A DNA stretch of 64,000 bases from Pseudomonas phage PhiPA3, in the sequence record HQ630627.1; one strand, 5' to 3'. Positions within the stretch are counted from its first letter, which is position 1. Each line of letters opens with the position of its first letter. This document shows, piece after piece, positions 1 to 64,000 of this stretch. Made by a program: the position numbers and the translations under genes. The notes under the pieces were generated by a model. That model did no database searches. It was not told the origin of the DNA and was given only the letters and a program-made list of their open reading frames with translations.

Positions 1-2191
1 GGCTGCTGCTGAAGTTGAAGAAGGCGCTACCGACATTAATGGCAATGGCATCACGGAAGATCAAGCCGAATCCAATTCCAACGCAGAGGCCCTGACAGCA
101 GAAGCTGAAGCCGAAGCGGTACAGGCCGAGGAGACCCCGGTCGAAGTCGAAGGTGCTGATGATGCAGAAAGCGGCAACACTGAAGCCGAGGCCAGTGGAG
201 ATGACGACGCCCCTACAACTGACGAAAATACAGATAGTGGGAGCGATGATCTCAGCGGTGATACTGATGTTGACCTTGGTGGGTCTGGCGACAATGTTGC
301 CGCTACTGATGATACCGGTATTACTGAAACGGGGCCCGAAACTGAAGTGGGGGAACTGGGTGCAGGTGAAGGTGAATCCGACGACACTGATGTAGTCGAA
401 GAAGCCGAAACAGAGCTAGAGAGCAACGATGAGTCTGATCTCTCTGAAGAAATCCCCGCTACCGACAGTGAACCTGTGGTAGAAGAAGTCGTAGAAGAAA
501 ATGCTCCGACTGAAACCGAAGCACTCGTCAATAACGAGGGGGAAACCGAAGAAGAGGTAAATATTCCTCCAGAAGCCGAAGAGATTCCGGCTGAGGAACT
601 CCCCGAGGGTGGTGATGTTGTTGAGACACCTGAAGAAATTGAGGAAGCTGCTGAAACAGCTGAAGATGTTTCTGATGATGTCGAAGAAGTTGAAGCTGCC
701 AAAGCCGAAGCTGAAACCAATGCCCCCACCGAGATCGTTGATGAAATCGCTGAAGCGGCTGAGACAGTAGAAGAAGAGACTGGCGTTGACCCGCTGGATA
801 CTCAAGCTTCTTTCGACGCAGTCGACGAAGCTGCTGCTGCTGAAAACAAAGATGAACCGGTCGTCGAGGAAGTCGAAGAACCGGCCATCGACGTAGAGGC
901 TGGTGAAATCGAAGAGACTGATGAAGAAGCAGATCTCGATGAAGGCGAACTGGACATTCCAGACGTTGACACTGACACCACCGAAGAAGACGTGGCTGAG
1001 GCAGAAGCGGAAGCTGATGACATCGAACTGGAAGCAGATGAAGACGAGGCAAAAGCTATTGATGCGTCTCGCACTATTGCTGATCTGCAAAAGGAACAAA
1101 CTACGGTAGAAGAGTTCATCGAGCTTCTGAAGTTCGGTCTGGAAAGCGAGCAGTTCTCTATCCAAACTGTGATCCTTGCTCAAGATAAGCTTGACAAACT
1201 ACATGACGCCTTCGGTAAATATTCTCCGGGTATTCCTTCCATGGAAGACTATGGTAAGGATGATCTGGATAAGTATTACATGACGTCTCTGGAAAGCTTC
1301 CGAGGTTTCATCTCCAAGATCAATAACCTGCAACGGTCACTGCATGAGAAGGTTGAGCGTTGGTGGCATGGCGGCATCGTCACTAAAATCGATGCCCGTT
1401 CTAAAGCCATCAACAAAGATATCGACCTGGTTCTAACCAAACTCTCGGGTGCGTCTATCCAGGGTAAGGTATCGCTCAGCGGTTTGAACTCTGACCTGGC
1501 CACCCGTGACGGTGATCTGGTTAAAGCTGTCGCTGGCGATCTGCGTGTTATTTCGGAGATTGCTATCAAGGGTCTGAAAGACTCCGAACGGCTGCAAGCC
1601 AATATCATCGATATCCTGAACAAGACCGTTACTGAGGGTGGTGGTGATAAAACTACTAATCTGCTGCAACGTGCTCTGGCTATCAAACCTGCTCAGTTCC
1701 TGCCGATCGCATTCACGGCTGGTTCCATGTTGGGGGGCTGGGTTCTGGAATCGCGTGGGGTTATTGAAGGTGATTCCACAGGCAAGAAACTGCGTTCACT
1801 GGGTGATGTTGGTGTACCGGCCGTCAAGCGTACCAAAGTAGCTGACAAGGTTACTAAAGTAGAGCTTAGCAAAGCTGAACTGGCGCGCCTGCTGACTCTG
1901 GCTAAAGCATACGCTGCACTAGCTCAGAAACTGGCAGCCAGCGCTGGTATGAAGGCGGTTGATAGCTTTACCGAGAACCGCATCGTTCGTAACCGTGCAT
2001 TGGATACTGGCGCGCACGGTGGTGACGTAGTTACTCGTGCTTCGACTTGGAGTGACATCGGTGATATCGACGAACTTGCTGGAGCTCTGCTGAAGGTTTG
2101 TGCGTCGCACATTGAGGTCTACAAGTTCATTACGCAGCACTCTCTTGACGTAGCCTCCGGCATTGTCAAGCTGGCTCGTAAGGCCCTGTAA
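1..2191 (+). CDS. 5'-truncated hyper-acidic protein (Glu/Asp/Ala/Thr-rich ~1 kb low-complexity N-part followed by an ordered ~380-aa C-terminal domain); possibly a head/inner-body protein with an acidic propeptide
   Basis: The frame of annotated ORF 347..2191 is open, with no stop, from position 2 to the window edge, so the gene starts upstream of the window. Its composition is extremely acidic, with many S/A/G-x-E sites. The stop TAA 2189-2191 is followed by a hairpin. Confidence 0.55.
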   Translation, partial: AAAEVEEGATDINGNGITEDQAESNSNAEALTAEAEAEAVQAEETPVEVEGADDAESGNTEAEASGDDDAPTTDENTDSGSDDLSGDTDVDLGGSGDNVAATDDTGITETGPETEVGELGAGEGESDDTDVVEEAETELESNDESDLSEEIPATDSEPVVEEVVEENAPTETEALVNNEGETEEEVNIPPEAEEIPAEELPEGGDVVETPEEIEEAAETAEDVSDDVEEVEAAKAEAETNAPTEIVDEIAEAAETVEEETGVDPLDTQASFDAVDEAAAAENKDEPVVEEVEEPAIDVEAGEIEETDEEADLDEGELDIPDVDTDTTEEDVAEAEAEADDIELEADEDEAKAIDASRTIADLQKEQTTVEEFIELLKFGLESEQFSIQTVILAQDKLDKLHDAFGKYSPGIPSMEDYGKDDLDKYYMTSLESFRGFISKINNLQRSLHEKVERWWHGGIVTKIDARSKAINKDIDLVLTKLSGASIQGKVSLSGLNSDLATRDGDLVKAVAGDLRVISEIAIKGLKDSERLQANIIDILNKTVTEGGGDKTTNLLQRALAIKPAQFLPIAFTAGSMLGGWVLESRGVIEGDSTGKKLRSLGDVGVPAVKRTKVADKVTKVELSKAELARLLTLAKAYAALAQKLAASAGMKAVDSFTENRIVRNRALDTGAHGGDVVTRASTWSDIGDIDELAGALLKVCASHIEVYKFITQHSLDVASGIVKLARKAL

Positions 2192-2202
2192 GACAACATA
2201 AT

Positions 2203-2225
2203 AGCCTCTCCGTAATGGAGAGGCT
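2203..2225 (+). terminator. hairpin agcctctcc-gtaat-ggagaggct followed by TTATGCCG
   Basis: A 9-bp GC-rich stem sits directly after the stop of the acidic protein gene. The same loop and core (tccgtaatggag) recur at 33791. Confidence 0.5.
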
Positions 2226-2267
2226 ATTATGCCGGATCTTATGATCTTAGAACTTGAGGTATATCTC

Positions 2268-3911
2268 ATGCCCTCAGCAACAGTCCCATTGCCGGACGTA
2301 TATGAAACAATTACCCGTAAGGTGGCTGTTGACGTCGTAAGGCAAGTCGCGCAGTACATGACCTTGCCGGAACAGACTGAAGTCTATTTACCGGGTCGCT
2401 CGGATACCGTTCCTATGAACGATGGCATGTTTGGTAATTGCTGTGATACAGCTAACGCCGTGCATTTCGATCCAGAGGAACGAGTTACTATTACTTACGA
2501 TGAAGTCGCTGAAGAGAACTTTACACTTTCTACAGCTGTAATGAACAACGAGAATTTCCCGGTGTTCTACGACGAAACTCGTGATGTTATTATGCGTCCA
2601 ATTCGTCGCTTCGTTGACTTTCGTATTGACTTTGAATATCAAGCTCCAAACGTAGTATTGGCTCAACGCTGGTTAGACGATCAACGCATTCGTTTAAGTT
2701 CGGGTGTGGGAGATCTGACGATGTCGTTGACCTACCATTACAACGTACCACCCGCTTTATTGGGATTGATGAAGGGTCTGTACGACACCATGCAGAACTC
2801 CTGCTGGCCGACAGAGTGGACCTTCCGCGAATGGATGGAAAAATATTGGGCCCAACCCCAAACCGAGATGACCACTTTGATCGGTACGCACCCCACTCTG
2901 ACCATTTATGAGCGTCAAGTGGATGTAGTGGGTCACTTTGACTTTATCAACTCTCCTGAGACTCCTCAGCAATCTAGTGATAAAGCTGGTGGCTACACAG
3001 TTAACTTCAGTTACATCTGTCGTTACGAGCGTCCAACGCATATTCGGGTTACTTACCCGATGATTATGCATCAATGTCCGATTCCGAAAGTCTTCCGTCC
3101 TAAACCGATTTATGAAAACTACCAGCAAGCTGATCGCAAGGTAACCAATCTACGGGGTTCACTGGAGAAAGCTCTGATTTTGATGCGCAGCCGCGGCGTG
3201 GATTACATCCAACATCCAGATACTGACGATTGGCATACCGATGATAAACCCATTCAACGCTTTACATTTTTTAATGGATTGCTTTGTTTGGATAAAGATG
3301 ATCCCACACAGCTACTGGATCTTTCTAAGCTAGGACGATTCACATTTACTGGTTGGTGGTTAGAGTTCTTCAAACAAGAAGGGGCACACGCAATCGCCGA
3401 TGGTTCGTTCTTTGAGTTTAGACTCTACCAGAACAACCAGAGAATTCGTGTACCTCTAACTATTGATCCGGGTACGTTGATTGTGCGTTCGACAATGCCT
3501 CTGGATCCACATCGGTATTATCACATACAGATCTCATTGGTGAAGAACCTCTACGCTATCAACGATAGATATTGGCGTTGTATTTCTCGTTACCCAACTT
3601 GCTGTTGGCAACTCTTCCATCTCTTTAACCTAGGGATTGGTAAGAGACCAATTGAGCAGATGGAACTTCTTGGTTTGTCTGGTCCTCGTCCTCCCGAAGG
3701 GGATTGTGGTGAGGAAGGTAAGACAGAATACGTGAAGGACATACCACATTTCCCACGCGGGATTGTGAAATGGGGCGATATCGCAGAGGCTCGTGATGAG
3801 CAGGATAAGAACATCATCGGTGGTCCTGGTGAATCGGGTTATGTAAACCAGAACACCTTTGGTCCAACTAATGTTCTATTTGCAAATATCATCTCTGAGC
3901 GTAAAAGTTAA
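2268..3911 (+). CDS. hypothetical protein (547 aa), probably virion-associated
   Basis: Long ORF. I chose the start at ATG 2268 (GAGG about 10 nt upstream), not ATG 2229, because 2229 lies inside the recurrent post-hairpin TTATGCCG element. Confidence 0.5.
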   Translation: MPSATVPLPDVYETITRKVAVDVVRQVAQYMTLPEQTEVYLPGRSDTVPMNDGMFGNCCDTANAVHFDPEERVTITYDEVAEENFTLSTAVMNNENFPVFYDETRDVIMRPIRRFVDFRIDFEYQAPNVVLAQRWLDDQRIRLSSGVGDLTMSLTYHYNVPPALLGLMKGLYDTMQNSCWPTEWTFREWMEKYWAQPQTEMTTLIGTHPTLTIYERQVDVVGHFDFINSPETPQQSSDKAGGYTVNFSYICRYERPTHIRVTYPMIMHQCPIPKVFRPKPIYENYQQADRKVTNLRGSLEKALILMRSRGVDYIQHPDTDDWHTDDKPIQRFTFFNGLLCLDKDDPTQLLDLSKLGRFTFTGWWLEFFKQEGAHAIADGSFFEFRLYQNNQRIRVPLTIDPGTLIVRSTMPLDPHRYYHIQISLVKNLYAINDRYWRCISRYPTCCWQLFHLFNLGIGKRPIEQMELLGLSGPRPPEGDCGEEGKTEYVKDIPHFPRGIVKWGDIAEARDEQDKNIIGGPGESGYVNQNTFGPTNVLFANIISERKS

Positions 3912-3929
3912 TAAGGAATAGGTGATTCA

Positions 3930-5348
3930 ATGTCACTCTTTGTTGAAGAGGAAGAACCACTTCCTAAGAACCCCGAAGTTGATCCGGTGGTACCTAAAGC
4001 CAGGCCAGATACTTTCCGTGGTATTGCGGTTGATACCAAGTTTATTCCACGCAGCTCTATGCTCAGGTGGATTAACGGTGCGAACTGGACCGGTACGTAC
4101 TTTGCACAGAAGCTTGACGAAACACAAGAGCCAACTCCATTGGCTCTACATCGTCAGCCTCCATACCAACAGTACATTCGAATCAACGGCATCAACATCA
4201 AGGTCAACCAGACGCTGGATATTTCCCAAGACGAGCGCATTCGCACATTCTCCGTTACGGCCACTGGTCACACCTATCCTGGTCTGACTGCTAACTACGG
4301 GGATATGTGGGTAGCCGATGTGGGAGATGGTCGGATTGGTTTATTCACTGTTACTTCTGCTCGTCGAGAAACATTCCTACGAGATTCAACTTACGCCATT
4401 GAACTGAAGATGGTCAGTTTCCTGACTCCACAACAAATGGAGGATTTGGAAAGGAAAACCATTCTAACGTATTACTGGTCGGCAAGTGCCCTAGGGGCCG
4501 GTTGTAATCCCTATGTAACTGAGCAGCAACAAGAAGACAGTAAGAACTTTGCCGCACTGCGTTCCGAAATCATTCGTCGATATATCACTGATTTCTACTC
4601 CAAGGAACACAGTACATTTCTGGTGCCCGATCAACTAGCTAAAACCTACGATCACTTTGTCACCAAGGCCATGCTAATGATGGTTGATACGCAGACTGAT
4701 GGTCGCATGCGTTTGGTGAAACTGTTGAACGTAATGTCGGAACCGGTGATGTCGCAACCTACTGTTTGGGATGCACTGGTGCGTCAGGATTCTGGTCGCT
4801 TCTGTGATAATACCGAACGTGCACATCTTGTGAATACGCGTATTTCCAGATGGCGTCCTGAATTACAGGCAATTGGTTTCTCGGGGATTGCTCGATTTGT
4901 ATTCCCAATTGATGCTCCGACAGATGTAGATTCGCAATACGACGGTGAAGACCGTGCACGACCAGAAGGTATTCCTTTCCATGAAGGACGTCCTCGTAGA
5001 CCTGAACCAGGTCCATGGCGTTCTCAGGAAGAACGTGATCTAGAATGGTTCAAACGTAAGCCACAACAATTGGTTGACGTAGCAACTGCCTGGAAGACAC
5101 CCTCCGACATTAAGCCTGTCGTAGTGGATGACTACTATGTATTCTCGCAATCATTCTACTACCAAACTCCAGTTACCCAATCTAAATTGGAACAGCTGGC
5201 TTGGCAGATGATCAACAATGAGCCTTTAAACGTTGACTCGCTTCGTGCAGTCACTAAATGTTGTTTGGGTTGGGATAACCTTGAAAGGTTCTATTACCAC
5301 CCGGTTTTGATTGCATTGCTGAAATACGCAGTGAGGATTGGTACATGA
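3930..5348 (+). CDS. hypothetical protein (472 aa)
   Basis: Long ORF with an AGGAATAGG ribosome-binding site and tight spacing to the next gene. Confidence 0.5.
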   Translation: MSLFVEEEEPLPKNPEVDPVVPKARPDTFRGIAVDTKFIPRSSMLRWINGANWTGTYFAQKLDETQEPTPLALHRQPPYQQYIRINGINIKVNQTLDISQDERIRTFSVTATGHTYPGLTANYGDMWVADVGDGRIGLFTVTSARRETFLRDSTYAIELKMVSFLTPQQMEDLERKTILTYYWSASALGAGCNPYVTEQQQEDSKNFAALRSEIIRRYITDFYSKEHSTFLVPDQLAKTYDHFVTKAMLMMVDTQTDGRMRLVKLLNVMSEPVMSQPTVWDALVRQDSGRFCDNTERAHLVNTRISRWRPELQAIGFSGIARFVFPIDAPTDVDSQYDGEDRARPEGIPFHEGRPRRPEPGPWRSQEERDLEWFKRKPQQLVDVATAWKTPSDIKPVVVDDYYVFSQSFYYQTPVTQSKLEQLAWQMINNEPLNVDSLRAVTKCCLGWDNLERFYYHPVLIALLKYAVRIGT

Positions 5349-5932
5349 ATATCAAGCTCTGTGATCGCCGAACTGCTGCATGGCGTCTATTTCATCTACA
5401 GTTTCCTGCCGTGGCTCCGTACATGGCAGGATTCTCAGCTGAGTACCTGCGTGACAACGCTATCAACGGTACGGGTGATAAATATGTAGACCGAGATAGG
5501 CAGAACGAACTCGTTCGTACAAGCCTAACAGCCGCGGCTATGGCCATGTTGATGGGTCAAGGTTACACCATTGGTTTGTTGAATTTCCAGGATTGCGTAC
5601 AAATTTACCATGACATCCAGCAGCACTTCGCTGACTGGCGTGATCAATGTGTATTTGGTGCGCATCCCAGTGGATTCCCGCCGATTGAAGACCTCCGTCT
5701 ATTTGAAGATCTGGCTTTAGAGGTCCATGGCCTGGCCAAAAAACTCGAACCAGCAGGGCGTAATTCCAGTCATGTCTTCGATAGCCTTTTGATGATGGCT
5801 CGCAAACGAAACCTCACTGCAACCAACCGATACTTCGATGGACTCCAAAAGAACGATGGGCAACTCAAGCCATACGTTTCTATAGTGGACGATATTGAAC
5901 GGTACGTAGTGGAGTCGCAAGATGTCCGTTGA
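5345..5932 (+). CDS. hypothetical protein (195 aa)
   Basis: ORF with an ATGA stop/start overlap with the upstream gene. Confidence 0.5.
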   Translation: MNIKLCDRRTAAWRLFHLQFPAVAPYMAGFSAEYLRDNAINGTGDKYVDRDRQNELVRTSLTAAAMAMLMGQGYTIGLLNFQDCVQIYHDIQQHFADWRDQCVFGAHPSGFPPIEDLRLFEDLALEVHGLAKKLEPAGRNSSHVFDSLLMMARKRNLTATNRYFDGLQKNDGQLKPYVSIVDDIERYVVESQDVR

Positions 5933-7307
5933 TAAAACGCTACTCATGCGTGAAGTGAATAATGTTATTCAGTCTGGTGATGGACATTACAACTTCCGCA
6001 TGGAGATAAAGATCCTTGCTAATAAGAAATGGATCACTCCAGTTCGGTTGGATCATTATCGCCTAGTGCGTGACTATTCATCTGGACAAGTGGGTGATGA
6101 TCGTACAGTAGAGTTCCTGATGAACTACGGGGACTTTGCCTACGACATCCTACCTTATCGTGATAACCTCATTGTGGAGTACACTGAAGTTCCGTTACGG
6201 GAAGTAAATTCTGCGCGGGACTGGGACAAGCGTTCGACTACGAAACGCTATCGGGGTATCCTCAACATGAGTGGTCAATCAAACCCTGCGTTATCTTCTA
6301 AGAACTCATTGCTGCAATCACGTGAAGCATTGAATCAGATCTCGATGATCCCCATTCAGATGCAGCTCGTAGATGAATTGACTTACCGTGTTATGATGGC
6401 GTCGTATGGCAACACATTTGTGAACATGACGACTAAAGACATGGTAATCGCATCACATCACGAGGTCTTTGCGGCATTGGGTGGCACGGATGATCAACGT
6501 TTATTGGGTTGGGATATTGCCGATGGCTGGAATCCAGATGTTCATTACCAGATCGGTTTGCCAGATGGTATCCGCTTAGCTGATATCCCTCGATTTCTAC
6601 AGAACGATGAAGGTGGAATTTACCCCACTGGGATGGGTCGATATATTCAGAATCAGATCTTCTACATGTATCCGTTGTTTGATACAACTAGATTCAATAA
6701 GAAGACTAGGGTTCTGAACCTGATCAATATTCCCAGTGACCGTTACGAAGGCGCTGAGAAGACGTATAAGAGCACTGACCGACATGTGACGGTGATAGCC
6801 ACCGGTAATGCATCTTCGCTCGATGACGGGCTTGCTACGGTCTTACAACAGGGTAATGGTGTTCGCTTTGGTAATGCTAACAACCTGTTGACAGATCAAG
6901 CTGTCACCAAAGACAACAAGATGTTAATGGACCGGGCATCTAACTTGTATGAAGTCAATATTGGAAATCTCCAAACTGGCTTTAACAACACCCGATGGGC
7001 AAATGAGCGGGTAACCGCCAACCCTTATAAACAGTATTCGATTATGGCACAACGCCAAGGCCAGCAATTGGATCTGGAATGGGTTAACGGTAATCCCGAT
7101 GAATTGTACCCTGGAATGCCAGTGAAGTTTTTTACCATATCTGGCGACACTGTAAAAATTTACCACGGTACCCTATTAGGTGTAGGTGAACAACGAACCG
7201 CTTCTGATGCGTCTCCAGTAGTCAATCGGCATGTCAGTAAGTGTCAGTTGTCCGTCTTTGTCAACCGGTTTGAAATCGTAGATGACACTATAAGCCCCAC
7301 CCCTTAA
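5922..7307 (+). CDS. hypothetical protein (461 aa)
   Basis: Long ORF overlapping the previous stop. Its stop codon lies in the loop of terminator hairpin 7295-7317. Confidence 0.5.
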   Translation: MSVDKTLLMREVNNVIQSGDGHYNFRMEIKILANKKWITPVRLDHYRLVRDYSSGQVGDDRTVEFLMNYGDFAYDILPYRDNLIVEYTEVPLREVNSARDWDKRSTTKRYRGILNMSGQSNPALSSKNSLLQSREALNQISMIPIQMQLVDELTYRVMMASYGNTFVNMTTKDMVIASHHEVFAALGGTDDQRLLGWDIADGWNPDVHYQIGLPDGIRLADIPRFLQNDEGGIYPTGMGRYIQNQIFYMYPLFDTTRFNKKTRVLNLINIPSDRYEGAEKTYKSTDRHVTVIATGNASSLDDGLATVLQQGNGVRFGNANNLLTDQAVTKDNKMLMDRASNLYEVNIGNLQTGFNNTRWANERVTANPYKQYSIMAQRQGQQLDLEWVNGNPDELYPGMPVKFFTISGDTVKIYHGTLLGVGEQRTASDASPVVNRHVSKCQLSVFVNRFEIVDDTISPTP

Positions 7308-7322
7308 GTGGGGTGGGTTTAT
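7294..7322 (+). terminator. hairpin ccccacccc-ttaa-gtggggtggg + TTTAT
   Basis: A 9-10 bp GC stem followed by a U-rich tract. Confidence 0.6.
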
Positions 7323-7336
7323 ACCAGGTGACCACA

Positions 7337-7768
7337 ATGACAAACATTTATATAGCAATCGACCCGGCGTGGTCCTATGGGTTCCTAAGCGCGATATCTA
7401 ATCACATTACGTTAGATTTTAGCACGCAGAGCCGTCTCTACGAGCACGCGATGGATTTCATTCGTCTACGCCATAACTTCAACTGGAATCATGACGCTAT
7501 TGCTTTTAATACTGGTTATAACAGTATCATGATGGCGTTGCAAGAATATCCAATTGCTACGTCGTTCTTTGAGGGCATGTATCGGCAACTCTTCAATAAT
7601 TACCATCTTGCATTAAATAGCTTGGGTGGAGAGATTGCAAAGATAACAACCATTACCGATAGTGAAGGGCTGATTACCGGCATCGTCTGTCAGGTAGTGG
7701 AAACAATTCCACATATTCAAAGTGTTTTTAACCCTATATCACAGATGGGAATTAACTCCACCTGTTGA
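7337..7768 (+). CDS. hypothetical protein (143 aa)
   Basis: I chose ATG 7337 (AGGTGA 8 nt upstream). The GTG at 7313 reported in the ORF track lies inside the terminator stem. Confidence 0.45.
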   Translation: MTNIYIAIDPAWSYGFLSAISNHITLDFSTQSRLYEHAMDFIRLRHNFNWNHDAIAFNTGYNSIMMALQEYPIATSFFEGMYRQLFNNYHLALNSLGGEIAKITTITDSEGLITGIVCQVVETIPHIQSVFNPISQMGINSTC

Positions 7769-7778
7769 GGTATAAGGG

Positions 7779-7919
7779 ATGCAAAAGGTACAGCAAACTG
7801 AAGAACTGCTTCCTCGTGAACAGAAGCCTCAGGTGCCCAAGAGCCTCATCGACTTACCGCACCTGGTTGTAATCTTCGTGGTGGCTCTTGCGGTCACTAT
7901 CTATCACAACGGCTTTTGA
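7779..7919 (+). CDS. 46-aa single-TM microprotein
   Basis: ATG with an AAGGG ribosome-binding site. It has a hydrophobic C-terminal segment LVVIFVVALAVTIY. It is below the ORF-track size cutoff. Confidence 0.35.
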   Translation: MQKVQQTEELLPREQKPQVPKSLIDLPHLVVIFVVALAVTIYHNGF

Positions 7920-7928
7920 GGTAGCAAT

Positions 7929-8099
7929 ATGTTCAACTTCTGGGATGATTCCAAAACCGAAGCAGAAAACGATCAGGCATCGAAGAAAGCTCGACATAAT
8001 AAGGATATCCTTCAGTTCCTGACCGCAGGCGTGGCGCTGGTGACAGGCGTTATTACCTGTGCTGTAGCGAGCAAAAAGTTGTTTGATGAAATGACTTAA
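7929..8099 (+). CDS. 56-aa single-TM microprotein
   Basis: GAGG ribosome-binding site and a hydrophobic segment FLTAGVALVTGVITCAVA. Confidence 0.35.
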   Translation: MFNFWDDSKTEAENDQASKKARHNKDILQFLTAGVALVTGVITCAVASKKLFDEMT

Positions 8100-8112
8100 T
8101 TTGGCGCTCAAT

Positions 8113-8145
8113 CTAATGAGTGGGTGATGTCCGCTCACTCATTAG
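8113..8145 (+). other. AT-rich 10-bp stem hairpin ctaatgagtg-N13-cactcattag (no U-run)
   Basis: A perfect inverted repeat lies between the microprotein genes and the macrodomain gene. Confidence 0.35.
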
Positions 8146-8167
8146 ACAAGTTTAAGGAGCCATTTAA

Positions 8168-8650
8168 ATGGCTGAATTCATAATCGGTAAGGATATCTTC
8201 CAGGAGCCCGGAGATCTTTACGTCATAACCGTCAACACCGTTGGCGTGATGGGTGCCGGCGTTGCCAAAGCCTTTAGAGAGCGTCACCCTGACCTCTTTC
8301 AAAGGTACAAACATGATTGCAAGATGAAGATCATCCAGATCGGTCATCCTGTCATCTACAAAGGAGATGACAATAAACATTACATGATGTTCCCCACTAA
8401 GGAACGATGGCAAGATCCGTCTCTACCTTCTTACATATCTGCTGGTTTACAGTGGATGGTCGACAATATCGACGAGAATGCAGACGATGATTTCATCGAT
8501 TCCAAGTGGAAGATCGTCATGCCACCCTTAGGGTGTGGACATGGAAAACTACACTTCCCAGATGTCAGGGCAATGATTGAAGAGTTCTCTCAACACATTC
8601 CTAATCAACTGGTTGTGGTCTATCCTCCCTGGATGGAGTCCGTTGAGTAA
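8168..8650 (+). CDS. macrodomain protein, TARG1/DarG-like ADP-ribosyl hydrolase family (160 aa)
   Basis: The motifs VNTVGVMGAGVAKAF and MPPLGCGHGKLHFPDVRAMIEEF match, from memory, the TARG1 motifs MGAGIA..F and MPRIGCGLDRL..V.AMIEE.F. It has an AGGAG ribosome-binding site and sits in the early region. Confidence 0.8.
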   Translation: MAEFIIGKDIFQEPGDLYVITVNTVGVMGAGVAKAFRERHPDLFQRYKHDCKMKIIQIGHPVIYKGDDNKHYMMFPTKERWQDPSLPSYISAGLQWMVDNIDENADDDFIDSKWKIVMPPLGCGHGKLHFPDVRAMIEEFSQHIPNQLVVVYPPWMESVE

Positions 8651-8662
8651 TGCAACATAATG

Positions 8663-8681
8663 CCCCACCTAACGGGTGGGG
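8663..8681 (+). terminator. hairpin ccccacc-taac-gggtgggg followed by ATTATGCCG
   Basis: GC stem after the stop of the macrodomain gene. Confidence 0.6.
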
Positions 8682-8732
8682 ATTATGCCGCTATTGGCTG
8701 AGCAGATTCGTATATTCAAAACATTTTAAACA

Positions 8733-8754
8733 CTATATTACAAATGTGATATTA
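8733..8754 (+). promoter_or_regulatory. early-promoter-like dyad motif CTATATTACAAATGTGATATTA
   Basis: One of four near-identical motifs. Each sits about 40 nt downstream of a terminator and 26-33 nt upstream of an ATG. It resembles the AT-rich TATATTAC-type early promoters of phiKZ-like phages, as I recall them. Confidence 0.45.
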
Positions 8755-8781
8755 GCCTAGTTAATCAACGGAGTAATCCCC

Positions 8782-8889
8782 ATGGGCATTGCTAAGTTCT
8801 GCTTTAAACTCGGTCTGGCAGTCGTGATCATTAACGCAGCCTGGTGGGCCGTTGATACCATCTTCGAAGAGGAAACCACAGATGTCTGA
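8782..8889 (+). CDS. 35-aa TM microprotein
   Basis: GGAG ribosome-binding site and the hydrophobic segment LGLAVVIINAAWWAV. Confidence 0.3.
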   Translation: MGIAKFCFKLGLAVVIINAAWWAVDTIFEEETTDV

Positions 8890-8986
8890 CTACATCAAGT
8901 TCAACCTGAAAGTAGTACTGGGCATAGTAGCCTGTTACTATGCTTTGAAAACCACCAACTTCATCGTAGAAGAAATCATCGGTTAA
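8882..8986 (+). CDS. 34-aa TM microprotein
   Basis: ATGTCTGA stop/start overlap with the upstream microprotein gene, and the hydrophobic segment VVLGIVACYYAL. Confidence 0.3.
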   Translation: MSDYIKFNLKVVLGIVACYYALKTTNFIVEEIIG

Positions 8987-8991
8987 GTGTC

Positions 8992-9321
8992 ATGAACTGG
9001 TACTTCAAATCAGTTCTGGCACTTACAGGGGTTATGACCGTTTTGGGTGCAGGCATAGGCCTTCTCGCCTGGCGACATATCTCTACGATCAACAAATTGT
9101 ATTCCCAAGGTTGGGAGTACCTCAACAAGATCCATGACCAACTTCTGAGTGATGGGTACTACCATCATTCGCACTGGCAACGCCGCAAGAGTCTCTTGTG
9201 GCAAGAAGCAGCAGCTGGAATCGAAGAGATTTTAGCTGCGTACCCCGCGAGCATAAAAGACCATGTTCGCGAACACCTACGCTACGATTCACGTCGGATC
9301 GTTAACTGTGATACTCACTGA
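8992..9321 (+). CDS. hypothetical membrane protein (109 aa)
   Basis: ORF with an N-terminal TM segment. Confidence 0.45.
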   Translation: MNWYFKSVLALTGVMTVLGAGIGLLAWRHISTINKLYSQGWEYLNKIHDQLLSDGYYHHSHWQRRKSLLWQEAAAGIEEILAAYPASIKDHVREHLRYDSRRIVNCDTH

Positions 9322-9336
9322 AAAGGAAACTGCACC

Positions 9337-9492
9337 ATGAAACAAGCTCTCATCATCGCTGGTATCGTTACCTCCATCGGCGCTGCTGCCTTCGCCGGCT
9401 ACAAGTACTTCACCGGCAACGACGCCGACTCGGCGGGCGACACCCCGGCAGCTCCCGAAGCCGCCACTGAAGAAACCCCCGCTACTGAATAA
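9337..9492 (+). CDS. 51-aa TM microprotein with acidic tail
   Basis: AAAAGGAAAC ribosome-binding site. The N-terminal segment ALIIAGIVTSIGAAAFAGY is hydrophobic. Confidence 0.35.
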   Translation: MKQALIIAGIVTSIGAAAFAGYKYFTGNDADSAGDTPAAPEAATEETPATE

Positions 9493-9535
9493 GTAGCGGT
9501 TCACCTTCCACACCATTTCAAGTAAGGAAAGCAAT

Positions 9536-9838
9536 ATGTTCGGTTCTCTCGTAAAAGGTGCTCTGCTGATGGTCGTCGGAGCGGCTGGTCTGACTGCCAT
9601 GATGGTGTGGTCGGATGACGCTATCTCGAATGAGCTCCTGCGTGAGTTCAACGATTACGTCAAGTCTCTACCCGAAGATCTCGTCGGTGAAGAGCGTAAC
9701 AAAACCATCCATAGCTATGTCGAGCGTCGCATGAAAGAAATCCGCAGCGCTCTCAGCATGGCTCGTAACCTGTGTGAATTGGAGGAAAAGGTACAAGCCT
9801 TCCTCCAGAAGAACATCACTCCGGTTCCGGCAGAGTAA
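9536..9838 (+). CDS. hypothetical protein (100 aa) with N-terminal TM
   Basis: ORF with a ribosome-binding site. Confidence 0.45.
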   Translation: MFGSLVKGALLMVVGAAGLTAMMVWSDDAISNELLREFNDYVKSLPEDLVGEERNKTIHSYVERRMKEIRSALSMARNLCELEEKVQAFLQKNITPVPAE

Positions 9839-9845
9839 CCCCTAG

Positions 9846-9866
9846 GGGGCCTTCGGGCCCCCATCT
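9846..9866 (+). terminator. hairpin gggggcc-ttcg-ggccccc
   Basis: GC stem with a UUCG loop. Confidence 0.55.
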
Positions 9867-9892
9867 CCTTTGTAATGTATCTTTTCTGAAGG

Positions 9893-9914
9893 CTATATTA
9901 CAAAAGTGATATTA
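9893..9914 (+). promoter_or_regulatory. early-promoter-like dyad motif CTATATTACAAAAGTGATATTA
   Basis: Second copy of the motif, about 30 nt after terminator 9846 and 25 nt before ATG 9939. Confidence 0.45.
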
Positions 9915-9938
9915 CCCAATTCAATCGAGGATTTAATC

Positions 9939-10091
9939 ATGAAAGCAATTGCCCTGGTATTCGTAGGTATGGTTCTTGGCGGCCTGTTCGTTAACGCTAA
10001 GTACGATACCCCCAAAGCATCTGAAGAGCAAGTTGTACTCGGTACCCGGATCGGTTCTCTGGGTCAAGAGATCTTGGTTGTTAAGAACTAA
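9939..10091 (+). CDS. 50-aa TM microprotein
   Basis: I preferred ATG 9939 over 9906, because the 9906 start overlaps the promoter motif. It has a GAGG ribosome-binding site and the hydrophobic segment IALVFVGMVLGGLFV. Confidence 0.35.
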   Translation: MKAIALVFVGMVLGGLFVNAKYDTPKASEEQVVLGTRIGSLGQEILVVKN

Positions 10092-10130
10092 GTAATACCC
10101 CCTTCAAATAAACAATAGGAAAATACAATC

Positions 10131-10487
10131 ATGGCTCGCTCCCTCTCTGACTACGTCGTAGAAGAAATCGTTTATCCGACCGTCATCGGTCTGTCTATCG
10201 CCGGCGTTCTGATCGGCATCAATGAGGCTGTCAAATGGTGGAACCGTCCCACCGATAAGGACATCGTCGAAGAATACTGTATCAAGATCGATGAGATCGT
10301 TCAGCGCCACAAGAACCGTGTCGTCGCTCGCGAGGGGGATCGCATCATCGCCGTCAACACCGCTTACCGTGCCCTGATGCTTCGCCTCGCCGTGGAATAC
10401 CAGGGTAACGAACTGGAAGAAGTTCGTAAGACCATCCGTGCACATTACGAAATGCGTGCGAAAGAAAACGGTTGGGAAATCAACTAA
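10131..10487 (+). CDS. hypothetical early protein (118 aa)
   Basis: ORF preceded by the AATAGGAAAA translation-initiation motif. Confidence 0.5.
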   Translation: MARSLSDYVVEEIVYPTVIGLSIAGVLIGINEAVKWWNRPTDKDIVEEYCIKIDEIVQRHKNRVVAREGDRIIAVNTAYRALMLRLAVEYQGNELEEVRKTIRAHYEMRAKENGWEIN

Positions 10488-10552
10488 GCGCGATGGGGTA
10501 GGCGAAAGCTTACCCCCTGTTATACCTTCAATTTTTAATAGGAATCTTCAAA

Positions 10553-10933
10553 ATGAAAACAGTCTCGATCGTGGCCATCACTATTTCAGCTGTAGTCGCT
10601 GTTGGTTTCACCGCAGCGGCTATCTATACCCACAACCGTAACGAAGCTCGCATCGAAAAACGCGATGCATTCATCGACAGCATTTGCGGCGATCTCGCCG
10701 AAGCAGTTGCTAAGTACAAGCGTACCGCTGACTACGACAAACTCGTGGACAGTCTGCGTGAAGACGGTCTCTCTCCGGAAGACCTCGTCAATCGCGTGCG
10801 CTTTGCTGTAGCCGCCAAACTGCTTCCGCGGTTCGAGAAGCGTTTGGAAAAGAACAAGGATGAATACTCCGAAGAAGACTTCGGTATCATCCTGTCCCGT
10901 CTCCACACCTTCACCAAGCGAGTTATCTACTAA
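10553..10933 (+). CDS. hypothetical early protein (126 aa), N-terminal TM
   Basis: ORF preceded by AATAGGAATC. Confidence 0.5.
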   Translation: MKTVSIVAITISAVVAVGFTAAAIYTHNRNEARIEKRDAFIDSICGDLAEAVAKYKRTADYDKLVDSLREDGLSPEDLVNRVRFAVAAKLLPRFEKRLEKNKDEYSEEDFGIILSRLHTFTKRVIY

Positions 10934-11115
10934 TGAAATACCTCACTCAAGCCCTCGTTGTAATCTTCCTCGGTGCCAGCGTTGCTGTGGGTAACGCTTA
11001 CGTCGATCTGACCAAGCCGGAAGGCAAAGTCAGTAAAGAAACCCAAGCACTCTGCGACAAGCGTGACCAGAAGTGTCAGCAGTTTGTGATCGTCTTCCAG
11101 GAGAAGTTCAAGTGA
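10933..11115 (+). CDS. hypothetical protein (60 aa), signal/TM N-terminus
   Basis: ORF with a TAATG overlap with the upstream gene. Confidence 0.4.
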   Translation: MKYLTQALVVIFLGASVAVGNAYVDLTKPEGKVSKETQALCDKRDQKCQQFVIVFQEKFK

Positions 11116-11531
11116 TCCAACAACCTTACCGTCGCACAGCGGCCGAGTTCTCCATCAATCAAGGAACTGAACAGAAACAAGCTGCCGGTTTCACCAGCGC
11201 CTATTATGTCTTCGCTGACATTAAAGGCGACACCATGCTGGACTGGATCGAATACCAGATGAACCGTCTGATGCCTCTGGAGGTCCGTAACCATAACCAC
11301 AGCTACAAGGACATGTTCTGGATGTTCCATGACCAGGGCTTGTTCAAAGAGCCGGTAAACGCTGAGTTCTTCTATCGGATCATCCCGATCCACAAGCGCC
11401 GTTTCCGCAAGCTGCTGCGCCGCGTAGCCGGCGCCTGTCGTATCAAGGGTGGCGGTTACAAGGGCGTGGATTGCATGGTGGTTCCTGATGCAGTGGTCGA
11501 CACCATGAACGCCTGGGTCAATGAAGGCTAA
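11112..11531 (+). CDS. hypothetical protein (139 aa)
   Basis: I preferred the GTG start at 11112, which has an AGGAG ribosome-binding site, over ATG 11073. Confidence 0.4.
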   Translation: MIQQPYRRTAAEFSINQGTEQKQAAGFTSAYYVFADIKGDTMLDWIEYQMNRLMPLEVRNHNHSYKDMFWMFHDQGLFKEPVNAEFFYRIIPIHKRRFRKLLRRVAGACRIKGGGYKGVDCMVVPDAVVDTMNAWVNEG

Positions 11532-11565
11532 ACGTCCGCAGATCTACCGAAGGAAATCCGTAACA

Positions 11566-11859
11566 ATGACCGATAAATACGAATCTCCGGTTAGCACACC
11601 GGATAAGCTTTACATCAACGGCTACAACGTCACCGCCCTGACGGACCTGATCGAACAAATACGCGATCACTTCGGGGATGAAACGTTCCTGGAACAGATC
11701 TCCATCGATACCGAGCAGGTTCAAGTCGCCGGTTGCAGCTGTTGCCCTGGTGGTGCTGTCTACAACACCTACTACGTTATCACCCGTGAGCCTGTGGGGG
11801 ATAACGTACGTAACTCGGCTACCATGCTGGGTGGTATCCTTCAGGAAACTGACGGATGA
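11566..11859 (+). CDS. hypothetical protein (97 aa)
   Basis: ATG 11566 with an AAGGAAAT ribosome-binding site, in frame with track ORF 11521. Confidence 0.4.
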   Translation: MTDKYESPVSTPDKLYINGYNVTALTDLIEQIRDHFGDETFLEQISIDTEQVQVAGCSCCPGGAVYNTYYVITREPVGDNVRNSATMLGGILQETDG

Positions 11860-12083
11860 GTTACCGTTTCCGTCAGATAACCTCGACAGAGGCACGTGAG
11901 CTCCCTAACGGTGAGTATGACACGTGCCCACTACATGGCCCTCAGGTGTACATGCCTGAGCGTCGTGTACGGGTGAAGAATGGTTCTGTGCGGTTACTGG
12001 CGTACATCGATGATGACATGCTGGCATTCAGTGCACCGTTCTTCTTTGAAGTCAACGTTTTAGTGGAGAAGCAAGATGGGTAA
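11856..12083 (+). CDS. hypothetical protein (75 aa)
   Basis: ORF with an ATGA overlap. Confidence 0.4.
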   Translation: MSYRFRQITSTEARELPNGEYDTCPLHGPQVYMPERRVRVKNGSVRLLAYIDDDMLAFSAPFFFEVNVLVEKQDG

Positions 12084-12243
12084 GAAATTATTCGACCATG
12101 TCCGCAGTCAATGGTTAATGGCCACCTGCTTCGCTGTAGCTGATTCGGTTCTGTATGGTGATGCTTTCGCACGGAATAGCATCAAAGAAGCAGAAGACAA
12201 CCTTCGGGAAACGGCGGCTAAGATCATTGCAGGTGACTACTGA
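12076..12243 (+). CDS. hypothetical protein (55 aa)
   Basis: Small ORF that fills a gap, with a TGATG overlap to the next gene. Confidence 0.3.
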   Translation: MGKKLFDHVRSQWLMATCFAVADSVLYGDAFARNSIKEAEDNLRETAAKIIAGDY

Positions 12244-12428
12244 TGGCTTCGCGTATTTCCAAAGGTAAACGTCGGTACCTGATGCAGTTGGTTAAGTCGG
12301 GTGCTATGCGTTATAAAAGTATCTGGCAGGCTGCTTGCGGTATGTACGGCCTCAATATGCATCTCGAAGGCACGTCAGAATCGCGTGAAGCCATCTACCG
12401 TCGATTCCTGGAAGAGGAAGAGCAATGA
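12243..12428 (+). CDS. hypothetical basic protein (61 aa)
   Basis: ORF. Confidence 0.4.
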   Translation: MASRISKGKRRYLMQLVKSGAMRYKSIWQAACGMYGLNMHLEGTSESREAIYRRFLEEEEQ

Positions 12429-12658
12429 GCCTCAACTACAGCGGCTACAGCGTTACCTTTAACGTTACGCACAACGGTGTCCAAAAAGCGTTCACTGGGT
12501 TCACTGAACCGACTGGTGATGCTGAGGAGGACAAGAAGATCGCTACTCGTAAAGCCATGGAGCAATTCATGGCCTCCGAGCAGTTCGGTCAGATGACCTA
12601 TGGCTTGATGGACGAGTTCAACATCAAGGTCACCACGCTGGTACACACCAGCATGTAA
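12425..12658 (+). CDS. hypothetical protein (77 aa)
   Basis: ORF with an ATGA overlap, followed by hairpin actcgtatc-N8-gatacgagt. Confidence 0.45.
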   Translation: MSLNYSGYSVTFNVTHNGVQKAFTGFTEPTGDAEEDKKIATRKAMEQFMASEQFGQMTYGLMDEFNIKVTTLVHTSM

Positions 12659-12725
12659 AGAGTAATATACGTGTACTCGTATCCTAAACAGATACGAGTG
12701 CATTATTTTATTCCGTGAGGTAGGT

Positions 12726-12962
12726 ATGTTTATTAATGTGATCGCTCAAATCCAGGGTCAGAGTAGAACGGTGGATGTAATCGTCAGTGAGCCTAATAGC
12801 CTCGTTGAACTATTGACGATTTATCAGAAGTCGGATAAGGTTAAAGCTTATCGGGTTATTCCACAAGACTGCCCACCAGTAAAGAACTTCTATACCGATT
12901 TCGGTTGGGGTAACGCGTATTTTGATAAGAACCAACCTGATAAATTTGATTGGACCGATTAA
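12726..12962 (+). CDS. hypothetical protein (78 aa)
   Basis: ORF with a GAGG ribosome-binding site. Confidence 0.4.
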   Translation: MFINVIAQIQGQSRTVDVIVSEPNSLVELLTIYQKSDKVKAYRVIPQDCPPVKNFYTDFGWGNAYFDKNQPDKFDWTD

Positions 12963-13006
12963 CATGTCTAAAGAGGAAGGGCTGACCTACGTCGTCCCGC
13001 CGTACG

Positions 13007-13240
13007 ATGAACTCTGACAAGCTACGGGGAATACTGGCTAACCACGGTATACTCCCTACACTGTTCGTTGAGAGTTCAGATATACGTATTGCCAACTTCC
13101 GGTTCCAACGGCATAAAACTCAGGTTCTCAAACCTGGTGGACCTGGTTATCGGAAATGGATTGACGTGGATTCACTGGACTGGGTAGAAGTCGAGTTCCA
13201 CCTCAACAAATTCCTCAAGGAGAATGGTCTCGATGGATGA
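13007..13240 (+). CDS. hypothetical protein (77 aa)
   Basis: ORF. Confidence 0.4.
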   Translation: MNSDKLRGILANHGILPTLFVESSDIRIANFRFQRHKTQVLKPGGPGYRKWIDVDSLDWVEVEFHLNKFLKENGLDG

Positions 13241-13688
13241 CCTCATGATCAACCACAACTACGGAAAACCCATGAACGAAACGCCAGCTATACGGATCTC
13301 GGATCTGCCAGTACTGGACGATCGCCAGATCAATCAGGCGATTGCCAATCTGGATACATTGGCCATTCCGTCTGCTGAACAGGTCATTAAAACGATCGAT
13401 GAGCAGGAGCGTATCCGTCAGACACCGCTGTTTGACACCTTCGTCAAGGACATGGTAGCCAAGCTCAATGATCCGGTGTTTCTACATCGTGAGAAACACC
13501 ATTTCTCCTCGGGTAAGGGCTACGTCTTCGAGTACAAGGATAACATGCCCGCCCCGTTGTTCGAATACCTTTGCAGTCAGTTTGGCAAAGCCGGCTGGGC
13601 GGCGGTTACCAGGACCAATGGTAACGAGCGCGCGGCAACTGGCCGAACGACTTCCATCTACGTCATCTACGATGATTGCGACGAGTAA
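13224..13688 (+). CDS. hypothetical protein (154 aa)
   Basis: ORF. Confidence 0.5.
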   Translation: MVSMDDLMINHNYGKPMNETPAIRISDLPVLDDRQINQAIANLDTLAIPSAEQVIKTIDEQERIRQTPLFDTFVKDMVAKLNDPVFLHREKHHFSSGKGYVFEYKDNMPAPLFEYLCSQFGKAGWAAVTRTNGNERAATGRTTSIYVIYDDCDE

Positions 13689-13696
13689 GTGCAACC

Positions 13697-13909
13697 ATGA
13701 TTGATAAAGAAGCGGTTTTCAAGACCGAGGAAGAAATCCTCATGAAAGGCGATCTCGTGATGTGCCGCGAGTATGGCCTGTCACCCAACGGCAATCCCCT
13801 CAATGGGGTCTGGGTGATCCGCAACCGCAAGACTGGTCAGTACATCGACCATGACCGCTACAGCAATGACCTCAAAGAGCGTCACGACTTCCACCCCAAC
13901 GTGAGTTAA
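13697..13909 (+). CDS. hypothetical protein (70 aa)
   Basis: ATG 13697, in frame with track ORF 13676. Confidence 0.4.
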   Translation: MIDKEAVFKTEEEILMKGDLVMCREYGLSPNGNPLNGVWVIRNRKTGQYIDHDRYSNDLKERHDFHPNVS

Positions 13910-13920
13910 AGGAGTAATAC

Positions 13921-14181
13921 ATGGGTACTCATATTTCCGGTGACTACACCGAAATCAATTTCCTGGAGTTCCACAACCGTAAAAAGCAACTCCCCAGTGG
14001 CATCTACCTCGTGGTTGAACACGATGGTAGTCACAACGTCGCTCGTGTTACCAGCAACGGTCTCTGGAATGAGATCGACTGGTTCTCGGTACAAGAGTGG
14101 GAAGATCTGCAACAACGTGAGCATCAAGCACGTATGGATGATGCTGCGCTCGACGCCATCATGCGTTTCGATCCCCTTTAA
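13921..14181 (+). CDS. hypothetical protein (86 aa)
   Basis: ORF with an AAGGAG ribosome-binding site. Confidence 0.45.
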   Translation: MGTHISGDYTEINFLEFHNRKKQLPSGIYLVVEHDGSHNVARVTSNGLWNEIDWFSVQEWEDLQQREHQARMDDAALDAIMRFDPL

Positions 14182-14217
14182 CAACCGTCATTCAATTAGT
14201 AATAGGAAAATTTAATC

Positions 14218-15033
14218 ATGACTCATCGTCCGACTCAAGAACAACTGCAACATTTTCGTAGCATGCGTGAAGCTCGTCGTGTTCGCTTCAATCCGGCTCA
14301 CCTCCCCCAGGGCACCGTAGTCGAAGCTGAGCTCCCCACCCTGAAGAACTACGACAACCCGGAACAAATGGTGATCCTGCCGGGTGACGTATACCCACGC
14401 GGTCAGTTCACCGTGGATTACTGCGGTCGTAACGGCGCTGACAGCTGGTACGTCGTGTGCTTCGAAGAAGATGAAGGCCTGGGCATCAAGCGTGGGTTCA
14501 ACATCTCCTGGGTGCGCAAGATCATCTCCCGTGGTACTGGTCCGGTTCTGACCGATGACCCGAACCGCGATACCACTTACCGACCCAACATGCACCCGCC
14601 GCGTTACCGCAGCTTCCCCAAGCCCAAGAACGCGTACTACATGGAAAGCCTGCGCATGGGTGTACATGGTATCCTGCAAAGCCATCCAGCGTTCAAAGAT
14701 CGTTGCCGCGATCACCTCTACGATCTGGAGAAGATCACCGCATGGCTCGAAAATCACCCGACCATTCAGGCCGGTGCTCATAAGACCACCTACATTCACT
14801 TCTACGTCATCAATAAGCGTAAGTTCCTCAAGCTACTGGAGCAAGCCATGACTTACGCCAAGACCAGCCGCCGCAAGGAACAAGAACGCAACAACCGTCT
14901 GGACTACGAGGCCAGCATGCGTGACCTCGATTCGTGCTTCGACGATGATGACGACATCCCGGTAGTTACCGATGAGGATACCACCTGGGAAACCCACTAT
15001 GATCCATCCGCTGAGGATTGGGTTGGTAATTAA
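14218..15033 (+). CDS. hypothetical protein (271 aa) with acidic C-terminal tail
   Basis: ORF preceded by AATAGGAAAA and followed by a strong terminator. Confidence 0.55.
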   Translation: MTHRPTQEQLQHFRSMREARRVRFNPAHLPQGTVVEAELPTLKNYDNPEQMVILPGDVYPRGQFTVDYCGRNGADSWYVVCFEEDEGLGIKRGFNISWVRKIISRGTGPVLTDDPNRDTTYRPNMHPPRYRSFPKPKNAYYMESLRMGVHGILQSHPAFKDRCRDHLYDLEKITAWLENHPTIQAGAHKTTYIHFYVINKRKFLKLLEQAMTYAKTSRRKEQERNNRLDYEASMRDLDSCFDDDDDIPVVTDEDTTWETHYDPSAEDWVGN

Positions 15034-15059
15034 TTCGTTGGTAACAACGCTTATACCCA

Positions 15060-15090
15060 GGGGCTCTTTGGAGCCCCATCTTTTTTTATT
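15060..15090 (+). terminator. intrinsic terminator ggggctc-tttg-gagcccc + T7
   Basis: GC stem followed by a run of seven or more T. Confidence 0.75.
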
Positions 15091-15150
15091 TCCACAAACG
15101 GCAGTACTTTTTATAACTAGACTTGCGTGTCGTTTTAGAGGGACTGAGAA

Positions 15151-15495
15151 ATGCCTGTACATCAACTCAATAGCCAATTGCTGATTAAGCACTCCCCTCA
15201 GTTCACCTATGACGATTCTGGTGTCCTGTTCAGTGCACGTAGCTACAAAGACCAGAATGACCAACCGAAGATCCATTGGGACGTATACAAGGGTAATGAT
15301 TACCACGGAGCTTTCGTACGCGTGGGTCATCCGAGTCTTCCGAACAAACTCCACTTCATCCAGTTGGAAATCTTCAAACGGTATTCACAATACACTAATC
15401 TGTGCAATCTGTACCAACTCGAACCAGTGATCAAGGAAGAGTACGATCTCCTGATCGCTAAACTCAACAAGCTGTATCACCTCAACATCGTCTAA
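15151..15495 (+). CDS. hypothetical protein (114 aa)
   Basis: ORF with a GAGGGA ribosome-binding site. Confidence 0.5.
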   Translation: MPVHQLNSQLLIKHSPQFTYDDSGVLFSARSYKDQNDQPKIHWDVYKGNDYHGAFVRVGHPSLPNKLHFIQLEIFKRYSQYTNLCNLYQLEPVIKEEYDLLIAKLNKLYHLNIV

Positions 15496-15509
15496 AAGGA
15501 AACTACAAG

Positions 15510-16580
15510 ATGATTCGTCTCCCTTCCACCGTTACCAACGTGTTCAGCCGTTCCGTCAACAACATCAACCAGTGGATGGACAAGAATGTAGGTTCAGTTT
15601 ACGCTGGTTTCCCCACGGCTGTCCTGGAATCCCCGGAAGCTGGTCACTGGCGTGAACTCGAAGCCGCTCCCCAGAACCATGTCTACATGGACATGCTCTG
15701 GGCTGAGGTAGCTCGTATCGGTCTGCGCATCTGCAACACCATTGATCGGGTCGACGTACGTCTGTACGTTGGTCTGTGTCGTCGGGATTGGTTCGACAAC
15801 GGTAACAGCGAACTGATCGAGATCTTTACCGAGCTCTATGACGGCGATCAGTGGTTCCGTACCGGTGAGCAGTACCTGCCGGTTGAGAAAGCCAATCAGA
15901 TCCCGGTGGTGCTGAACGCGCGGATCGCCTGTGGTTACTGGGACACCATCTGTCAACATGAAGTATACCTCGGGGGGTTGTATGATCCCAGTCGTATCGA
16001 CTGGCATTGGGACAATCCCTTCGTTACCCTGGCTAATCTCGAAATCCGCAGTACCTTCGTAGTACCCACCCTACTGCGTATGGTGAAACGCCTCGGCGTT
16101 ACTTCGCAGTTCCGTGGTATTGCTGACGACGCAAGTGTTGTGTTGGCGATCGACGGTATCGACGAAGCCGCCGCAATGCATGCCTCTGAACGCACCCGTG
16201 AGCACGAGGACATGGTAGTCCTCAAGCTGCGTGATGCGATCATGCGTTACATTCTCACCAGTGGCGGCTTCCAGGTACACTACCCGAACGGTAATCGCCT
16301 GCACTGCGGGCTGACCACTGGTAAATACTGGATCGATAATGACGAACGGAAATTGACTCACGTTACCATGACTCTCTACACGCCGGAACATGTTCACGGT
16401 ATCAATGGCGACCAACTGGAAGAGGTCTACTACTCCAACATGTCGGAAAACTTCGCTCCCGAAGACTACGACACCATCCTGAAAGCCCTCGATAAACGAC
16501 TGCGGGAACAGAACGATGTATCTGGTCTGGGTAGCCGTGTGGTCGACCTGTGGCGTGCAACTCAGATGTTCCCGGTATGA
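15510..16580 (+). CDS. hypothetical protein (356 aa)
   Basis: ORF with an AAGGAAAC ribosome-binding site. Confidence 0.55.
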   Translation: MIRLPSTVTNVFSRSVNNINQWMDKNVGSVYAGFPTAVLESPEAGHWRELEAAPQNHVYMDMLWAEVARIGLRICNTIDRVDVRLYVGLCRRDWFDNGNSELIEIFTELYDGDQWFRTGEQYLPVEKANQIPVVLNARIACGYWDTICQHEVYLGGLYDPSRIDWHWDNPFVTLANLEIRSTFVVPTLLRMVKRLGVTSQFRGIADDASVVLAIDGIDEAAAMHASERTREHEDMVVLKLRDAIMRYILTSGGFQVHYPNGNRLHCGLTTGKYWIDNDERKLTHVTMTLYTPEHVHGINGDQLEEVYYSNMSENFAPEDYDTILKALDKRLREQNDVSGLGSRVVDLWRATQMFPV

Positions 16581-16810
16581 ATTGCGGTGTAACGGATTTC
16601 GATGTCTACTTGACCATCGTGTTCTTTTTCATTGCAGGTGCGATGTGGCTCTGGTATATTCTTGGAATGTACCTACCTACTGAGGTCTACAAGAACGAAC
16701 CCGACCACAAGAAGGATGAGTACTTCCAGAAAATGCTGTACGTAGCCTTGGGTGCCTCAGGCCTGGCTGTCGCTCAATACCTCTTCCTAAAAGGACTTTC
16801 CAATGTCTAA
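16550..16810 (+). CDS. hypothetical 2-TM membrane protein (77-86 aa; start 16550 or ATG 16577)
   Basis: ORF with two hydrophobic segments. Confidence 0.4.
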   Translation: MACNSDVPGMNCGVTDFDVYLTIVFFFIAGAMWLWYILGMYLPTEVYKNEPDHKKDEYFQKMLYVALGASGLAVAQYLFLKGLSNV

Positions 16811-17072
16811 CAAGCTTGGTAAGAAACACCCGAACTACAGCAATCAAAGTGAAGCCATGGCTAAGCTGATCGCCCGTAAGGATAAATTCGGGCGCCCCAT
16901 GGTTCGTCGTTATACCCCACACATCCTGGATGCGTGGTCGAAACTGCGTGACAAGCTCATGCATCCCTTCCAGGACCAGTACGAGGAGTCCCGCATCTCT
17001 CCGGCGAAACGGGCATACTACCTCAAGCTGGACAAGTACTACAACCGCTCCATTAACGGTAAGGACATCTGA
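16803..17072 (+). CDS. hypothetical basic protein (89 aa)
   Basis: ORF. Confidence 0.45.
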   Translation: MSNKLGKKHPNYSNQSEAMAKLIARKDKFGRPMVRRYTPHILDAWSKLRDKLMHPFQDQYEESRISPAKRAYYLKLDKYYNRSINGKDI

Positions 17073-17209
17073 TGGACGAGCGCTACCAGGAATACCGCAC
17101 CATGTTCACCGACCCGTTCGCGGGTCAAACTCGTAACCAACGGAGGGTTGCCAAGAAGCTTGCCGAGAAGGAAACGCGCAAGCTCCTCCAGCGCACCCGC
17201 CAGAAGTAA
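17072..17209 (+). CDS. hypothetical basic protein (45 aa)
   Basis: Small ORF between track ORFs, with a TGATG overlap, ending at a terminator. Confidence 0.3.
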   Translation: MDERYQEYRTMFTDPFAGQTRNQRRVAKKLAEKETRKLLQRTRQK

Positions 17210-17218
17210 TGACATAAA

Positions 17219-17240
17219 GCCCCTCCCTTCGGGGAGGGGT
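17219..17240 (+). terminator. hairpin gcccctccc-ttcg-gggaggggt
   Basis: GC stem with a UUCG loop. Confidence 0.6.
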
Positions 17241-17270
17241 GTTCTATTTAATTTTTAACAGGGAAATCCA

Positions 17271-17600
17271 ATGGAAGACTTCTACGAAATCAATCTGTTC
17301 CAGGTCGAACGTGTAAAGACCACTATCGGTGACGAGATGGTTGTCGTCGTTCAGGTTGTTACCATGGACAAACGCAAAGCATATGGCGTGCTGGCCGTTG
17401 AAGGTGCTCTGTCCGCTAATGGGGTGATCAAGTTCACTGAGGACCGCCAGTATGCGCGTTACTTCTTCACCGGGTCAGTGGCTAAGGTTTACGCTGAAGC
17501 CTATGCCAATTACCTGCGCTACAACATGGACGAACAAGATTACCTCGACATGAACAGCGGTTACAACTATTCCGAATTCATGAATCTGGTAACCCGCTGA
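17271..17600 (+). CDS. hypothetical protein (109 aa)
   Basis: ORF with a GGGAAAT ribosome-binding site. Confidence 0.5.
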   Translation: MEDFYEINLFQVERVKTTIGDEMVVVVQVVTMDKRKAYGVLAVEGALSANGVIKFTEDRQYARYFFTGSVAKVYAEAYANYLRYNMDEQDYLDMNSGYNYSEFMNLVTR

Positions 17601-17607
17601 GGTAGCT

Positions 17608-18027
17608 ATGGAAAAGATGTTAGAATCGTTCAAGTTCCACAACAAGCATGTTGTGGTGAACTTCGAATATGATGTAAAGAACGACATCTGGCGCCGTGTT
17701 AAGCCCATCGTTCCTATTGGCACTGGTACCGGTAGCATTCCCATTGAAGATCCTGTCGGTGAGCTACTGAACATTCGCTGGGTAGACTGGCAGAAAGCGT
17801 GGCGCGGTGGCGAACAAAAACAATTGTTGGAAGATCGGGTTATCGAACTGAATCCCGAACTAGTCGAAGCTATCCTCGACACTGAATATCTCCAGGAGGA
17901 CTACAATCGCGATGAAGGTCTGGTACAAGTTCGTTACCAGATCTCGAACGATTATCATAATCGTGAGTTCGCTCGCGATTCCGTTAAACGTATCATCGAA
18001 GCCTACAACAAACTCAAGGTGTACTAA
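17608..18027 (+). CDS. hypothetical protein (139 aa)
   Basis: ORF with a GAGG ribosome-binding site. Confidence 0.5.
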   Translation: MEKMLESFKFHNKHVVVNFEYDVKNDIWRRVKPIVPIGTGTGSIPIEDPVGELLNIRWVDWQKAWRGGEQKQLLEDRVIELNPELVEAILDTEYLQEDYNRDEGLVQVRYQISNDYHNREFARDSVKRIIEAYNKLKVY

Positions 18028-18452
18028 TGAGTCTGGAAAAAAGAGATGAAGCGGTAATTTACACCCATGTTGAAACCGGTGGATTGTACTACCGTAACGG
18101 TATTGCCGAAGGTGGTCATGGAAGACAAGTGGTGTTCACCAGCTACTTCGGCGGTAATGTGATGTACATGAGCGAGGCTGATTTCCAAACGGTAATGAAA
18201 CCAGCTAAAACATACGGCTTACGATTCGCTCGGACCTGGGCACCAGCCAAGTGGATAATGGTTATGTTCGCTGGTCTCATCGTTAGTCTTACCTACTATT
18301 CGATTTCTGGTAAGGTGGTCAGTGTCAATAAGTACGCAGAAGCGCTGACACTCATCATCGTAATTTCCAGTATCATGCGTTATCCGATCACATGGCTGTA
18401 TTTCTGGAAATACAATGGGCGTGAGAAAGGTATCGCTTTCTTCAAAGACTAG
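18027..18452 (+). CDS. hypothetical membrane protein (141 aa)
   Basis: ORF with a TAATG overlap and multiple hydrophobic segments. It is the last gene of the + strand early island. Confidence 0.5.
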   Translation: MSLEKRDEAVIYTHVETGGLYYRNGIAEGGHGRQVVFTSYFGGNVMYMSEADFQTVMKPAKTYGLRFARTWAPAKWIMVMFAGLIVSLTYYSISGKVVSVNKYAEALTLIIVISSIMRYPITWLYFWKYNGREKGIAFFKD

Positions 18453-18539
18453 GGGAATTCGACGCTGATGGTTCTCGCGTTATTCATGGACGTCCTGCGT
18501 TAATTCGGTCCGGTTTCACCGGGTCTGTAACCTCCAACT

Positions 18540-18592
18540 GGGAGCCCTTCGGGGCTCCCTTTTATTTCCTTCTTTTTTTTTTGTTTTAGGCT
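18540..18592 (+). terminator. intrinsic terminator gggagccc-ttcg-gggctccc + long T tract
   Basis: An 8-bp GC stem followed by TTTTATTTCCTTCTTTTTTTTTTTG. Confidence 0.75.
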
Positions 18593-18607
18593 AAGACGAC
18601 ATAAAGG

Positions 18608-18645
18608 ATAGGGAGAAGCGGTACGTCATGTCCGCTTCTCCCTAT
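18608..18645. other. perfect 14-bp-stem hairpin atagggagaagcgg-N10-ccgcttctccctat
   Basis: Perfect inverted repeat inside the ORF-free region, with no adjacent U-run. Confidence 0.5.
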
Positions 18646-19238
18646 TGCAGCTCCCACGGCCTGATAGGAACCACATAATAACCGGCATCAGATATCTTGA
18701 GCTTCATTTGTGGATGCTCCTCTTGAGCTTAGCATTTTTCACTTCCAGATCTCCAATAACCACAATTGTTCGGCTTACAGGTTTCCAGTCAGGTAGATTA
18801 CCAGCAGTAGGGTATCTAACTTAAAGGAAATCGCAGCTTTGTCTTCACGTAGTATTACTACAGCTGAGTATATTTTTTAATCAATGTCTATTGAGTATTG
18901 TTTTAATAGAGGTTTTTGAAGATTATACTGGGGTTAGTTATGATTCTGTAGACGAAGGAAAAGGATCCTCCGGAGGAGGGGGGTTTTATTTAATAATAAA
19001 CAGAGTTACGTTAGTAACTCATTCCTTATTCTTCTCTTATAAAGTCCTTAGTCTGTTAAACTAAAATCCTTATTCCTAAGCGTAAGCTAAATATACTACA
19101 AGCCTCCCCTCAAAGGGAGGCGTTTATGTTGTATTATATTTTTGTTTAAGTTATTATAAATGTCGACGCTAAGGCCTCTATTTTGCGTTTCTATGCATTA
19201 TCTCCATTAAAGGGTACCGATGGCCATTACGGCATAAA

Positions 19239-19254
19239 GCTCCCCGTAGGGAGC
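19239..19254 (-). terminator. hairpin (minus strand gggagc...gctccc read as ggctccc-tacg-gggagc + TTTATGCCG)
   Basis: GC stem just downstream of the stop of minus-strand gene 19261..19671. Confidence 0.5.
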
Positions 19255-19260
19255 CGTATG

Positions 19261-19671
19261 TTAAACTACACCAAATACTAGGTCGTAACCACGTTTAGCA
19301 CCATTGCTGGTAATAGCACGGGCATCACTGAGGGTGTAGGACTGTGGAGTGGTAGCGTCTTCGTTAGTAGCGAAGTCGATAATGTAGCCAGCTTGGAACG
19401 CATGTCCCCAACCACTACGAACTTCACCGTTTATTGCAGTACCGAAAACTTTCTGCCATTCTTCACTGGTAACGCGCATGACGTCCAGTAGAACCCATTG
19501 ACGAGCTACTACGAGAATATTGATCGGCTCAGCCTTAATGAACGCTTTGGCAATAACGGTACGCAGTTCTTCCAGCATCGCTTTAACACGATCACGGTAT
19601 TGTTGACGTTCTTTATCTACTTTAGCCATCTGGTCCAGTTCATCAACACTGGGGTATACGTCACAGAGCAT
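19261..19671 (-). CDS. hypothetical protein (136 aa)
   Basis: ORF, the last gene of the minus-strand cassette. Confidence 0.5.
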   Translation of the reverse strand: MLCDVYPSVDELDQMAKVDKERQQYRDRVKAMLEELRTVIAKAFIKAEPINILVVARQWVLLDVMRVTSEEWQKVFGTAINGEVRSGWGHAFQAGYIIDFATNEDATTPQSYTLSDARAITSNGAKRGYDLVFGVV

Positions 19672-19746
19672 CTTGAGACCTCCTTTTCTCTTGTTCTACC
19701 ATGACCATTACAGCACGACATAGCGCCTGCATGTCTCTTACTTGAC

Positions 19747-20130
19747 TCATACATCCCCCAACGCTAAACGAACTAGGTCGTCGACGTCTAAATCCCAAAA
19801 GATACGGTTAAACCCAACACAGTCACACCACGCATAATCTCCATCGGGCATTGGCCAAGGTTTCTGGAAGACTTCAACCAGTACATTGTAACGCAGGTAC
19901 AGTTCATGAATCAGACCTTCACGACGCTCATTAACTTCAGCTTCAGAGATCTGATCGATTGGCCACGGGAATCCATTAGAGAGTTCAAACGAAACACTAG
20001 CAATCAGATTACGGATTGCAATAAGGTTCTGACTCGTTGAGTAAATCCGGATGGCCGTAGGACGCCTTTCCCTGGCGTTAAAAAGAATGTAGTTCTTGAT
20101 GCCTGACATCAAGCTGTCGATTGCCGCCAT
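19747..20130 (-). CDS. hypothetical protein (127 aa)
   Basis: ORF. Confidence 0.5.
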   Translation of the reverse strand: MAAIDSLMSGIKNYILFNARERRPTAIRIYSTSQNLIAIRNLIASVSFELSNGFPWPIDQISEAEVNERREGLIHELYLRYNVLVEVFQKPWPMPDGDYAWCDCVGFNRIFWDLDVDDLVRLALGDV

Positions 20131-20160
20131 TTATTCTTACCTTGTAAGGGATTGAATAAA

Positions 20161-20178
20161 GCCTCCCCGAAGGGAGGC
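20161..20178 (-). terminator. hairpin gcctcccc-gaag-ggaggc
   Basis: GC stem immediately after the stop of helicase exon 2. Confidence 0.5.
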
Positions 20179-20185
20179 CCTACTA

Positions 20186-20563
20186 TTAATTAGACCAAGC
20201 GTCATCGTCCATACCACCGATAATGCTACCCGGAACAATTTTGAGCGAGTAGTCTTCTTCTTTATCGATGTCCCATGGGATAATGCCACACGAACTGAAC
20301 GGCAGAAGAACATATTGGTCTTCTTCAGACGTCACAGTGTTCCGGTGCTTACCCCGTTGGATGGCGAGATACGATTTGCCTTTCACTTTGATGATGTGGT
20401 GGAACAGTTCTAGGTCAGGTTCCTGACCCAGTCGACGGCAACCGTCATAATAGCCTTTGTTGGCTACAACCTTCACGAAGTCTTCGGTGTTCTCCCGCAT
20501 GAGCTGGAGGGCATCAGAGCCGAGCTGGTGAGGACTGATAAACGTGATACCTCTCGATGTGTT
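20186..20563 (-). CDS. DnaB-family helicase, exon 2 (C-terminal 125 aa: H3 and H4 motifs)
   Basis: The reading frame is open without a start codon from about 20575. The motifs ITFISPHQL (compare SQLNR) and LAIQRGKHRNTV (compare KQRNGptGtV) occur with DnaB-like spacing. The stop is at 20186-20188. Confidence 0.6.
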   Translation of the reverse strand, partial: NTSRGITFISPHQLGSDALQLMRENTEDFVKVVANKGYYDGCRRLGQEPDLELFHHIIKVKGKSYLAIQRGKHRNTVTSEEDQYVLLPFSSCGIIPWDIDKEEDYSLKIVPGSIIGGMDDDAWSN

Positions 20564-22353
20564 CAGTAAGGTTCGTTACACCTTACCCGCGCCATTATGC
20601 GCAGCTCCAGGCTTTCCCTGGATGTCCAGACTATATCTTCACCCTCGGTTTCCCGATAGGGTGCTTCCCACTTCGAGTTCACTTGAACTCTACTCCCCAC
20701 TACGGGATAGTCGTTGAACCTTCTCCGTGCCTTTCGGTTTAGGAGCTTGGCTGCTGATTGTCCAATTTCTACACTTGTTAAACCTTCATAGACTCCTTTC
20801 GGGTCTATTGTGGTAGTAGAACTCTGAAGGAGTTTCCAGCAATTCAGGAAGTACTCGTAAAGCATTACGGCTTTACGGCCCTAAATAAGTAACCCTTAGT
20901 TTCCTTATTAGTGCTCAGATTTAATCGAATTGTTTTCTCGTTTAGACCGGTTAGACGAGCTGCTTCTTTAATAGAAGCAACCTCAGTTATAACACCGGTA
21001 TTCACGCAGGTAACCAGAATGGCTTTAGCTTGTATTGGCTTGTCGATATACGCCGAATTATCGTACTTATTCGAATCCGTGCGGATTATCCAACGCTTAG
21101 CGTAGATGTATTTCAATCCACGACTTAGGTCGACTTGCAACTCCGCTTTAGATCTCCCACAGTGATTCGCTATCTCCTGTAAAGTAGCGAAGACATGGAG
21201 AGTATTCGTTTCTAGATCACTTACGTAGTAAGGTCCAGACAGATTATTCCTACTGTAATGAATTTCACAGTGCGGAACATGCTCTTTAAAACGAATGACG
21301 AAGTTGTCGATGGTTTCGAACCGATATGGTATTCCATACGCTGTCGCAATCTGTTTTACACGATTGAACTTCCGGCTCTGTCCAGTCCGCGTATCGAAAA
21401 CCGTTATGGTGAATATCGATTTACCAACTTTAAAATCGTTTATATCAACTGTTTCGTAATGCCATGGTGTTAAGTCATCCATGGTTTTTATTTCATACCG
21501 CTTGCCCCAAAGATAACCAGGCAGTTTAGTTTGAAAACTTACAGTTGAGTTACCTACACCAATACCGAGACTTCTGTTCATCTCGCTAATGGACCTGTAC
21601 GCAGTAACTTCTCCAGTTAGGACATCCCTAACCTTCGTACCAATAGGTGTTCCATTAAGACCGACTTCCAATGCATGCTGTGCATTTTCCGAAGCATCAC
21701 ACCATTCTAGGTTAGATACGTCGTTATTGGTCTTAACTCCATCAATATGGTTAACGAGCGGTCTTTTTACGAAACATTCGTTTGGAACCCATGCCAAAGC
21801 TACTAACCGATGAAATTTTACGGTACGATTGCAATTTCGATCGGGTACTCTGATATAACACGTGTAGTAACCTTTATCATCGAGTTTCACATCCGTGATA
21901 ATCGAATTCGTTTTGGTATCTAGCACATGCCCATTGGTATCAATAGCGTATCTTGGGTAGTTTGGTATATGCCTGAACCCATCGCAGTAGTAAATCGGTT
22001 CTGCGAATGTCATTATCTTTCCGCACCTTATTCTCAAAAGCGTGTTGTCCACGTCTTTGAAAATTATTTTGTCAAGGTGTTGGGATAGATTGGGAATGTC
22101 TTCACATTCGTACCAAGCAAGTAGACTGAGCCACTCGACTGTGACTGTATACTTTTTACCAAATAGAACGATATTAACTAATCCATTCTCTTCCGGTAGG
22201 GAAACATGTTTCCCCAATCGGTCAAATATTTGACCGTTTAAATCAATTCGGTATTCTGAACTACCAGGAATCTTTTTAATCACAGCCACACCCCAAGTTA
22301 AAAAATCAACTATAGGATATCTGTAATTAAAGGTAGGTAATTTAAGGAGTGGT
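20564..22353 (-). mobile_element. group I intron (~1.79 kb) with embedded HNH homing endonuclease ORF
   Basis: The minus-strand core elements are P AATTGCTGGAAAC (~20848-20836), Q AATCAGCAGCC (~20759-20749), R GTTCAACGACTATC (20719-20706) and S GAAGATATAGTC (20640-20629). A candidate internal guide sequence ATAGTT pairs with the exon sequence AACTAT. A gtaagg-N9-ccttac hairpin sits just before the 3' splice site, which follows a G. Confidence 0.65.
20865..22289 (-). CDS. HNH homing endonuclease (474 aa) with C-terminal NUMOD/IENR-type DNA-binding helix-turn-helix
   Basis: NUMOD4-like N-terminus IKKIPGSSEYRIDLNGQIF. The HNH core is HRLVALAWVPN...VNHIDGVKTNNDVSNLEWCDASEN. The C-terminus reads IKEAARLTGLNEKTIRLNL. 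It starts with GTG 50 nt after the exon-1 stop. Confidence 0.85.
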   Translation of the reverse strand: MAVIKKIPGSSEYRIDLNGQIFDRLGKHVSLPEENGLVNIVLFGKKYTVTVEWLSLLAWYECEDIPNLSQHLDKIIFKDVDNTLLRIRCGKIMTFAEPIYYCDGFRHIPNYPRYAIDTNGHVLDTKTNSIITDVKLDDKGYYTCYIRVPDRNCNRTVKFHRLVALAWVPNECFVKRPLVNHIDGVKTNNDVSNLEWCDASENAQHALEVGLNGTPIGTKVRDVLTGEVTAYRSISEMNRSLGIGVGNSTVSFQTKLPGYLWGKRYEIKTMDDLTPWHYETVDINDFKVGKSIFTITVFDTRTGQSRKFNRVKQIATAYGIPYRFETIDNFVIRFKEHVPHCEIHYSRNNLSGPYYVSDLETNTLHVFATLQEIANHCGRSKAELQVDLSRGLKYIYAKRWIIRTDSNKYDNSAYIDKPIQAKAILVTCVNTGVITEVASIKEAARLTGLNEKTIRLNLSTNKETKGYLFRAVKP

Positions 22354-23511
22354 ATAGTTCCTCATGCGACGGAACAGCAGACGAATATCATCACCTGCTA
22401 CTTTCGCATCCAGACCAGTCTTTGGTAGCATGTTCAGGTAGTCAACCATCAGCATCTGGATTTCGTAACCCTGGGACTGGAGACCATCAAGGTAGTTGGT
22501 GAAACCACCAATGGTAAATTCAGTCGGGTCAAAACGGATCATCTTAACGTTGAAACCGTTCTCTTGCAGACGTGCACAGACATAAGCCGCAGCTTCTCGT
22601 TTGTCGATGTCAGCAACAATGATCTCTTCACCCGTTTCATTCTCACGGATATACTTGTAAATAGTTAGCAAGTTATCAGAGATTTCGTTTTCCAACGTAA
22701 CAAACAGCAACAGAGGCTTCTTCGTCTTGTCACGCATGAACGGACGGTTAAACAGAGCGATGTGCGAGAACAGCAACATTAGCATGTATGACTTGAAGTT
22801 GTGTTGCAGAGCCGCAGTGGTGATAAACTCGCCTCGACGAAATGCCCCCAAGCTACCCAGGATACGGTTAAATCCTTTCCAACCTGTTTTGAATGCACCG
22901 TCAGCAGACAGAGTAGTCTGTACCTGCTCAAAGAAATCTTCTACTGCTTCAGGCTCACTGAAGTCCAAGCAACCCATTTCAGCTGGGTGTCTACTTTCAG
23001 CACGCGCTTTGACATACGGATCGAGCTTAGCGCCCATCTCGTTAATAGCACCAGCGATATCGCCACTACCGCCACGGTTGAAAAGAAGCTTCTGCGAATA
23101 CTCTCGAACGATCTGCTTGATCTTTTCATCATTGAGGTGTGCGTTCAGCGCACTGCGACGAGAGTTGATAGCCCGCATAATGGACATCCCGTCAGGGAAA
23201 TCCTCTTTTACGCCATTGACTACCGCTTCGTACAGATAGTTTTCTTCCCGGCAACTCACTTGTACGGCTTGTAGAACTTCCGCCAAACTCGGGAAATCGT
23301 GCTTTGCTTTACTGTTCAGATCACCGACGAGCTTACGTAGTTCTAAGAACGTTTGCCGACCATGGTCGTGGTCAACAGTGGTATCACGGACTTCCAGTGT
23401 ATTGATGATTTCCGATATCAGTTCAGTTGATGGTGCAGCAGGAGAATCTTCACGGTGTTCCAAGCACAGCAGGGTAACACACTGTACGAGCAGTTGTTTC
23501 GGGGAGGACAT
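22354..23511 (-). CDS. DnaB-family helicase, exon 1 (N-terminal domain plus RecA-like core through Walker B)
   Basis: The ORF carries LLLFVTLENE (H1a-like) and IQMLMVDYLNML (Walker B). It terminates 30 aa after Walker B, which is where the intron begins. The Walker A region is degenerate (TAALQHNFKS). Confidence 0.65.
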
Positions 23512-23645
23512 TTACAGCATCCTTGAGTGTGAATTTTTTAATGATGTACCGTGTACCATTTTGTTTCTAGGTAATTTGTCGCTAAAAATAATGCATATTC
23601 CTATGTAGACTGTTTTTAAGCCTTGGTCCACTATAGGTCTTACCG

Positions 23646-24188
23646 ATGATCAAGTTACTCGTTATCCCTGAAGCTGTCTTCGATCAGTATAAAGCTGATG
23701 GCGTGGACTTTAGCAAATTGCTGTGTCCCAACTATATAGCTTCCGTAAGTTCGGTAAACGACCTTGCGGAGATTGATGCGGTTATCAACGAATTTCAGTT
23801 CCCGTTCTGCTCTGCCACTCCGATCGAGAAGGCAGAGAGTCCGGTGGTTGGGATTGCCATTAAGGCGAACTCAGATTGTGATGAACAATTCAAGATGCAA
23901 GAATTGCACAATCGTTTAGAGGAACGAATTGCCACCTTGGCACTCCGGAAAGGTAATGAACCACCTTTTGTAGGCGTTTATTACCTTTATCCTGTAGATG
24001 AGAATCTTTGGGTTGCGGTGCAGAAGAGTCTGCATACAAACAATGTCGATCCTAACCGGCTCTCTCTTAAGGCTAACCATAGCTTCTTCGATAGTATGGT
24101 TAATGAGCTGACGGCGCTACCTGGTTTCAAGTTTGAGCAGGCCGCCAACACCAATCTCTTCACTTATTATCTGGAATCACAAGGCTAA
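23646..24188 (+). CDS. hypothetical protein (180 aa)
   Basis: ORF divergent from the helicase gene, upstream of the major capsid protein gene. Confidence 0.5.
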   Translation: MIKLLVIPEAVFDQYKADGVDFSKLLCPNYIASVSSVNDLAEIDAVINEFQFPFCSATPIEKAESPVVGIAIKANSDCDEQFKMQELHNRLEERIATLALRKGNEPPFVGVYYLYPVDENLWVAVQKSLHTNNVDPNRLSLKANHSFFDSMVNELTALPGFKFEQAANTNLFTYYLESQG

Positions 24189-24265
24189 CATCCGGATCAT
24201 TCCTAGCCTTGTAATTGAAAGATATTTGCTAAACCAATACCCATCCTGCGTAGGAAACAACAGAA

Positions 24266-26509
24266 ATGAAACAACTCAAAGACCTGTTCAAGGTTAATGG
24301 TGATTCCAGCCGTACTACCTTTGGCCTGGAAGAATTCGTTGGTCACCTGACCAAAGAAGTAGACTTCGCTGACAGCATCTTCGACGCTGGCACTGGCCTG
24401 GTCAAGTCGATCGGTAACGAAGCTTTCGGTGAAAATGCTGAAGAGCAATCCGCTGCTTCTAGCCTCTACAAGCGCCTGCAAAGCATGGCCAGCAACTACG
24501 GCTTCGAAGCCTTCCAAGCTGACCCGAGTCTGAGCCAAGCTCAGATCCGCGAACAAATCCGTGTTACTGGCAACCAGCTCGCTGCCGGTACCCTCGCTGC
24601 CATCGCTTGCACCGACCAGACCGCTTACATCAAAGCTCTGCGTAAGGTCTCGGTTGAAAGCGTTTCCAACGACAAGAACGTCGTTAACGTTCAACATCGC
24701 TTCGACGGTCCTGCTGGTTCCCTGCAAGTCTTCGAAAACGGCGTTGGCCTGGAAAACTACAACGAGAAATCTCAGCGCGACTTCCGCGTTGTGACCGTTG
24801 GCTACAACCTGGCTGCTTCCCGTCAGGACGAGTTCGCTGAGCGCATCTACCCGACCACCGTTATCAACCCGATCGAGGGTGGCGTGGTTCAGGTTCTGCC
24901 GTACATCGCCGTGATGAAAGACGTTTATCACGCTGTATCGGGCCAGAAGCTTCAGAACGAAGAAGTCAACATGGTAGAAGCCTACCGTGATCCGTCCATC
25001 CTGGACGACGAGTGCACCGCTCTGATCCCGTCGATCGATCCGGCCGGCACCAACCTGAAGTTCTTCATCGACCCGACTCTGGTTGCTCCGACCACCGTCG
25101 TTAACGAACAGAACATGTCCGTCGAGACTGCTCCGCTGAAGCCGGGCATCAAGATCGATCTGATCGGTAACTCCAACGCTAGCCTGCTGATCAACAAAGG
25201 CATGCTGGACATTTCCGACACCATCGACCCCGCTGGTCGTCTGAAAGCTCTGTACGTTAAGTTCCAGGGCAAAGTGATCAAGTTCGCTGTGGATCGCCTG
25301 CCGCGTGCTGTGTTCCAACCGGATCTGGTTGGTGATACCCGTGGTGCCAAGATCGACTTCTGGTCTGACGACCTGACTGTTAGCGCCATCACCCGTACCG
25401 TTGACCAAACTCAAACCGCAGCAATGCAAGAGCTGGAACAGCGTAAGTGGGTTCTGCGTCTGAGCATGCAGTTCAGCGGTCACATCTCCACCAGCCGTGG
25501 CGACAGCCGCTTCACCGTTGGCGAAGTTTCTGTTGATCGCATCACCGACGAAGACCGTCGCAATGTTTCCCTGGAAACTGGCGCTGGTAAGACTCTGGTT
25601 GACAGCATCACTGATCTGGAGATCGTAGGTTTCGACCTGGATACTCGCTTCACCAACACCAACCGTCGTCAGCGTGGCCACCTGCTGCAAACTCGTGCCC
25701 TGCAATTCCGTCACCCGATCCCCATGCACGCTCCGGTTACTCTGCCGCTGAGCACCATGGACGAAGAAGGTCCGGGCGAAGTTGTGAAGGCACTGACCGT
25801 CAACACCAACATCCGTAACAGCAACAACGCTGTTAAACGTCTGCTGAACTACCTGGCTCAGCTGAAAGAAGTTACTGCCAATGGTTTCGACCGTCCGCAG
25901 TTCGGTGCTGTTGAAGGCGCTCTGTCGGCCGTAATGCGTCCGACCTATCGTTACAAAGAGCTGCACTTGCCCGACGTGATCGACACCCTGAAGTCGCAAG
26001 ACCGCTGGGAAGACGTCTGCTCGGCAATCCTGAACGCTGTTAAAGGTGAACTGTTCCCGGCTTACCGTGAATCGAACATCGAAGCTGCGTTCCGCGTGAT
26101 CTCGGGTAACCAAGACGAGCGTCCGATGTTCCTGTTCTGCTCGGACAAAGAGATCGCCAACTACCTGATGACCAAAGGTGATGACCGTACCCTCGGTGCT
26201 TACCTGGAATACGATCTGGTATCGACCAACAACGAACTGTTCGACAGCAAGCTGGTGGTGATCCCGACTCGTAAGAACCCGCAAGAGAACGATATCCTCT
26301 CCTTCGGTCAGTTCTTCTACGTTTCCACCGTCATCGCTGACCTGCCGATCACCCGTGGTGGTCAGCAAGTTACTCGCGAAATCGCGGCCATCCCGTTCAA
26401 CCTGCACGTGAACAACATTCCGTTCGCACTTGAGTTCAAGATCACTGGCTTCCAAGAAGTGATGGGCGAATCTCAGTGGAACAAGACTGTTGCTAGCCTG
26501 AAGCCTTGA
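24266..26509 (+). CDS. major capsid protein, phiKZ gp120-like (747 aa)
   Basis: It is the longest abundant-looking ORF in the head block. Its length is identical to the recalled length of phiKZ gp120 (747 aa). It has an AGGAAACAACAGAA ribosome-binding site and a strong terminator downstream. No motif-level proof is possible by eye. Confidence 0.55.
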   Translation: MKQLKDLFKVNGDSSRTTFGLEEFVGHLTKEVDFADSIFDAGTGLVKSIGNEAFGENAEEQSAASSLYKRLQSMASNYGFEAFQADPSLSQAQIREQIRVTGNQLAAGTLAAIACTDQTAYIKALRKVSVESVSNDKNVVNVQHRFDGPAGSLQVFENGVGLENYNEKSQRDFRVVTVGYNLAASRQDEFAERIYPTTVINPIEGGVVQVLPYIAVMKDVYHAVSGQKLQNEEVNMVEAYRDPSILDDECTALIPSIDPAGTNLKFFIDPTLVAPTTVVNEQNMSVETAPLKPGIKIDLIGNSNASLLINKGMLDISDTIDPAGRLKALYVKFQGKVIKFAVDRLPRAVFQPDLVGDTRGAKIDFWSDDLTVSAITRTVDQTQTAAMQELEQRKWVLRLSMQFSGHISTSRGDSRFTVGEVSVDRITDEDRRNVSLETGAGKTLVDSITDLEIVGFDLDTRFTNTNRRQRGHLLQTRALQFRHPIPMHAPVTLPLSTMDEEGPGEVVKALTVNTNIRNSNNAVKRLLNYLAQLKEVTANGFDRPQFGAVEGALSAVMRPTYRYKELHLPDVIDTLKSQDRWEDVCSAILNAVKGELFPAYRESNIEAAFRVISGNQDERPMFLFCSDKEIANYLMTKGDDRTLGAYLEYDLVSTNNELFDSKLVVIPTRKNPQENDILSFGQFFYVSTVIADLPITRGGQQVTREIAAIPFNLHVNNIPFALEFKITGFQEVMGESQWNKTVASLKP

Positions 26510-26622
26510 GCTGGAAAGGGAACACTCCGATACATGGAGAATGGCAACGTCCGTTATCTTGAAGACGGAGTGGCCCGCCGCTTAGACACTCCCGTGATCT
26601 AACGCGGTAAAAGAACGCATAG

Positions 26623-26644
26623 GCCCGCCCCGAAAGGAGCGGGC
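26623..26644 (+). terminator. hairpin gcccgcccc-gaaa-ggagcgggc followed by TTTATGCCG
   Basis: GC stem after the major capsid protein gene. Confidence 0.55.
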
Positions 26645-26680
26645 TTTATGCCGTCAAGGCCAGTGTAAAAAATCTCACAT

Positions 26681-26700
26681 CTATATTACGTTGGTGATAA
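26681..26700 (+). promoter_or_regulatory. early-promoter-like motif CTATATTACGTTGGTGATAA
   Basis: Third copy of the motif, 37 nt after the terminator and 33 nt before ATG 26733. Confidence 0.4.
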
Positions 26701-26732
26701 GCGTTTTAAATATTTAAATACGGAGTTAAATC

Positions 26733-27266
26733 ATGGGCTTCTTTAGCCGATACGGTCAATGCGTAGAACGGGCTTTGCATGAGGCCCAGTGTAACCCAGG
26801 TGATATCATTATTAAATTACCTGAAACTGAAATGGAGGATGCCATTAAGAACCTGATAGACCAATCACAGAAAGAAACTACTGAGGCGTGTAATGGGATG
26901 CAAGCCCAAAAACCCCAACCTCAACAAGCACACAACCATCCACCGAAGGGTGGGTATATGCCCCCTAAAACAGATCCGTTTGAGTTGCAGATGATAGCTG
27001 CATTCGGCGGTCGTTTTCAAGAGGAGTACCCTCATGGAAAACAGCCAAAGCGCAGCCCCGGACAAAAAGTACGTGGAGCTGCGCGTGATGGGGAAGAGTA
27101 TCGGAACGTTCGAGGTCCGAGCAAAAAAGAAAAGAAATCCCAACGTCGAACCGCCAAAAGAAACTGCGAGTCCAACTCAGCAGTAACAAATAAAGGACGA
27201 GTTGTTGGGATGGTTCTGGAAGGGGTAGTATTCAATGGTGAGTATCAACCGTTCGAACGCCGCTAG
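26733..27266 (+). CDS. hypothetical protein (177 aa; extent uncertain, overlapping alternative frames)
   Basis: The N-terminal ~100 aa look protein-like. The C-terminal basic low-complexity part overlaps an alternative 50-aa ORF (27034..27186) and the start of the next gene. Confidence 0.35.
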   Translation: MGFFSRYGQCVERALHEAQCNPGDIIIKLPETEMEDAIKNLIDQSQKETTEACNGMQAQKPQPQQAHNHPPKGGYMPPKTDPFELQMIAAFGGRFQEEYPHGKQPKRSPGQKVRGAARDGEEYRNVRGPSKKEKKSQRRTAKRNCESNSAVTNKGRVVGMVLEGVVFNGEYQPFERR

Positions 27267-28275
27267 ACTGGCAGAGAACGCTAGTACTGATAGCCCATTT
27301 GACCAGAGTTATTTTAGTTATGGTCAGACTAATCCTAACCAAAGCTTCCGTTTCGGCGAAGGTGAGGTTGAACGTAAGGTGCGGTTTATCAATGAGTCGT
27401 TCCATGATCTTAGTATTATTGACGGAACTGGTATGACTCTAGATTTGCCCGCTTCGCGTACAGCCGGATCTCGCCTGGTTGTATGCGTTTCTTACCGATG
27501 GGGCCATCAGGTACAGTTTAATCCAGCCGCCATGCTGAAGCATGCTCCACAGGCAGATGAATTGTACGTTCGTAAAATCACCAGTCTAATCCGTAATACA
27601 GATAACAATAGCCCTAGAGAGCTGGATCTGTATTACGTGGTCGACCTGGGGAGTCTTGATAAGGATCCTTATGGGATCTGGATTGAGCCGTTAAACGTTC
27701 AGGTCGTTATGACCCGTTATTCCAAAACCACGACGTTCTTCACTCAGGATTGTTTCTTCAATCGGAATGATGAACTCTACGAGATGGAAGAACGCGTGTG
27801 GGCAACGACGGTTACTCTAGCTTACTTTGTGGATGACGCTAAGATTGTAGAGAAGGCATATGTGCCTATCGGATCGGACTTGCTCGAAGTCTCTCCAGTC
27901 TATCGTCCGGATGTTCCTCGTGGAATCTATATCAACCTTCGGGGAGATGTAAGTTTTGCGGCAAGCAAAAGTAATCGCCGTTGTCTGCACGTTAAACCAG
28001 AAGAGTTTCAAAAGTACGGCATTTATCGCACGTGCCGGGATTGGGAAGAAGCAGTGAAAGCCAGTGCGAAGGGGCTTAGTAAAGATGGCGTTAAGGCAAT
28101 CATGGATGTCTTCCAGGAAGTCCACGGAATCAAACCTGAGGAAGATAAACCGAAGGCTGCGAGTATCCGTGACATTGTGATCGTCGGGGAATACACGATT
28201 GGTAGTGTACTAGACTTCATGGGCGAATTGGCCAAAGCAGACTCCATACTCGAAAAGCTATTTAAGAAAAGGTAG
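27235..28275 (+). CDS. hypothetical protein (346 aa)
   Basis: Long ORF. Confidence 0.5.
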   Translation: MVSINRSNAARLAENASTDSPFDQSYFSYGQTNPNQSFRFGEGEVERKVRFINESFHDLSIIDGTGMTLDLPASRTAGSRLVVCVSYRWGHQVQFNPAAMLKHAPQADELYVRKITSLIRNTDNNSPRELDLYYVVDLGSLDKDPYGIWIEPLNVQVVMTRYSKTTTFFTQDCFFNRNDELYEMEERVWATTVTLAYFVDDAKIVEKAYVPIGSDLLEVSPVYRPDVPRGIYINLRGDVSFAASKSNRRCLHVKPEEFQKYGIYRTCRDWEEAVKASAKGLSKDGVKAIMDVFQEVHGIKPEEDKPKAASIRDIVIVGEYTIGSVLDFMGELAKADSILEKLFKKR

Positions 28276-28286
28276 GTAGGACCAAG

Positions 28287-29909
28287 ATGGATCCGTTTCT
28301 CAACCAGAGAATCAAAGAAAGGACCCCAGAGTTCAATAAGACCCTTGCCAACGGTCTTGCGATTGAGCACATGATGGGCCTCAATGAGGCTGGGATCAAC
28401 AACACCCGAGCGCTGATTGATAACCTGTTCCAGATCAACTCCGCGCTCTTTCCGGAGGGTTTTAAGTATCACGGTAACGTTGTTGTACGGGCTGAGAAAC
28501 ACTTCGAAGAGATCACACGGGAATACGGTTCGCGGCGCGTTGCCAACATCGCGCCATCGAATCTGTACATGATCGCTTTGAAGACCAGCTTTAAGGGCGA
28601 AGAACTCTTCGATCGCCACATGTTGATACCTTTCGTTGAACAAGGTGGTACGACTGTATTGAACGGGGCGCGTTACGGGATCGCCCCTGTTCTAACTGAT
28701 GTGGGTTACTCAGTTCTGAACAACAGCATCTTCATTCCGTTCCGGCGGGCGAAGTTGACATTCAAACAGAAAGACCACCATTATTTGTGCAACGGTGATT
28801 TGCAGATCATGTACGTGATCTGGTCACAGATCCACAACGAGATGTCGAAGCGAACCAAGCGAGATCTGGACAATCGCCAATACATCGAGTCGTGCCTGGC
28901 ACATTACTTCTTCTGTGAATTCGGTCTGATTGAGACCTTCAAACGTTGGGGTAATGCAGATCTGCAAATCGGGTATCTCAAGGATTTCCCTGAGAGCCAA
29001 TACCCACGTGACCAATGGTGCGTCTACGAGTCAGCGTTCCTGACGGGTAAACATCCCACTGGTGACATGGTTCTGGTTATCCCACGTCATCAGGAAACTG
29101 ATTTCGTGAAACGCTTGGTAGCTGGTTTCTGGTATGTGGTCGACACGTTCCCCAGTCGGTTCTATGAGCCGAGCTATCTGGATAACAAATCGATCTGGCG
29201 TATCATCCTCGGCTTGATGATCTTTGGTGACTTTGAACACCAGGGTAAACTGGCTGAGAACATTGATAACCATCTGGATAGTTTTAACAACTCACTGGAT
29301 GAGATGACCATCGAGGAGCTTCGCTCGGTGGATGTCAATGTCAGCACTATCTGGGAACTGTTGTATGCCATCATGACGCACTTGGCACATCACCTGTATG
29401 CCACGGATATCGATGAAACCAGTATGTACAACAAGCGGTTGAGCATCCTGCGTTACGTAATGGATGAGTTCAACTATGCCGTAACCATGTTTGGTTTTAC
29501 GTTCCAAGCCAGACGTGATAAGGATTGGACTGCCCAGGAAATCAACGATGCCCTGAAACGTTCGTTCAAACTCAATACCTGTATTCGCAAACTCACCAGC
29601 GAACACGGGGAGATGGAGACGATCAGTATGCCTGGCGACAATAAGGCTATTAAGATCACCTCTATCTTGGTACCGCAAGATCGTGCTAAGACCAGCAAGG
29701 CGCACAATAAGTCTCTTATTGGCGACTCTACCAGGCTGATCCACGCATCGATTGCGGAGGTCGGCCAATATAAGAACCAACCGAAGAACAACCCGGATGG
29801 TCGTGGCCGACTCAATCTCTTCGTAGGTGTACGATACGATGGGATGATTGAACGGCGCGATGACGATCGGGAATTATTGGACGCCACCCAAAAGCGTTTC
29901 GCCCGTTAA
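28287..29909 (+). CDS. hypothetical protein (540 aa)
   Basis: Long ORF with an AGGTAGGACCAAG ribosome-binding site. Confidence 0.55.
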   Translation: MDPFLNQRIKERTPEFNKTLANGLAIEHMMGLNEAGINNTRALIDNLFQINSALFPEGFKYHGNVVVRAEKHFEEITREYGSRRVANIAPSNLYMIALKTSFKGEELFDRHMLIPFVEQGGTTVLNGARYGIAPVLTDVGYSVLNNSIFIPFRRAKLTFKQKDHHYLCNGDLQIMYVIWSQIHNEMSKRTKRDLDNRQYIESCLAHYFFCEFGLIETFKRWGNADLQIGYLKDFPESQYPRDQWCVYESAFLTGKHPTGDMVLVIPRHQETDFVKRLVAGFWYVVDTFPSRFYEPSYLDNKSIWRIILGLMIFGDFEHQGKLAENIDNHLDSFNNSLDEMTIEELRSVDVNVSTIWELLYAIMTHLAHHLYATDIDETSMYNKRLSILRYVMDEFNYAVTMFGFTFQARRDKDWTAQEINDALKRSFKLNTCIRKLTSEHGEMETISMPGDNKAIKITSILVPQDRAKTSKAHNKSLIGDSTRLIHASIAEVGQYKNQPKNNPDGRGRLNLFVGVRYDGMIERRDDDRELLDATQKRFAR

Positions 29910-29934
29910 CAATTAAGCAATAGGAATACACCAG

Positions 29935-30720
29935 ATGCAAAACATGAACCTTCCCCATTTCTCCCAACTCGGTCTGCCGGTACCATTTCACGGCGTCGAC
30001 CAGAATACCTTCAATGGTAATCTGCCAGCAATGAATGATAAGGTTCCTCCGGTACAACTGTCGCAGTTGATGATGCAGAATCAACAGGCAGTTTATCAAG
30101 TCATTGCGAAGTTTCGCCTCAACGCGCAGATGGCTGTAAACAAAGGCTATCTGCAAATGTTCTGCTACAACCTGTTGTCGCAGAATGGTTTTCAGAATCC
30201 GGTGTATCAACAATGGGCTCAAACTGCGGTGGACTTCTTTGAGTTCCTCGTAGTGGGTAAAGGGTATCAGCCTCAACAAGCGATTGATATGGCTGCACAA
30301 CGTGTCATGGAAGCTTTCATTGGCATGGCGTTCGCTACCTATCAACAGGGTCTGTCGCAGCTGGTGGAACCCTCCCGTATCCCCAGTCTGCAAACAGCAG
30401 TCCAAATCTATCATCAGATCACTGCGGATATCCAACGTTTCAAATCGGGTGGTGGCATGGCAATGAACATGGGGGGTGCTCCCATGGGTGGTGTCAGCAT
30501 GGGTACTCAGCTCCCCCCGATCAGCACTGTCGGCGGCACTCCGATGGGTGGTCTTAGCAATTTCGCTACCAGCAGCGCCCCTGCGTTCAGCAGTCCGCTC
30601 CACTCCATGTCCAACAACACGCCCGCCGCAACCAACACCAATAACACTGGTAGTGCCTTCTACGATGATCCTCCCCCCAGCGAAACCTCTTCAACCTGTA
30701 GAGGAATGGGGTTCTGGTAA
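29935..30720 (+). CDS. hypothetical protein (261 aa) with Q/N/G/M-rich disordered C-terminus
   Basis: ORF preceded by AATAGGAATAC. It may continue by frameshift into the next ORF. Confidence 0.5.
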   Translation: MQNMNLPHFSQLGLPVPFHGVDQNTFNGNLPAMNDKVPPVQLSQLMMQNQQAVYQVIAKFRLNAQMAVNKGYLQMFCYNLLSQNGFQNPVYQQWAQTAVDFFEFLVVGKGYQPQQAIDMAAQRVMEAFIGMAFATYQQGLSQLVEPSRIPSLQTAVQIYHQITADIQRFKSGGGMAMNMGGAPMGGVSMGTQLPPISTVGGTPMGGLSNFATSSAPAFSSPLHSMSNNTPAATNTNNTGSAFYDDPPPSETSSTCRGMGFW

Positions 30721-30766
30721 TCAAGCAGGTAACAACCAATACGGCACTTATTCGGAGCCCGCCACA

Positions 30767-32026
30767 ATGCAAAATCAACCCCCGCAACAACCGAATGCAC
30801 CTGTGGTAGAAGAAACGAACCTCCCGATCCCAACGACTGTGAAGGAAGTTCAAATCGATCCGTCGTATTACCAGCCCGCAGGTTCCAAACCGAACTTCGA
30901 GCGTCCGTACGATCTGATCTGGAATCCGGGTGGTATCGAAATTCGTCCGGCCCATCAGACCGATTGGGAACGCACCGTGGGTGATGATACTCCGTACTCG
31001 GAGCTGCATGACCCAGCTAAGTGGTGCCTGTTCTATGTGAAGTTCCCTGATGGCGCCATCAAAGAAGCTTTCAAAGAATGGAATCCTCAGATGGAATACC
31101 TGCGTCACGAACTGAACGATGATCTGCGTCGTCAAACCTATCGTCCCTCCGGCGTGGTCTATGCGAACGATACTCCGGTATCCACCGTTGGTGGTAACCC
31201 CAACAACATGGCAGAAGTTGAGTCCATGGTAAAAGATGGTACCCTGCCGGAAACGGGCGCACGTTCTCCTCTGATCCTTGATCGGAAGCTCTATTTGGGA
31301 GCAACTGAACTGGAAGTGGAGGCCATGGTACGAGCTGATGTTCGTGAAATCCTGGAAGTGGAAGATGTTAATGCTGAACTGCCTGCTTATGAGTACACCA
31401 CTCTGAACATGCACAGCATGGATATTTCTGACGAGCTGTACAATGAACTCGTTGGTATCCTGTCTTCCACTGACATGATTGAGGTGGCTACTCGTCTGAA
31501 GGAACTGGTGCTGCGTGGTAGCCTGTCTATCCGCTACTTCCGTTTCCTGAATGAGCGCCTGACCAAGTGCATCAACGACTACATGGCTGATTCCATGTCC
31601 ATGTCTATCGATATCACTGATTTCTGCCAAGACATCGGTGAGCTGCTCGATTACATCGCCCAGAAGAAAGGTCAGCAGATGCTGAAAATTCTGAAGGATG
31701 GTGGCGCAGCCATTATCGGTAAAGCAGCTACTATGGTTGAAGTCGATGGTGATCGTGGTGTTGCTGATCAACTCGTTACTTTCCAAACGGGCTGGACTCT
31801 GGAACAACTGTCCACTCTGAACATCCTGACTGAGAAAGCGGTGCTGGTTTCTGGCGGTACTCATCCGACCGTTCTGGAAATCCTGCGTGGTATGATCAGT
31901 CGTTCTACTCAACAAGAACGTCTGCTCACCCATCGTCTGCGCATTGCTACTCTGGATGGCGTGTATCTGGAAGTGATCAAAGGTCAGCTGGCTGAACGTG
32001 CTGTTCTGCTCAAGCGCCTGAAGTAA
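30767..32026 (+). CDS. hypothetical protein (419 aa; or C-terminal part of a frameshifted fusion with 29935..30720)
   Basis: ATG 30767 with a GGAG ribosome-binding site. The track ORF in the same frame is open from 30476. Confidence 0.5.
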   Translation: MQNQPPQQPNAPVVEETNLPIPTTVKEVQIDPSYYQPAGSKPNFERPYDLIWNPGGIEIRPAHQTDWERTVGDDTPYSELHDPAKWCLFYVKFPDGAIKEAFKEWNPQMEYLRHELNDDLRRQTYRPSGVVYANDTPVSTVGGNPNNMAEVESMVKDGTLPETGARSPLILDRKLYLGATELEVEAMVRADVREILEVEDVNAELPAYEYTTLNMHSMDISDELYNELVGILSSTDMIEVATRLKELVLRGSLSIRYFRFLNERLTKCINDYMADSMSMSIDITDFCQDIGELLDYIAQKKGQQMLKILKDGGAAIIGKAATMVEVDGDRGVADQLVTFQTGWTLEQLSTLNILTEKAVLVSGGTHPTVLEILRGMISRSTQQERLLTHRLRIATLDGVYLEVIKGQLAERAVLLKRLK

Positions 32027-32049
32027 TCCGCAATATTGCATCTGGTATT

Positions 32050-32078
32050 GCCCCACCTTCGGGTGGGGCTTCTTTTCG
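32050..32078 (+). terminator. hairpin gccccacc-ttcg-ggtggggc + TTCTTTTCG
   Basis: GC stem with a UUCG loop. Confidence 0.65.
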
Positions 32079-32090
32079 TCTGGGGGTTAA

Positions 32091-32600
32091 ATGAAACTGA
32101 TCAAACAGGAAGACGGTACGTTTAAGGCGATCGTCGAATGGGAAGTATTGAGACAACACATGGTGGAATCCCTGCGGTCCGATCCGTTCATTCCAGATGA
32201 ACTGAAAGACGCCATCGTGGAAAGGAATCGTCAGAAGAACTTGCTGACGATCTTCGAGAATTCCAGTTTGCGTAAACGAATTGATCTACAGTACATGCTC
32301 GCGGAGTTCAATACACCTGATCTCCAGCACTATTACAAAGCATACGAGCGAGCAGCTCGTCTGATGTACACGGATATCAATCGTGGCTGTGCCGCGGTGA
32401 CTGGTTATGAAATCATTAATAACAGTGCCCTGATGCTAGGTCCGCGTTTAGAGTTCAACCTGTCTGGGGCAGGCTTCATGGCTCGTGACATGTATCGTGT
32501 TTACGACCTGGGTGTTGAACTTAACCTTGATTTCCGCTTCATCCTCAACCAAGACTTCGATCTCTTCGACATCTATGGCGTTGACATACGCTTGGGCTAA
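32091..32600 (+). CDS. hypothetical protein (169 aa)
   Basis: ORF with a GGGGG ribosome-binding site. Confidence 0.5.
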   Translation: MKLIKQEDGTFKAIVEWEVLRQHMVESLRSDPFIPDELKDAIVERNRQKNLLTIFENSSLRKRIDLQYMLAEFNTPDLQHYYKAYERAARLMYTDINRGCAAVTGYEIINNSALMLGPRLEFNLSGAGFMARDMYRVYDLGVELNLDFRFILNQDFDLFDIYGVDIRLG

Positions 32601-32614
32601 CTAGGGTAATAACA

Positions 32615-33025
32615 ATGCTACAAACCGATTATGGAGTAAAAACGGAGTTTGTTACACTCGGTCGTTTACCCAAATGGATGCTTGATGCCGAGGGGATGGG
32701 TAAGGTAACTGATCAAATTCAAGCGGGTAAACTGCTATGTGAATTCGGCCATCCTGATATCGCAGGTTTGGATGACCATTCGATTGTTAAACGTTGCCGT
32801 GATATCAATTACAATCGCGTGTGTGCTCAGACCATCGGTATCACGCCGGTGTATGTGAATGCAACCTTGCAGGGATATAACGTCTCCGTACAGCCATGTG
32901 GTCCCATGCACTCTCTTTTGGAGACGGGGAATTATCGTCTGGGTGTTCGTGGGTTAAAACGAGAAGACGGAGAACTCGTGGAATTGATTACGTTCGACGT
33001 TTTACCGGTAAAGAATCGTAATTAA
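32615..33025 (+). CDS. hypothetical protein (136 aa)
   Basis: ORF. Confidence 0.5.
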   Translation: MLQTDYGVKTEFVTLGRLPKWMLDAEGMGKVTDQIQAGKLLCEFGHPDIAGLDDHSIVKRCRDINYNRVCAQTIGITPVYVNATLQGYNVSVQPCGPMHSLLETGNYRLGVRGLKREDGELVELITFDVLPVKNRN

Positions 33026-33038
33026 ACCGGTTTAAAGC

Positions 33039-33060
33039 CTACATTACAAATGAGATGTAG
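33039..33060 (+). promoter_or_regulatory. early-promoter-like motif CTACATTACAAATGAGATGTAG embedded in inverted repeat gcctacat...atgtaggc
   Basis: Fourth copy of the motif, 26 nt before ATG 33086. Confidence 0.4.
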
Positions 33061-33085
33061 GCTAACCCAATCTAATGATCAAAAG

Positions 33086-33766
33086 GATATTCTAATGCAA
33101 GCCATGATCAACGCTGTTCGTCGTATTCCGTTCTTCCGTTCGGTTGATAGCAATGCGATGGAACGTGAATTCTTTTCCACTATCCTCGATGACGATTATA
33201 GCGTCACTGTCATGGATAAGAAGGAGCCCATCATGAAAGAAGTATTCGCGATGGAAGATCTGCCTAGTGTAGGTGATCCCAGCCTCGTGTACAAGGTTAC
33301 CTCCACCTCGGACATGTTCCGTTGGGTTAACGGTCAATACGTCACCTACAACCCCTATCTGGATCCGAAGGAAATACATGATGAACGGGTCATGTTGATT
33401 GATCCATATGCTAACATGCCCTCGATCTCGGAAGACAAGCTCAAGGCCGGCGGCGACATGCGTTTGTCGATGATCTACAACGTGCAAGCTCTGCGTGAAG
33501 ATCTTCGCCGACTCAACGAACTGGGTGTAAACCTGGAAGTCTTGATTGATCGCAACCTGCGTCAATCTGGTTATGACACCCCGTCCACTTGGCTGATCCA
33601 GAACCATACCCTGCTCGTGCGCCAACTACGTTCCATCATGAAAGGCAAGAACAACTACGATAAGCATGTCGTAGAGGGACTGGCTTTGCAAGGCGTAGAT
33701 GTGTGGTATGACATCAAAACTCAACGTGTTGGTTTCCGTGATGGATTGTTTGTGGTAGCGGTATAA
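33086..33766 (+). CDS. hypothetical protein (226 aa)
   Basis: ATG 33086 with an AAAAGGA ribosome-binding site, in frame with track ORF 33050. Confidence 0.5.
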   Translation, partial: DILMQAMINAVRRIPFFRSVDSNAMEREFFSTILDDDYSVTVMDKKEPIMKEVFAMEDLPSVGDPSLVYKVTSTSDMFRWVNGQYVTYNPYLDPKEIHDERVMLIDPYANMPSISEDKLKAGGDMRLSMIYNVQALREDLRRLNELGVNLEVLIDRNLRQSGYDTPSTWLIQNHTLLVRQLRSIMKGKNNYDKHVVEGLALQGVDVWYDIKTQRVGFRDGLFVVAV

Positions 33767-33790
33767 GCCTAGTGATAATGACGACATAGA

Positions 33791-33833
33791 GCCCCTCCGT
33801 AATGGAGGGGCCTTATGCCGTTATTTTTTTTTA
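33791..33833. terminator. bidirectional hairpin agcccctcc-gtaat-ggaggggcc + CTTATGCCG + T9
   Basis: It lies between convergent genes, the + strand gene ending at 33766 and the minus-strand gene ending at 33831. Confidence 0.6.
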
Positions 33834-34313
33834 TGTTTCCGCAAACGTTAATGTAGCTGACGTTGTCGGTAGATATGCCATGGAGCGAGCTGATGGCTGT
33901 AGTGTTACAGTGTTCCCAGTGATCGGTACTTCAATATACTCATCAGGTTCCATTGGTATCCCAATGGTGTCACGCAATACACGAACAACGTCACGGTTCG
34001 TTGCGTATTGTCCACGCTTTCCCGGAATCTTAACCCCACGAAGGTCTTGCTCAATCGGACGACGATTAAAGTTGATAACTTGCGAACCAGTAAAATTCAA
34101 ACTGGTTGAAGTAGCTCGAATCGTTACCCGTGAATTACACTGCCCCTGTAACCAGATTTCAATATTATCCCACGTCACATCACTTAACGTGATGGGCGGG
34201 TTGATCCTGTTAGCTGCATTGAATTCATTGAGCAAAGCTTGACGAACATTCTTAACATGCATAGCCCACCTCAGTCGTAATGTATCAACAATTGCCCCAC
34301 CACATCCAAACAC
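33831..34313 (-). CDS. hypothetical protein (160 aa)
   Basis: ORF, part of a minus-strand island. Confidence 0.45.
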   Translation of the reverse strand: MFGCGGAIVDTLRLRWAMHVKNVRQALLNEFNAANRINPPITLSDVTWDNIEIWLQGQCNSRVTIRATSTSLNFTGSQVINFNRRPIEQDLRGVKIPGKRGQYATNRDVVRVLRDTIGIPMEPDEYIEVPITGNTVTLQPSARSMAYLPTTSATLTFAET

Positions 34314-35146
34314 TTGGTAGAACTAAGCTCTATAACGAGCACCATGCGTTTATCTTTGCGTGGGGTATACCGAGGTAGGGGGATGCCATGATAAACCACC
34401 TTGAAGCGTTGCTGGCCGTTTAAAACGTCATAGCACACATTGTGCGATACGGCTGATTCAGAAGTGGTCCATGGTTGTCCTGTGACTTTCTTCAAGATCG
34501 CTGCAAAGCGTTTGGTATCAGGGAAGAAATCCCCAACCTTAATGTTCTTCAAGTATTCACGATGAGGCGTGAAGTCATACCCGGTTACATAGTACGTACC
34601 AGAGATCTTAGTGCCATCGTTCCCTACTGGGAAACGGTTGGCGGTAGGAAACTCTAGTTGAGTAGAAAATGTACCTAGGTCTTTCTTCAGCGTATTCGAC
34701 AAACGAATTTTGAGAGAACCCACCCAACGTAGTGATTTAGGGTTTGCTTGAATAATGTATTCCTGCCCATATCGGTCCATCTCGAAATGCACAAGGTCAC
34801 TCACGTCGAAGACGATATCGTTCAGTTTTGCAATATCTGCCGCAAACTCTACAGTGGTGTAAGGTAGACGCTTTCCAGCGATGGTTTGTGTCCCAGACTG
34901 CCTAAAGAACGTAGCCAGATCTAAACGATCGTAGGTGTATTCAGTCAGTTCAACTTCCGGTAACATATTACCAGGACTGGTGCTACGATGGACACCAATC
35001 TTGATACGAGTCTTGGTACCGCCTAACGATTCGAACTCTTCCAACGTCGTGCTACCCGGAAACAACTGGGTTAAGCACGCCTCGTTGATCATGTCGATAA
35101 TGGCCGTCCAAGGAGAAGATTTAAGATAGTCCCTGGTGATGTACAT
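34271..35146 (-). CDS. hypothetical protein (291 aa)
   Basis: ORF. Confidence 0.5.
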   Translation of the reverse strand: MYITRDYLKSSPWTAIIDMINEACLTQLFPGSTTLEEFESLGGTKTRIKIGVHRSTSPGNMLPEVELTEYTYDRLDLATFFRQSGTQTIAGKRLPYTTVEFAADIAKLNDIVFDVSDLVHFEMDRYGQEYIIQANPKSLRWVGSLKIRLSNTLKKDLGTFSTQLEFPTANRFPVGNDGTKISGTYYVTGYDFTPHREYLKNIKVGDFFPDTKRFAAILKKVTGQPWTTSESAVSHNVCYDVLNGQQRFKVVYHGIPLPRYTPRKDKRMVLVIELSSTKCLDVVGQLLIHYD

Positions 35147-35149
35147 GTG

Positions 35150-37321
35150 TTACCCCGGTAATTTCGGCCAATTAGCATCGGTTGAGTTCTTATAATCGGG
35201 TAAATCACCCGTCTCGTTGGGATTATTCACCGGCTCAATCACTACGCTCCGTACTCCGATATCGCAACCACGGATATAATAGAGTGTGTCCTTAAAGCTG
35301 GTTTCTCGTACCTCAACGAATGGGTTAATTCGCCAACGATCTTCTTGGTCGTAACGATATCGAATATTAGGCGACAAAGCATCGTCGTAGATCCTCCACC
35401 GTTTACTCGATTCCGTGCGATAGGACCTCACATTGATGTTAGCTACAGGCGTAATCAGGTTACCATCCATTAGTGAGGTGATATCCCCTACTCGCGGCAC
35501 CACCATACCCAATACATGGAAATCGGTGAATGCTACGTTTCGCAGATACTGCAACGGGTAACTTGTCAATCTCCCCATCAATGCCAGCAACTCACGTTGA
35601 ATCTGACCTAGAGTAATCACTTCATGTAGGTTAGAACCCGTAGCAATATTGATCGTATCCTGACACAGTTGTTCCAGTTCCGATGTATCTAGATCCAGAA
35701 TGTCAAAAGCCGCTGCTCTGAAATAGGCTTCAAAAGTCATACCTATTTCGGGTACCAGGTCACACTTACGATTCATGTAGTGGTACTTAGTGAGTTGTTC
35801 ACAGTAAGCTCGACTACGTTGATGCTCTTGGAACGAATACATTTCCCATTGGCGCAGGTACTCTTGATGCAGTTTAGCGCAATCTAGATAGAACTGCTCG
35901 GTGGAGATATATTGCTTGAGTGGTGTATGCATGTCCTGAATCGCTTGAATCAGCTTGTCTGAGATCAGGCGTTTAGGTACTGCATTTCTCAACTCAGTAA
36001 AGGTTGGGAAACGATCACGTAGAACATCATAGGCGATCAAACGCGGAATGGTGGGCATGGGGATATCCCGTGCCTTGCAATACGTATAGACCGTTACAAT
36101 CAACGCTGCTCGAACAGACACTGTCATGTACTCACCCGTACGCGGGTTAGGTACCTGAATATAAGCCCGATAACGATCGCTAGTGGCTAGGTGTAACCAT
36201 TCGTTAAGTAATACGGACATTAAAGTCCTTACGTTGGAATTCGAACGGTCAATAACCTCAGAGTCAAAGACTTTGGTTTCCAGAATTGAATACTGGTCGC
36301 TACCCATCTGTTCGACAATTTCTTGCTCGGCATCAAATCGTACAATCGGGTTATCGCGTGCAAGATCATCTTCACGTTCCAGTAGATCAGCAACGGTGAC
36401 TTTCTCTTGACCAGGTTGGACAATCGGGAAGTTCACATCATGCTTCACCATATCTACAGCTGGACGAAGATCTTCTAACATGTCTTCGTTGTTCTGTTCG
36501 ATAGTGTACGAGATTAACGGAATACCCCGTGGCGTGAGAATATTGTCAACCAGACGTTGCCATGTATCTTGTTTGCCGGCGTTACGTTGTATGTAAGCAA
36601 TGTTCCGATATAACCACAATTTCTGACGAATATCCAAATAAGGCATGAACTCGTCAAGTCTACCATGGGAAGCCAGGTACTCGGTGATATGGTAGCTATG
36701 GGCTTTATTAGTCTTTGCGTTACGCAGTCGGATATTCATAATTGCCAGTGGTAATTGGCAATACATATTACCCAAAAACGTAGCCAGGTAAAGATCATCA
36801 GTTAAATTAAACTGACTATTGTACCAACGGTTGATGAAGGTAGTAACCCACTCCTGTAAAAGGAAAGCAAAATTGTCTTCTTGGTCTTCAACATAATCAG
36901 GATCATAGTACAAAATAGTACCATTATTTGAATTGATCGCCGTATTAATGTCGATGGGATAGAGGATTCCGTTGATCAATGGCGTCTGGTCAGGGTACTG
37001 AAGAGCCAGTGCGTTGTAAAGCTGTGAACCAGGATAATATTCCCGTGCAGTAGCACGGTGGAGCGCTAGATTTTCTTTTGTAAAATCTATCAACTCCAGG
37101 GTGTCAGCTGAACGTACTGTCATCATGACATCAGTGGAATGGTATTCCCCCGACATGTTCAGATAGTACTTCCAGGTTTCCGGATGCTCAGGATCGGATT
37201 CAACACCGATCTCTAAGAGTCGATCATTGATCTGCGTGGCGACATCGTCAAACTTAATGACGATAGATCTCGCCAATCTCATGACATCATCACGGTAAAC
37301 ACCAAAATACATGCTACTCAT
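35150..37321 (-). CDS. hypothetical large protein (723 aa)
   Basis: Long ORF divergent from the portal candidate. I found no P-loop or RNA polymerase motifs by eye. Confidence 0.55.
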   Translation of the reverse strand: MSSMYFGVYRDDVMRLARSIVIKFDDVATQINDRLLEIGVESDPEHPETWKYYLNMSGEYHSTDVMMTVRSADTLELIDFTKENLALHRATAREYYPGSQLYNALALQYPDQTPLINGILYPIDINTAINSNNGTILYYDPDYVEDQEDNFAFLLQEWVTTFINRWYNSQFNLTDDLYLATFLGNMYCQLPLAIMNIRLRNAKTNKAHSYHITEYLASHGRLDEFMPYLDIRQKLWLYRNIAYIQRNAGKQDTWQRLVDNILTPRGIPLISYTIEQNNEDMLEDLRPAVDMVKHDVNFPIVQPGQEKVTVADLLEREDDLARDNPIVRFDAEQEIVEQMGSDQYSILETKVFDSEVIDRSNSNVRTLMSVLLNEWLHLATSDRYRAYIQVPNPRTGEYMTVSVRAALIVTVYTYCKARDIPMPTIPRLIAYDVLRDRFPTFTELRNAVPKRLISDKLIQAIQDMHTPLKQYISTEQFYLDCAKLHQEYLRQWEMYSFQEHQRSRAYCEQLTKYHYMNRKCDLVPEIGMTFEAYFRAAAFDILDLDTSELEQLCQDTINIATGSNLHEVITLGQIQRELLALMGRLTSYPLQYLRNVAFTDFHVLGMVVPRVGDITSLMDGNLITPVANINVRSYRTESSKRWRIYDDALSPNIRYRYDQEDRWRINPFVEVRETSFKDTLYYIRGCDIGVRSVVIEPVNNPNETGDLPDYKNSTDANWPKLPG

Positions 37322-37356
37322 GGTAATTTACTCACTTGTTAAATTAGGGGCTTCAA

Positions 37357-40059
37357 ATGGCTCAACGTCAAGTTAATGAGGTGGCGTATCCGAAGCTACA
37401 GGCGATCCGCTTGGGATCAACTGCAACGCCGACGAACGCACTCCTCAACCTTCTGCGTAAGGATCCAAACGCATTGGGTACGGAAGCCGCGAAACCTCGG
37501 GTTAACGTAAATCGTTTCACCCTGGACAAGGTTTCGCGCGACACCTCACAAGAGATCATCGATAGCGACTCTATTATGCAGTTGCTCCCTGACCTTGAGT
37601 TGGTGGAGACTGTATATGTAGGTTCGATTATCGACCCGAAGGCATTGTCAGATACTGATTTGACCTTCTCTGTCGATCAGGCTATTTTCGACAGTGAACT
37701 CTCCAAACACCTGCTTGAGCCTGTTGAGAAGTATTTTAAACGAGACTATAAGATTGACGAGCGCTTGGACCTGATCCTACGCGATTGTTTGTTCCGTAAA
37801 GGCGCTTCGATCCTAGCCGTTCTTCCCGAGAACGTACTAGATAATCTTATTAATGGTCGTCGTCAGGTTTCTATGGAGACCTTCGAACAGATCCGTAATC
37901 GCGTAGAGAATACTACTACTGATAACCTCGGGTTTTTGGGGCATCCCACTGATCAAACTATCTCGTTGGAGGGTTACGCTAATAACGCTACCACCAACCG
38001 GATACGCGGTGACAAACATCTTACCGTCACCGATAACTTCAACGTTTTGAAAGTCCCTGGGATGTCCCGCCGTGTACGCGAGATGTCAATCGCGAAGAAA
38101 CTTCGCGGTAACCAGGTTTCTTTGGAAGCTGAGGTACATAACTTCGGCAACGATGAAATCGAGAAGCTGTATCAGAGTCGCTTAGGGGGTACGGAACATA
38201 CACAAGTTGTAACGTCTCCTCGTTACATGGACCGTCCTTCGGTTGGCCATCCGCTGATCCTACCGTTACCAATGGAATCGGTCGTACCGGTGTTTGTTCA
38301 AGGTCGTCCTCATGAACATATTGGTTATTTCCTGTTGGTGGACCAACATGGTTATCCTATTTCGAAAGATTCGACCCGCGACTTCTATGGTGAACTGCAA
38401 GCTGGTTGGAAAGGTGGTAAGAACTCAGATAACAACTCCGAAGTTCTGCGACTGACCCGCGAAGCATTGGGTAACAATACTAAGCGACAAGATTTTGAAA
38501 TTGATGAGATCCAACAAACGTACAACGCTATTATCGTGAACGATCTGAACAACCGTCTGCGTAATGGCATGTACGACCAAGAACTGGAAATTGGGATCAC
38601 TGAAGAAATTCAGCGGATCATGCTCTATCGTTCTTGGAAAGCTAAGAATACTCAACTGGTATTCATTCCAGCAGAACTACTCACCTACATTGCTTTTGAC
38701 TATAATGTCAATGGTATCGGTGAGACGTTGCTGTCTCGGTCAAAAATGATCGCCACTATGCGTTCGACTCTGCTCATGGCCGAGACCATCGGCGGGATGC
38801 GTAACGCGGTAGGTCGTAAACGAGTGAATATCACACTCGATCCAGATGACGTTGATCCGGAACAAACGATCTCAAATATTCAATCCAACATCATGGAATC
38901 TGCACATCGTAGTTTCCCGTTGGCCGCTCCAGACCCTACTCAGGCAATGGACCACCTAATCCGTTCTGGCTTTGATTTTGCCATCAATACCAATGGTGCT
39001 GATTATGCAGAGACCAAAGTTGAATACGATGATTACAACACATCGGTAAACGCAGGTAATCCAGACCTGCAAGACCGTCTGCGTCGTATGCATATTTCGG
39101 GTATGGGTGTACCACCTGAGAAAGTGGATCCGATGTCTTCACCGGACTTCGCAACATCGGTGGTACAAAACGACCTCGTAATGTCCCGTCGTGTACGCGA
39201 TAAACAGAAGACATTCTGTCAACATCTGTCTAAGTTCATCCGTTCGTTCGTTACTCACAGTTCCATCATCCGTGAAGAATTGAACAAGATTGTAACAGAC
39301 AATGCTAAGATGTTGATTTCCCCAGAATTCAAACACATGACCGTACAGGAAGTGGTGGATGAATTCATCCTGTCGATCGAAGTTTCCCTACCGACTCCTG
39401 ACAACACGCAACATGAGCGTCAGTCTGAAGCATTGGAGAACTATGATCGCCTGCTGACTACTGCATTGGAATCGTATATCACTCCGGAACTATTCCCGGA
39501 TGAACTGACTCAGATTCCTGGATTGACAGACCAAGTCATGAATCATGTGAAAGCAATGTTCAAACGCCAGTTCATGGCACAGAACAATATTCTGCCGGAA
39601 CTGAATATCTTGACTGAGATGGACGGTGATAAACCGGCATTTAGTCTGTTGGACTTCGCAGCACTGCAACAAGGTACAATGGCGAAAGCCTTCTTGGCCT
39701 TTGCCAAGCATACACAGGAATCCAAACTCCATCTGGAGAAACTCTATAAGAACGTTATCGAAGGTAACGACGAGAACGGAATTACTCCTGGTGGCGGTGG
39801 TGATTTTGGGGGTGGCAATGACTTCGGTGGTGGAGACGAGTTCTCTAACATCGATGAAGGTGGTGGTGATATGGACCTGGGTGTCGATGGTGGCACTGGG
39901 GACGGCAGCGAGCAATCCGATGATTTCGGTGCTCCTGAATCGGATGTACTTGATGAGGGTACAGAAACCGATGAAGACAAACCACAAACCGATGGACTCG
40001 AAGACCCAATGGCTGAGGCGGAAGCTGAAGAAAACGGGAAAGACGAGGACAAGTTGTAA
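37357..40059 (+). CDS. candidate portal protein (900 aa) with Gly/Asp-rich acidic C-terminal tail
   Basis: The assignment rests on size and position: it lies between the major capsid protein block and the fibre paralog array, as the phiKZ portal gp129 lies before gp131-135. No sequence-level proof is possible by eye. Confidence 0.35.
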   Translation: MAQRQVNEVAYPKLQAIRLGSTATPTNALLNLLRKDPNALGTEAAKPRVNVNRFTLDKVSRDTSQEIIDSDSIMQLLPDLELVETVYVGSIIDPKALSDTDLTFSVDQAIFDSELSKHLLEPVEKYFKRDYKIDERLDLILRDCLFRKGASILAVLPENVLDNLINGRRQVSMETFEQIRNRVENTTTDNLGFLGHPTDQTISLEGYANNATTNRIRGDKHLTVTDNFNVLKVPGMSRRVREMSIAKKLRGNQVSLEAEVHNFGNDEIEKLYQSRLGGTEHTQVVTSPRYMDRPSVGHPLILPLPMESVVPVFVQGRPHEHIGYFLLVDQHGYPISKDSTRDFYGELQAGWKGGKNSDNNSEVLRLTREALGNNTKRQDFEIDEIQQTYNAIIVNDLNNRLRNGMYDQELEIGITEEIQRIMLYRSWKAKNTQLVFIPAELLTYIAFDYNVNGIGETLLSRSKMIATMRSTLLMAETIGGMRNAVGRKRVNITLDPDDVDPEQTISNIQSNIMESAHRSFPLAAPDPTQAMDHLIRSGFDFAINTNGADYAETKVEYDDYNTSVNAGNPDLQDRLRRMHISGMGVPPEKVDPMSSPDFATSVVQNDLVMSRRVRDKQKTFCQHLSKFIRSFVTHSSIIREELNKIVTDNAKMLISPEFKHMTVQEVVDEFILSIEVSLPTPDNTQHERQSEALENYDRLLTTALESYITPELFPDELTQIPGLTDQVMNHVKAMFKRQFMAQNNILPELNILTEMDGDKPAFSLLDFAALQQGTMAKAFLAFAKHTQESKLHLEKLYKNVIEGNDENGITPGGGGDFGGGNDFGGGDEFSNIDEGGGDMDLGVDGGTGDGSEQSDDFGAPESDVLDEGTETDEDKPQTDGLEDPMAEAEAEENGKDEDKL

Positions 40060-40069
40060 CGACATAAAA

Positions 40070-40089
40070 GCCCCACCTTCGGGTGGGGC
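40070..40089. terminator. bidirectional hairpin gccccacc-ttcg-ggtggggc + TTTATGCTC
   Basis: It lies between convergent gene ends 40059 (+) and 40101 (-). Confidence 0.65.
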
Positions 40090-40100
40090 TTTATGCTCTC

Positions 40101-41405
40101 TTAACCTTCTACACCCATCACACGGAAAAATGCAGTCTCATCTCTAAAGGGATGAGCCGGATAACGACCACCATTAATGATTCCTTGCTGTGTCCAGTTC
40201 ATGTGTTCGGCATCGTAATCGTGACGAACATTACGGGTGGCACAGTACACGTACATGGGTTCTTTATCAGGTACCAAATACGTTTCATGGGGTTCATGAA
40301 TTGTGTGATAATCAAGCATCCGACCGTACGCGCCAACCATCGGTAGACGGTTGTATGTCTCGTCGATAAACCGACCCGGTAGATTCAGATATTCGACAGG
40401 CTCATATCCATGGAAGAAAGTCGGGCTATCCACAATAACAAAGAACGTCTGCGATAAAGTAAGGTATGCTCGAATAACGGCATCATTTTTGAGTTCGTTA
40501 ACTACAAACTCCGTAGGATCATTAGCATTGATGGTTAACCCTAAACTAGATAGATCCATACAGCGAGCCGATTCAATATAACGGTCTAGGAACATCATTT
40601 TACCGAAGCTGATTCGCCATGTCCGTTCTGCTACACGGGTATACACGTTAGACAAAACGTTTAAATAACCGCCTGTTACCAACAATACTGTTTTATTAGT
40701 CAGATCGACACCAGCTGGCATTGTCAGATATGCACCATCCCACAGTGGAGCAGTTTCACCTTGTGAGGTGATCATTTCATCAGTCACGGGGATGTATGTC
40801 AGCTTACCAATGGTCTCAAACGAATAGATTCCAATTTGGTTATCGTTCGAACGGCGCAGTGTAGTATTACCGTCAATGACTCGAACTCCAGCATCAGTCC
40901 AATCTGTCAGATGGAACATGCCGTTAACCGTCACCATGCTGTAATCACGTATCTTTTGTGGAGCATGCTTGGGATGGGTCAGCAGTAGATCTTGCTTCTC
41001 GAATTTAGAAATCTGTTGATCAACATGCCCATTGGTGGCGACCGGTTGAACATTATAGCCGCAGTGCCATGCTTGAGCATATTTCACTAATCGAACATCC
41101 TCGTTCGGTAGAGTAGCATCAAATGGCAGAGTTCGATTACCAAGGCTGGTCAACCATTGCTGAACAGTGACTGTCGTATCAACCTCGTTTAACCAGTTGA
41201 TGACATTATCCCAATGCAGTGCCTTTTGTACCGCACCACCAGTACCAGGATACTCGATATAAAGGTAGACATCACCGTATTTAGCGGAGAGAGTAGTCAC
41301 TAGCTCGTTGGCAAGATTCGCCTCAATCCAGCGTCCGGCGCGGCGATCAAGCCGATACCTTGCACGTACTAAAGTGTACATTTTGCCTCCGGATGAAAAG
41401 ATCAA
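40101..41405 (-). CDS. hypothetical protein (434 aa)
   Basis: Long ORF. Confidence 0.5.
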   Translation of the reverse strand: MIFSSGGKMYTLVRARYRLDRRAGRWIEANLANELVTTLSAKYGDVYLYIEYPGTGGAVQKALHWDNVINWLNEVDTTVTVQQWLTSLGNRTLPFDATLPNEDVRLVKYAQAWHCGYNVQPVATNGHVDQQISKFEKQDLLLTHPKHAPQKIRDYSMVTVNGMFHLTDWTDAGVRVIDGNTTLRRSNDNQIGIYSFETIGKLTYIPVTDEMITSQGETAPLWDGAYLTMPAGVDLTNKTVLLVTGGYLNVLSNVYTRVAERTWRISFGKMMFLDRYIESARCMDLSSLGLTINANDPTEFVVNELKNDAVIRAYLTLSQTFFVIVDSPTFFHGYEPVEYLNLPGRFIDETYNRLPMVGAYGRMLDYHTIHEPHETYLVPDKEPMYVYCATRNVRHDYDAEHMNWTQQGIINGGRYPAHPFRDETAFFRVMGVEG

Positions 41406-41414
41406 ACAATCTTA

Positions 41415-41427
41415 TGTGAATTTCACA
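41415..41427. promoter_or_regulatory. 13-bp perfect palindrome TGTGAATTTCACA in divergent intergenic region
   Basis: An operator-like dyad between the minus-strand 40101..41405 gene and the + strand fibre array. Confidence 0.35.
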
Positions 41428-41472
41428 TCATTACGCTAACAACCGCGCACTAGCGCTTCAAAGGAGGGCGCG

Positions 41473-43689
41473 ATGTCCACCGTTAGTACAACAGGCCTTT
41501 ATGATGAGGATCTGCACGGGACTAACCCCGCTAACCTCATTACTAATGAACTGCAAACTTTGCAGATTCCAGGCCCGAACGACTTCTACTTCATCATTCC
41601 GAAGGCCGCGCCGTTCTTTGTAGACTCTCTCGAAGTTTATAACGCTCAGACGGGCGTTAAATACGTAGAAGGCTCTGATTACATTGTCGGCCACCGTTTC
41701 GTAGAAGCGATGGAATCGATCGGTCGTCCGATCGCTGGTAGTATCCGTTTCATGAAACGGACTATTACTGGACAGGTAAGACTTAAATATCGGACGATTG
41801 GTGGTCAATGGGGCTTTAGTGACGCCGCTATTTTGGCCGAGCTGTCCCGTAAGCAATACAACCCACTCATTCGTAGTTGGGGTGATATTGACGTATTGCC
41901 GGCTTCATTCCCGGCATTGCAGCATGACCAATCTGTTGACAGTTTGGTGGGTTCGGAAGAAATTAATGCTTCCCTTAATCGGATTGCTGACATTCTGGAA
42001 GCAACTGCCTCTGGTACAACTGAAAGTCACTTGAAGGATTTTAATAACCCGCACCAAGTGACTAAGCAACAGGTACAGTTGGGTAACGTCCCGAACTACC
42101 TGATGGCTTCAGATCAACAACACATTGATGCTGCTCGTAACGATCTGTTTACCAACCCGCGTGGCGTGAAGCTGTCGATCCAAGAGTTTGCACTCAAACC
42201 TTTGAATGCTCACATTGCAGCAACTGGCAACGTGCATGGACTGACTACCAAGGATATTGGTCTGGAGAAGGTCCCGAACTATCCGGCTGCTACTGCACAA
42301 CAGGCTACGGATCCGACTAATAATGCAACGTTGATGACTCCGTACACAACGTCGCTATTAATCCAAGCACAACAGGCCGACCCGCGTTTAGATCAACTTA
42401 TTGCCGATTTCAACGCGCACTTGGCAGCAACCAACCCGCACAACATCGATCCACACATGATCGGTACTCTGTCAGAGGCTGAGATTCGTGCGCTGGTCCA
42501 ACAGGGTGGAGCTGGTGGTGATGCTACCACGTTCGGTGGAGAAACCCCTACTGACTGGGAAGCCAAATTCCCGGCAGTTGCCGACATTAATATAATTCTG
42601 GATGAACTGGCCACTACAGTTCAAGCAGGCGTTACGGCATTAACAGTCGTTGACGTAACCGATCCAGTTACCCCTGGTGATGAGACAGAGCACAAGATGC
42701 AACTGGCGACATGGGGCGAAGCTGGATATGGAGCGTATGCGATTTATAACGCCTTGGGTAACGTTCAGTATGTTGCATCCACTGACGCTGCTGGTTATCC
42801 AACAACGGTTCAATCACTGGGTCCGCTACAATGGGGTAGCACGCTCGATGCTAACTACATGTTGGACGCTCAAGGCGCATTGCGTTCTTGGGGTACTGCA
42901 AAAGTTGCTATTCCGACTGCGTATGCTTCGGGTAGTGGTTTCGTAGCGGCTAACAAAATGAATCAGATCTGGGTCACCAAAGGTGCAGTCTATGCTGTAT
43001 TGGCGAGTGCGGCCTCTGGTGCGATTGTCTTCCAAGGTGGTAACCCGTCTCCGGTTCTAGCGGGTCTGGTTATCACGGATATGTGGTTAGGACAGAGTAT
43101 CGTTGATACCCGTCGCATTGGTATTGCTGAGTCTGATGATGGCACCGATACACCGGTTTACACAGCTTTCGGTGATTCTTCTTTCGTCACAGCGATGACA
43201 GCACAACTCAATACCTTTAAATCACTCGGTAAGATCGAAGATATCCGTATCCTGGATAATTACATTGTGATTATAGGCACGAAGACTGGTTCGGCAGTGG
43301 GTAAGACGATGGTTGTTCTTCAAATCAACTACGGCGCCAACATTACACTGACCGATGTTACTACGACGTTTGATGTCTATAACCACCAGACCGGATTGAG
43401 CGTGAAGGCTAATACACTGAACCAGCTCGACGCCATCTCTGGTAATTATGGTCACGCTGTTATCACTCGCCAAATTGTTGGCACTGAGATCATGGAACTG
43501 TACAGCTTCGGTTCTAGTTCCAATGGTCAACGCTATATTCCGGGAACAGCTGGTCCGTTCTTGGCGGCTATGGCAGGCTTTGATTACACGGTGACTGTGG
43601 ATGCTACGAACTATGTGCAGTTCTGGGGTGACTCTCCTGATAACTCACTGCTCTGGCCTAACGGTCGTTACATTATTCCGGGAGGCTAA
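41473..43689 (+). CDS. fibre-like structural protein, paralog 1 (738 aa) with NNPHQ-TK-Q-LG and HIAATGNVHG repeat motifs
   Basis: It shares an N-terminal domain and H.xD.NNPH..TK..LGL..V.N...AT..QA repeats with the next three genes. It is in the phiKZ gp131-135-like position. Confidence 0.5.
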   Translation: MSTVSTTGLYDEDLHGTNPANLITNELQTLQIPGPNDFYFIIPKAAPFFVDSLEVYNAQTGVKYVEGSDYIVGHRFVEAMESIGRPIAGSIRFMKRTITGQVRLKYRTIGGQWGFSDAAILAELSRKQYNPLIRSWGDIDVLPASFPALQHDQSVDSLVGSEEINASLNRIADILEATASGTTESHLKDFNNPHQVTKQQVQLGNVPNYLMASDQQHIDAARNDLFTNPRGVKLSIQEFALKPLNAHIAATGNVHGLTTKDIGLEKVPNYPAATAQQATDPTNNATLMTPYTTSLLIQAQQADPRLDQLIADFNAHLAATNPHNIDPHMIGTLSEAEIRALVQQGGAGGDATTFGGETPTDWEAKFPAVADINIILDELATTVQAGVTALTVVDVTDPVTPGDETEHKMQLATWGEAGYGAYAIYNALGNVQYVASTDAAGYPTTVQSLGPLQWGSTLDANYMLDAQGALRSWGTAKVAIPTAYASGSGFVAANKMNQIWVTKGAVYAVLASAASGAIVFQGGNPSPVLAGLVITDMWLGQSIVDTRRIGIAESDDGTDTPVYTAFGDSSFVTAMTAQLNTFKSLGKIEDIRILDNYIVIIGTKTGSAVGKTMVVLQINYGANITLTDVTTTFDVYNHQTGLSVKANTLNQLDAISGNYGHAVITRQIVGTEIMELYSFGSSSNGQRYIPGTAGPFLAAMAGFDYTVTVDATNYVQFWGDSPDNSLLWPNGRYIIPGG

Positions 43690-43693
43690 ATAA

Positions 43694-44017
43694 ATGGCTA
43701 TTGCTGATTTTCGGGTCAAGCTGGAGTTCTTGAAAGGTGTTCTTTCTAACTACCAGAACTTGATCACTAATAAATTCGCAACGGTTCGTGATCGCCTTAA
43801 TGCACATACCAGTGCTACAGGTAATGTGCACGATATGGAAGCAGAAGACATTGGTTTGGGACAGGTACCCAACTATCCTCCTGCTACCACGCAGCAAGCC
43901 ACTGATGGAATCAGCAACAACTCGTTGATGACTCCTAAAAGGGTAGATGACTATGTTGCCACGAATATCTTCCAAGTGATCGAAACTGCGTTCAACGACG
44001 CTGCTGATCGATTGTAA
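43694..44017 (+). CDS. 107-aa mini-paralog carrying a single copy of the fibre repeat (LNAHTSATGNVHDMEAEDIGLGQVPNYPPATTQQATD)
   Basis: Its sequence is similar to the repeat unit of the neighbouring genes. Confidence 0.4.
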   Translation: MAIADFRVKLEFLKGVLSNYQNLITNKFATVRDRLNAHTSATGNVHDMEAEDIGLGQVPNYPPATTQQATDGISNNSLMTPKRVDDYVATNIFQVIETAFNDAADRL

Positions 44018-44043
44018 CTACCCTGGCAGCAGAAGGAGTCACT

Positions 44044-45462
44044 GTGGCTAACACGGTGATTCCTTCTGTTGTTATTTGTTCGGAGTCAATCATGACCGAT
44101 ACGTATGTTTCACTACCTCTAGACAAAACGGGTCGTGACCCGAATAACCTGATGGGTAGTGAAGAACACACCCTTGTAGCTACACCCAATTTTCCGTACA
44201 AAATTATCACCCTTTACCATGGCGGCTTTTACCTGAGAGATCTTCGTGTATACGACGCTCAGTACAAGCGCCTGGTTAAAGATGTCGACTACATTGTGAC
44301 CTACTACCATAAGGACGCAAGCGAATACATTGGTCTGGACATTTGTTCAGCGATTGTATTCTTGGACAAAACCCGCACGGGTAAAGTCTATACGTCTGCT
44401 CAAATGGTCGGTGGTGATCTGGCCTTTAGCTTTACAGTGGTTAACGATTACGTTCAGTTCTATCGTAGTAAACCAGCTAACTATATTCCGGTCAGTAAAG
44501 ACTACAACGGTAACGAACCGATCTGGAAACCCGGTGAACTGGAAGCTGAACGATGGCATTTGGATACCTATCAACCATTTAACAATGAGTTAGATCGGAT
44601 TGCAAGGGCTATTACTGGTTCTATCGGTGACTATGAGACCGATTACCATAACAACGTCGTATCAGCTTATAACCAGTTCATGGCACGGTTTGATAATCGT
44701 TTAGATAATCACATCAACGATAAAAACAACCCGCACCAAGATAATAAATCTCAGACTGAGATTGGATTACCGCGTCTTCAGAACTTCAAGGTCGCAACTC
44801 AAGCTGAAGCGAATGCCGCTGCATCAAATACACTGTACTTGACCCCAAAACTCTCTGCCGGTATCGTCACCACATTAGCCTTGACGCCTCTGAACAACCA
44901 CATCAATTCGACTGGGAACGTTCACCGAGTAACCCTGGCTCAGCTAAACACCCCTAGCAAAGATACTGTAGATGCTACAGTGAACACGAAGTACCTGCGT
45001 AACGAGACAGTGGAGGGGGCTAACTTAGGACTCTTCAATGGCGGTTATCGTGATTGGAACTACATGTCCACTGAGTTTCGTCGTAACATTCCAGCACAGA
45101 ACTTTGTAGCAGGTGGTGCGAATGGTTACATGCCTCCTAGACGTATCGGTAGGGGTAATCCTGATGGGAACTCAGCCATGCACTCGGATGGTAGTTGGTG
45201 GTCATGGCCAGCCATTTTCGCAAGGTATGGTACTACTACCCGATCAGCAGTGTACATTATGACCATGGGGAACGTTACACCAGCCCAAGCGCATGCTATC
45301 GCCACCAGTCAATCTTTTGCATATACCGCCCCTATCGGCTCTATCATCTTCTACAACCTCAACGAAACTCTAACATGGGGTCGTGGTAACGGTACATTCA
45401 CCGAGACTCACGTTCAGACGTTCGGTTCGATGAAAACTGCCAGTGGGTGGGTACAACTTTAA
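44044..45462 (+). CDS. fibre-like structural protein, paralog 2 (472 aa)
   Basis: Conserved N-terminal domain (LPLD.TG....N, GGFY, DY....Y, Q.VGG) and NNPHQ repeats. Confidence 0.5.
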   Translation: MANTVIPSVVICSESIMTDTYVSLPLDKTGRDPNNLMGSEEHTLVATPNFPYKIITLYHGGFYLRDLRVYDAQYKRLVKDVDYIVTYYHKDASEYIGLDICSAIVFLDKTRTGKVYTSAQMVGGDLAFSFTVVNDYVQFYRSKPANYIPVSKDYNGNEPIWKPGELEAERWHLDTYQPFNNELDRIARAITGSIGDYETDYHNNVVSAYNQFMARFDNRLDNHINDKNNPHQDNKSQTEIGLPRLQNFKVATQAEANAAASNTLYLTPKLSAGIVTTLALTPLNNHINSTGNVHRVTLAQLNTPSKDTVDATVNTKYLRNETVEGANLGLFNGGYRDWNYMSTEFRRNIPAQNFVAGGANGYMPPRRIGRGNPDGNSAMHSDGSWWSWPAIFARYGTTTRSAVYIMTMGNVTPAQAHAIATSQSFAYTAPIGSIIFYNLNETLTWGRGNGTFTETHVQTFGSMKTASGWVQL

Positions 45463-45472
45463 GGACTTCGTA

Positions 45473-46906
45473 ATGAACCCATTTCTTCACGCCCTACCTT
45501 ACGATCCAACGGGAACAGCCATCAATAACAGAACCCGTGGTGAGGTGCATGACCTGTCCGCTCAGCACGAATACCCGTACAAGGTAATCGTGATGGAGAA
45601 AGGGTACTTCTATACCAAGGACTTAGTCATTATCGACAAAACAGGTTACCGTCTTGTAGAGAACCAAGACTATCAATGCACCATGATGAATGCCGAGATT
45701 GCCAAGAAGACTGGTAAGACGGCATGTGCTGTAATTGTGGTATCCAGTAAGAAGATCAATCCGGTCGTACGAATTGATGCTCAAATGGTCGGCGGGGTGT
45801 ATTGTCAGCTTGCTCCAGCGATCGCTCAGCAAGCACGCGGCTTACTCAACAACACTCGTTCTGTTCATTGGAACAACATTATTGATAAGCCCAATACATT
45901 TAAACCCAATGGCCATTTCCATGCGTTGTGGGAGTTGTTCCGCTTCACTCCCCAGGTTCTGATTCTTAAACGAATTGAATCTATTCTGGAGCGACAAATC
46001 GAGCGCGATATGGATGACGTGTTGGCTGAGTTCCAACGCAAACTCGATCAGATTGGTGATAACCTTGGCGATATCGATGCCCGGCTAACTACGCACATTC
46101 AAGATACCCGTAACCCGCACAACACGACTAAAGCCAAACTCCAATTGGATAAAGTCCAAGACGGTGCGGTAGCAACCCTGGATCAGGCACGTACTACGTC
46201 AGGGACCATTCTTGATGCCTACGCCACACCACTGCGTGCGGCAGATTCCATCGCTGTAAATTTTACCCCGATGTTGCAAGCGCACATCACTGACTACAAC
46301 AACCCGCATAAAGAAACAGCCGCTAAACTGGGTACACTGACTGTTCAAGAACATTTGAATCTTGCAGCCCAGTATTACGACCGTGGATCAGTTGTAGCAA
46401 TGACCGATCGCTTAGAAGGAGAACTCTTCAGTTCCATCTACGATCGTGCACGTAAGAACGTTCCGATTAACCAACTCACATCTGGTATTTTCCCGTCAGA
46501 GCGATACTCAACTCACCAGACGGGTACACCCATGGTTGATTCTTTGTTGGTGCCAACCGGCGATCCAAATTGGGTTGCCAATGACGGATACTTCATGGGA
46601 TGGCTAGGTATTGATAAAATCTTCGAGACGTACGAGAAGAAAGGTAATCAAATTTTGTATATGAGTGGTACAGTGGGTTCAATGTCTAAAGGCAATAACG
46701 CCGCTGACACTATCACCACGCTACGCAATACCTTTGGTTACAACGTACCATCAGGGACAATGGCCGTTTGGAGATATCTCACTGATTGGATTATCAGTAC
46801 AGGTAACGGTGCGTACACTACTCATCTCAGTGCTATTGGCATGGCAGTATTCCTAAACGGAGACTGGCGCATTCCAGGTATGGCTAATGGTAACAGTCCA
46901 TGGTAA
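45473..46906 (+). CDS. fibre-like structural protein, paralog 3 (477 aa)
   Basis: ATG 45473 with an AAGGA ribosome-binding site. It carries the same N-terminal domain and two NPH repeats. Confidence 0.5.
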   Translation: MNPFLHALPYDPTGTAINNRTRGEVHDLSAQHEYPYKVIVMEKGYFYTKDLVIIDKTGYRLVENQDYQCTMMNAEIAKKTGKTACAVIVVSSKKINPVVRIDAQMVGGVYCQLAPAIAQQARGLLNNTRSVHWNNIIDKPNTFKPNGHFHALWELFRFTPQVLILKRIESILERQIERDMDDVLAEFQRKLDQIGDNLGDIDARLTTHIQDTRNPHNTTKAKLQLDKVQDGAVATLDQARTTSGTILDAYATPLRAADSIAVNFTPMLQAHITDYNNPHKETAAKLGTLTVQEHLNLAAQYYDRGSVVAMTDRLEGELFSSIYDRARKNVPINQLTSGIFPSERYSTHQTGTPMVDSLLVPTGDPNWVANDGYFMGWLGIDKIFETYEKKGNQILYMSGTVGSMSKGNNAADTITTLRNTFGYNVPSGTMAVWRYLTDWIISTGNGAYTTHLSAIGMAVFLNGDWRIPGMANGNSPW

Positions 46907-48312
46907 CTACAACTATTGAAAGTGGAATCACGTTCCTACCGCTGGATCTAACTGGAACAGCGGTTACAAACCGTATCGTGAATGAATCCCACACCCTGAC
47001 TAAAGTTCCAGGTAAAAATAATCGCGTTTTCGTTTGTACCCATGGGGGATACTACACCAATGGGTTTGAACTGCGAGATAACACTGGTCGTGCACTGATT
47101 AGAGGTCGTGATTATGTCATGACCTACCATTATCAACAGCTCACTGAAATGACGGGTAAGGGAGTGTACGGCCTGGTAGTTATTACAGATACCACCGCTG
47201 TATCTCCTGTAAGGGTGAGCTACCAAGCAGTGGGTGGTTTCTTTAGTGTTTCAGCTGATGAGCTTAAGGCACTGCTGGAAAAGCTGACTAACAGCGATGC
47301 CTTGAAGATCACGTGGGAACAGATCGTGGGTAAGCCAGATGCTTATGCACCGGCAGACCACCGACACGAACTTTGGCAGCTGTATGGCATGGAATCCATG
47401 GTCACCAACCTTGATCGGATTGGTGATGCTTGGGCACTTGGGCGTACAGCACTACTTAGTGAAGCCCGTTCGTACTACACCGGTTATCTTCAGCTTGCTC
47501 AACAAGCACTGGATAACTATATTGCACGAGTAAATGCTCACATCACAGACCAGAATAATCCACACCAGACGGATAAGGTTAAGATTGGGCTGAGCTTTAT
47601 CAATAACTGGCCAATGGCAACAGCTGCGCAAACCACGAACGTGAACCTGGATAACGTGTACATGCCCATTGGTGGTATTTACAACATGATCCAGTCTATG
47701 GTTATTCCAGCGTTGATAAACCACATCAGACGCCAGGACAACCCACACCAACTTAAACTCACGGATCTTAACCTATATAGCACCGCACAGATTAACGCCC
47801 TGTACGCAGCTAGATTGGCCAAAACCCAAGCGGCTTATAACTCGAAGTTGTTCGCGGGTAATAACAACTACACGTTGTACATGCAGCCTCGACTTTGGTT
47901 GGACATGGTAAACGTTGACCCAGGATCAATTTTCTCTCGGGATCGCTTTGCTCCGGATATCCCTGGTTGGGGCCCACGTGGATTACCGACCGACTTTGTT
48001 TGGAGTGGGGATAACGTATTCCGGTATTTTCCGACTGTGTTTGAACAATGGAACAACCAATCCAGTAATGTGTACTTCGTTGGTTCAAATAGCGCTACAT
48101 CAGGTCCATCGAACATTTACACCCGCCAAGGTGCTGAGTGGGCTATCCTTAATTCGAACCGCATCTATATCCAAGATATTCCCGTTGGCTCGCATTTTGT
48201 GGGTACCTACTTGCGTAACATGAACGGTGGGCGATATGTGCCACAGTTTGTTATCTGGCGTTATAATGGTGGTGACCGTACATCTTCCAACAGTTACACG
48301 GCCGTTCTATAG
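46900..48312 (+). CDS. fibre-like structural protein, paralog 4 (470 aa)
   Basis: Same architecture as the other three (LPLDLTGTAVTN, GGYY, NNPHQTDK, DNPHQLK). Confidence 0.5.
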   Translation: MVTTTIESGITFLPLDLTGTAVTNRIVNESHTLTKVPGKNNRVFVCTHGGYYTNGFELRDNTGRALIRGRDYVMTYHYQQLTEMTGKGVYGLVVITDTTAVSPVRVSYQAVGGFFSVSADELKALLEKLTNSDALKITWEQIVGKPDAYAPADHRHELWQLYGMESMVTNLDRIGDAWALGRTALLSEARSYYTGYLQLAQQALDNYIARVNAHITDQNNPHQTDKVKIGLSFINNWPMATAAQTTNVNLDNVYMPIGGIYNMIQSMVIPALINHIRRQDNPHQLKLTDLNLYSTAQINALYAARLAKTQAAYNSKLFAGNNNYTLYMQPRLWLDMVNVDPGSIFSRDRFAPDIPGWGPRGLPTDFVWSGDNVFRYFPTVFEQWNNQSSNVYFVGSNSATSGPSNIYTRQGAEWAILNSNRIYIQDIPVGSHFVGTYLRNMNGGRYVPQFVIWRYNGGDRTSSNSYTAVL

Positions 48313-48320
48313 AGGTTAAC

Positions 48321-48917
48321 ATGCATTACATTGCTGCTCACGTATCCGCTGAGTCCGAACGCGTTCCTTCAACCTTGTTGTTTAACAAGATCACAGGGAT
48401 GTTCATTGTTGCAGTCAGTATTCCTTTCGAAGAGTACGAAAATCAAGCGGATTTCTACATCGCCATTGGCGCTGACTTTAATCACGTTAACGACACCGTT
48501 GTCGGTGGTCTCATCATTAAAGAAGATGGGACCTATGTTGAAGACTTTAAAGTCATGTCACGGGATGAAGCCCCGCGGATGGTTTACGAATCTCAGCTGA
48601 ACGCTCAAGCTGAGTACAAAATCACAAAGAAATACTCCATCGTAGATCAGATCAACGTGTTGTCGCGTGCAATCCAAGCCATTGCAAAGAAAGCTGGAGT
48701 TGACGTCTCTGAACTGACAGAGATGCAAGACTACATTGATCTTTGCTTGCAGACTAACGCAACGCAGAAGGCATTCTATCGTGACAACCCCGACATCGTT
48801 TACGTCAGCGACGAACAAAAAGAAGCTGATGACGCCGCCCGATTGGAAGGCGGTCTCCATGAAGCACTTGGCCCAAGAACTGTTGGCGGTATCCGTATTT
48901 CCGGAACAACAGGCTAA
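48321..48917 (+). CDS. hypothetical protein (198 aa)
   Basis: ORF. Confidence 0.45.
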   Translation: MHYIAAHVSAESERVPSTLLFNKITGMFIVAVSIPFEEYENQADFYIAIGADFNHVNDTVVGGLIIKEDGTYVEDFKVMSRDEAPRMVYESQLNAQAEYKITKKYSIVDQINVLSRAIQAIAKKAGVDVSELTEMQDYIDLCLQTNATQKAFYRDNPDIVYVSDEQKEADDAARLEGGLHEALGPRTVGGIRISGTTG

Positions 48918-49341
48918 GGACATCGTCGAGTATTTAGACGGGATTAACCCAAGTTACTGGTTCCATCGATCTAAAATCAACAGTATCCCCACCAAAGGGG
49001 ACCCTACTGCGGATTACTATTTCATGGGTGACCGGCAACAACCTACTGAACTACGTAAGTTCCTGTATGACCTAGCCCCTATTATCGACGGGTGGAAACC
49101 TACTGAAATGTGCTTGAACAAGTACGAAGTAGGAAATGGCATGCCTGAACATATTGACCTTGCAATGTATCGCCACAACATGGTTATCGCCTTGTGTGAC
49201 CATGGTGATGGATTGCTAATCAATGGTGAGTTCTACGTGGATACTCCAGGGCAAGGTGTTATCTTACCCTTTAAGTCTCCACCACATGAGGTTCCTCCCG
49301 TCAAGACTAGGCGTTATGTGTTGATCTATCTTTACGAATAG
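48859..49341 (+). CDS. putative 2OG-Fe(II) oxygenase superfamily protein (160 aa)
   Basis: HxD...H...R arrangement (PEHID, PPHEV, RRYVLIY). I took the internal ATG 48859 (GGAAGG ribosome-binding site), which is in frame with track ORF 48736. Confidence 0.35.
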   Translation: MKHLAQELLAVSVFPEQQAKDIVEYLDGINPSYWFHRSKINSIPTKGDPTADYYFMGDRQQPTELRKFLYDLAPIIDGWKPTEMCLNKYEVGNGMPEHIDLAMYRHNMVIALCDHGDGLLINGEFYVDTPGQGVILPFKSPPHEVPPVKTRRYVLIYLYE

Positions 49342-49349
49342 GTACTGAT

Positions 49350-49835
49350 ATGTACAAGCATTACGACCCCTTGACCGAAGCTGAGCTGGAAACATTGTTA
49401 ACGTTGAAAGATCAAGTTCCGTTTAAGATTGCCACCAGTTATAAGCGTCGAATGGGCGAGAATGGAAATAAAGCACTGAGTATTTACAATTACTCGAAAT
49501 GGTTCGAGTGGACCAAACCACAGCGTGAGTTGTTCAAAGAAGGCTTCAGTAACGATGCCCTCGATAAAGCTGTTCAGGGTTGGTTCTTGGAACTGCCTGC
49601 TGGTAAAGGTTTTCTTGACCGTATGACCACCTGGGTTGACAAACCTGGTTCAGGTACGATCATTGCAACCGCTCTGAAAGATCAGGACATTCTTCTGGAT
49701 GATAAGTCTGTACACCTAAAGAAAGGCGAACAGATTGGATTCCATCTGAGTACGATCCACCAGATAGCCCCCAGTAAAGAGGGCCAGCTCTGGGCTTGCA
49801 TCATGGTTCGTGGCGACCACGAAAAGCTCACCTGA
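49350..49835 (+). CDS. hypothetical protein (161 aa)
   Basis: ORF. Confidence 0.45.
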   Translation: MYKHYDPLTEAELETLLTLKDQVPFKIATSYKRRMGENGNKALSIYNYSKWFEWTKPQRELFKEGFSNDALDKAVQGWFLELPAGKGFLDRMTTWVDKPGSGTIIATALKDQDILLDDKSVHLKKGEQIGFHLSTIHQIAPSKEGQLWACIMVRGDHEKLT

Positions 49836-49880
49836 AATTCCTGCACAATCTTACAGGTTTCGTATTCTTAAGGATTCATC

Positions 49881-50783
49881 ATGGCTGATTCGTCTAATCC
49901 CATCGATCAGCAGATTATCAACGTCGTACGCACATGCTACGCGTCTTATCTGCAAACGACCAAGTACCTGGGTCTTTCTCCGTTCCGCATGATTGCCAAC
50001 ACTACTCTTAATGAGAAGTTTGGTATTCAGCAGGGCGTTGCCCCTGCTGCCAGTGAAATGCCCAATGTCCGGTACATGGTTATCGGTAACATGGGTCACT
50101 ACACCGTTAAAGCAGCTGATGGTGCTGACGAGGTTGAACCGCGTATCCACCGGTCTAACCACGCAGCACTGTATAACCACATTCCATTCGTACTGCGTGA
50201 GATCACCAATGATCTTCCAGCCGGTGCTACCCGCGACAAATACTGTCTGCGTCGCCTGGAAACCTGGAACGGTAAACAGTACGTGGCTTACTACGGTCGC
50301 CGGATATCGGTAACTGGTGTACAACCCCAGCTGCTGCAAATCGAAATCATCAATGGTGTTGAGACTACCACACCGTACGTCCCAACAGTTGATGACCTGA
50401 ACCCTGTTCCGCCGGATATCTCCAACAATGGTACTGTAATTGGTTCTAACAAGACCATCTCGGCCTCAGCAATCGTCAAGGTTAGCCTTACTGCTGAAGA
50501 GATTCTGGAAATCACCAATGCTCATCGCATCCGTACTGGCTCTGCTCGTTCTCCGATCATTTCGGAAATTGGCCTGTGTTCGGGTGTAGATCGTCTGGTA
50601 GCTGGTCAAGGTTCTGCCGGTAGCTTCCAATACCAGGAAGTGCTGGCCTGCCAGGTCAACGTTCATATCGCAACCAACCATCCGATCGGCTACAGCTCTA
50701 ACGGGTTGAACCTGACCTTCGATATCGGCGGCGTAGAACCGACTCTGGGTGATAAAGCCGTCAACCAAGCAACCTTCGTGTAA
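49881..50783 (+). CDS. hypothetical protein (300 aa)
   Basis: ORF with an AAGGA ribosome-binding site. Confidence 0.5.
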
Positions 50784-50792
50784 GGATTTGCT

Positions 50793-51356
50793 ATGTTGTG
50801 GCTTCCAGATAGCATTGAACCCTTCCGACTGGCGTCATTCGACCCCGGTTCGAGTAATGTGGGATTGGCTCTCCTGGAAAATAGTTTAGATGGAAATGAC
50901 CCTGTGGTGCGCCAAGCTTTTACGGCGCACCTCAAGGACACCCATCCGGCATATTCTGAGATAACTGATTTGCACGGTTCCCGTACCGTTCGGTTGATGA
51001 TCTTAGCGGACATCGTAACAGATTTCTTGAGAACACATAGACCACATGCGGTCATTGTTGAATCGAACTATTTAGGTAAGTTTGCTAACAGCTTTGCAGC
51101 ACTTGTGGAATGCGTTATCGTCATTCGAAACGCCCTCTATAAGTACGATCCTTTTATTCCGCTTTACACCGTAGATCCTAGTACCGCGAAAATCAATGCG
51201 GGTATGGTTAAGGTGAAAGGCACGGATAAAGAGGACGTCCGCAAAGCACTTCGTAGCCGTACTGACCTTAAATGGGACATTGACATTGATAGTCTTGATG
51301 AACACGCAGTTGATGCGTGTGCCATTGGGTACTACTACATGTGTAAAGTTCTCTGA
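50793..51356 (+). CDS. RuvC-like Holliday junction resolvase (187 aa)
   Basis: SFDPGSSNVGLALL (RuvC motif I), VIVESNY (E), and HAVDACAIGYYY (the C-terminal catalytic Asp motif). Confidence 0.55.
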   Translation: MLWLPDSIEPFRLASFDPGSSNVGLALLENSLDGNDPVVRQAFTAHLKDTHPAYSEITDLHGSRTVRLMILADIVTDFLRTHRPHAVIVESNYLGKFANSFAALVECVIVIRNALYKYDPFIPLYTVDPSTAKINAGMVKVKGTDKEDVRKALRSRTDLKWDIDIDSLDEHAVDACAIGYYYMCKVL

Positions 51357-51366
51357 TGAGGTTTTT

Positions 51367-51870
51367 ATGTTCCAACTGTTAAAGAGTTCTCCACTACGGT
51401 GGGTACTCGTCGGCTTGGTAATAGCCGTCGTTGGTGGTCTTGTCTTTTTCTACAATGAGTATACTGACGCCGTTAGGACAAATGGAGAACTTGTCCAACA
51501 AAACGATAAGCTTGAAAGGATTATCGAGCGTAACAATCAATCAGCGGCCATCACTGATCAGATTGTGTCAGACACTCTAAAACAAACCGTCGATGCGCAG
51601 AAACAGCAGGAACAATCACGAATAGAGGTGATTGATGAGTACATTAACTTGTCCCATCAAACCGCAATTAAATGGCCGACTGCTCCAAAGGGTCCGCCAG
51701 TGGTTGAAATTGGGAATGAGTCGGTTTCGGGTCACGCCACCAAACCGTCCAGTAATGATGTTAGTGGTGATAGTAGGGCTCTCTACGTTCTTGTTACACG
51801 GATGCGCGAACAATACTGCAAAGCCGGAGGAGAGGCCACCTACTGCAATACCCAGTCCACTACTCATTAG
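51367..51870 (+). CDS. i-spanin (Rz-like; 167 aa)
   Basis: N-terminal TM segment WVLVGLVIAVVGGLVFFY followed by a charged coiled-coil periplasmic region. It has a GAGG ribosome-binding site and the o-spanin gene is embedded in its +1 frame. Confidence 0.55.
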   Translation: MFQLLKSSPLRWVLVGLVIAVVGGLVFFYNEYTDAVRTNGELVQQNDKLERIIERNNQSAAITDQIVSDTLKQTVDAQKQQEQSRIEVIDEYINLSHQTAIKWPTAPKGPPVVEIGNESVSGHATKPSSNDVSGDSRALYVLVTRMREQYCKAGGEATYCNTQSTTH

Positions 51871-52078
51871 GTGCGAACCAGATGAACCGCCTGATCCGTT
51901 GGTGCTCATCAATGCCCTGGATCGATATAAAGGGCAAGGCATAACCGATGTTTGGGAAGCACGCTTTCTGATCATGTCGGAAGCGTGGATGAAACAAACT
52001 GGTAATATTGGGTTATGCAATATCCGAATCGACAAGCTGCGTGATTGGAACACAAAGCAATTTGGTTTGGAGAAGTAA
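51755..52078 (+). CDS. o-spanin (Rz1-like lipoprotein; 107 aa), overlapped arrangement
   Basis: Signal peptide plus a lipobox-like sequence LLHGC, a Pro-rich mature part and a C-terminal Cys. It starts in the +1 frame inside the i-spanin gene and extends 208 nt past it. Confidence 0.5.
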   Translation: MMLVVIVGLSTFLLHGCANNTAKPEERPPTAIPSPLLIRCEPDEPPDPLVLINALDRYKGQGITDVWEARFLIMSEAWMKQTGNIGLCNIRIDKLRDWNTKQFGLEK

Positions 52079-52081
52079 GTC

Positions 52082-52489
52082 ATGACGTTAGAAGATACAC
52101 TGTCGAACATGGGTGCTGAACCCATTTCCGCCGCCGAGAACTTCAGGCAGATGATGGCTTTCCTGAACGGAAGTCTTATTCGTGCTGGTCAAGAGAAAGT
52201 TACAGAAGCAACACCTAGTGATCAGGTGTTGCAGGCAATTTACTCTATCCCAGATCAGGCACAGCGTGAAGCTATCCTGTTCCGGGAGTACAAAGAGATG
52301 CCAAAAAAAGATTCGTACAAATCGGTAGTGATTGGCGCAACCACCATTATCGCTGCGATTGTTATCGCTGCATTGGTTGGAATTGTAAAAGCGGAAGGAC
52401 CGATGGATGCTAATACAGCAGATTTGTTTAAATTGATTAGCCAAGGCTTGATCGAGTTACTCAAAGCCATCATTGGTTCCGGACAGTAG
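52082..52489 (+). CDS. hypothetical single-TM protein (135 aa); weak holin candidate
   Basis: C-terminal TM segment SVVIGATTIIAAIVIAALVGIV. It lies between the spanins and the endolysin. Confidence 0.3.
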   Translation: MTLEDTLSNMGAEPISAAENFRQMMAFLNGSLIRAGQEKVTEATPSDQVLQAIYSIPDQAQREAILFREYKEMPKKDSYKSVVIGATTIIAAIVIAALVGIVKAEGPMDANTADLFKLISQGLIELLKAIIGSGQ

Positions 52490-52507
52490 AAAATATAAAA
52501 CCTCCCT

Positions 52508-52536
52508 CGGTTCTCGGGGGAGGTTTTATAATGCTA
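52508..52536 (+). terminator. hairpin cctccctcgg...cgggggagg + TTTTATAAT
   Basis: GC stem followed by a U-rich tract. Confidence 0.5.
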
Positions 52537-52582
52537 TGTAGGCTGAGTAACTTTTTTCTTAAGCCCCATTAGAGGTTTTAGC

Positions 52583-53110
52583 ATGAGTGATCGTTTCCCA
52601 TACAACCTTCCTTCTAGGGAAGCGCTTGTACGCTTGATCCGAGAAACGTCCAAACATACTGGCATTCAATCGGACTACGTAAGTTTTGAGGACCTGTTCT
52701 ATTCTCCGACAGCGCAAGTTCCTGGTCGTACCTACATCGAAATGGAAGATCATATCGGTGCAGTGAAGGACTGGTTCGTTTTCCGCCGTTTGGATATGGC
52801 CACTGTTCTTGGTAACAACACAATTCTGCAACTGACTGAAGCACCGACTCCAGCGGCAGTTGCTACCGAGATTAACCGTTCCCGTAACATGCAGTTCGGG
52901 CCGGATGACCTGTCGTTCTCTACTGACGTAATCCCACATTCAGAGAACGAATTTATTTATACTGTCCGGGCAATGACTGGTTCGTACGCTTACTACGGTA
53001 GCGTTGACGTAACCATCCGTCTGGTTGGTGGTAGCCCCTATGCTCGGGTATTGGAAGACGGTACTTTCCGTTATACCGAAGATGGCAATCTCCGCGAGCT
53101 TGAACACTAA
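52583..53110 (+). CDS. hypothetical protein (175 aa)
   Basis: ORF with a GAGG ribosome-binding site. Confidence 0.45.
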   Translation: MSDRFPYNLPSREALVRLIRETSKHTGIQSDYVSFEDLFYSPTAQVPGRTYIEMEDHIGAVKDWFVFRRLDMATVLGNNTILQLTEAPTPAAVATEINRSRNMQFGPDDLSFSTDVIPHSENEFIYTVRAMTGSYAYYGSVDVTIRLVGGSPYARVLEDGTFRYTEDGNLRELEH

Positions 53111-53112
53111 AG

Positions 53113-53922
53113 GTGAGTAACATGACATTACTGAAGAAAGGCGACAAGGGTGACGCCGTAAAACAACTACAGCAGAAACTCAAAGACCTTGGGTATACCC
53201 TGGGTGTCGATGGCAACTTCGGTAATGGCACCGATACTGTCGTTCGTTCTTTCCAAACCAAAATGAAGCTTAGTGTTGATGGTGTGGTTGGTAATGGTAC
53301 TATGAGTACTATTGACTCTACTCTAGCAGGCATTAAAGCGTGGAAGACTAGTGTACCTTTCCCTGCGACGAACAAATCCCGAGCAATGGCAATGCCAACG
53401 TTGACTGAAATAGGTCGACTGACAAACGTTGATCCTAAATTGCTAGCGACATTCTGTTCTATCGAAAGCGCGTTTGATTACACAGCTAAACCCTACAAGC
53501 CCGATGGCACAGTGTACAGCTCCGCCGAAGGTTGGTTCCAGTTCCTGGATGCAACATGGGATGACGAAGTGCGTAAACACGGTAAGCAATATAGCTTCCC
53601 TGTTGATCCTGGTCGTTCTTTGCGTAAAGATCCACGGGCTAATGGCTTGATGGGCGCTGAGTTCCTCAAAGGGAATGCTGCTATTCTGCGGCCAGTACTG
53701 GGTCATGAACCGAGCGACACAGATCTTTATCTAGCCCATTTCATGGGAGCAGGTGGCGCAAAACAGTTCCTTATGGCCGATCAAAATAAATTGGCTGCCG
53801 AATTGTTCCCTGGTCCAGCTAAGGCTAATCCTAACATCTTCTATAAATCCGGAAATATTGCCCGCACTTTAGCAGAGGTCTATGCAGTCCTCGATGCTAA
53901 GGTAGCCAAGCATAGAGCTTAA
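53113..53922 (+). CDS. endolysin: N-terminal PG_binding_1 domain plus C-terminal lytic transglycosylase (269 aa), phiKZ gp144-like
   Basis: LKKGDKGDAVKQLQQKLKDLGYTLGVDGNFGNGTDTVVRSFQ...DGVVG is a classic PG-binding repeat. The SIESAFDY motif contains the catalytic-Glu ES pair. phiKZ gp144 has the same architecture and is about 260 aa. Confidence 0.85.
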   Translation: MSNMTLLKKGDKGDAVKQLQQKLKDLGYTLGVDGNFGNGTDTVVRSFQTKMKLSVDGVVGNGTMSTIDSTLAGIKAWKTSVPFPATNKSRAMAMPTLTEIGRLTNVDPKLLATFCSIESAFDYTAKPYKPDGTVYSSAEGWFQFLDATWDDEVRKHGKQYSFPVDPGRSLRKDPRANGLMGAEFLKGNAAILRPVLGHEPSDTDLYLAHFMGAGGAKQFLMADQNKLAAELFPGPAKANPNIFYKSGNIARTLAEVYAVLDAKVAKHRA

Positions 53923-53931
53923 GGAATAAAC

Positions 53932-54630
53932 ATGGCTAAGGCTACAAAAATCTCCGAATACGAAATTCTAACCGAGCTTACCGGTGACGAATACGTTGAG
54001 GTAATTGCACCCACCCCTGAAGGGGAACAACCTTTTAAAAACTACCGTGTATCGACGGCTAAGTTTGGTATGGGTAAATCCGCCTATGAACTGGCGGTTG
54101 AAGGTGGTTACACCGGCACTCAGGAAGAATGGCTGGCATCACTGCAAGGTGAATCAGCTTATCAAATCGCGGTTAAGTATGGCTATACCGGTTCCGAAGC
54201 CGAATGGAATGCCGTGTTTGATACCATCTACATTCGCGATGCATCTTCGGCCGGTAAGATCCTCGTAGTTGGTACGGCCGGTACACCGGAGTGGCAAGCT
54301 TTGACTAAGACCCGCGTTGGTCTGGATCAAGTGGATAATACTGCTGACGCCGATAAACCGATTTCCAACGCCGTAGCGGTAGCCCTGGCCAGTAAAGCGG
54401 ATCTGGGCGAAGACGGTAAGATTAATCCAGAACAACTCCCAGCTTCGACTGCCCCGGTTGCAGCCACTGTGGAAGAGGTTCTGGAAGGAGTAGATAATAC
54501 CAAGTTTATTACAGCTGAAACAGTATTTGCTCTGCTGGCTGAAATTGGTATTACAAAAGACGGCAGCGGTAATTGGACCATTGATAGTTCCAAGCTGAAC
54601 CCGCAACCTGAATTCCCAGTCGTGCCGTAA
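53932..54630 (+). CDS. tail-fibre-associated protein (232 aa) with SAYE(L/I)AV.GYTG.E.EW repeats
   Basis: Two repeat units are shared with the downstream fibre. It has an AAGGAATAAAC ribosome-binding site. Confidence 0.5.
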   Translation: MAKATKISEYEILTELTGDEYVEVIAPTPEGEQPFKNYRVSTAKFGMGKSAYELAVEGGYTGTQEEWLASLQGESAYQIAVKYGYTGSEAEWNAVFDTIYIRDASSAGKILVVGTAGTPEWQALTKTRVGLDQVDNTADADKPISNAVAVALASKADLGEDGKINPEQLPASTAPVAATVEEVLEGVDNTKFITAETVFALLAEIGITKDGSGNWTIDSSKLNPQPEFPVVP

Positions 54631-54639
54631 AAATATACT

Positions 54640-54659
54640 GGAGTCCCTTAGGGGACTCC
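54640..54659 (+). terminator. hairpin ggagtccc-ttag-gggactcc + TTTATG
   Basis: GC stem. Confidence 0.55.
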
Positions 54660-54757
54660 TTTATGTCGACTTTAAAATGCCTTACTGTATGAGTCTTATT
54701 TCTCTTAAGACGTGTAAGAAGTAGTTGAAAGACTCTCTTCACCCAAAGGAAGACACA

Positions 54758-57493
54758 ATGGCTGCTAATCCCAATCCGGGAATGATTTCCCAAATGCCCT
54801 CCCTCAACATCGTAACTGGTGAAGAGTTCCTGGAGGTCATCAAGCGTGAGACGGATGGTTCGTACAAGAACTATCGTCTCATGGTATCTAAGATCCGCAC
54901 AAATGAAGGCCTTTCCGCCTATGAAGTTGCCGTTAAGAACGGCTTCGTTGGTACAGAACAGGAATGGCTGGATTCCCTTCAGGGTAAGTCGATCTATCAA
55001 CTGGCTCTGGAACACGGCTTTGTCGGTTCTGAACAAGAGTACCTGGATTCGCTTAAAGGCGAAGCTGGTAAATCTGCTTATCAGACCGCAGTGGACGAAG
55101 GTTACACTGGTACGGAAGCTCAATGGCTCCAAACCCTCGTAGGTCAATCGGCTTACGACATTGCCGTCGAACAAGGGTTCGTTGGTGATAAAGACGCATG
55201 GCTGGCAAGCCTGAAAGGCGAGAAAGGTGACAAGGGCGATGATGCAGATCTCACTGCTGAGAAGCTGCAAGAACTCCTGAACCTGCATGGTTACACCATC
55301 GAACAATCTCTGCGTGTACTGGGTGATAACTCTGGTGTTATTGCTAACGCAGGCTTCTTCAACTTCCTGTTCCTGTTTGACAAGCGTTTGAATAACCGGG
55401 CTAACGACGATGTCGATAAAGTACCGCAGCGCATGGTCGAAATGGGTCGCATGGAAGCAGAAGGTTATTCCTATTGGAAAAACGAACCTGCTAGTACAGA
55501 TGACCCGTCAGGTCCTCTGCCGGCTGTACCAGATTCTGAACTGCGTCTGTTTGATGACGGTAAGTTCCAAATCGGTAGCCTTAACGATTACATTGAATTC
55601 GGCGATGGCTCTAAGGTAAGTATCGTTGTTGGCGGTTCTGCTGTTACTTACGATCTGGCTGAGGCAACTCAAGGTAAAGACGGTAAGTCTGCTTATGAAA
55701 TTGCAGTAGAACACGGCTATACGGGTACCGAGCAAGAATGGCTTACGTCTCTGCGTGGTCCGGCTGGCGCGTCCGCTTATGACGTTGCGGTAGAGCAGGG
55801 GTACACCGGTACCGAAACTGAGTGGGTAGCTAGCCTGCAAGGCACCGATGGTAAATCGGCATATGAGTCAGCAGTTGATGGCGGCTTCACGGGTACTGAA
55901 GAAGAATTCAATACTTCTCTTGCCCAACCAAAAGGAAAGAGTGGCGGTGTATTCATTACCGACATCACTCCCCAATCGGTAAGTGAAAACGTTGGTAACA
56001 AAGTCATGTCGGCCGATGGCTTCTCATTGGTCAGTGCGTCGTCGACTACTAAAGCCGTTACTGTGGCTGTGACTGCAATCACCGGACATACTAACTATCG
56101 TCCAGTGGTTAAGGTAAACGGCGTGACGGTTACCCTGACTGCTAAAGCAGATGCACCTCTGTGGACTGGTACAGCTAATATCACTTTGGCTGATCCTGCT
56201 GAAGGTGAAACCAATGTGGTTATCACCGCAGAACACGAAGATGGCGCTTCGGCTACCAGTACTGTAGCAATGGATACCCCGGCTGTAGTTCTGACTGGCG
56301 TATTCACCGGTAACTATCCGGGTACTCAGACTGAGCTTAAAGCTGGCGATACCATGTCGATTGCTATCACTACCGATCAACCGGTGGTGGCTTATGAGAT
56401 CGAGAACTCGGGTGCATTTGCTGCCAAGAGCGGCACTCTGACATCCGGTACTACGCACACCATCACGGGTGTAGCTATCGCTGATCGCGGTAATACCGCC
56501 GCTATGCATGGTTTCCGTGTACGTGTACGTAAGGCCTCTGGTTCTTGGTCGAACTGGTTCGATAGCTCTACCGTAGGTTCCACTGAGAAGACCCATGTCG
56601 TTAAGTTGAACAACCTGAAGCCAACCGTTACTATTGGTGCAGTAACGTATCCGGCTGGTCAAGGCGCGATTAAGGGTGGTGAATCGGCCCAAGTAGCTAA
56701 CACCCTGGCCAACTTCGACACAGTGTCTTATACCTCAGGTAATGGACAACTGACGGTAGCTAACCCGACTCAATCCGAAGCCAATAAGGTAGTTACTTAT
56801 CTGGCTGGCACATATAACGATTCCACTAACAACTTCACCATCACTGCCAATCGTGCAGCCAACGGTTCTAGCACTACAGCTAGTACTGTGGTGAAGATTG
56901 CTAACGTGGATGTTGCTGCTACTATTACTTACGCAGCACCGCGTCTGCGTTCTGGTGGTAATAATGGTACAGTTGCCCAGCAGCACACTATCACACTCAC
57001 CGCTACTCAAGCACTGACCGATCCGCCGAGCATGAACGTGCCGTCGGGTACCTGGGAAACAGCTGCGTGGCAACCGGACGCCGCTCGTAAAGTCTGGACC
57101 CGTAAACTCATTGTCCATGACAATGATTCCAAAGGTCAGTTTGATTACAACAACGTCGTCCTGAAAGGCCTGAGTGGTCGTGTAGTCTCTACTCTGGCAG
57201 GTGGCGGCACCTATGTAATCGGTGGCTTCGTATTCCGTACTCTGACTGTACCGGCCTATCCGAACCGTTCCACTGAAATTGGTACCGTCGTTGCCGACAC
57301 CAGCAAACTGCGTTGCTCTAACCTCTCGAAGGGAGCTAGTGGTAGTCTGAACTTTACTTATCAGGCAGCTACTACTGACGCGGTTGATCGTTACTCGATC
57401 ACTGGTGGTGACACTTGGTATAACTGCGACGCTGCTAACGCCGTATCTAACACATCCGGTCTGATGCAGATTGAACTTGAGGAAGTCGTATAA
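54758..57493 (+). CDS. tail fibre protein (911 aa; track ORF from TTG 54725 = 922 aa) with at least 7 SAY..AV..GF.GTE.EWL.SL.G repeats
   Basis: Repeats typical of phage tail fibres plus a short GEKGDKGDD tract. I preferred ATG 54758, which has an AAAGGAAG ribosome-binding site. Confidence 0.55.
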   Translation: MAANPNPGMISQMPSLNIVTGEEFLEVIKRETDGSYKNYRLMVSKIRTNEGLSAYEVAVKNGFVGTEQEWLDSLQGKSIYQLALEHGFVGSEQEYLDSLKGEAGKSAYQTAVDEGYTGTEAQWLQTLVGQSAYDIAVEQGFVGDKDAWLASLKGEKGDKGDDADLTAEKLQELLNLHGYTIEQSLRVLGDNSGVIANAGFFNFLFLFDKRLNNRANDDVDKVPQRMVEMGRMEAEGYSYWKNEPASTDDPSGPLPAVPDSELRLFDDGKFQIGSLNDYIEFGDGSKVSIVVGGSAVTYDLAEATQGKDGKSAYEIAVEHGYTGTEQEWLTSLRGPAGASAYDVAVEQGYTGTETEWVASLQGTDGKSAYESAVDGGFTGTEEEFNTSLAQPKGKSGGVFITDITPQSVSENVGNKVMSADGFSLVSASSTTKAVTVAVTAITGHTNYRPVVKVNGVTVTLTAKADAPLWTGTANITLADPAEGETNVVITAEHEDGASATSTVAMDTPAVVLTGVFTGNYPGTQTELKAGDTMSIAITTDQPVVAYEIENSGAFAAKSGTLTSGTTHTITGVAIADRGNTAAMHGFRVRVRKASGSWSNWFDSSTVGSTEKTHVVKLNNLKPTVTIGAVTYPAGQGAIKGGESAQVANTLANFDTVSYTSGNGQLTVANPTQSEANKVVTYLAGTYNDSTNNFTITANRAANGSSTTASTVVKIANVDVAATITYAAPRLRSGGNNGTVAQQHTITLTATQALTDPPSMNVPSGTWETAAWQPDAARKVWTRKLIVHDNDSKGQFDYNNVVLKGLSGRVVSTLAGGGTYVIGGFVFRTLTVPAYPNRSTEIGTVVADTSKLRCSNLSKGASGSLNFTYQAATTDAVDRYSITGGDTWYNCDAANAVSNTSGLMQIELEEVV

Positions 57494-60400
57494 TGGCATC
57501 TCCATTTGAGAACTTCGTTAACGGCGAATTGCCGAAGCGTATCGGTACCGAAGACGATCCTCTCAGTGTGCAACAAGGTCATGTCCCGGTAGCTACCGGG
57601 ACTGGCCTTAGCATTGAGTTTAAGGACCCCCAGGAGATTCCTGGTCTGAAAGGTGACGATGGTGCACCGGGTAAATCCGCTTATGAAATCGCCGTTGAAA
57701 GTGGTTTCCAGGGTACTGAACCCGAGTGGGTTGAATCCCTTAAAGGCGATAAAGGGGAAGACGGCACCCAGGGTCAACCTGGTCCGCCTCTGAAGATTAT
57801 CGCAGCTGTAACGCAAGATGACTTTGAAGCGAACATCGAACCGGAAGACACCTGGGATATTGGTGATTCGTGGTGGGTAATGTCGCAAACTGCAACGGTT
57901 CTGAAGATTTGGGGTTACCCGGATCCAGAAGTTCCTGGTCAGAAAGGCCAATGGATTACCACTGACGACATGCGTGGTCCAGCGGGTACTGGCCTGGTTA
58001 TTCGTGGTGAATGGCCTGACAACACCGAATTACCGACCCCTGCTCTGAAAGGTGATACCTACGGTTGGAAACACGCTCTGTGGACTTACATGCTCCGTGC
58101 GGGTATGGAAGATCTCCCAGAGAACTATGCCTATATCCAAGTCGTTCCTGAAGGCCCGGTAGGTCCCAAAGGTGATCAGGGTATTCAAGGCCTGAAAGGT
58201 GATAAGGGCGATAAAGGGGATACGGGTGCAGCAGCACGTCCGTTCTCAGTGGTTGATCAGCTCGCCGACCCATCAGAACTCCCCGATGTTGGTGTATCTA
58301 AACCTGAAGAAGCTTACTCTGTAACCGTAGATGGCGTTGCCCACCTGTACATCTTCTCCGTTACCAATAACCAGTGGATGGACTTGGGTGTTTGGCAGGG
58401 TCCACGCGGTGAAGCCGGCCTGAAAGGCGATAAGGGTGACAAAGGCGATAAAGGTGATTCCGGTGTAGCCGGTACCGATGGTCGTAACGTTACTATCGTT
58501 CAGGTCTTTGCAACCTATGATCTTCTGATTAGTAACCTGATTGGATTGGAACAGGACAAAGCGTACGCTGTTCAAGAAACCAACACAGTTTACTACGCTC
58601 CGGTTACCAGCCCGACAGAAGAACAACTCCTGAACCTGGGTTCCTTCCGTGGACCTCAAGGGGTGAAGGGCGATAAGGGTGACAAAGGCGATAAGGGAGA
58701 CAAAGGTGAGAAAGGTGATACCGGCGACGGTGGTAAGAACCTGACTATCCTGGGTACTCAAGCTGACCTCACCGCGATCGAAGCTCTGCCGACTCCAGTA
58801 GAACAAGATGCGTGGGTTGCTCTTGACAATCTTCATCTTTACATGTACATTGATGGTGCATGGGTTGACCTTGGTACGCACCAAGGGGCTAAAGGTGATA
58901 AGGGCGACAAGGGGGATAAGGGTGATCAAGGTATTCAGGGCCTGAAAGGCGATAAGGGTGACAAAGGTGACACCGGCGAACAAGGTAGATCCTTGGACAT
59001 TATCGCCATCGTTGATGCTGTAGATCAACTTCCTGCGCCAGCTCCTTCTAACCAATACAAAACCGCCATCGTTCGTGGCGGCAACATGTACTACAACCAA
59101 GACGGTTCCGCTTGGGTAGACATGGGTCCTGCTGGTGTTAAAGGTGACAAAGGCGATAACGGTGTTGGCGTTCGTATTCAGGGTGAAGTGGATACAGCTG
59201 CCGATCTGCCGGTACTGACTGATCCTGCTAACGATGAACTGGTGGATGGTGACGCTTTCATCGCTACCTACCAGAAAGATGGCGCTGACGCCAAAGGCCT
59301 CTACATCGTCAACCGCTCCACCAATACCTACGATGGTCCGTTCGACATCCAAGGTCCCGAAGGTCAACAAGGTCCTAAGGGTGACACCGGTCCTCGTGGT
59401 GACGTAGGTCAAGGGATCAAGATTGTTGGTGATTACCCTGACTACGCTGCACTGACCGCCGCACACCCGACGTCAAATATTGGCGACGCCTACTCAGTGG
59501 GTGCCGTTGGTTCCAAATCGCTGTACGTGTGGGCAGTTGATGGCGCTGACGCTACTGAAAAATACCTGAACCTGGGTTCTTTCACCGTAGGTGTGAAGGG
59601 TGACAAAGGCGATAAGGGTGACACCGGCGATACGGGTCCTCGTGGTCCAACCGGTCAGAAAGGCCCTGCTGGTTCCCGGTGGGTTATTCTTCCGGCTAAC
59701 ATGACTACTCCTAACAACACAGTCGGTGTTGAGAACGACTGGTGTCTGGATAAGTCAGGTCAGGTATGGTACCGCGATAGTTCTGGCTGGAAAGAGTTCA
59801 TCCAACTTATGGATGTACCGGTTCCGGAAGTAGATACTGCTGGTCAGAATACCCACATGGTCCGTTACCAAATGGGCTGGGTACCTCTGCCGGGTGGTGT
59901 TGTAGCTAACCCTGTGGATGGCGTACAGTATGTTCAAGAAGGCCAACCTGACGGCTCTACTCAATGGGTAGAACTGCAACTGCCGGGTGAACCGATCAAC
60001 GACATTCCAGGTGATGATCCTGATGCTGCCAAAGCCCATATCCGTGTACGCGGTGAATGGAAACTGGGTGCACCGACTGTCGTAGGTCTGGATTCGACCA
60101 AAACCTACCTGATGAAAACTACAGGTTGGGTACTGGCGGATGTCTACACCGAAGCGCCTAAAGCAGCTGGTGTGTACTATGGCCGTGTGAACGGTGCTTG
60201 GGGTGAGGTTCCTGGTGAGGCACCTACTGACTCTAAGCTGTATGGTCGTCAAGGCAAAGCTTGGGTAGAAGTACCTGCTGCCATCATCTCTTCCGATGCC
60301 CCCGATGCTAAGACCTATGCCCGTAAACAAGGCTCTTGGGTTGAGATCAAAGTCATCGCAGAACCGACCAACGATGGTAAGACCTATGGTCGTACTACGA

Positions 60401-60774
60401 CCGCAGGTAACGTATCGAGCTGGGTGGAAATCACCAAGACCTTTGATACTTACAACCTGAAGTCTTCCACCGTGACAGCTAACGTTACGGTTGACTACGC
60501 TACGCAGCAATGCTACGTGGTTGACGCAAGCGCATCGCGTCAGGTAACACTGAACGCAGGTCCGACTGGCAGGATGGTTACTTCGGTAATCGTTCTCAAA
60601 GGTAACGCTGCGACCAACAAACCGACATTCGTCGCTGGTACTGGTGCACCCACCATTGCCTTCAACGACGGCGTGACTGCTGCTGACATCAAATACGGTG
60701 CCAATAAGACAGTCATGGCGGCTCTGTGGGATGGTGAAACTACGTGGATCATCGCACGCGGTGCTGCGTATTAA
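57493..60774 (+). CDS. collagen-like tail fibre protein (1093 aa)
   Basis: Many G-x-y tracts (KGDKGDKGDKGDKGEKGDTGDGG and similar, at least 8 blocks), an N-terminal anchor motif FVNGELPKRIGTEDDPL, and a C-terminal domain homologous to the C-terminus of 62420..63619. Confidence 0.6.
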   Translation: MASPFENFVNGELPKRIGTEDDPLSVQQGHVPVATGTGLSIEFKDPQEIPGLKGDDGAPGKSAYEIAVESGFQGTEPEWVESLKGDKGEDGTQGQPGPPLKIIAAVTQDDFEANIEPEDTWDIGDSWWVMSQTATVLKIWGYPDPEVPGQKGQWITTDDMRGPAGTGLVIRGEWPDNTELPTPALKGDTYGWKHALWTYMLRAGMEDLPENYAYIQVVPEGPVGPKGDQGIQGLKGDKGDKGDTGAAARPFSVVDQLADPSELPDVGVSKPEEAYSVTVDGVAHLYIFSVTNNQWMDLGVWQGPRGEAGLKGDKGDKGDKGDSGVAGTDGRNVTIVQVFATYDLLISNLIGLEQDKAYAVQETNTVYYAPVTSPTEEQLLNLGSFRGPQGVKGDKGDKGDKGDKGEKGDTGDGGKNLTILGTQADLTAIEALPTPVEQDAWVALDNLHLYMYIDGAWVDLGTHQGAKGDKGDKGDKGDQGIQGLKGDKGDKGDTGEQGRSLDIIAIVDAVDQLPAPAPSNQYKTAIVRGGNMYYNQDGSAWVDMGPAGVKGDKGDNGVGVRIQGEVDTAADLPVLTDPANDELVDGDAFIATYQKDGADAKGLYIVNRSTNTYDGPFDIQGPEGQQGPKGDTGPRGDVGQGIKIVGDYPDYAALTAAHPTSNIGDAYSVGAVGSKSLYVWAVDGADATEKYLNLGSFTVGVKGDKGDKGDTGDTGPRGPTGQKGPAGSRWVILPANMTTPNNTVGVENDWCLDKSGQVWYRDSSGWKEFIQLMDVPVPEVDTAGQNTHMVRYQMGWVPLPGGVVANPVDGVQYVQEGQPDGSTQWVELQLPGEPINDIPGDDPDAAKAHIRVRGEWKLGAPTVVGLDSTKTYLMKTTGWVLADVYTEAPKAAGVYYGRVNGAWGEVPGEAPTDSKLYGRQGKAWVEVPAAIISSDAPDAKTYARKQGSWVEIKVIAEPTNDGKTYGRTTTAGNVSSWVEITKTFDTYNLKSSTVTANVTVDYATQQCYVVDASASRQVTLNAGPTGRMVTSVIVLKGNAATNKPTFVAGTGAPTIAFNDGVTAADIKYGANKTVMAALWDGETTWIIARGAAY

Positions 60775-60783
60775 CCCTTAAAA

Positions 60784-60812
60784 ATGGCCTCCGTTTGGAG
60801 GCCATTTTATTT
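60784..60812 (+). terminator. hairpin aatggcctcc-gttt-ggaggccatt + TTTATTTCG
   Basis: GC stem followed by a U-run. Confidence 0.6.
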
Positions 60813-60869
60813 CGTCTTATTTATCAGAGAAATAATATATTGGGGCCCAGTTAAAATTCAGGAAGCGAT

Positions 60870-61274
60870 ATGGACGGCATCGATAGCTTCACTAGCTTCG
60901 TCAATTCGGAATTACCTAAACGTATTGGTACTGAAGTTGATCCCTTAAAAGTCGGGCAGGATAAAATCGCTGTAAGCACCGGCGTAGGTCTTAGCGTTAA
61001 ATTCGTAGATCCGTTGGAAATCCTACCTAATCAGGGTCTGATAACTGCGGAAAAACTCCCATTACAAGAAGACGGTACGGCGATACTCCCGCAACCGCCT
61101 AAAGGCGGTATTCTTTTGAATCTCGCTATTATTCACTTGAACGATGGTTCAGTGATTGAAGTGACTGGTGTGCACGTCAGGGATGATGTAATTCTGGTTA
61201 TCCCCACGGAAGATTTTGCAACGCTCCAGGATACTGCCGTTTCAGTGACAGTATCCTTCATTGGGGACCTGTGA
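60870..61274 (+). CDS. fibre N-terminal-anchor-domain protein (134 aa)
   Basis: Its N-terminus FVNSELPKRIGTEVDPLKVGQ..VSTGVGLSVKF is homologous to the first ~50 aa of 57493..60774. Confidence 0.45.
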   Translation: MDGIDSFTSFVNSELPKRIGTEVDPLKVGQDKIAVSTGVGLSVKFVDPLEILPNQGLITAEKLPLQEDGTAILPQPPKGGILLNLAIIHLNDGSVIEVTGVHVRDDVILVIPTEDFATLQDTAVSVTVSFIGDL

Positions 61275-61335
61275 TAGGTCTGGATTTGATGTACTTTAAA
61301 ACGATCGTTGTAAACCCTTGAATAGGTGTTAGAAC

Positions 61336-62373
61336 ATGGCTATTCTTAAACGCGCACAATCTTCCATCCAAGGCCTACCGGCCGCACTGACTAGTCTGCA
61401 AGACAATATCGACGCTGAAGCTCAGGCTCGTGCAGACGCTGATGGTATACTGTCCACTCTGGTTACCACCAACAAACAAAACTTGGTATTAGCCATTAAC
61501 GAAGTTTTCTCGACTGCTGCTGAAGGTCGTGACAACGCTACTATCGCCAGACAGGAAGTTTCTGATCTGGACGCAGTTACTCTGAAGGCAGCTAGTAATT
61601 TGTCCGATCTGGCTGACATTGCAGTAGCTCGTGGCAACCTCCAGACCCTGTCTGAAACTGAAATCGAAGCCCTGATCGATGCTGCTAAACTGGCAGGTGG
61701 TGTTAGCTACGATGTAGCCACTATTGCTGCACGTGATGCACTCACTGGACTCACCACTGCTGATCGCGTGTGGGTAGCTGACGACGGCGATACCAAGTGG
61801 GCTATCTATAAACCCACTGCGGTTGATGGGACGGGTAAAGGTACAGCTTGGCTGAAGCTGTACGACGAAGACGCCCTGACCAATTCGCTGACCGCCGCTG
61901 GTATCAAAGCTGCTTACGAGAGCAATGATGATACCAATGCCTTCACCGATGCTGAGAAAGCCAAACTGGCCTACATCACTGTCGCCGCTGCGGTTGATCT
62001 GGCTGCGCTGGCTAAATCCAGCGATGTGGTCGCTAAAGCCAGTCTGGTACAAGACCTTGAAGGTGGTACTGCTACTGATGCCGCTCCGTCTGTTAAAGCG
62101 GTGGTTGATTATGTAGCTGCTCATGCAGGCTCTGGTGGTGTACAAGCTGCATTGGAAAACGTTGTAGTCACCGATGGTCAGATCACTCTGGCAAATGCTC
62201 CGGCAGGTGGCCTGGCTGGCGTACTTAACTTCGCTACCGTTCGGTATATCACTGGTGGTGTTGCTTATGATGCTCCGGTTGTTGCTACTGCCGACCCGAA
62301 AGTGTTCGATGTATCCACTGATACTGCCAACCAGTGGGATGGTAACACTGTACAAGTTCAGTATGTGTACTAA
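61336..62373 (+). CDS. tail-fibre-like protein (345 aa), Ala/Thr/Asp-rich
   Basis: ORF with fibre-like composition. Confidence 0.45.
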   Translation: MAILKRAQSSIQGLPAALTSLQDNIDAEAQARADADGILSTLVTTNKQNLVLAINEVFSTAAEGRDNATIARQEVSDLDAVTLKAASNLSDLADIAVARGNLQTLSETEIEALIDAAKLAGGVSYDVATIAARDALTGLTTADRVWVADDGDTKWAIYKPTAVDGTGKGTAWLKLYDEDALTNSLTAAGIKAAYESNDDTNAFTDAEKAKLAYITVAAAVDLAALAKSSDVVAKASLVQDLEGGTATDAAPSVKAVVDYVAAHAGSGGVQAALENVVVTDGQITLANAPAGGLAGVLNFATVRYITGGVAYDAPVVATADPKVFDVSTDTANQWDGNTVQVQYVY

Positions 62374-62385
62374 TCTGTAACAGGA

Positions 62386-62416
62386 TAGAGCGTGGGCCTA
62401 GTGCCCACGCTCTATT
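62386..62416 (+). terminator. hairpin atagagcgtgggc-ctagt-gcccacgctctat
   Basis: Perfect 13-bp stem followed by TTTAAG. Confidence 0.55.
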
Positions 62417-62419
62417 TAA

Positions 62420-63619
62420 GTGGTGAAAATTATGGGTATTCTTGTTGCTAATGACGGTGATGTGGTAGTAGCCTCTATTGCGGCTCGTGATGAGATCGCG
62501 ATTAAGCGCCCACAAATGCTCGTCCTGGTAGAAGATGCAACTGCTGACCCTGTCTTCGGTGGTGGGTCCGTCCAGTATATTTGGGATCATGTTGCGTTGG
62601 GCTGGTCTCCAATCTGGTCTTCTCGTAAACCTAACCTTACGTTTGTAACCGAAGAGAAAGTTATTACGGGTGGTCAAGTTACTGCTGACCATGTCGTTAA
62701 AGATAATGTCGTGTTGTCGGCTATCATTCTGGATACCGACAATACAATCCTAAGTGATGCTGTTCCAACTGTAAGTGGTACTGCGATCAATTTAGGGACT
62801 AACACGTACGACGGTAAGAGACTACATTACACGTATGCGTATGGTAGCCTCACTCAACTCATCGAAAATATTTGGGAAACCAAAGCTGACCTGACTTACG
62901 TCAATACGAACTTTGCTAGTCAGCAATATGTTCAGGATGCAATAGGTGCAGGGAATTTCCTAACCGCAGCCGACTTGGATGGTTATGCCACTGAAACCTG
63001 GGTAACCAATCAGGAATATCAGACCAGTACTGACGTTGATAGTAAAATCACCGCTGCGCTCTCTGGGTATGCGACAGTAGCGTTTGTTAATGGTAAAGGT
63101 TATCAAACGGCTTCTGATGTTACAACATACGTAACGAGTCTTGGTTATCAAACGAGTAATCAAGTTGATTCTAAGATCTCCGCAGCCCTTAACGGTTATG
63201 CAACACAGAGCTATGTAACTTCACGTGGTTACATTACCGATGCCGCTAATGACGGTAAGAAATACATCCGCACTAACCAAGGTTGGGCGGAATTGACGGT
63301 TAGTTTCGATACATATTCTCTGTTGTCGAGTACTTCTGCTTCTGGGGATTATGTAGTTAACGCTACCAACCAACAGTCGGTTGCTTTAACAGCGACGGTT
63401 ACACGTAATGTAAGCTTTACCAATGGACCGGCTAACCGTACGATCACAACAGCATTAATCATGGTGGGTGCTAAGGCACCCAATGTCACCGGTTCCAATG
63501 TTAAATGGCAGGCCAATACTGCACTGACCGATGCAGATATGGGCGCAACCAAAACAGTTATCGTGGCGTTCTGGGATGGCATCGACACTTGGATCCTGAC
63601 CAAAGGTCCTTATTACTAA
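62420..63619 (+). CDS. tail fibre protein (399 aa) with Y.T..DVD.KI.AAL.GYAT repeats and a C-terminal tip domain paralogous to that of 57493..60774
   Basis: The C-terminus TVSFDTYSLLSSTSA....WDGIDTWILTKGPYY matches KTFDTYNLKSSTVTA....WDGETTWIIARGAAY of the collagen-like fibre. The start is 62420 or ATG 62432. Confidence 0.5.
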   Translation: MVKIMGILVANDGDVVVASIAARDEIAIKRPQMLVLVEDATADPVFGGGSVQYIWDHVALGWSPIWSSRKPNLTFVTEEKVITGGQVTADHVVKDNVVLSAIILDTDNTILSDAVPTVSGTAINLGTNTYDGKRLHYTYAYGSLTQLIENIWETKADLTYVNTNFASQQYVQDAIGAGNFLTAADLDGYATETWVTNQEYQTSTDVDSKITAALSGYATVAFVNGKGYQTASDVTTYVTSLGYQTSNQVDSKISAALNGYATQSYVTSRGYITDAANDGKKYIRTNQGWAELTVSFDTYSLLSSTSASGDYVVNATNQQSVALTATVTRNVSFTNGPANRTITTALIMVGAKAPNVTGSNVKWQANTALTDADMGATKTVIVAFWDGIDTWILTKGPYY

Positions 63620-63630
63620 AAGACGGCATA

Positions 63631-63655
63631 TCGCCCCACCCGAAAAGGTGGGGCT
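63631..63655. terminator. bidirectional hairpin cgccccacc-cgaaaa-ggtggggc + TTTATGTTG
   Basis: It lies between convergent gene ends 63619 (+) and 63664 (-). Confidence 0.6.
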
Positions 63656-63663
63656 TTATGTTG

Positions 63664-64000
63664 TTATGCACGGAACATACTGAAGTACATAGCGTCGATA
63701 AATTCGAAGTCCATGTGAATCAGCTTCTCCATGCGAAATCGCCAGAGCGTATACTTCTTAGCTTCGACATTAATGTTTGATACGTCGTGCTCAAAGATCT
63801 TAGGTCCAATGAAATTGAAACAGTTCATTTTGACCTTACCCAGCTCTTCTGCATGATACTTTACCCACGGAATAAAATCGTAAGTAATGTACATAGCAAA
63901 TAAGGCGTCCATAAAGAACGGGGACAGTTCTTCCATGGAGTGTTTAACGATCTCGACGGTGGTAGATTGCCCATAGAGCTCTTTGATGATCTCTACGAGT
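63664..64000 (-). CDS. hypothetical protein, 5'-truncated at window end
   Basis: The minus-strand frame is open, with no stop, from 64000 through the track ORF 63664..63936. Confidence 0.45.
   Translation of the reverse strand, partial: LVEIIKELYGQSTTVEIVKHSMEELSPFFMDALFAMYITYDFIPWVKYHAEELGKVKMNCFNFIGPKIFEHDVSNINVEAKKYTLWRFRMEKLIHMDFEFIDAMYFSMFRA

Follow-up and report, generated by a model that had tools for sequence, protein, structure and literature searches.

Bacterial intrinsic terminators, including those that act bidirectionally, are canonically built as an A-tract, a hairpin and a U-tract, and release the transcript 7–9 nt after the stem; the terminators of Ju et al. 2019 (Nat Microbiol) are reportedly an example. 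The T4-type PeSL (promoter-early stem-loop), another case in which a large lytic phage repeats an intergenic stem-loop beside a promoter, is said by Arbiol et al. 2010 to consist of near-identical repeats that promote recombination. Closest to the elements described here are 61 mapped terminators of phage phiKZ, with the consensus BCCYCCCCHWWDGGGRRGGBYTTATKYYGT (Putzeys et al. 2024, Microlife; PMC10914365); this published consensus begins at the hairpin, without the upstream CRRCATAA arm discussed below. Work on phage 201phi2-1 describes a motif A said to resemble the phiKZ motif, a motif B that is found together with A in 21 terminators and lengthens the hairpin, and 15 bidirectional terminators (PMC11512511). 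The tetranucleotide TATG, with its G as +1, is also the consensus of phiKZ late promoters, where it is necessary in vitro and bound sequence-specifically by gp123 (Yakunina 2015, PMC4666361; Chen 2026, PMC12809450), and where permissive downstream sequence is needed in vitro as well (Yakunina 2015, PMC4666361).

The window, the whole 64,000-nt stretch of PhiPA3 DNA analyzed here, comes from a phiKZ-like jumbo phage. Its gene order is syntenic with phiKZ gp97–gp146, its PHROG matches comprise phiKZ-type capsid, sheath and virion proteins, and its capsid protein shares 82% identity with the Pawinskivirus group and 69% with phiKZ. The initial annotation had proposed a recurrent composite module at 11 intergenic sites, and this proposal holds: the GC-rich hairpin and its flanks were confirmed in place at all 11, the predicted RNA folds are stable (z of −3.4 to −7.5, with 0–1 of 200 shuffles equally stable per site), and the flanks are shared far above chance. 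The repeated layout is ACATAA, GC hairpin, TTATGCCG. CRRCATAA and TTATGYYG, the two flanks, are mutual reverse complements, which makes the module an imperfect palindrome. Both arms are present at seven sites (2194, 8653, 26617, 33783, 19229, 40059 and 63625), the upstream arm alone at one (17211), and the downstream arm alone, or with a degenerate TATA-type upstream arm, at three (19090, 54630 and 52490). Nine of the 11 contain TATG, read on the plus or sense strand. We add three members, at 12671–12716 (with TTATTCCGT), 18596–18645 (box on the minus strand) and 60781–60815 (with TTATTTCGT). Across the 11 sites and these three, stems are either perfect over 6–15 bp with at least five G:C pairs or slightly interrupted (26622–26644 and 52497–52527), and loops are UUCG, GUAAU and similar.

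Box and hairpin are strongly associated. Of the 15 TTATGYYG copies in the window, 12 immediately follow a strong hairpin on its 3′ side, a location that holds for only about 0.27% of positions (binomial P 5.6e-29). Looked at from the hairpins, as the initial annotation had suggested, TATG falls within 5 nt of the stem end in 15 of 64 hairpin arms in the window (1.6 expected; P 3e-10) and in 74 of 204 over 250 kb of phiKZ (10.4 expected). The longer TTATKYYGT is found 13 times in the window against 4.7 expected. A generic terminator scan flags several of the sites, whose tails hold 5–7 U per 10 nt, interrupted by A and G. The box accompanies only about half of the window's strong intergenic hairpins; those at 7296, 9845, 15060, 18540, 20161, 32050 and 62385 have ordinary T-rich tails or none.

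The modules match the phiKZ terminators in form and position. They have a phiKZ-type GC-rich hairpin (CCYCCCC, a 4–6 nt loop, GGGRRGG) directly followed by YTTATKYYGT, the deviating sites being 17211 on the plus strand and 52497; like the phiKZ motif, they lie between genes after stop codons and would be used on both strands at convergent pairs. The ungapped 30-nt phiKZ consensus, with up to 3 mismatches, is found at four window sites, with none expected. At least eight window modules occupy phiKZ-orthologous intergenic positions, where phiKZ also bears a module (gp97/98, 104/105, 120/121, 125/126, 129/130, 142/143, 144.1/145 and 146/147; the neighborhoods shared with the published motif are gp97/98, 120/121, 129/130, 142/143, 144.1/145 and 146/147), but their stem sequences differ from those of phiKZ. 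Of these eight phiKZ modules, seven have 3′ ends on the same strand and gp125/126 on the opposite strand only. The mapped TTSs at orthologous positions (T046, T057, T059/T060, T064, T065 and T067) all fall −1 to +3 nt from the K (G/T) position of the box. Between 70 and 168 kb of phiKZ, 13 of 24 sense-oriented hairpin-adjacent TATGs carry a TTS at −1 to +3 of the G (mode +2), and two more TTS-bearing TATGs are on arms scored antisense by the gene calls used; in all, a TTS lies within −3 to +3 nt of the G at 15 hairpin-adjacent TATGs, and at 13 of these within −1 to +3. Modules of this kind are thus already known, having been mapped in phiKZ by RNA 3′-end sequencing. For the window, all functional evidence is transferred from phiKZ, a phage with a 69% identical capsid protein; on that footing, we consider it likely that the modules serve this phage as intrinsic terminators of transcription and belong to the sequence-specific type known from phiKZ and 201phi2-1. 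The terminator half of the initial reading is supported in this way.

Between co-directional genes, the plus-strand module at 2194..2234 separates gp97-like and gp98-like genes (z −7.5); it has a perfect 15-bp stem at 2197–2231, the 3′ box TTATGCCG at 2227–2234 and the mirror arm CAACATAA at 2194–2201, and is the positional orthologue of phiKZ T046 (TTS 101370). The plus-strand module at 8653..8690 (z −4.1; mirror arm 8653–8660, stem 8663–8681, box TTATGCCG 8683–8690) has an orthologue of identical layout at phiKZ gp104/105. Downstream of the major capsid gene, that at 26617..26654 (plus strand; z −4.2) has its stem at 26622–26644 and box TTATGCCGT at 26646–26654, and is orthologous to T057 (TTS 120629). 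Further plus-strand hairpins lie at 12671..12716 (13-bp stem followed by TTATTCCGT, a box variant with T at K; z −5.2), 19102..19132 (followed by GTTTATGTTGT; z −4.2), 52497..52542 (hairpin 52497–52527 with TTTTATAATG; z −5.5), 54640..54668 (followed by TTTATGTCG; z −4.9) and, after the gp146-like gene, 60781..60815 (12-bp stem followed by TTATTTCGT; z −5.5), whose phiKZ orthologue T067 (152963) carries the identical TTATTTCGT. The hairpin at 17211..17239 (plus strand; z −3.4) has the upstream arm GACATAAAG only; its full box, CTTTATGTC, reads on the minus strand, and both neighboring genes are on the plus strand. On the minus strand, the module at 19229..19262 (stem 19239–19254; z −3.9) follows the gene at 19261–19671, with box TTATGCCGT on the minus strand at 19229–19237 and a weaker CGTATGTT on the plus strand, and the member at 18596..18645 (14-bp stem, TTTATGTCGT on the minus strand; z −5.6) lies in a gene-poor stretch between convergent genes.

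TATG is present on both strands in five window modules located between convergent genes. Among modules without an assigned strand, that at 33783..33821 (stem 33791–33811; z −6.0) bears box TTATGCCGT on plus and CTATGTCGT on minus and is the positional orthologue of the phiKZ gp125/126 module; that at 40059..40097 (stem 40070–40089; z −5.5), between gp129-like and gp130-like genes, bears TTTATGCT on plus and TTATGTCGT on minus, and transcripts of both strands end at its phiKZ orthologue (T059 133067 minus, T060 133099 plus); and that at 63625..63664 (stem 63633–63654; z −6.3) bears TTATGTTGT on plus and GATATGCCGT on minus. The upstream (C)RRCATAA is the same box on the other strand, which would make the unit usable in both directions, and bidirectional use is seen in phiKZ at convergent gene pairs: the TTS pairs T051/52, T059/60 and T070/71 fall on opposite strands of single palindromic modules. 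The upstream ACATAA, a mirror image of the downstream box, is equally frequent between co-directional and convergent genes, and at co-directional genes it is as frequent as the downstream TATG. No antisense TTSs are reported at phiKZ co-directional sites, and we found no site-specific covariation of the upstream ACATAA with the 3′ arm. Consensus CAUA:UAUG pairing at the stem base could add about 2 kcal/mol. This arm is only hinted at in the literature. Motif B of 201phi2-1 elongates the hairpin, as the CATAA arm does here, and may be the counterpart of this arm; the authors of that work read the longer stem in terms of antitermination (PMC11512511).

The initial annotation had likened the TTATG box to the late promoters of phiKZ-like phages. 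The box TATG would then itself be a phiKZ-type late promoter, with nvRNAP starting at its G right after the hairpin. The shared tetranucleotide, the source of this idea, is the phiKZ late consensus bound by gp123 with G as +1, and late promoters do lie near some terminators, at 6 nt for phiKZ P049 and within about 12 nt for window positions 2243 and 52538. The mapped ends point the other way. Of the 62 phiKZ TATGs next to a hairpin, not one lies within 3 nt of a mapped TSS (119 of the 149 TSSs compared), whereas a TTS is found at 15. The annotation itself had named 3′ ends lacking any 5′ ends as speaking against the proposal, and for primary 5′ ends this is the pattern in phiKZ, where the reading is largely refuted. 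Mapped phiKZ late promoters mostly have A or T at +2 and need no hairpin, whereas the terminator box has T before the TATG and YYGT after it; the K position is T in many box members; no hairpin accompanies P119L, the late promoter studied best, or its homologue at 23600 in the window; and modules 8653 and 26617 are followed instead by early-type promoters. We therefore regard the box as a very improbable promoter. By comparison with phiKZ, the TATG within the module appears to mark transcript ends, not new starts.

What remains of the proposed coupling of terminator and promoter is looser: it does not apply to the box, but separate conserved promoter boxes follow several modules 12–50 nt downstream. 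Late TATGs lie at 2240–2243, 52535–52538 and 54688–54691, and the phiKZ orthologues of these boxes, P054, P075 and P078, are mapped late TSSs. The predicted late-promoter box GATCTTATGATC (2235..2246, plus strand) is separate from the terminator and outside it, with a predicted start at G2243, 12 nt past the terminator's G; the same 12-mer occurs in phiKZ, where the G of this 12-mer is late TSS P054 (101390). The site at 52490 has TTTTATAATG as its first tail, directly followed by the predicted late-promoter box GCTATGTAGG; the real TATG (52535–52538) comes 8 nt further on; the phiKZ orthologue has both TTS T064 (145649) and late TSS P075 (145659). The hairpin at 54640 is followed by the predicted late promoter CTGTATGAGTC at 54685–54695, the phiKZ orthologues being T065 (147179) and P078 (147221). 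Early-type TATATTAC occurs downstream of modules at 8734 (8734–8741), 9894 and 26682 (26682–26689). Evidence also supports the suspicion that translation does not start at the ATG at 2229: the PHROG alignment of the gene begins at residue 14, that is, at 2268, a GAGG ribosome-binding site precedes 2268, and the orthologous late start site P054 lies downstream of the ATG corresponding to 2229.

ONT 3′ ends are resolved to within a few nucleotides and on their own do not separate termination from processing or trimming. The modules could accordingly be RNA processing or stability elements, their 3′ ends arising by endonuclease cleavage in the AU-rich box or by exonuclease trimming to the hairpin. 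A nuclease site might well show more sequence specificity than a plain U-run, and the box does so; northern blots cited in the supplement of the phiKZ study indicate extensive processing in other phages. However, exonuclease-trimmed ends usually lie nearer the stem than the release distance, whereas the phiKZ ends lie 6–9 nt past it, the canonical distance for release, and stems of 7–9 bp are too short for RNase III. Eight motif-spanning 201phi2-1 terminators were also active in uninfected P. chlororaphis in a terminator trap, an assay that measures read-through, not cleavage. On balance, processing is an unlikely origin of these ends, and termination is preferred.

The terminator reading is also favored by conservation. 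Downstream of the capsid gene, CATA-hairpin-T.TATG..GT is kept in the window, in phiKZ and in 10 of 10 IMG/VR relatives, in which T.TATG..GT is invariant and every stem is different. The module is also present in Erwinia Agricanvirus and Ralstonia RP12, so that the box is conserved over Pseudomonas, Erwinia and Ralstonia chimalliviruses of 37–53% GC; it is absent from Salmonella Seoulvirus hairpins in the region examined, and hence not universal in the family. These patterns bear on whether the module acts as DNA, either as a palindromic site for a dimeric protein or as a mobile or recombinogenic cassette like the T4 PeSL. The flanks are mirror-symmetric in DNA even where RNA would not pair (A opposite C), positions 32050 and 40070 share one 20-nt hairpin sequence exactly, and modules flank a variable small-gene region. 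Against this, orthologous stems are wholly different with pairing kept, which is the signature of a single-strand structure and not of a duplex site or recently copied DNA; the modules keep their orthologous positions from genus to genus; and mapped RNA 3′ ends explain the element. A DNA-level function is thus exceedingly improbable. A PeSL-like mobile cassette was rejected, since stems differ between sites and orthologues with only one identical pair (32050/40070), and the promoter is separate.

We propose that, in RNA, a 7–9 bp GC-rich stem, often with a UUCG or GUAAU loop, would stand 1–3 nt upstream of UUAU(G/U)YYGU, and that transcripts would end inside this box, about 6–9 nt past the stem. 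Canonical terminators share the GC hairpin, the U-rich tail and, upstream, a complement of this tail through which both strands can be used; the module differs in its specific tail in place of a plain U-run, in an upstream arm that mirrors this tail base for base, including the interrupting A/T, and in its conservation across phage genera of 37–53% GC. Two contributions of the box are probable: a weak hybrid (UUUAUGYY) made mostly of rU:dA pairs, and a pause-type context, with G:C at the upstream edge of the hybrid, a 3′ pyrimidine and G just downstream, features described for the consensus pause (PMC4499132). Weak hybrid and pause may together hold the non-canonical multisubunit phage RNAPs until the hairpin releases the transcript; the literature searched yielded no biochemistry on termination by phiKZ vRNAP or nvRNAP. 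As the promoters (early TATATTAC, late TATG(W)(R)) would be separate elements 12–50 nt downstream, each module would close one transcription unit just before the next opens. A more speculative and rather doubtful extension is that the box is a polymerase-specific termination or pause signal instead of a generic U-tract. The nvRNAP beta-like subunit gp123, which captures non-template TATG at late promoters, might recapture it during elongation and stall the enzyme 6–8 nt past the hairpin, so that one pocket would mark both starts and ends; the terminated polymerase would be released beside the following promoter, and, through the mirror arm, every terminator would also insulate against antisense transcription. 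The deep conservation of T.TATG..GT fits a signal co-evolving with the phage RNAPs.

In a new phiKZ-like phage, such modules mark transcription-unit ends and, combined with the early TATATTAC and late TATG boxes conserved just downstream of them, allow a transcription map by homology. They also flag false starts, the ATG of TTATG at 2229 being the first ATG of the longest ORF. Strong conservation of the box across chimallivirus genera, complete turnover of the stems and upstream mirroring even between co-directional genes suggest that termination by non-canonical phage RNAPs may have sequence requirements; a role of TATG at both transcript starts and ends is a hypothesis cheap to test in vitro.

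Some stems and positions show further regularities. The hairpins at 32050 and 40070 are the sole identical pair found, and modules border a variable region of small genes. The initial annotation had noted a common loop and core, tccgtaatggag, at 2203 and 33791; both sites indeed have similar CYCTCC-type stems with a GTAAT loop, and this loop recurs in phiKZ at T040 and T059.

A GC-rich hairpin with the flanks quoted for it is present at all 11 positions where the initial annotation had placed such a module. The sense-strand RNAs of these sites fold with −16 to −28 kcal/mol, and against dinucleotide shuffles the hairpins reach z scores of −3.4 to −7.5. The proposal that the flanks accompany hairpins beyond chance is borne out by an enrichment check: 12 of the 15 TTATGYYG copies in the window directly follow a strong hairpin on its 3′ side (binomial P about 6e-29), and TATG occurs no more than 5 nt from the stem end at 15 of 64 hairpin arms in the window, with 1.6 expected. 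Not noted in the initial annotation is that the flanks are reverse complements, CRRCATAA upstream and TTATGYYG downstream, which makes the module an imperfect palindrome centred on the hairpin. Both arms are present at seven sites; the site at 17211 has the upstream arm only, while those at 19090, 54630 and 52490 have the downstream arm only or a degenerate upstream arm. Three members that had been missed lie on the minus strand at 18596-18645 and, with TTATT in place of TTATG, at 12671-12716 and 60781-60815. Scanning the window against Rfam and for tRNAs gave no match at the modules.

The element is most probably the known phiKZ-type intrinsic terminator, found here in a new relative. Mapping of phiKZ transcript ends by ONT-cappable-seq yielded a motif common to 61 intrinsic terminators, BCCYCCCCHWWDGGGRRGGBYTTATKYYGT, in which the hairpin precedes a TTAT region (Putzeys et al. 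2024, PMC10914365), and its box is the same as the downstream box of the window, TTATG(CCG/TTG/TCG)(T). For phage 201phi2-1, the same motif (A) is reported in 59 terminators, together with a co-occurring motif B that makes the hairpin longer (PMC11512511). The ungapped phiKZ consensus, with at most 3 mismatches, finds four sites in the window and none in shuffles. PHROG matches in the window include major head, sheath and virion proteins of the phiKZ type, and gene order tracks phiKZ gp97 to gp146; capsid protein identity is 82% with the Pawinskivirus group (PA1C, PS119XW, HPP-Temi) and 69% with phiKZ, and DNA-level matches to any GenBank phage amount to only about 1 kb within the first 20 kb. 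The module recurs in the orthologous phiKZ intergenic regions gp97/98, 104/105, 120/121, 125/126, 129/130, 142/143, 144.1/145 and 146/147, where its stem sequences differ from those of the window. The part of the phiKZ supplement used here places termination sites (TTSs) at most of these regions (T046, T057, T059/T060, T064, T065, T067; PMC10914365).

Transcript ends and starts in phiKZ bear directly on what the box does. We compared 250 kb of assembled phiKZ sequence with the transcription start sites (TSSs) P008-P126 and the TTSs T034-T076 of the bioRxiv supplement. Within this range, no mapped TSS lies within 3 nt of any of the 62 hairpin-adjacent TATGs, and on these phiKZ data the earlier suggestion that TTATG is a late-promoter start site finds no support. 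At 8 of the 62, a TSS of early, middle or late type lies 6-49 nt further downstream. Among 24 sense-oriented hairpin-adjacent TATGs (phiKZ 70-168 kb), 13 carry a listed TTS between −1 and +3 relative to the G, with a mode of +2, and two more TTS-bearing TATGs lie on arms that gene calls scored as antisense. These positions put the 3′ ends 6-9 nt past the stem, the usual release distance. Mapped phiKZ late promoters, P119L for example, differ from the terminator box in that they lack a hairpin and mostly have A or T at the +2 position after TATG. By analogy, we take the TATG of the window's boxes to be the point at which RNA ends rather than starts.

Several modules are nevertheless followed by a separate, conserved promoter box, indicating that a terminator-then-promoter architecture is real. 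The idea of coupled terminator-promoter units thus holds for the order of the elements, but the promoter is an element of its own, 12-50 nt past the terminator box. The late box at 2235-2246, GATCTTATGATC, exactly matches that of the phiKZ late TSS P054, GCTATGTAGG at 52533 is the counterpart of P075, and CTGTATGAGTC at 54685-54695, itself hairpin-less but downstream of a module and upstream of the sheath gene, is the counterpart of P078. Further hairpin-less late boxes are CCTATGTAGAC at 23600-23610, which precedes the gp119-like and capsid genes and is the counterpart of P063/P119L, and CTTATGTGAATTTCAC at 41411-41426, the counterpart of the late TSS P072. Boxes of the early type used by the virion RNAP, TATATTAC, stand at 8734-8741, 9894-9901 and 26682-26689, each 30-55 nt past a terminator hairpin; the same layout is found at phiKZ gp104/105 and gp120/121 and in IMG/VR relatives (TATATCAT or TATATTAC).

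The longest ORF of the gp98-like gene begins at the ATG inside a terminator box (2229). As the initial annotation had supposed, this ATG is not the start codon: the PHROG alignment runs from residue 14, 2268 has a ribosome-binding site ahead of it, and the orthologous TSS maps past the ATG. The separate promoter box past the module likewise supports a start at 2268, where the gene begins. Automatic annotation would probably over-extend the gene by 13 codons (2229-2267), and similar over-calls may occur wherever a box ATG sits in frame.

Where genes are co-directional in phiKZ and in the window, the stem is preceded by CATA just as often as it is followed by TATG, and the YYGT extension is clearly stronger on the sense side than on the mirror side. 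An upstream arm whose sole role is to lengthen the stem through pairing with UUAUG would fit the approximately 2 kcal/mol that consensus flanks add over shuffled flanks and the pairing of CAUA with UAUG that RNAfold predicts at most sites. However, the distance from CATA to the loop does not correlate with that from TATG to the loop in phiKZ (difference 0 in only 5 of 22 cases), and native flank pairs have no folding advantage over chimeric ones (−5.23 versus −5.15 kcal/mol, P 0.54, n=52). Pairing of the arms is thus possible, yet site-by-site selection for it finds no support in these tests. Our reading is instead that the upstream arm is the box itself on the opposite strand; according to the phiKZ supplement as used here, an opposite-strand box terminates transcription at the convergent pairs T051/52, T059/60 and T070/71 (PMC10914365). 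Stem extension would then be a by-product or an added benefit, and our guess is that between co-directional genes the upstream arm blocks antisense transcription.

If 3′ ends fall at the YY of UUAUGYY, ahead of GU, the final hybrid would be mostly rU:dA; it would start at the G:C end of the stem and finish in a pyrimidine, with G next. Such features constitute the consensus pause of multisubunit RNAPs (summarised in PMC4499132) and would explain the conserved YYG. A more novel, though unlikely, possibility is that the pocket with which the phage nvRNAP binds non-template TATG at promoters also engages TATG at terminators. To see whether the G of the box marks nvRNAP (middle/late) units as opposed to vRNAP (early) ones, the G-or-T position was tallied by promoter class of the transcription unit; in small counts, it is G in 3 and T in 1 of the early units, and G in 16, T in 7 and A in 4 of the late units.

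The layout CATA, hairpin, T.TATG..GT is kept 3′ of the capsid gene in the window, in phiKZ and in 10 of 10 IMG/VR relatives (68-85% identity across the last 249 capsid-protein residues), with an early-promoter box about 35-45 nt beyond. The stems show no sequence relationship (GCCAGCAC, CCCCTACC, GCCCTCCC, GCCCGGC and others), and HPP-Temi has a wholly different one here despite 96% identity with the window at the capsid C-terminus; the invariant alignment columns of the box are T, TATG and GT. Only this family-wide box invariance and the upstream mirror arm extend somewhat past the literature consulted. The CATAA/TTATG arms are kept in Erwinia Agricanvirus and Ralstonia RP12. Across about 25 kb around the capsid gene of Salmonella Seoulvirus (phage SPFM11) they are absent and hairpins end in ordinary T-runs, which argues that the box is lineage-restricted within the chimalliviruses.

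Some terminators of the window share stems. One 20-nt hairpin, GCCCCACCTTCGGGTGGGGC, is identical at 32050-32069 and 40070-40089; its stem (GCCCCACC/GGTGGGGC) recurs at 63633 with a different loop, and 8663 has a shorter version, CCCCACC/GGTGGGG. Convergence or gene conversion could account for this sharing. Five or six hairpins (18540, 18608, 18966, 19003, 19102, 19239) occupy the 808 nt between convergent genes at 18453-19260, a stretch with no convincing ORF and no tRNA whose phiKZ counterpart (about 114.6-115.3 kb) is likewise unannotated. A DnaB-like helicase gene on the minus strand (20186-23511), homologous to phiKZ gp118, is split into parts matching Pfam divDNAB positions 1-239 (22342-23511) and 258-350 (20186-20500). 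The two parts are separated by an HNH/NUMOD1 homing-endonuclease-like ORF (20865-22289) and by a full-length match to the group I intron family RF00028 of Rfam (20607-20900, 83 bits), whereas the helicase gene is uninterrupted in phiKZ and HPP-Temi.

What the first reader, a model, noticed from the sequence alone, without database searches (positions are those of the whole stretch)
8168..8650. Early-region TARG1/DarG-type macrodomain: candidate counter-defence against ADP-ribosylating systems (e.g. DarTG)
The 160-aa protein matches the macrodomain fold motifs of the TARG1/DarG subfamily, as I recall them. VNTVGVMGAGVAKAF corresponds to the diphosphate-binding loop MGAGIA..F. MPPLGCGHGKLHFPDVRAMIEEF corresponds to MPRIGCGLDRL..V.AMIEE.F. 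A Lys in FPTKERW sits at the position of the TARG1 catalytic Lys. DarG macrodomains remove ADP-ribose from thymidines on ssDNA placed there by the DarT toxin. A phage copy expressed early, in the early island and right after an early-type terminator and microprotein genes, would plausibly protect phage DNA from DarT or from other ADP-ribosyltransferase defences. The position of the TARG1 catalytic Asp appears to be Gly here (GCGHGKL), so the mechanism may differ.
Basis: partly seen in the sequence, partly recalled or inferred. Interest (0 to 1): 0.75.

Follow-up and report, generated by a model that had tools for sequence, protein, structure and literature searches.

The report
Known phage anti-DarTG macrodomain (AdfM)

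Summary
The 160-aa ORF at 8168..8650 (+) is real and is a macrodomain (Pfam Macro, above threshold). Its closest relatives by sequence and by predicted fold are the DarG antitoxin macrodomains; TARG1 comes second. The DarG catalytic residues are present and invariant among homologs (N23, K78). The Gly at the TARG1-Asp position is the DarG norm, not a peculiarity of this protein.

The protein is 100% identical to PhiPA3 gp108 (YP_009217188.1). A published Cas13 guide against that gene matches window 8168-8198 exactly. Morgan et al. (Cell Rep 2026, PMC13309987) named this family AdfM. For PhiKZ gp104 (63% identical) they showed removal of DarT2 ADP-ribose from DNA. For PhiPA3 gp108 itself they showed localisation to the phage nucleus and loss of titre on DarTG2 hosts when the gene is deleted.

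The functional interpretation is therefore correct and already known. Two side claims are not supported:
- Early expression: the phiKZ ortholog is reported as late, and the protein works inside the phage nucleus.
- A possibly different mechanism.

It is a stand-alone macrodomain, with no DarG C-terminal domain and no DarT neighbour. One minor lead remains: a conserved hairpin lies directly upstream of the gene.

The parts
8168..8650 (+). adfM coding sequence (PhiPA3 gp108): 160-aa stand-alone DarG2-like macrodomain
   Evidence: ORF. Pfam Macro; DarG models. 100% identical to YP_009217188.1, PhiPA3 gp108. 63% identical to PhiKZ gp104/AdfM over the full length. Model pLDDT 95; DarG is the best fold match.
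8168..8198 (-). Exact match to the published LbuCas13a guide used to select the PhiPA3 gp108 (AdfM) deletion
   Evidence: Guide sequence from PMC13309987 methods. Single exact match in the window; 0 expected by chance.
8234..8236 (+). Codon for Asn23, equivalent to T. aquaticus DarG N22 and PhiKZ AdfM N23 (N23A lowers activity)
   Evidence: Alignment to 5M31. Invariant in 27 homologs. N23A result and the N22/K80 active-site labels from PMC13309987.
8246..8266 (+). VMGAGVA, the first Gly-rich ADP-ribose (phosphate) binding loop of the macrodomain
   Evidence: M28, G29, G31 and A33 are invariant. Aligned to VMGKGVA of DarG and MGAGIA of TARG1. The role of the loop rests on established macrodomain knowledge.
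8399..8401 (+). Codon for Lys78, equivalent to the DarG catalytic K80 and TARG1 K84
   Evidence: FPTKERW aligned to FPTKKHW of 5M31/5M3I and to ITKK of TARG1. Invariant.
8396..8452 (+). aa 77-95, the stretch homologous to the nuclear-import recognition region mapped on PhiKZ gp104 (inferred for PhiPA3)
   Evidence: PMC11087766 mapped aa 77-95 of PhiKZ gp104 as the determinant of import specificity, using gp104/gp108 chimeras. The alignment has no gaps in this region.
8528..8551 (+). LGCGHGKL, the second Gly-rich loop; G126 occupies the TARG1 Asp125 position, as in DarGs
   Evidence: alignments; G122, G126, L128 invariant.
8154..8159 (+). AAGGAG ribosome-binding site, 8 nt before the ATG
   Evidence: Read directly from the sequence. 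GGAGCC is conserved at this position in phiKZ, Psa21, PS119XW, D6 and RVTF4.
8112..8146 (+). 15-bp hairpin between the micro-ORFs and adfM; conserved in position, with outer stem AATCTrATGAG/CTCATTAGA, in related phages; function unknown (terminator/attenuator of the upstream unit, or 5' leader element)
   Evidence: MFE -26.6 kcal/mol, z -4.8. Only one copy in the window. A hairpin is present upstream of the ortholog in all 9 Pseudomonas chimalliviruses examined.
8656..8690 (+). GC-rich hairpin plus TTATGCCG: the phage's recurrent terminator module, closing the adfM unit
   Evidence: Fold z -3.3. The same module occurs at 2227, 26646, 33813 (+) and 19237, 13116 (-). It is conserved after the ortholog in 201phi2-1, Psa21, RVTF4, D6 and Viktualia.
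7735..7742 (+). TATATCAC, a one-mismatch variant of the early-type promoter core, 433 nt upstream of adfM and ahead of the micro-ORFs
   Evidence: The corresponding TATATTAC lies ahead of the micro-ORFs in phiKZ, 201phi2-1, Phabio and Viktualia. The assignment as 'early' rests on my recollection of the phiKZ logo and on the description of an AT-rich motif near -10 in PMC7598289.
7779..8099 (+). Two micro-ORFs (46 aa, 7779..7919; 56 aa, 7929..8099) preceding adfM; counterparts of the small genes flanking AdfM in phiKZ (p32/gp103), which were deletable there
   Evidence: phrog_34982 hit for the 46-aa ORF. phiKZ layout. Non-essential flanking genes in PMC13309987.
8734..8751 (+). cTATATTAC-N4-GTGATA early-type promoter motif downstream of adfM, driving the next run of small ORFs
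   Evidence: Conserved at the same place in phiKZ, 201phi2-1, Psa21 and Viktualia.

Best explanation
The ORF is adfM (anti-DarT factor, macro), gene 108 of the nucleus-forming Pseudomonas jumbo phage PhiPA3. It encodes a stand-alone DarG2-type macrodomain.

Proposed sequence of events:
1. The protein is made in the cytoplasm.
2. It is recognised through a surface patch (about aa 77-95) by the phage's PicA import machinery and concentrated inside the phage nucleus.
3. There it hydrolyses the ADP-ribose that the host DarT2 toxin attaches to thymines (TNTC motifs) in single-stranded phage DNA. It uses the DarG-type active site (Asn23, Lys78 and two Gly-rich loops).
4. This keeps phage DNA replicable and, above all, packageable into capsids.

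It has only the enzymatic half of the bacterial antitoxin. It lacks the DarT-binding domain.

What is shown and what is inferred:
- Shown here: identity, family, fold and conserved catalytic residues.
- Shown in the literature for this exact gene: nuclear localisation, and DarTG2 sensitivity of the deletion mutant.
- Shown only for the 63%-identical PhiKZ ortholog: in vitro hydrolysis, the N23A effect, the packaging block and PicA dependence.
- Inferred: the enzymatic step and the import patch for PhiPA3.
For: - **Identity.** 100% to PhiPA3 gp108, YP_009217188.1. The neighbouring virion protein is also an exact PhiPA3 match. The published gp108 Cas13 guide matches 8168-8198.
- **Family.** Pfam Macro above cut-off; PADLOC DarG 2.2e-38; NCBIfam DarG 1.3e-39 over model positions 7-149; PDB DarG macrodomains E ~1e-22.
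- **Fold.** pLDDT 95. The top four Foldseek hits are all DarG macrodomains, TM ~0.8.
- **Active site.** N23, K78 and the Gly loops are invariant in 27 homologs and align to DarG N22/K80.
- **Orthology.** 63% identical to PhiKZ gp104 end to end. Synteny downstream of the gp98-gp101 virion block is conserved in phiKZ, 201phi2-1 and Psa21.
- **Experiments in PMC13309987.** AdfM removes DarT2 ADP-ribose from DNA. It rescues DarT2 toxicity. PhiPA3 AdfM-GFP is nuclear. The PhiPA3 AdfM mutant loses titre and 15- to 80-fold of its progeny on DarTG2 hosts.
- **Import.** gp104/gp108 import specificity and PicA dependence are described in PMC11087766.
Against: - Enzymatic activity was assayed with the PhiKZ protein, not the PhiPA3 protein.
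- Activity inside the nucleus could not be measured directly, as the authors themselves note.
- The ASO knock-down of PhiKZ gp104 gave only a weak phenotype on a host without DarTG. This fits a conditional counter-defence gene, but does not exclude other substrates.
- The protein scores below the NCBIfam DarG equivalog cut-off (136 against 250 bits) because half of the model is absent.
Confidence: 0.94

Rival explanations
1. The macrodomain is an early protein that acts in the cytoplasm or on incoming DNA, before the phage nucleus exists, to shield the genome from DarT or other ADP-ribosyltransferases.
For: - The gene sits among short ORFs punctuated by early-type TATATTAC motifs (7735 variant, 8734, 9894).
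- No other recognisable promoter lies between the 7735 motif and the ATG, so read-through of the 8112-8146 hairpin could give early transcripts.
- Plasmid-expressed gp104-GFP is already nuclear by 10 min.
Against: - PMC13309987 states that PhiKZ AdfM is expressed late.
- It shows that PhiPA3 AdfM localises to the nucleus.
- Protection depends on the nuclear concentration of AdfM, and the DarT2 block is at late DNA packaging.
- A 15-bp hairpin separates the gene from the upstream early-type motif.
- phiKZ late promoters are only a TATG core and cannot be excluded by sequence.
Confidence: 0.08
2. A general TARG1/MacroD-like hydrolase whose main substrates are ADP-ribosylated proteins, RNA, or O-acetyl-ADP-ribose / ADP-ribose-1''-phosphate. 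The PHROG label 'phosphatase' points this way. DNA de-ADP-ribosylation would be incidental.
For: - phrog_335 is annotated 'phosphatase'.
- TARG1 and Poa1p appear among the fold matches.
- Macrodomains are common in jumbo phages, with varied proposed roles (PMC9503650).
Against: - DarG macrodomains are far closer than TARG1 (1e-22 against 0.02 by sequence; 1e-15 against 1e-9 by fold).
- The TARG1 catalytic Asp is absent.
- The only phenotypes reported are specific to DarTG2, and DNA ADP-ribose rises in the mutant.
- The 'phosphatase' label is a legacy name for Appr-1-p-processing domains (my knowledge).
Confidence: 0.04
3. A non-catalytic ADP-ribose reader, or a direct DarT inhibitor that works by binding rather than by hydrolysis.
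For: Some macrodomains only bind ADP-ribose (general knowledge). Full DarG also neutralises DarT by binding, through its C-terminal domain.
Against: - The catalytic N23 and K78 are invariant.
- The DarT-binding C-terminal domain is absent.
- PhiKZ AdfM turns over substrate in vitro, and N23A impairs this.
Confidence: 0.01

Closest known systems
AdfM (anti-DarT factor macro) of chimalliviruses: PhiKZ gp104, PhiPA3 gp108, Goslar gp83, Asesino gp217 (Morgan et al., Cell Rep 2026, PMC13309987)
   Same: It is this protein. The window ORF is 100% identical to PhiPA3 gp108 and 63% identical to PhiKZ gp104. Length, synteny and catalytic residues are the same.
   Different: Nothing at the protein level. 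In vitro enzymology was done on the PhiKZ ortholog only.
DarG2 antitoxin macrodomain (T. aquaticus 5M31/5M3E, M. tuberculosis 5M3I, Thermosipho DarTG 7OMU)
   Same: Closest solved relatives by sequence (E ~1e-22, 31-34% identity) and by fold (TM ~0.8). The N22/K80 equivalents and the Gly-rich loops are shared, with Gly at the TARG1-Asp position. The reaction is the same: removal of ADP-ribose from thymine in ssDNA.
   Different: Only the N-terminal half of DarG is present (model positions 7-149 of 329-338). There is no DarT-binding C-terminal domain and no adjacent DarT gene. It is encoded by a phage and is imported into a phage nucleus.
Human TARG1 / OARD1 (C6orf130; 4J5R, 4J5S)
   Same: Same macrodomain subclass, with the catalytic Lys aligned (K84 to K78) and similar GCG..L and AMIEE motifs. 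It is the second-best fold group.
   Different: Weak sequence match (E ~0.02, 21% identity). The catalytic Asp125 is replaced by Gly126. TARG1 acts mainly on protein Glu-linked ADP-ribose (established knowledge).
AdfN (NADAR-domain anti-DarT1 factor of T4-like phages) and AdfA/AdfB (direct DarT inhibitors)
   Same: Same biological role: phage counter-defence against DarTG. AdfN, like AdfM, works enzymatically by removing ADP-ribose from DNA.
   Different: Unrelated folds. AdfN targets DarT1 guanine adducts. AdfA and AdfB inhibit DarT by binding.

Membership tests
Macro domain (Pfam PF01661) | Profile match above the curated gathering score | tested here: met
   37.7 bits against a cut-off of 22, E 2.2e-9; residues 21-135 cover profile positions 3-116 of 118.
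Macro domain (Pfam PF01661) | Three-layer alpha/beta/alpha macrodomain fold | tested here: met
   AlphaFold model pLDDT 95, pTM 0.90. 210 PDB matches at E<=1e-3; all of the top 18 are macrodomains.
DarG-type macrodomain (catalytic half of DarG2) | Closer to DarG macrodomains than to any other macrodomain class | tested here: met
   PDB sequence search: DarG 1e-22 against TARG1 0.02. Foldseek: DarG 1e-15 against TARG1 1e-9. PADLOC DarG 2.2e-38.
DarG-type macrodomain (catalytic half of DarG2) | Active-site Asn (Taq N22) and Lys (Taq K80) conserved | tested here: met
   N23 and K78 align to them and are invariant in 27 homologs. Residue identities are from PMC13309987.
DarG2 antitoxin (NCBIfam NF048014 equivalog; full-length protein of a DarTG operon) | Full-length match including the C-terminal DarT-binding domain | tested here: not met
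   The 160-aa protein covers only model positions 7-149 of 338. Score 136 bits against the equivalog cut-off of 250. Same picture with PADLOC: 8-146 of 329.
DarG2 antitoxin (NCBIfam NF048014 equivalog; full-length protein of a DarTG operon) | Encoded next to a DarT (DUF4433) toxin gene | tested here: not met
   No Pfam or PADLOC hit of that kind among the flanking ORFs scanned between 5922 and 16580. The neighbours are virion proteins and small ORFs of unknown function.
AdfM (chimallivirus anti-DarT factor macro) | Orthology to PhiKZ gp104 / PhiPA3 gp108 | tested here: met
   100% identical to PhiPA3 gp108. 63% identical to PhiKZ gp104 over 160 aa. Conserved synteny. The published guide RNA matches.
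AdfM (chimallivirus anti-DarT factor macro) | Removes DarT2-placed ADP-ribose from DNA and protects the phage from DarTG2 | not testable with these tools
   Published: in vitro for PhiKZ AdfM; genetically for both PhiKZ and PhiPA3 deletion mutants (PMC13309987).
AdfM (chimallivirus anti-DarT factor macro) | Imported into the phage nucleus | not testable with these tools
   Published: sfGFP-tagged PhiPA3 AdfM is nuclear. PicA dependence and the aa 77-95 recognition patch were mapped on PhiKZ gp104 with gp108 chimeras.
TARG1/OARD1 | Catalytic dyad Lys84 + Asp125 | tested here: not met
   The Lys is present (K78), but the Asp125 position is Gly126. Sequence E-value is only 0.017.

The most novel reading that the evidence does not exclude
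The one element not described in the papers read here is the 15-bp hairpin at 8112-8146. It lies directly upstream of adfM and is conserved in place and in outer-stem sequence across Pseudomonas chimalliviruses.

It might be a conditional terminator or a 5'-leader switch that decides whether transcripts from the upstream early-type promoter read into adfM. That would set when the counter-defence enzyme is made.

Alternatively, PhiPA3 AdfM may have a wider substrate range than DarT2 adducts.
Probability: 0.12. Interest if true: 0.35.

Novelty: already known. Interest (0 to 1): 0.1.

Why it matters
The biology is of real interest. It shows that the phage nucleus is a leaky shield that has to be backed up by an imported DNA-repair-like enzyme, and it is the first macrodomain anti-DarT factor. 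All of this was published in 2026 for this exact gene (PMC13309987), and the protein had served as a model nuclear-import cargo since 2024 (PMC11087766).

For the scan, the value is as a positive control. Nothing here opens a new question beyond the minor regulatory hairpin.

Tried and rejected
- **Megablast of window 7300-10500 against the phage collection:** no match. This briefly suggested a new phage lineage. Exact protein look-ups showed the window is PhiPA3, whose DNA is simply not in that collection.
- **The look-up of encoding contigs for the protein:** not on record.
- **Ceyssens et al. 2014**, the source of the "late" timing: not held.
- **phiKZ TSS/TTS supplementary tables of Putzeys 2024:** not held.
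- **Wicke 2020, Gerovac 2024, Fossati 2023 and the transposon-mutagenesis preprint:** no mention of gp104. Timing therefore rests on one secondary statement.
- **RNAalifold on nine upstream regions:** The single-sequence folds do show a hairpin in each.
- **Rfam scan of 7600-8900:** nothing.
- **The conserved giant-phage sRNA from the 201phi2-1 paper:** it belongs to another locus, upstream of the gp182 homolog.
- **TATATTAC alone:** not significantly enriched in the window (4 found against 1.5 expected). Only the extended motif and its conservation across phages make it credible.
- **Sigma-70 promoter scan:** at background level, as expected for a phage that does not use host RNAP.
- **Considered and rejected:** full DarG antitoxin (fails on length and on DarT neighbour); TARG1 family member (fails on the Asp).

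Full report
**Observation**

The ORF exists exactly as described: 8168..8650 on the + strand, ATG start, 160 aa. An AAGGAG ribosome-binding site lies 8 nt upstream.

The macrodomain assignment is not a chance resemblance:
- Pfam Macro (PF01661) scores 37.7 bits against a gathering score of 22.
- The PADLOC DarG model gives E 2.2e-38.
- NCBIfam antitoxin_DarG gives E 1.3e-39.
- A phmmer search of all PDB sequences ranks the DarG macrodomains first: 5M3I at 1.8e-22, 5M31/5M3E at 6.2e-22, and the Thermosipho DarTG fusion 7OMU at 4.6e-15. Human TARG1 is far behind at E ~0.02.

**Structure and active site**

An AlphaFold2 model built on an alignment of 27 homologs is very confident (mean pLDDT 95, pTM 0.90). 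Foldseek against the PDB returns the four DarG macrodomain entries first (E 1.8e-15 to 1.8e-13, TM ~0.8). TARG1 follows (E ~1e-9), then Poa1p and the viral macrodomains.

In the HMMER alignments, Asn23 lies in the TVNTVGVMG segment opposite T. aquaticus DarG N22. Lys78 (FPTKERW) lies opposite DarG K80 (FPTKKHW) and TARG1 K84. The AdfM paper labels N22 and K80 as the DarG2 active-site residues. N23, K78 and the glycines of both loops (G29, G31, G122, G126) are invariant in the 27-sequence alignment.

All three DarG structures also have Gly there (GAGNG, GVGNG, GCGLG), and G126 is invariant. This marks the DarG type and is not a hint of a new mechanism.

**Identity of the gene and the genome**

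- A tblastn search of phage genomes finds homologs in 257 records. The best (63-68% identity) are in phiKZ-like, 201phi2-1-like and related jumbo phages.
- Synteny is conserved. The homologs of the phiKZ gp98-gp101 virion block lie upstream, a few tiny ORFs follow, and then comes the macrodomain.
- The large protein database returns a 100% identical, full-length hit: PhiPA3 'Uncharacterized protein 108', from a 309,208-bp contig.
- An exact look-up gives accessions AEH03532.1 / YP_009217188.1. The upstream 461-aa protein is an exact match to a PhiPA3 virion structural protein.
- The LbuCas13a guide published for 'PhiPA3 gp108' is the exact reverse complement of window 8168-8198.

The window is therefore PhiPA3 DNA. 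The absence of a megablast hit only means that this genome is missing from that collection.

**What is already known**

[quoted passage not shown] Their alignment explicitly includes PhiPA3 gp108 (YP_009217188.1). They report:
- AdfM from Asesino, PhiKZ and PhiPA3 localises to the phage nucleus.
- Purified PhiKZ AdfM removes ADP-ribose from a DarT2-modified TNTC oligonucleotide, and N23A lowers this activity.
- PhiKZ AdfM rescues E. coli from DarT2 toxicity.
- AdfM deletions in PhiKZ, and an AdfM mutant of PhiPA3, lose titre and give 15- to 80-fold fewer progeny on hosts expressing either of two DarTG2 systems.
- Phage DNA carries more ADP-ribose in the mutant.
- The main block in PhiKZ is at DNA packaging.
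- Protection depends on how much DarT2 and AdfM are in the nucleus.

Earlier, Morgan et al., PNAS 2024 (PMC11087766), used PhiKZ gp104 and PhiPA3 gp108 chimeras to map a surface patch (aa 77-95 of gp104) that determines PicA-dependent, phage-specific import. The window protein aligns to gp104 without gaps through this region, at 63% identity overall.

An ASO screen found only a mild phenotype for PhiKZ gp104 on a laboratory host. That is what one expects of a conditional counter-defence gene.

**Mechanism, with its basis**

Shown here:
- The protein is a DarG-type macrodomain with an intact DarG active site.
- It is stand-alone. It covers only positions ~7-149 of the ~330-residue DarG models and scores below the NCBIfam equivalog cut-off (136 against 250 bits).
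- No DarT-like or other defence protein is encoded nearby.

Shown in the literature for this very gene: nuclear localisation, and DarTG2 sensitivity when the gene is mutated.

Shown only for the PhiKZ ortholog, and inferred for PhiPA3: in vitro hydrolysis, the role of N23, the packaging block, and the import patch.

The best explanation is therefore as follows. AdfM is made in the cytoplasm and imported via PicA. Inside the phage nucleus it strips DarT2-placed ADP-ribose from thymines of single-stranded phage DNA.

**The 'early region' claim**

This part is not supported. The AdfM paper says that PhiKZ AdfM is expressed late, citing Ceyssens 2014. I could not read the primary source or any TSS table. 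Four other phiKZ omics papers do not mention gp104.

The local layout, from upstream to downstream, is:
1. A one-mismatch variant of the early-type core (TATATCAC, 7735).
2. Two micro-ORFs (7779..7919 and 7929..8099).
3. A 15-bp hairpin (8112-8146; -26.6 kcal/mol, z -4.8).
4. The ribosome-binding site and adfM.
5. A GC hairpin followed by TTATGCCG (8656-8690; z -3.3).
6. A clear cTATATTAC-N4-GTGATA motif at 8734 that heads the next run of small ORFs.

This order is conserved in phiKZ, 201phi2-1, Psa21 and other relatives.

The element after the gene is the phage's recurrent terminator module, found at six places in the window. It is not an 'early-type' terminator. The hairpin before the gene occurs only once in the window.

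phiKZ late promoters consist of little more than TATG at the start site (PMC7598289), so they cannot be ruled in or out by sequence. Early transcription by read-through remains possible. I give it about 8%.

**Comparison and novelty**

- The protein is a member of the AdfM family. It is in fact one of the two founding Pseudomonas examples.
- It works like the catalytic half of DarG2.
- It is not a full DarG antitoxin: two defining features were tested and not met.
- It is not a TARG1 family member: the Asp of the catalytic dyad is absent.
- AdfN, AdfA and AdfB are functional analogues with other folds or other mechanisms.

The finding is already known.

**Side observation**

The hairpin directly upstream of adfM is present in all nine Pseudomonas chimalliviruses examined. 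The outer stem is conserved (AATCTrATGAG / CTCATTAGA in five of them) and the inner stems differ. A formal covariation test failed for alignment reasons, and Rfam has nothing there. It may simply terminate the upstream micro-ORF unit, or it may tune adfM expression. This is the only loose end.

Noticed in passing
window 8112-8146 (+); also L003 4453-4500, L002 5945-5990, L004, L006 upstream of the ortholog: A 15-bp hairpin (-26.6 kcal/mol, z -4.8) lies 21 nt before the adfM start codon. It occurs once in the window but is conserved in position in nine Pseudomonas chimalliviruses. The outer stem AATCTrATGAG/CTCATTAGA is shared by five of them and the inner stems vary. No U-tract follows it, and there is no Rfam match. 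It may be an attenuator or a 5'-leader element.
   Followed up: partly
window 2227, 8683, 26646, 33813 (+); 19237, 13116 (-): A recurrent module of a GC-rich hairpin immediately followed by TTATGCCG, apparently the phage's general terminator motif. It contains TATG, the core of phiKZ late promoters. At 2227 its ATG is the start codon of the 560-aa ORF 2229..3911 (PMC7598289).
   Followed up: partly
window 8734-8751, 9894-9911, 26682-26699 (+); variants at 7735 and 33040: Extended early-type promoter motif cTATATTAC-N4-GTGATA in intergenic positions ahead of small ORFs. The copy after adfM is conserved in phiKZ, 201phi2-1, Psa21 and Viktualia. The bare octamer is not statistically enriched on its own: 4 found against 1.5 expected.
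   Followed up: partly
window 8782-10091 (+): A run of very small ORFs (35-109 aa), several with hydrophobic, transmembrane-like stretches, downstream of adfM. None has a Pfam match; one (9536..9838) matches phrog_25105 of unknown function.
   Followed up: no
window 2229-7768 (+): A block of homologs of phiKZ gp98-gp102 lies directly upstream of the small-ORF region. The PhiPA3, 201phi2-1 and Psa21 records annotate members of this block as virion structural proteins (phrog_3289, 3013, 5833, 3245, 14431). A late structural operon therefore abuts the adfM neighbourhood.
   Followed up: partly
whole window: The PhiPA3 genome is absent from the 'phages' BLAST collection (no megablast hit), and the gene is absent from the contig index. 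The proteins are nevertheless in NCBI. Two large ORF products (37357..40059 and 57493..60774, as I delimited them) had no exact match in the protein collection. This is probably a start-codon choice and was not examined.
   Followed up: no

Follow-up and report, generated by a model that had tools for sequence, protein, structure and literature searches.

A repeated AT-rich motif in 64,000 nt of Pseudomonas phage PhiPA3 DNA (HQ630627.1; this whole stretch is the window) very probably represents promoters of the phiKZ-type early class, five of which lie in the window. The preliminary description of this DNA had reported four dyad-symmetric copies at 8733-8754, 9893-9914, 26681-26700 and 33039-33060 (copies 1 to 4) and had proposed them as early promoters of the virion RNA polymerase. 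These coordinates were exact, and the observation was confirmed in part; the number of copies is five, a further one at 7735-7742 having been missed. The interpretation was partly supported. The finding is correct but ordinary, as the motif was already known as the early promoter in giant phages of the phiKZ type.

Architecture and frequency of the motif

The window comes from a phiKZ-like jumbo phage and is syntenic with phiKZ gp97-gp146, and its capsid region has about 81% nucleotide identity to Pawinskivirus. The five sites, their first genes and the adjoining terminators were located as follows.

7715..7755, + strand: the site missed earlier, cccTATATCACagatgGGaat, core given as TATATCAC at 7735-7742, predicted start G 7749
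7779..7919, + strand: first gene after the 7735 site, a 46-aa ORF from the ORF list (PHROG 34982, E = 7.5e-5)
8663..8687, + strand: phiKZ-type intrinsic terminator, CCCCACC-taac-GGGTGGGG then ATTATG
8714..8754, + strand: copy 1, core TATATTAC at 8734-8741, predicted start G 8748
8782..8889, + strand: first gene after copy 1, a 35-aa ORF with GGAG upstream at 8770-8773
9845..9862, + strand: GC hairpin terminator, GGGGGCC-ttcg-GGCCCCC
9874..9914, + strand: copy 2, core 9894-9901, predicted start G 9908
9939..10091, + strand: first gene after copy 2, 50 aa (MKAIAL...), homologous to the start of PS119XW gp119
26623..26649, + strand: terminator after the major capsid gene, a GC stem then TTTAT, read from the sequence
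26662..26702, + strand: copy 3, core 26682-26689, predicted start G 26696
26733..32026, + strand: region after copy 3, assigned by PDB 7OGP chain E (PHIKZ123), PHROGs 15024 and 15010, and phiKZ/PS119XW synteny
33020..33060, + strand: copy 4, variant core TACATTAC at 33040-33047, predicted start G 33054
33095..33766, + strand: gp125-like gene that copy 4 would serve, 223 aa (PHROG 14839, E = 6.9e-94)

The sites share the layout ATTnAAA, TTTAAA, TATATTAC, N5, TG. The promoter would span about 41 bp, with the ATTnAAA block at about -34 to -28, TTTAAA at about -23 to -18 and the octamer at -14 to -7, where TATATCAC and TACATTAC would be tolerated variants; five variable bases, (G)TG, an A and a short AT-rich stretch would follow, and transcription would start at the invariant G. 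The logo built from 34 sites of 8 phages was invariant or nearly so at A-34, T-32, AAA-30 to -28, TTTAAA-23 to -18, the octamer, T-1, G+1 and A+2, with nothing conserved past +7. It agrees with three published descriptions (201phi2-1, phiKZ and AR9), which was counted for the early-promoter reading; in phiKZ the motif was described as an "extended -10 box plus T-rich motif upstream of -19" (PMC8244752). The predicted 5'UTRs of the 7735 site and copies 1 to 4 are 30, 34, 31, 37 and 41 nt, every one ending in a Shine-Dalgarno sequence and ATG, and those of phiKZ are mostly 31-40 nt (PMC8244752).

The weight-matrix scan suggested in the preliminary description was run on the window with a 38-nt matrix trained only on ten phiKZ sites. 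At a cut-off of at least 19 bits it gave five matches, all on the + strand and just upstream of genes; the next best score was 9.4, and 300 dinucleotide-preserving shuffles gave a mean of 0.007 matches and a maximum of 1. The scores were 19.6-22.3 bits for the 7735 site, 48-54 for copy 1, 20.7 for copy 2, 19.6 for copy 3 and 16-23 for copy 4. In an unbiased repeat search, copies 1, 2 and 4 came out together as a 55-nt direct-repeat family, the largest one there.

These data bear on two other explanations. The probability that the copies reflect random recurrence of an AT-rich word is practically nil: the bare octamer TATATTAC alone showed no significant excess (4 matches vs 1.48 expected, with at least 4 in 7 of 100 shuffles), and two further matches have the look of chance, an exact octamer at 12662 on the - strand and an intragenic near-copy at 62822, but the reading was refuted by the excess of the extended matrix over the shuffles and by the conservation in relatives of five sites that all lie on the + strand directly upstream of gene starts. 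It is also extremely improbable that host sigma-70 uses the sites as promoters, with TATATT as the -10 box. TATATT is similar to TATAAT, and one sigma-70-like match overlaps copy 2 (TTGTAA-18-TATATT, 9/12); however, copy 2 is the only site with a candidate -35 element, the region holds no excess of such matches (19 vs 23.7 expected), the conserved AC at -8/-7, TG at -1/+1, TTTAAA and ATTnAAA are not sigma-70 features, and phiKZ infection does not need the host RNA polymerase (PMC4666361, PMC7598289).

Genes and orthologous positions

All five sites have counterparts at orthologous positions in PS119XW, and most have one in 201phi2-1, Psa21, Phabio or phiKZ. Around the sites the DNA has diverged beyond the reach of blastn, and the closest homolog of the gp125-like protein shares only 51% identity with it. 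The sites are conserved even so, a phylogenetic footprint that was counted for the promoter reading.

The 7735 site overlaps the 3' end of a gp102-like ORF (7313-7768), with orthologs in PS119XW (7467, TATATCAC) and upstream of PHIKZ102.1 in phiKZ (6875). Its 46-aa ORF is followed by a macro-domain gene at 8168-8650 (macro/phosphatase PHROG 335, E = 1.3e-40) and by the 8663..8687 terminator, which fits the published phiKZ form of a stem then TTAT (PMC10914365). The orthologs of copy 1 in PS119XW (8898), phiKZ (8063, upstream of PHIKZ105), 201phi2-1 (7388) and Psa21 (2350) every one follow the macro-domain gene. Copy 2 has an ortholog in PS119XW (10060), and a positional ortholog was looked for in phiKZ and none found; its gene opens a long + strand run of small genes reaching about 18.45 kb. 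The -20 and -30 blocks of copy 2 are degenerate, a weakness that speaks against the early-promoter reading.

Two spacing rules had been proposed, a GC hairpin 35-45 nt upstream of each copy and 26-33 nt from the motif end to the ATG. Hairpins do precede copies 1 to 3, but at 52, 31 and 37 nt as measured from the hairpin end, and copy 4 has none; the distances to the ATG were 27, 24, 32 and 34 nt for copies 1 to 4.

Copy 3 stands before the gene with its ATG at 26733, and the upstream part of the site is an A-rich subtype (...AAAAAAtctcacATC). Its orthologs lie directly 3' of the capsid gene in phiKZ (20657, before PHIKZ121, between gp120 and gp121), PS119XW (24309), 201phi2-1 (24453, TATATCAT), Psa21 (24188) and Phabio (24855). 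It heads an operon of gp121, gp122, gp123 and gp124 homologs, and the gp123 homolog matches, at E = 6e-256, the PHIKZ123 subunit in the structure of the phiKZ non-virion RNA polymerase (PDB 7OGP chain E). Every subunit of that polymerase is an early gene product in phiKZ (PMC4666361). The claim that early-type starts are embedded in the structural module thus holds for the position downstream of the capsid gene, but the genes served are not structural. Since copy 3 heads the gp121-gp124 operon with gp123, which is early in phiKZ, early promoters in the structural module are a conserved and known arrangement.

The -30 and -20 blocks of copy 4 are good (AATTAAACcggTTTAAAG). The gene after it had been placed at 33086; the actual ATG is at 33095, with AAGGA at 33083-33087 and the same start in the PS119XW homolog, and tblastn matched this gene to PHIKZ125 and its homologs. 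Copy 4 orthologs precede the gp125 homolog in PS119XW (30605), HPP-Temi and Phabio (30991), all with TATATCAC, and the equivalent lies one gene upstream in 201phi2-1 (30196) and Viktualia (965); phiKZ, D6 and RVTF4 have no counterpart. Three features of copy 4 stand against the early-promoter reading, namely a core that deviates from the consensus (C at -12), the missing phiKZ counterpart and its place in a stable inverted repeat.

Dyad symmetry and the inverted repeat of copy 4

The near-inverted halves noted earlier are real in copies 1 to 4 and absent from the fifth copy. The apparent two-fold symmetry is mostly a consequence of the promoter consensus. The 22-nt "dyad" is promoter positions -15 to +7, and its right half (-2 to +5) contains the predicted start G and is the region of the start site rather than a second half-site for binding; a preference of the window lineage for G at -2 and for ATAT at +2 to +5 gives rise to the apparent dyad. 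Copy 4 carries one additional feature.

33029..33068, no strand assigned: inverted repeat in copy 4 only, with a perfect 9-bp stem 33036-33044 / 33055-33063

Both the promoter core and the predicted start fall within this repeat, and its RNA form is extended by GGUU/AACC. The DNA fold reached -7.8 kcal/mol (z = -5.8), which none of 200 shuffles equaled, and the RNA fold -17.8 kcal/mol (z = -3.4). In DNA hairpin folding, the only other significantly stable case was the PS119XW ortholog, a perfect 8-bp palindrome (-5.0 kcal/mol, z = -5.0).

That the element acts through two-fold symmetry, as an operator for a dimeric protein or as a DNA hairpin or cruciform recognized by the polymerase as in N4, is very unlikely. 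In its favor, ATATTAC and GTGATAT can form 7 bp in copies 1 and 2 (one G-T included), the consensus pairs at 58.4% in register vs 35-48% when slid by 1-3 nt, and in the two stable hairpins an off-consensus base (C at -12 in copy 4, C at -9 in the PS119XW ortholog) makes a G-C pair. However, the covariation test over 32 sites found 58.4% of cells paired vs 58.0% in shuffles, 166 of 500 shuffles being equal or better, and hairpins at the 7735 site and copies 1 to 3 were negligible (-0.2 to -1.6 kcal/mol, z +0.75 to -0.78, shuffles equally good), so that the earlier hairpin or dimer-binding proposal is unsupported for the family. Moreover, the dyad is missing from the fifth copy, from PS119XW sites p0 and p3 and from most phiKZ sites, the complementarity lies in another register in Psa21 and 201phi2-1, the right arm falls on the conserved start region, (G)TG-A, the sequence past the start G is simply AT-rich, and the N4 enzyme is unrelated to the multisubunit polymerase of this family. 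A composite arrangement restricted to copy 4, with an early-type promoter inside a selected stem-loop, has a somewhat better though still low probability, taken jointly with its conceivable roles: the stem-loop might act on gp121-gp124 read-through transcripts as a terminator, attenuator, 3'-end stabilizer or processing site, or might be a site of promoter-specific regulation. The stability of the repeat far exceeds chance in both its DNA and its RNA form, the HPP-Temi ortholog is a perfect 8-bp palindrome like that of PS119XW, and this junction, unlike those of copies 1 to 3, has no GC-rich upstream terminator, while the 201phi2-1 and Viktualia orthologs have such a terminator and no palindrome. 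Against this, the stem has no T-run or TTAT tail and is therefore unlike the intrinsic terminators of the family (PMC10914365), a stable hairpin is missing from the Phabio ortholog, the palindromes occur in two lineages only and are perhaps shared by descent, and the 7735 copy also lacks a terminator yet has no hairpin.

Relation to known early promoters

The match to the phiKZ early-promoter consensus proposed in the preliminary description was borne out, the octamer, upstream blocks and invariant TG being shared with phiKZ and the positions being conserved in relatives. In phiKZ bases 1-50,000, all seven exact TATATTAC matches are intergenic + strand sites that lie 42-80 nt before a gene start, one of them upstream of PHIKZ054. 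The phiKZ early promoters were reportedly described by Ceyssens et al. in 2014. They were refined by dRNA-seq (PMC8244752) and ONT-cappable-seq (PMC10914365). For gene 54, an early promoter, P54E, has been published (PMC4666361), as has a primary TSS that carries the early motif (PMC8244752). Compared with P54E and the sites before phiKZ genes 005, 006, 102.1, 105 and 121, the window sites have the same octamer, TTTAAA and ATTnAAA blocks, TG 5 nt past the octamer, orientation and gene distance, and those at 7735, 8734 and 26682 occupy the genomic positions of the sites before 102.1, 105 and 121. They differ in the G at -2, ATAT at +2 to +5 and the variant cores TATATCAC and TACATTAC, and copies 2 and 4 have no phiKZ counterpart.

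In 201phi2-1, an AT-rich motif lies about 10 bp before the start, with conserved -10, -20 and -30 regions and -2 (PMC11512511). The conserved -2 fits the G of GTG in the window sites, and both phages have sites after the macro-domain gene, after the capsid gene and in the gp124-gp125 interval; AATTAA or TATAT follows the start G in 201phi2-1, in contrast to ATATTA in the window. ONT-cappable-seq identified only six early promoters in 201phi2-1, and the nearest promoter of gp203 is late, its nearest early motif being about 5.5 kb upstream (PMC11512511). The copy 3 ortholog TATATCAT is not reported there and thus has no direct experimental support in 201phi2-1, a point against the early-promoter reading.

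The early promoter of the Bacillus jumbo phage AR9, AAATATATATTAT-(6N)-G (PMC5312081), likewise has an AT-alternating -10-like element, six bases and a G start, and its transcription relies on the multisubunit polymerase of the virion and needs no new protein synthesis. The element ends in T in AR9, not in C as in the window, and AR9 also differs in its uracil-containing DNA and in belonging to a distant lineage with a distant host. Coliphage N4 (PMC4496689) also injects a polymerase with its DNA and has an inverted repeat at the promoter, but it requires a stable extruded hairpin and a single-subunit enzyme, whereas the window sites have unstable hairpins without covariation and belong to a family with a multisubunit enzyme.

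For the PhiPA3 window, the analysis shows the architecture of the sites, their statistical excess, their strand and placement relative to genes, their conservation at orthologous positions and what the downstream genes are, whereas we infer the start nucleotide, the early timing and the polymerase from these systems. Homologs of the virion polymerase genes (phiKZ gp80, gp149, gp178 and gp180) are absent from the window, and their presence in PhiPA3 is therefore assumed from family membership. By analogy with phiKZ, 201phi2-1 and AR9, the virion multisubunit RNA polymerase would recognize the five sites right after DNA injection and would transcribe the downstream small-gene runs, the gp121-gp124 operon and the gp125-like gene, and the operon would in turn supply the gp123 subunit of the second, non-virion polymerase.

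Detection and architecture of the probable early promoter motif

The motif of the PhiPA3 window was correctly recognised in the preliminary description as belonging to a known class. Its octamer, upstream blocks, TG, orientation, 5′UTR length and orthologous conservation identify it as the phiKZ-type early promoter, and the window sites are further members of that class in a phiKZ relative, with predicted start nucleotides, predicted early timing and predicted use by the virion polymerase. The four sequences originally described were found exactly at their reported positions and all four are real, but a fifth copy at 7735–7742 (TATATCAC) had been missed. The octamer TATATTAC was exact in copies 1–3, with one mismatch each in copy 4 (TACATTAC) and the 7735 site; the core of the latter was also found at orthologous sites of PS119XW, Phabio, and Psa21.

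The bare octamer was not significantly enriched in the window (four found vs. 1.48 expected, with 7 of 100 shuffles reaching four), and 9-mer counts were likewise not significant; bare-word counts were replaced by a 38-nt weight matrix trained on ten phiKZ sites only and hence independent of the window. Exactly five window sites scored at least 19 bits, and the next-highest score was 9.4 bits.

Window sites by core start, with matrix scores
7735, + strand: fifth copy, 19.6 bits
8734, + strand: copy 1, 48.2 bits
9894, + strand: copy 2, 20.7 bits
26682, + strand: copy 3, 19.6 bits
33040, + strand: copy 4, 23.1 bits

Chance occurrence of an AT-rich word was excluded by these five extended sites, since 300 dinucleotide-preserving shuffles yielded a mean of 0.007 matches of at least 19 bits and never more than one per shuffle. 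In an unbiased repeat search, the largest family of direct repeats in the region (D1) likewise consisted of copies 1, 2, and 4. The sites could alternatively be read as sigma-70 promoters with −35 and −10 hexamers spaced by 16–18 nt; copy 2 matched such an arrangement at 9 of 12 positions, but it was the only copy to do so, such matches were not enriched in the region, and the phiKZ family does not depend on the host polymerase (PMC4666361).

Two further sequences resembling the motif were set aside. One of the four exact TATATTAC octamers, at 12662 on the − strand and adjoining a 13-bp terminator-like hairpin (12671–12703), had no flanking promoter blocks and a matrix score below 3, and probably arose by chance. 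The 23-nt inverted match to copy 4 at 9857–9879 (I3) was rejected as a divergent promoter, having a − strand score of 7.3, a match within the range of other chance inverted pairs, and no preserved match in PS119XW.

Within bases 1–50,000 of phiKZ, all seven exact TATATTAC octamers were on the + strand, were intergenic and lay 42–80 nt before gene starts. One of them sits upstream of PHIKZ054; this gene has an early promoter, P54E, that has been used in vitro (PMC4666361), and dRNA-seq located a primary start carrying the early motif there (PMC8244752). The phiKZ and window sites shared the layout ATTnAAA, TTTAAA, TATATTAC, five variable bases, and TG. Numbered from the predicted start G (+1), an alignment of 34 sites from eight phages had invariant or near-invariant A−34, T−32, AAA at −30 to −28, TTTAAA at −23 to −18, TATATTAC at −14 to −7, T−1, G+1, and A+2. 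The predicted start position was G in 34 of 34 sites, a few of which had been picked by a pattern requiring the G, and was followed by A in 26 (5 of 5 in the window); G occupied −2 in 21. Beyond +7 no information content was found across the 34 sites, and a C-rich 5′UTR element at +8 to +12 was rejected on its zero information content. Three sites had G for T at −1 (window 7735, PS119XW 7467, and Phabio 30991), all with TATATCAC cores.

The −20 (TTTAAA) and −30 (ATTnAAA) blocks were clear at 7735, 8734, and 33040 and degenerate at 9894. This early promoter appears, from the aligned sites, to have two upstream subtypes. One, ATTCAAAC..TTTAAACAG, was seen at phiKZ P005, P006, P10.1, P102.1, and P105 and at window copy 1; the second, A-rich subtype (AAAAAA..TTTAAGATC) was shared by phiKZ P031, P036, P054, and P121, copy 3 (26662–26681), and all copy 3 orthologs.

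All five window sites were co-oriented with the downstream gene and lay in intergenic or gene-end positions. The predicted 5′UTRs, with the invariant G as +1, measured 30, 34, 31, 37, and 41 nt, each with a Shine-Dalgarno sequence and ATG; those of phiKZ are mostly 31–40 nt (PMC8244752). The gene after copy 4, previously placed at 33086, has its ATG at 33095. A terminator hairpin upstream of every copy had also been reported, which held for copies 1–3 (at 52, 31, and 37 nt) but not for copy 4, where there was no GC hairpin. In 201phi2-1, the −10, −20, and −30 regions are conserved, as is −2, which is variable in phiKZ (PMC11512511). The AR9 early promoter is AAATATATATTAT-(6N)-G with the G as start (PMC5312081), and all polymerase-encoding jumbo phages have an AT-rich element of roughly 10 nt centred near −10 (PMC7598289). 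The architecture of the window motif fits the published descriptions for phiKZ, 201phi2-1, and AR9. A full-text literature search with TATATTAC as a text string returned nothing relevant.

Conservation in related phages and the genes downstream

Megablast and tblastn matched the window to phiKZ-like Pseudomonas jumbo phages only. The closest relatives were Pawinskivirus (PS119XW, PA1C, HPP-Temi): the capsid region is ~81% identical in nucleotide sequence, the gp125-like protein only 51% identical in amino acids. Gene order in the window was that of phiKZ gp97–gp146. From its family membership, we infer that the phage would encode and package a multisubunit virion RNA polymerase; homologs of phiKZ gp80, gp149, gp178, and gp180 were not found in the 64 kb of the window, whose end lies close to the gp146–148 homologs. 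No tRNA genes were found within the window, and an IMG/VR search with the gp125-like protein found no relatives. A blastn 'distant' search with 32091–33766 gave zero matches, the intergenic DNA there being too diverged, and tblastn was used instead. The genes referred to here are as follows:

20607–20900, − strand: group I catalytic intron inside the 3′ part of the DnaB-like helicase gene
20865–22289, − strand: helicase ORF upstream of the intron, 474 aa
24266–26509: major capsid protein
28287–29909: 540-aa homolog of gp123
29935–32026, + strand: gp124 homolog, two overlapping ORFs

The intron matched Rfam RF00028 over the full length of the model (83.1 bits, E = 1.3e-19), whereas the PS119XW helicase is one unbroken gene of 512 aa. 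The two ORFs of the gp124 homolog lie in different frames with a break near 30668–30673 and jointly span PHROG 15010 end to end (profile positions 4–251 and 252–712); the region is one gene in phiKZ and PS119XW. The split could reflect a frameshift, a sequencing error or programmed recoding.

All five sites recurred at orthologous PS119XW positions (7467, 8898, 10060, 24309, and 30605), those at 7735, 8734, and 26682 in phiKZ, four in 201phi2-1, and those at 26682 and 33040 in Phabio. The counterparts of the 7735 site lie upstream of 102.1 in phiKZ and at 6578 in 201phi2-1, and copy 1 orthologs come after the macro-domain gene in phiKZ (before gp105), 201phi2-1, and Psa21. Copy 3 orthologs follow the capsid gene in phiKZ (before gp121), PS119XW, 201phi2-1 (TATATCAT), Psa21, and Phabio. 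Copy 4 orthologs precede the gp125 homolog in PS119XW, HPP-Temi, and Phabio, always with the core TATATCAC, and lie one gene further upstream in 201phi2-1 and Viktualia; none was found in phiKZ, D6 or RVTF4.

At the 201phi2-1 (L004 30196–30216) and Viktualia (L127 965–985) sites, the core is just 10 nt before the annotated ATG. The sequence reads TATATTAC-AGAGG/AAAGG-TG-TAT-ATG, with the predicted start G 4 nt before the start codon, pointing to either a near-leaderless mRNA or a mis-annotated start codon. Another early-promoter-like site of 201phi2-1 (L004 24453–24467, ~132,452 in the record), has the core TATATCAT and scored 26 bits with the matrix; gp201 follows 50 nt downstream of it, and gp203, the non-virion polymerase gene, ~1.6 kb downstream. 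The published ONT-cappable-seq/MAST analysis placed the nearest early motif to gp203 ~5.5 kb upstream (PMC11512511) and probably missed this site, which suggests that the TATATCAT/TATATCAC variant was overlooked in published 201phi2-1 motif scans.

Scanning IMG/VR with TATATTACNNNNGTGATAT yielded more than 118 matches, mostly unrelated, and only two lay on contigs above 300 kb with phiKZ-like upstream context. These uncultivated jumbo-phage contigs (L024 3744–3829, 317 kb; L060 4337–4422, 325 kb) carry the extended form ATTCAAA..TTTAAAAG..TATATTAC-N4-GTGATAT, so a GTGATAT start region also occurs outside the window lineage.

The 7735 site and copies 1–2 head small + strand gene runs, and copy 3 heads homologs of gp121, gp122, gp123, and gp124. 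The 540-aa protein matched PHIKZ123 in the non-virion polymerase structure (PDB 7OGP chain E, E = 6e-256), and every subunit of the phiKZ non-virion polymerase, gp123 included, is an early gene product (PMC4666361). Early starts embedded in the structural module had been proposed; a promoter does lie downstream of the capsid gene, but the genes it serves are not structural. An early promoter at this place is expected and ancestral, since the operon holds the gp123 homolog, the phiKZ subunits are early, and the position is conserved.

Dyad symmetry and the stem-loop at copy 4

The dyad had been taken as a possible hairpin or dimer-binding site. The 22-mer in question spans −15 to +7, and its right half is the start region. 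Covariation was tested on 32 sites not selected for the dyad, omitting L024 and L060, which had been selected on it. Paired cells made up 58.4%, compared with 58.0% when the 3′ letters were shuffled (166 of 500 shuffles did at least as well), and the only G-C compensatory cell was copy 4 itself. The consensus did pair better in the proposed register than in slid registers (35–48%), so the symmetry belongs to the consensus and is not kept up at individual sites. Folding energies of the 7735 site and copies 1–3 as single-stranded DNA were −0.2 to −1.6 kcal/mol (z +0.75 to −0.78). Most phiKZ sites, sites p0 and p3 of PS119XW, and the fifth window copy had no dyad; in Psa21 and 201phi2-1, the AT-alternating sequence past the start is paired in another register. 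An N4-type hairpin promoter or a dimer operator is not supported by these results: an N4-type element calls for a stable hairpin with compensatory changes, but covariation was absent, folding was negligible at four of the five sites, and only copy 4 was stable. We attribute the dyad to the succession of an AT-alternating core and a (G)TGA-AT-rich start region, of which it is a by-product. The symmetry had been over-read, and the preliminary description also contained a few positional errors.

Copy 4 forms a 9-bp perfect inverted repeat (33036–33044 paired with 33055–33063), with a DNA fold of −7.8 kcal/mol (z = −5.8) and, with the GGUU/AACC extension, an RNA fold of −17.8 kcal/mol (z = −3.4). 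Its ortholog in PS119XW and HPP-Temi is a perfect 8-bp palindrome, TATATCAC-AGAG-GTGATATA (z = −5.0), and in both the window and Pawinskivirus a base off the core consensus makes a G-C pair. The upstream terminator was missing at the junction in the window and Pawinskivirus; in the 201phi2-1 and Viktualia orthologs the terminator was present and the palindrome absent, and the Phabio ortholog showed no structure on folding. The stem-loop does not have the form of an intrinsic terminator, a GC-rich stem with a T-run or the family's TTAT tail behind it; here AACCCAATCTAATG follows the stem.

It is conceivable, albeit unlikely, that copy 4 (33029–33068) is a dual-function element with an early promoter built into a stem-loop. 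The substitution weakening the promoter core in the window phage and Pawinskivirus is also the one strengthening the stem. Since the usual upstream terminator is lacking at both junctions, the stem-loop might act on transcripts of the non-virion polymerase operon. It would end, attenuate or process these incoming transcripts, and the DNA would also re-initiate transcription of the gp125-like gene; alternatively, the stem-loop could bind a regulator dedicated to the copy 4 promoter.

The outcome is a promoter map of a phiKZ-like phage with five predicted early starts, which leaves the picture of jumbo-phage transcription unchanged. The copy 3 promoter keeps its place immediately behind the major capsid gene in at least six genera, and its predicted early start should switch on the gene for one subunit of the second viral RNA polymerase.
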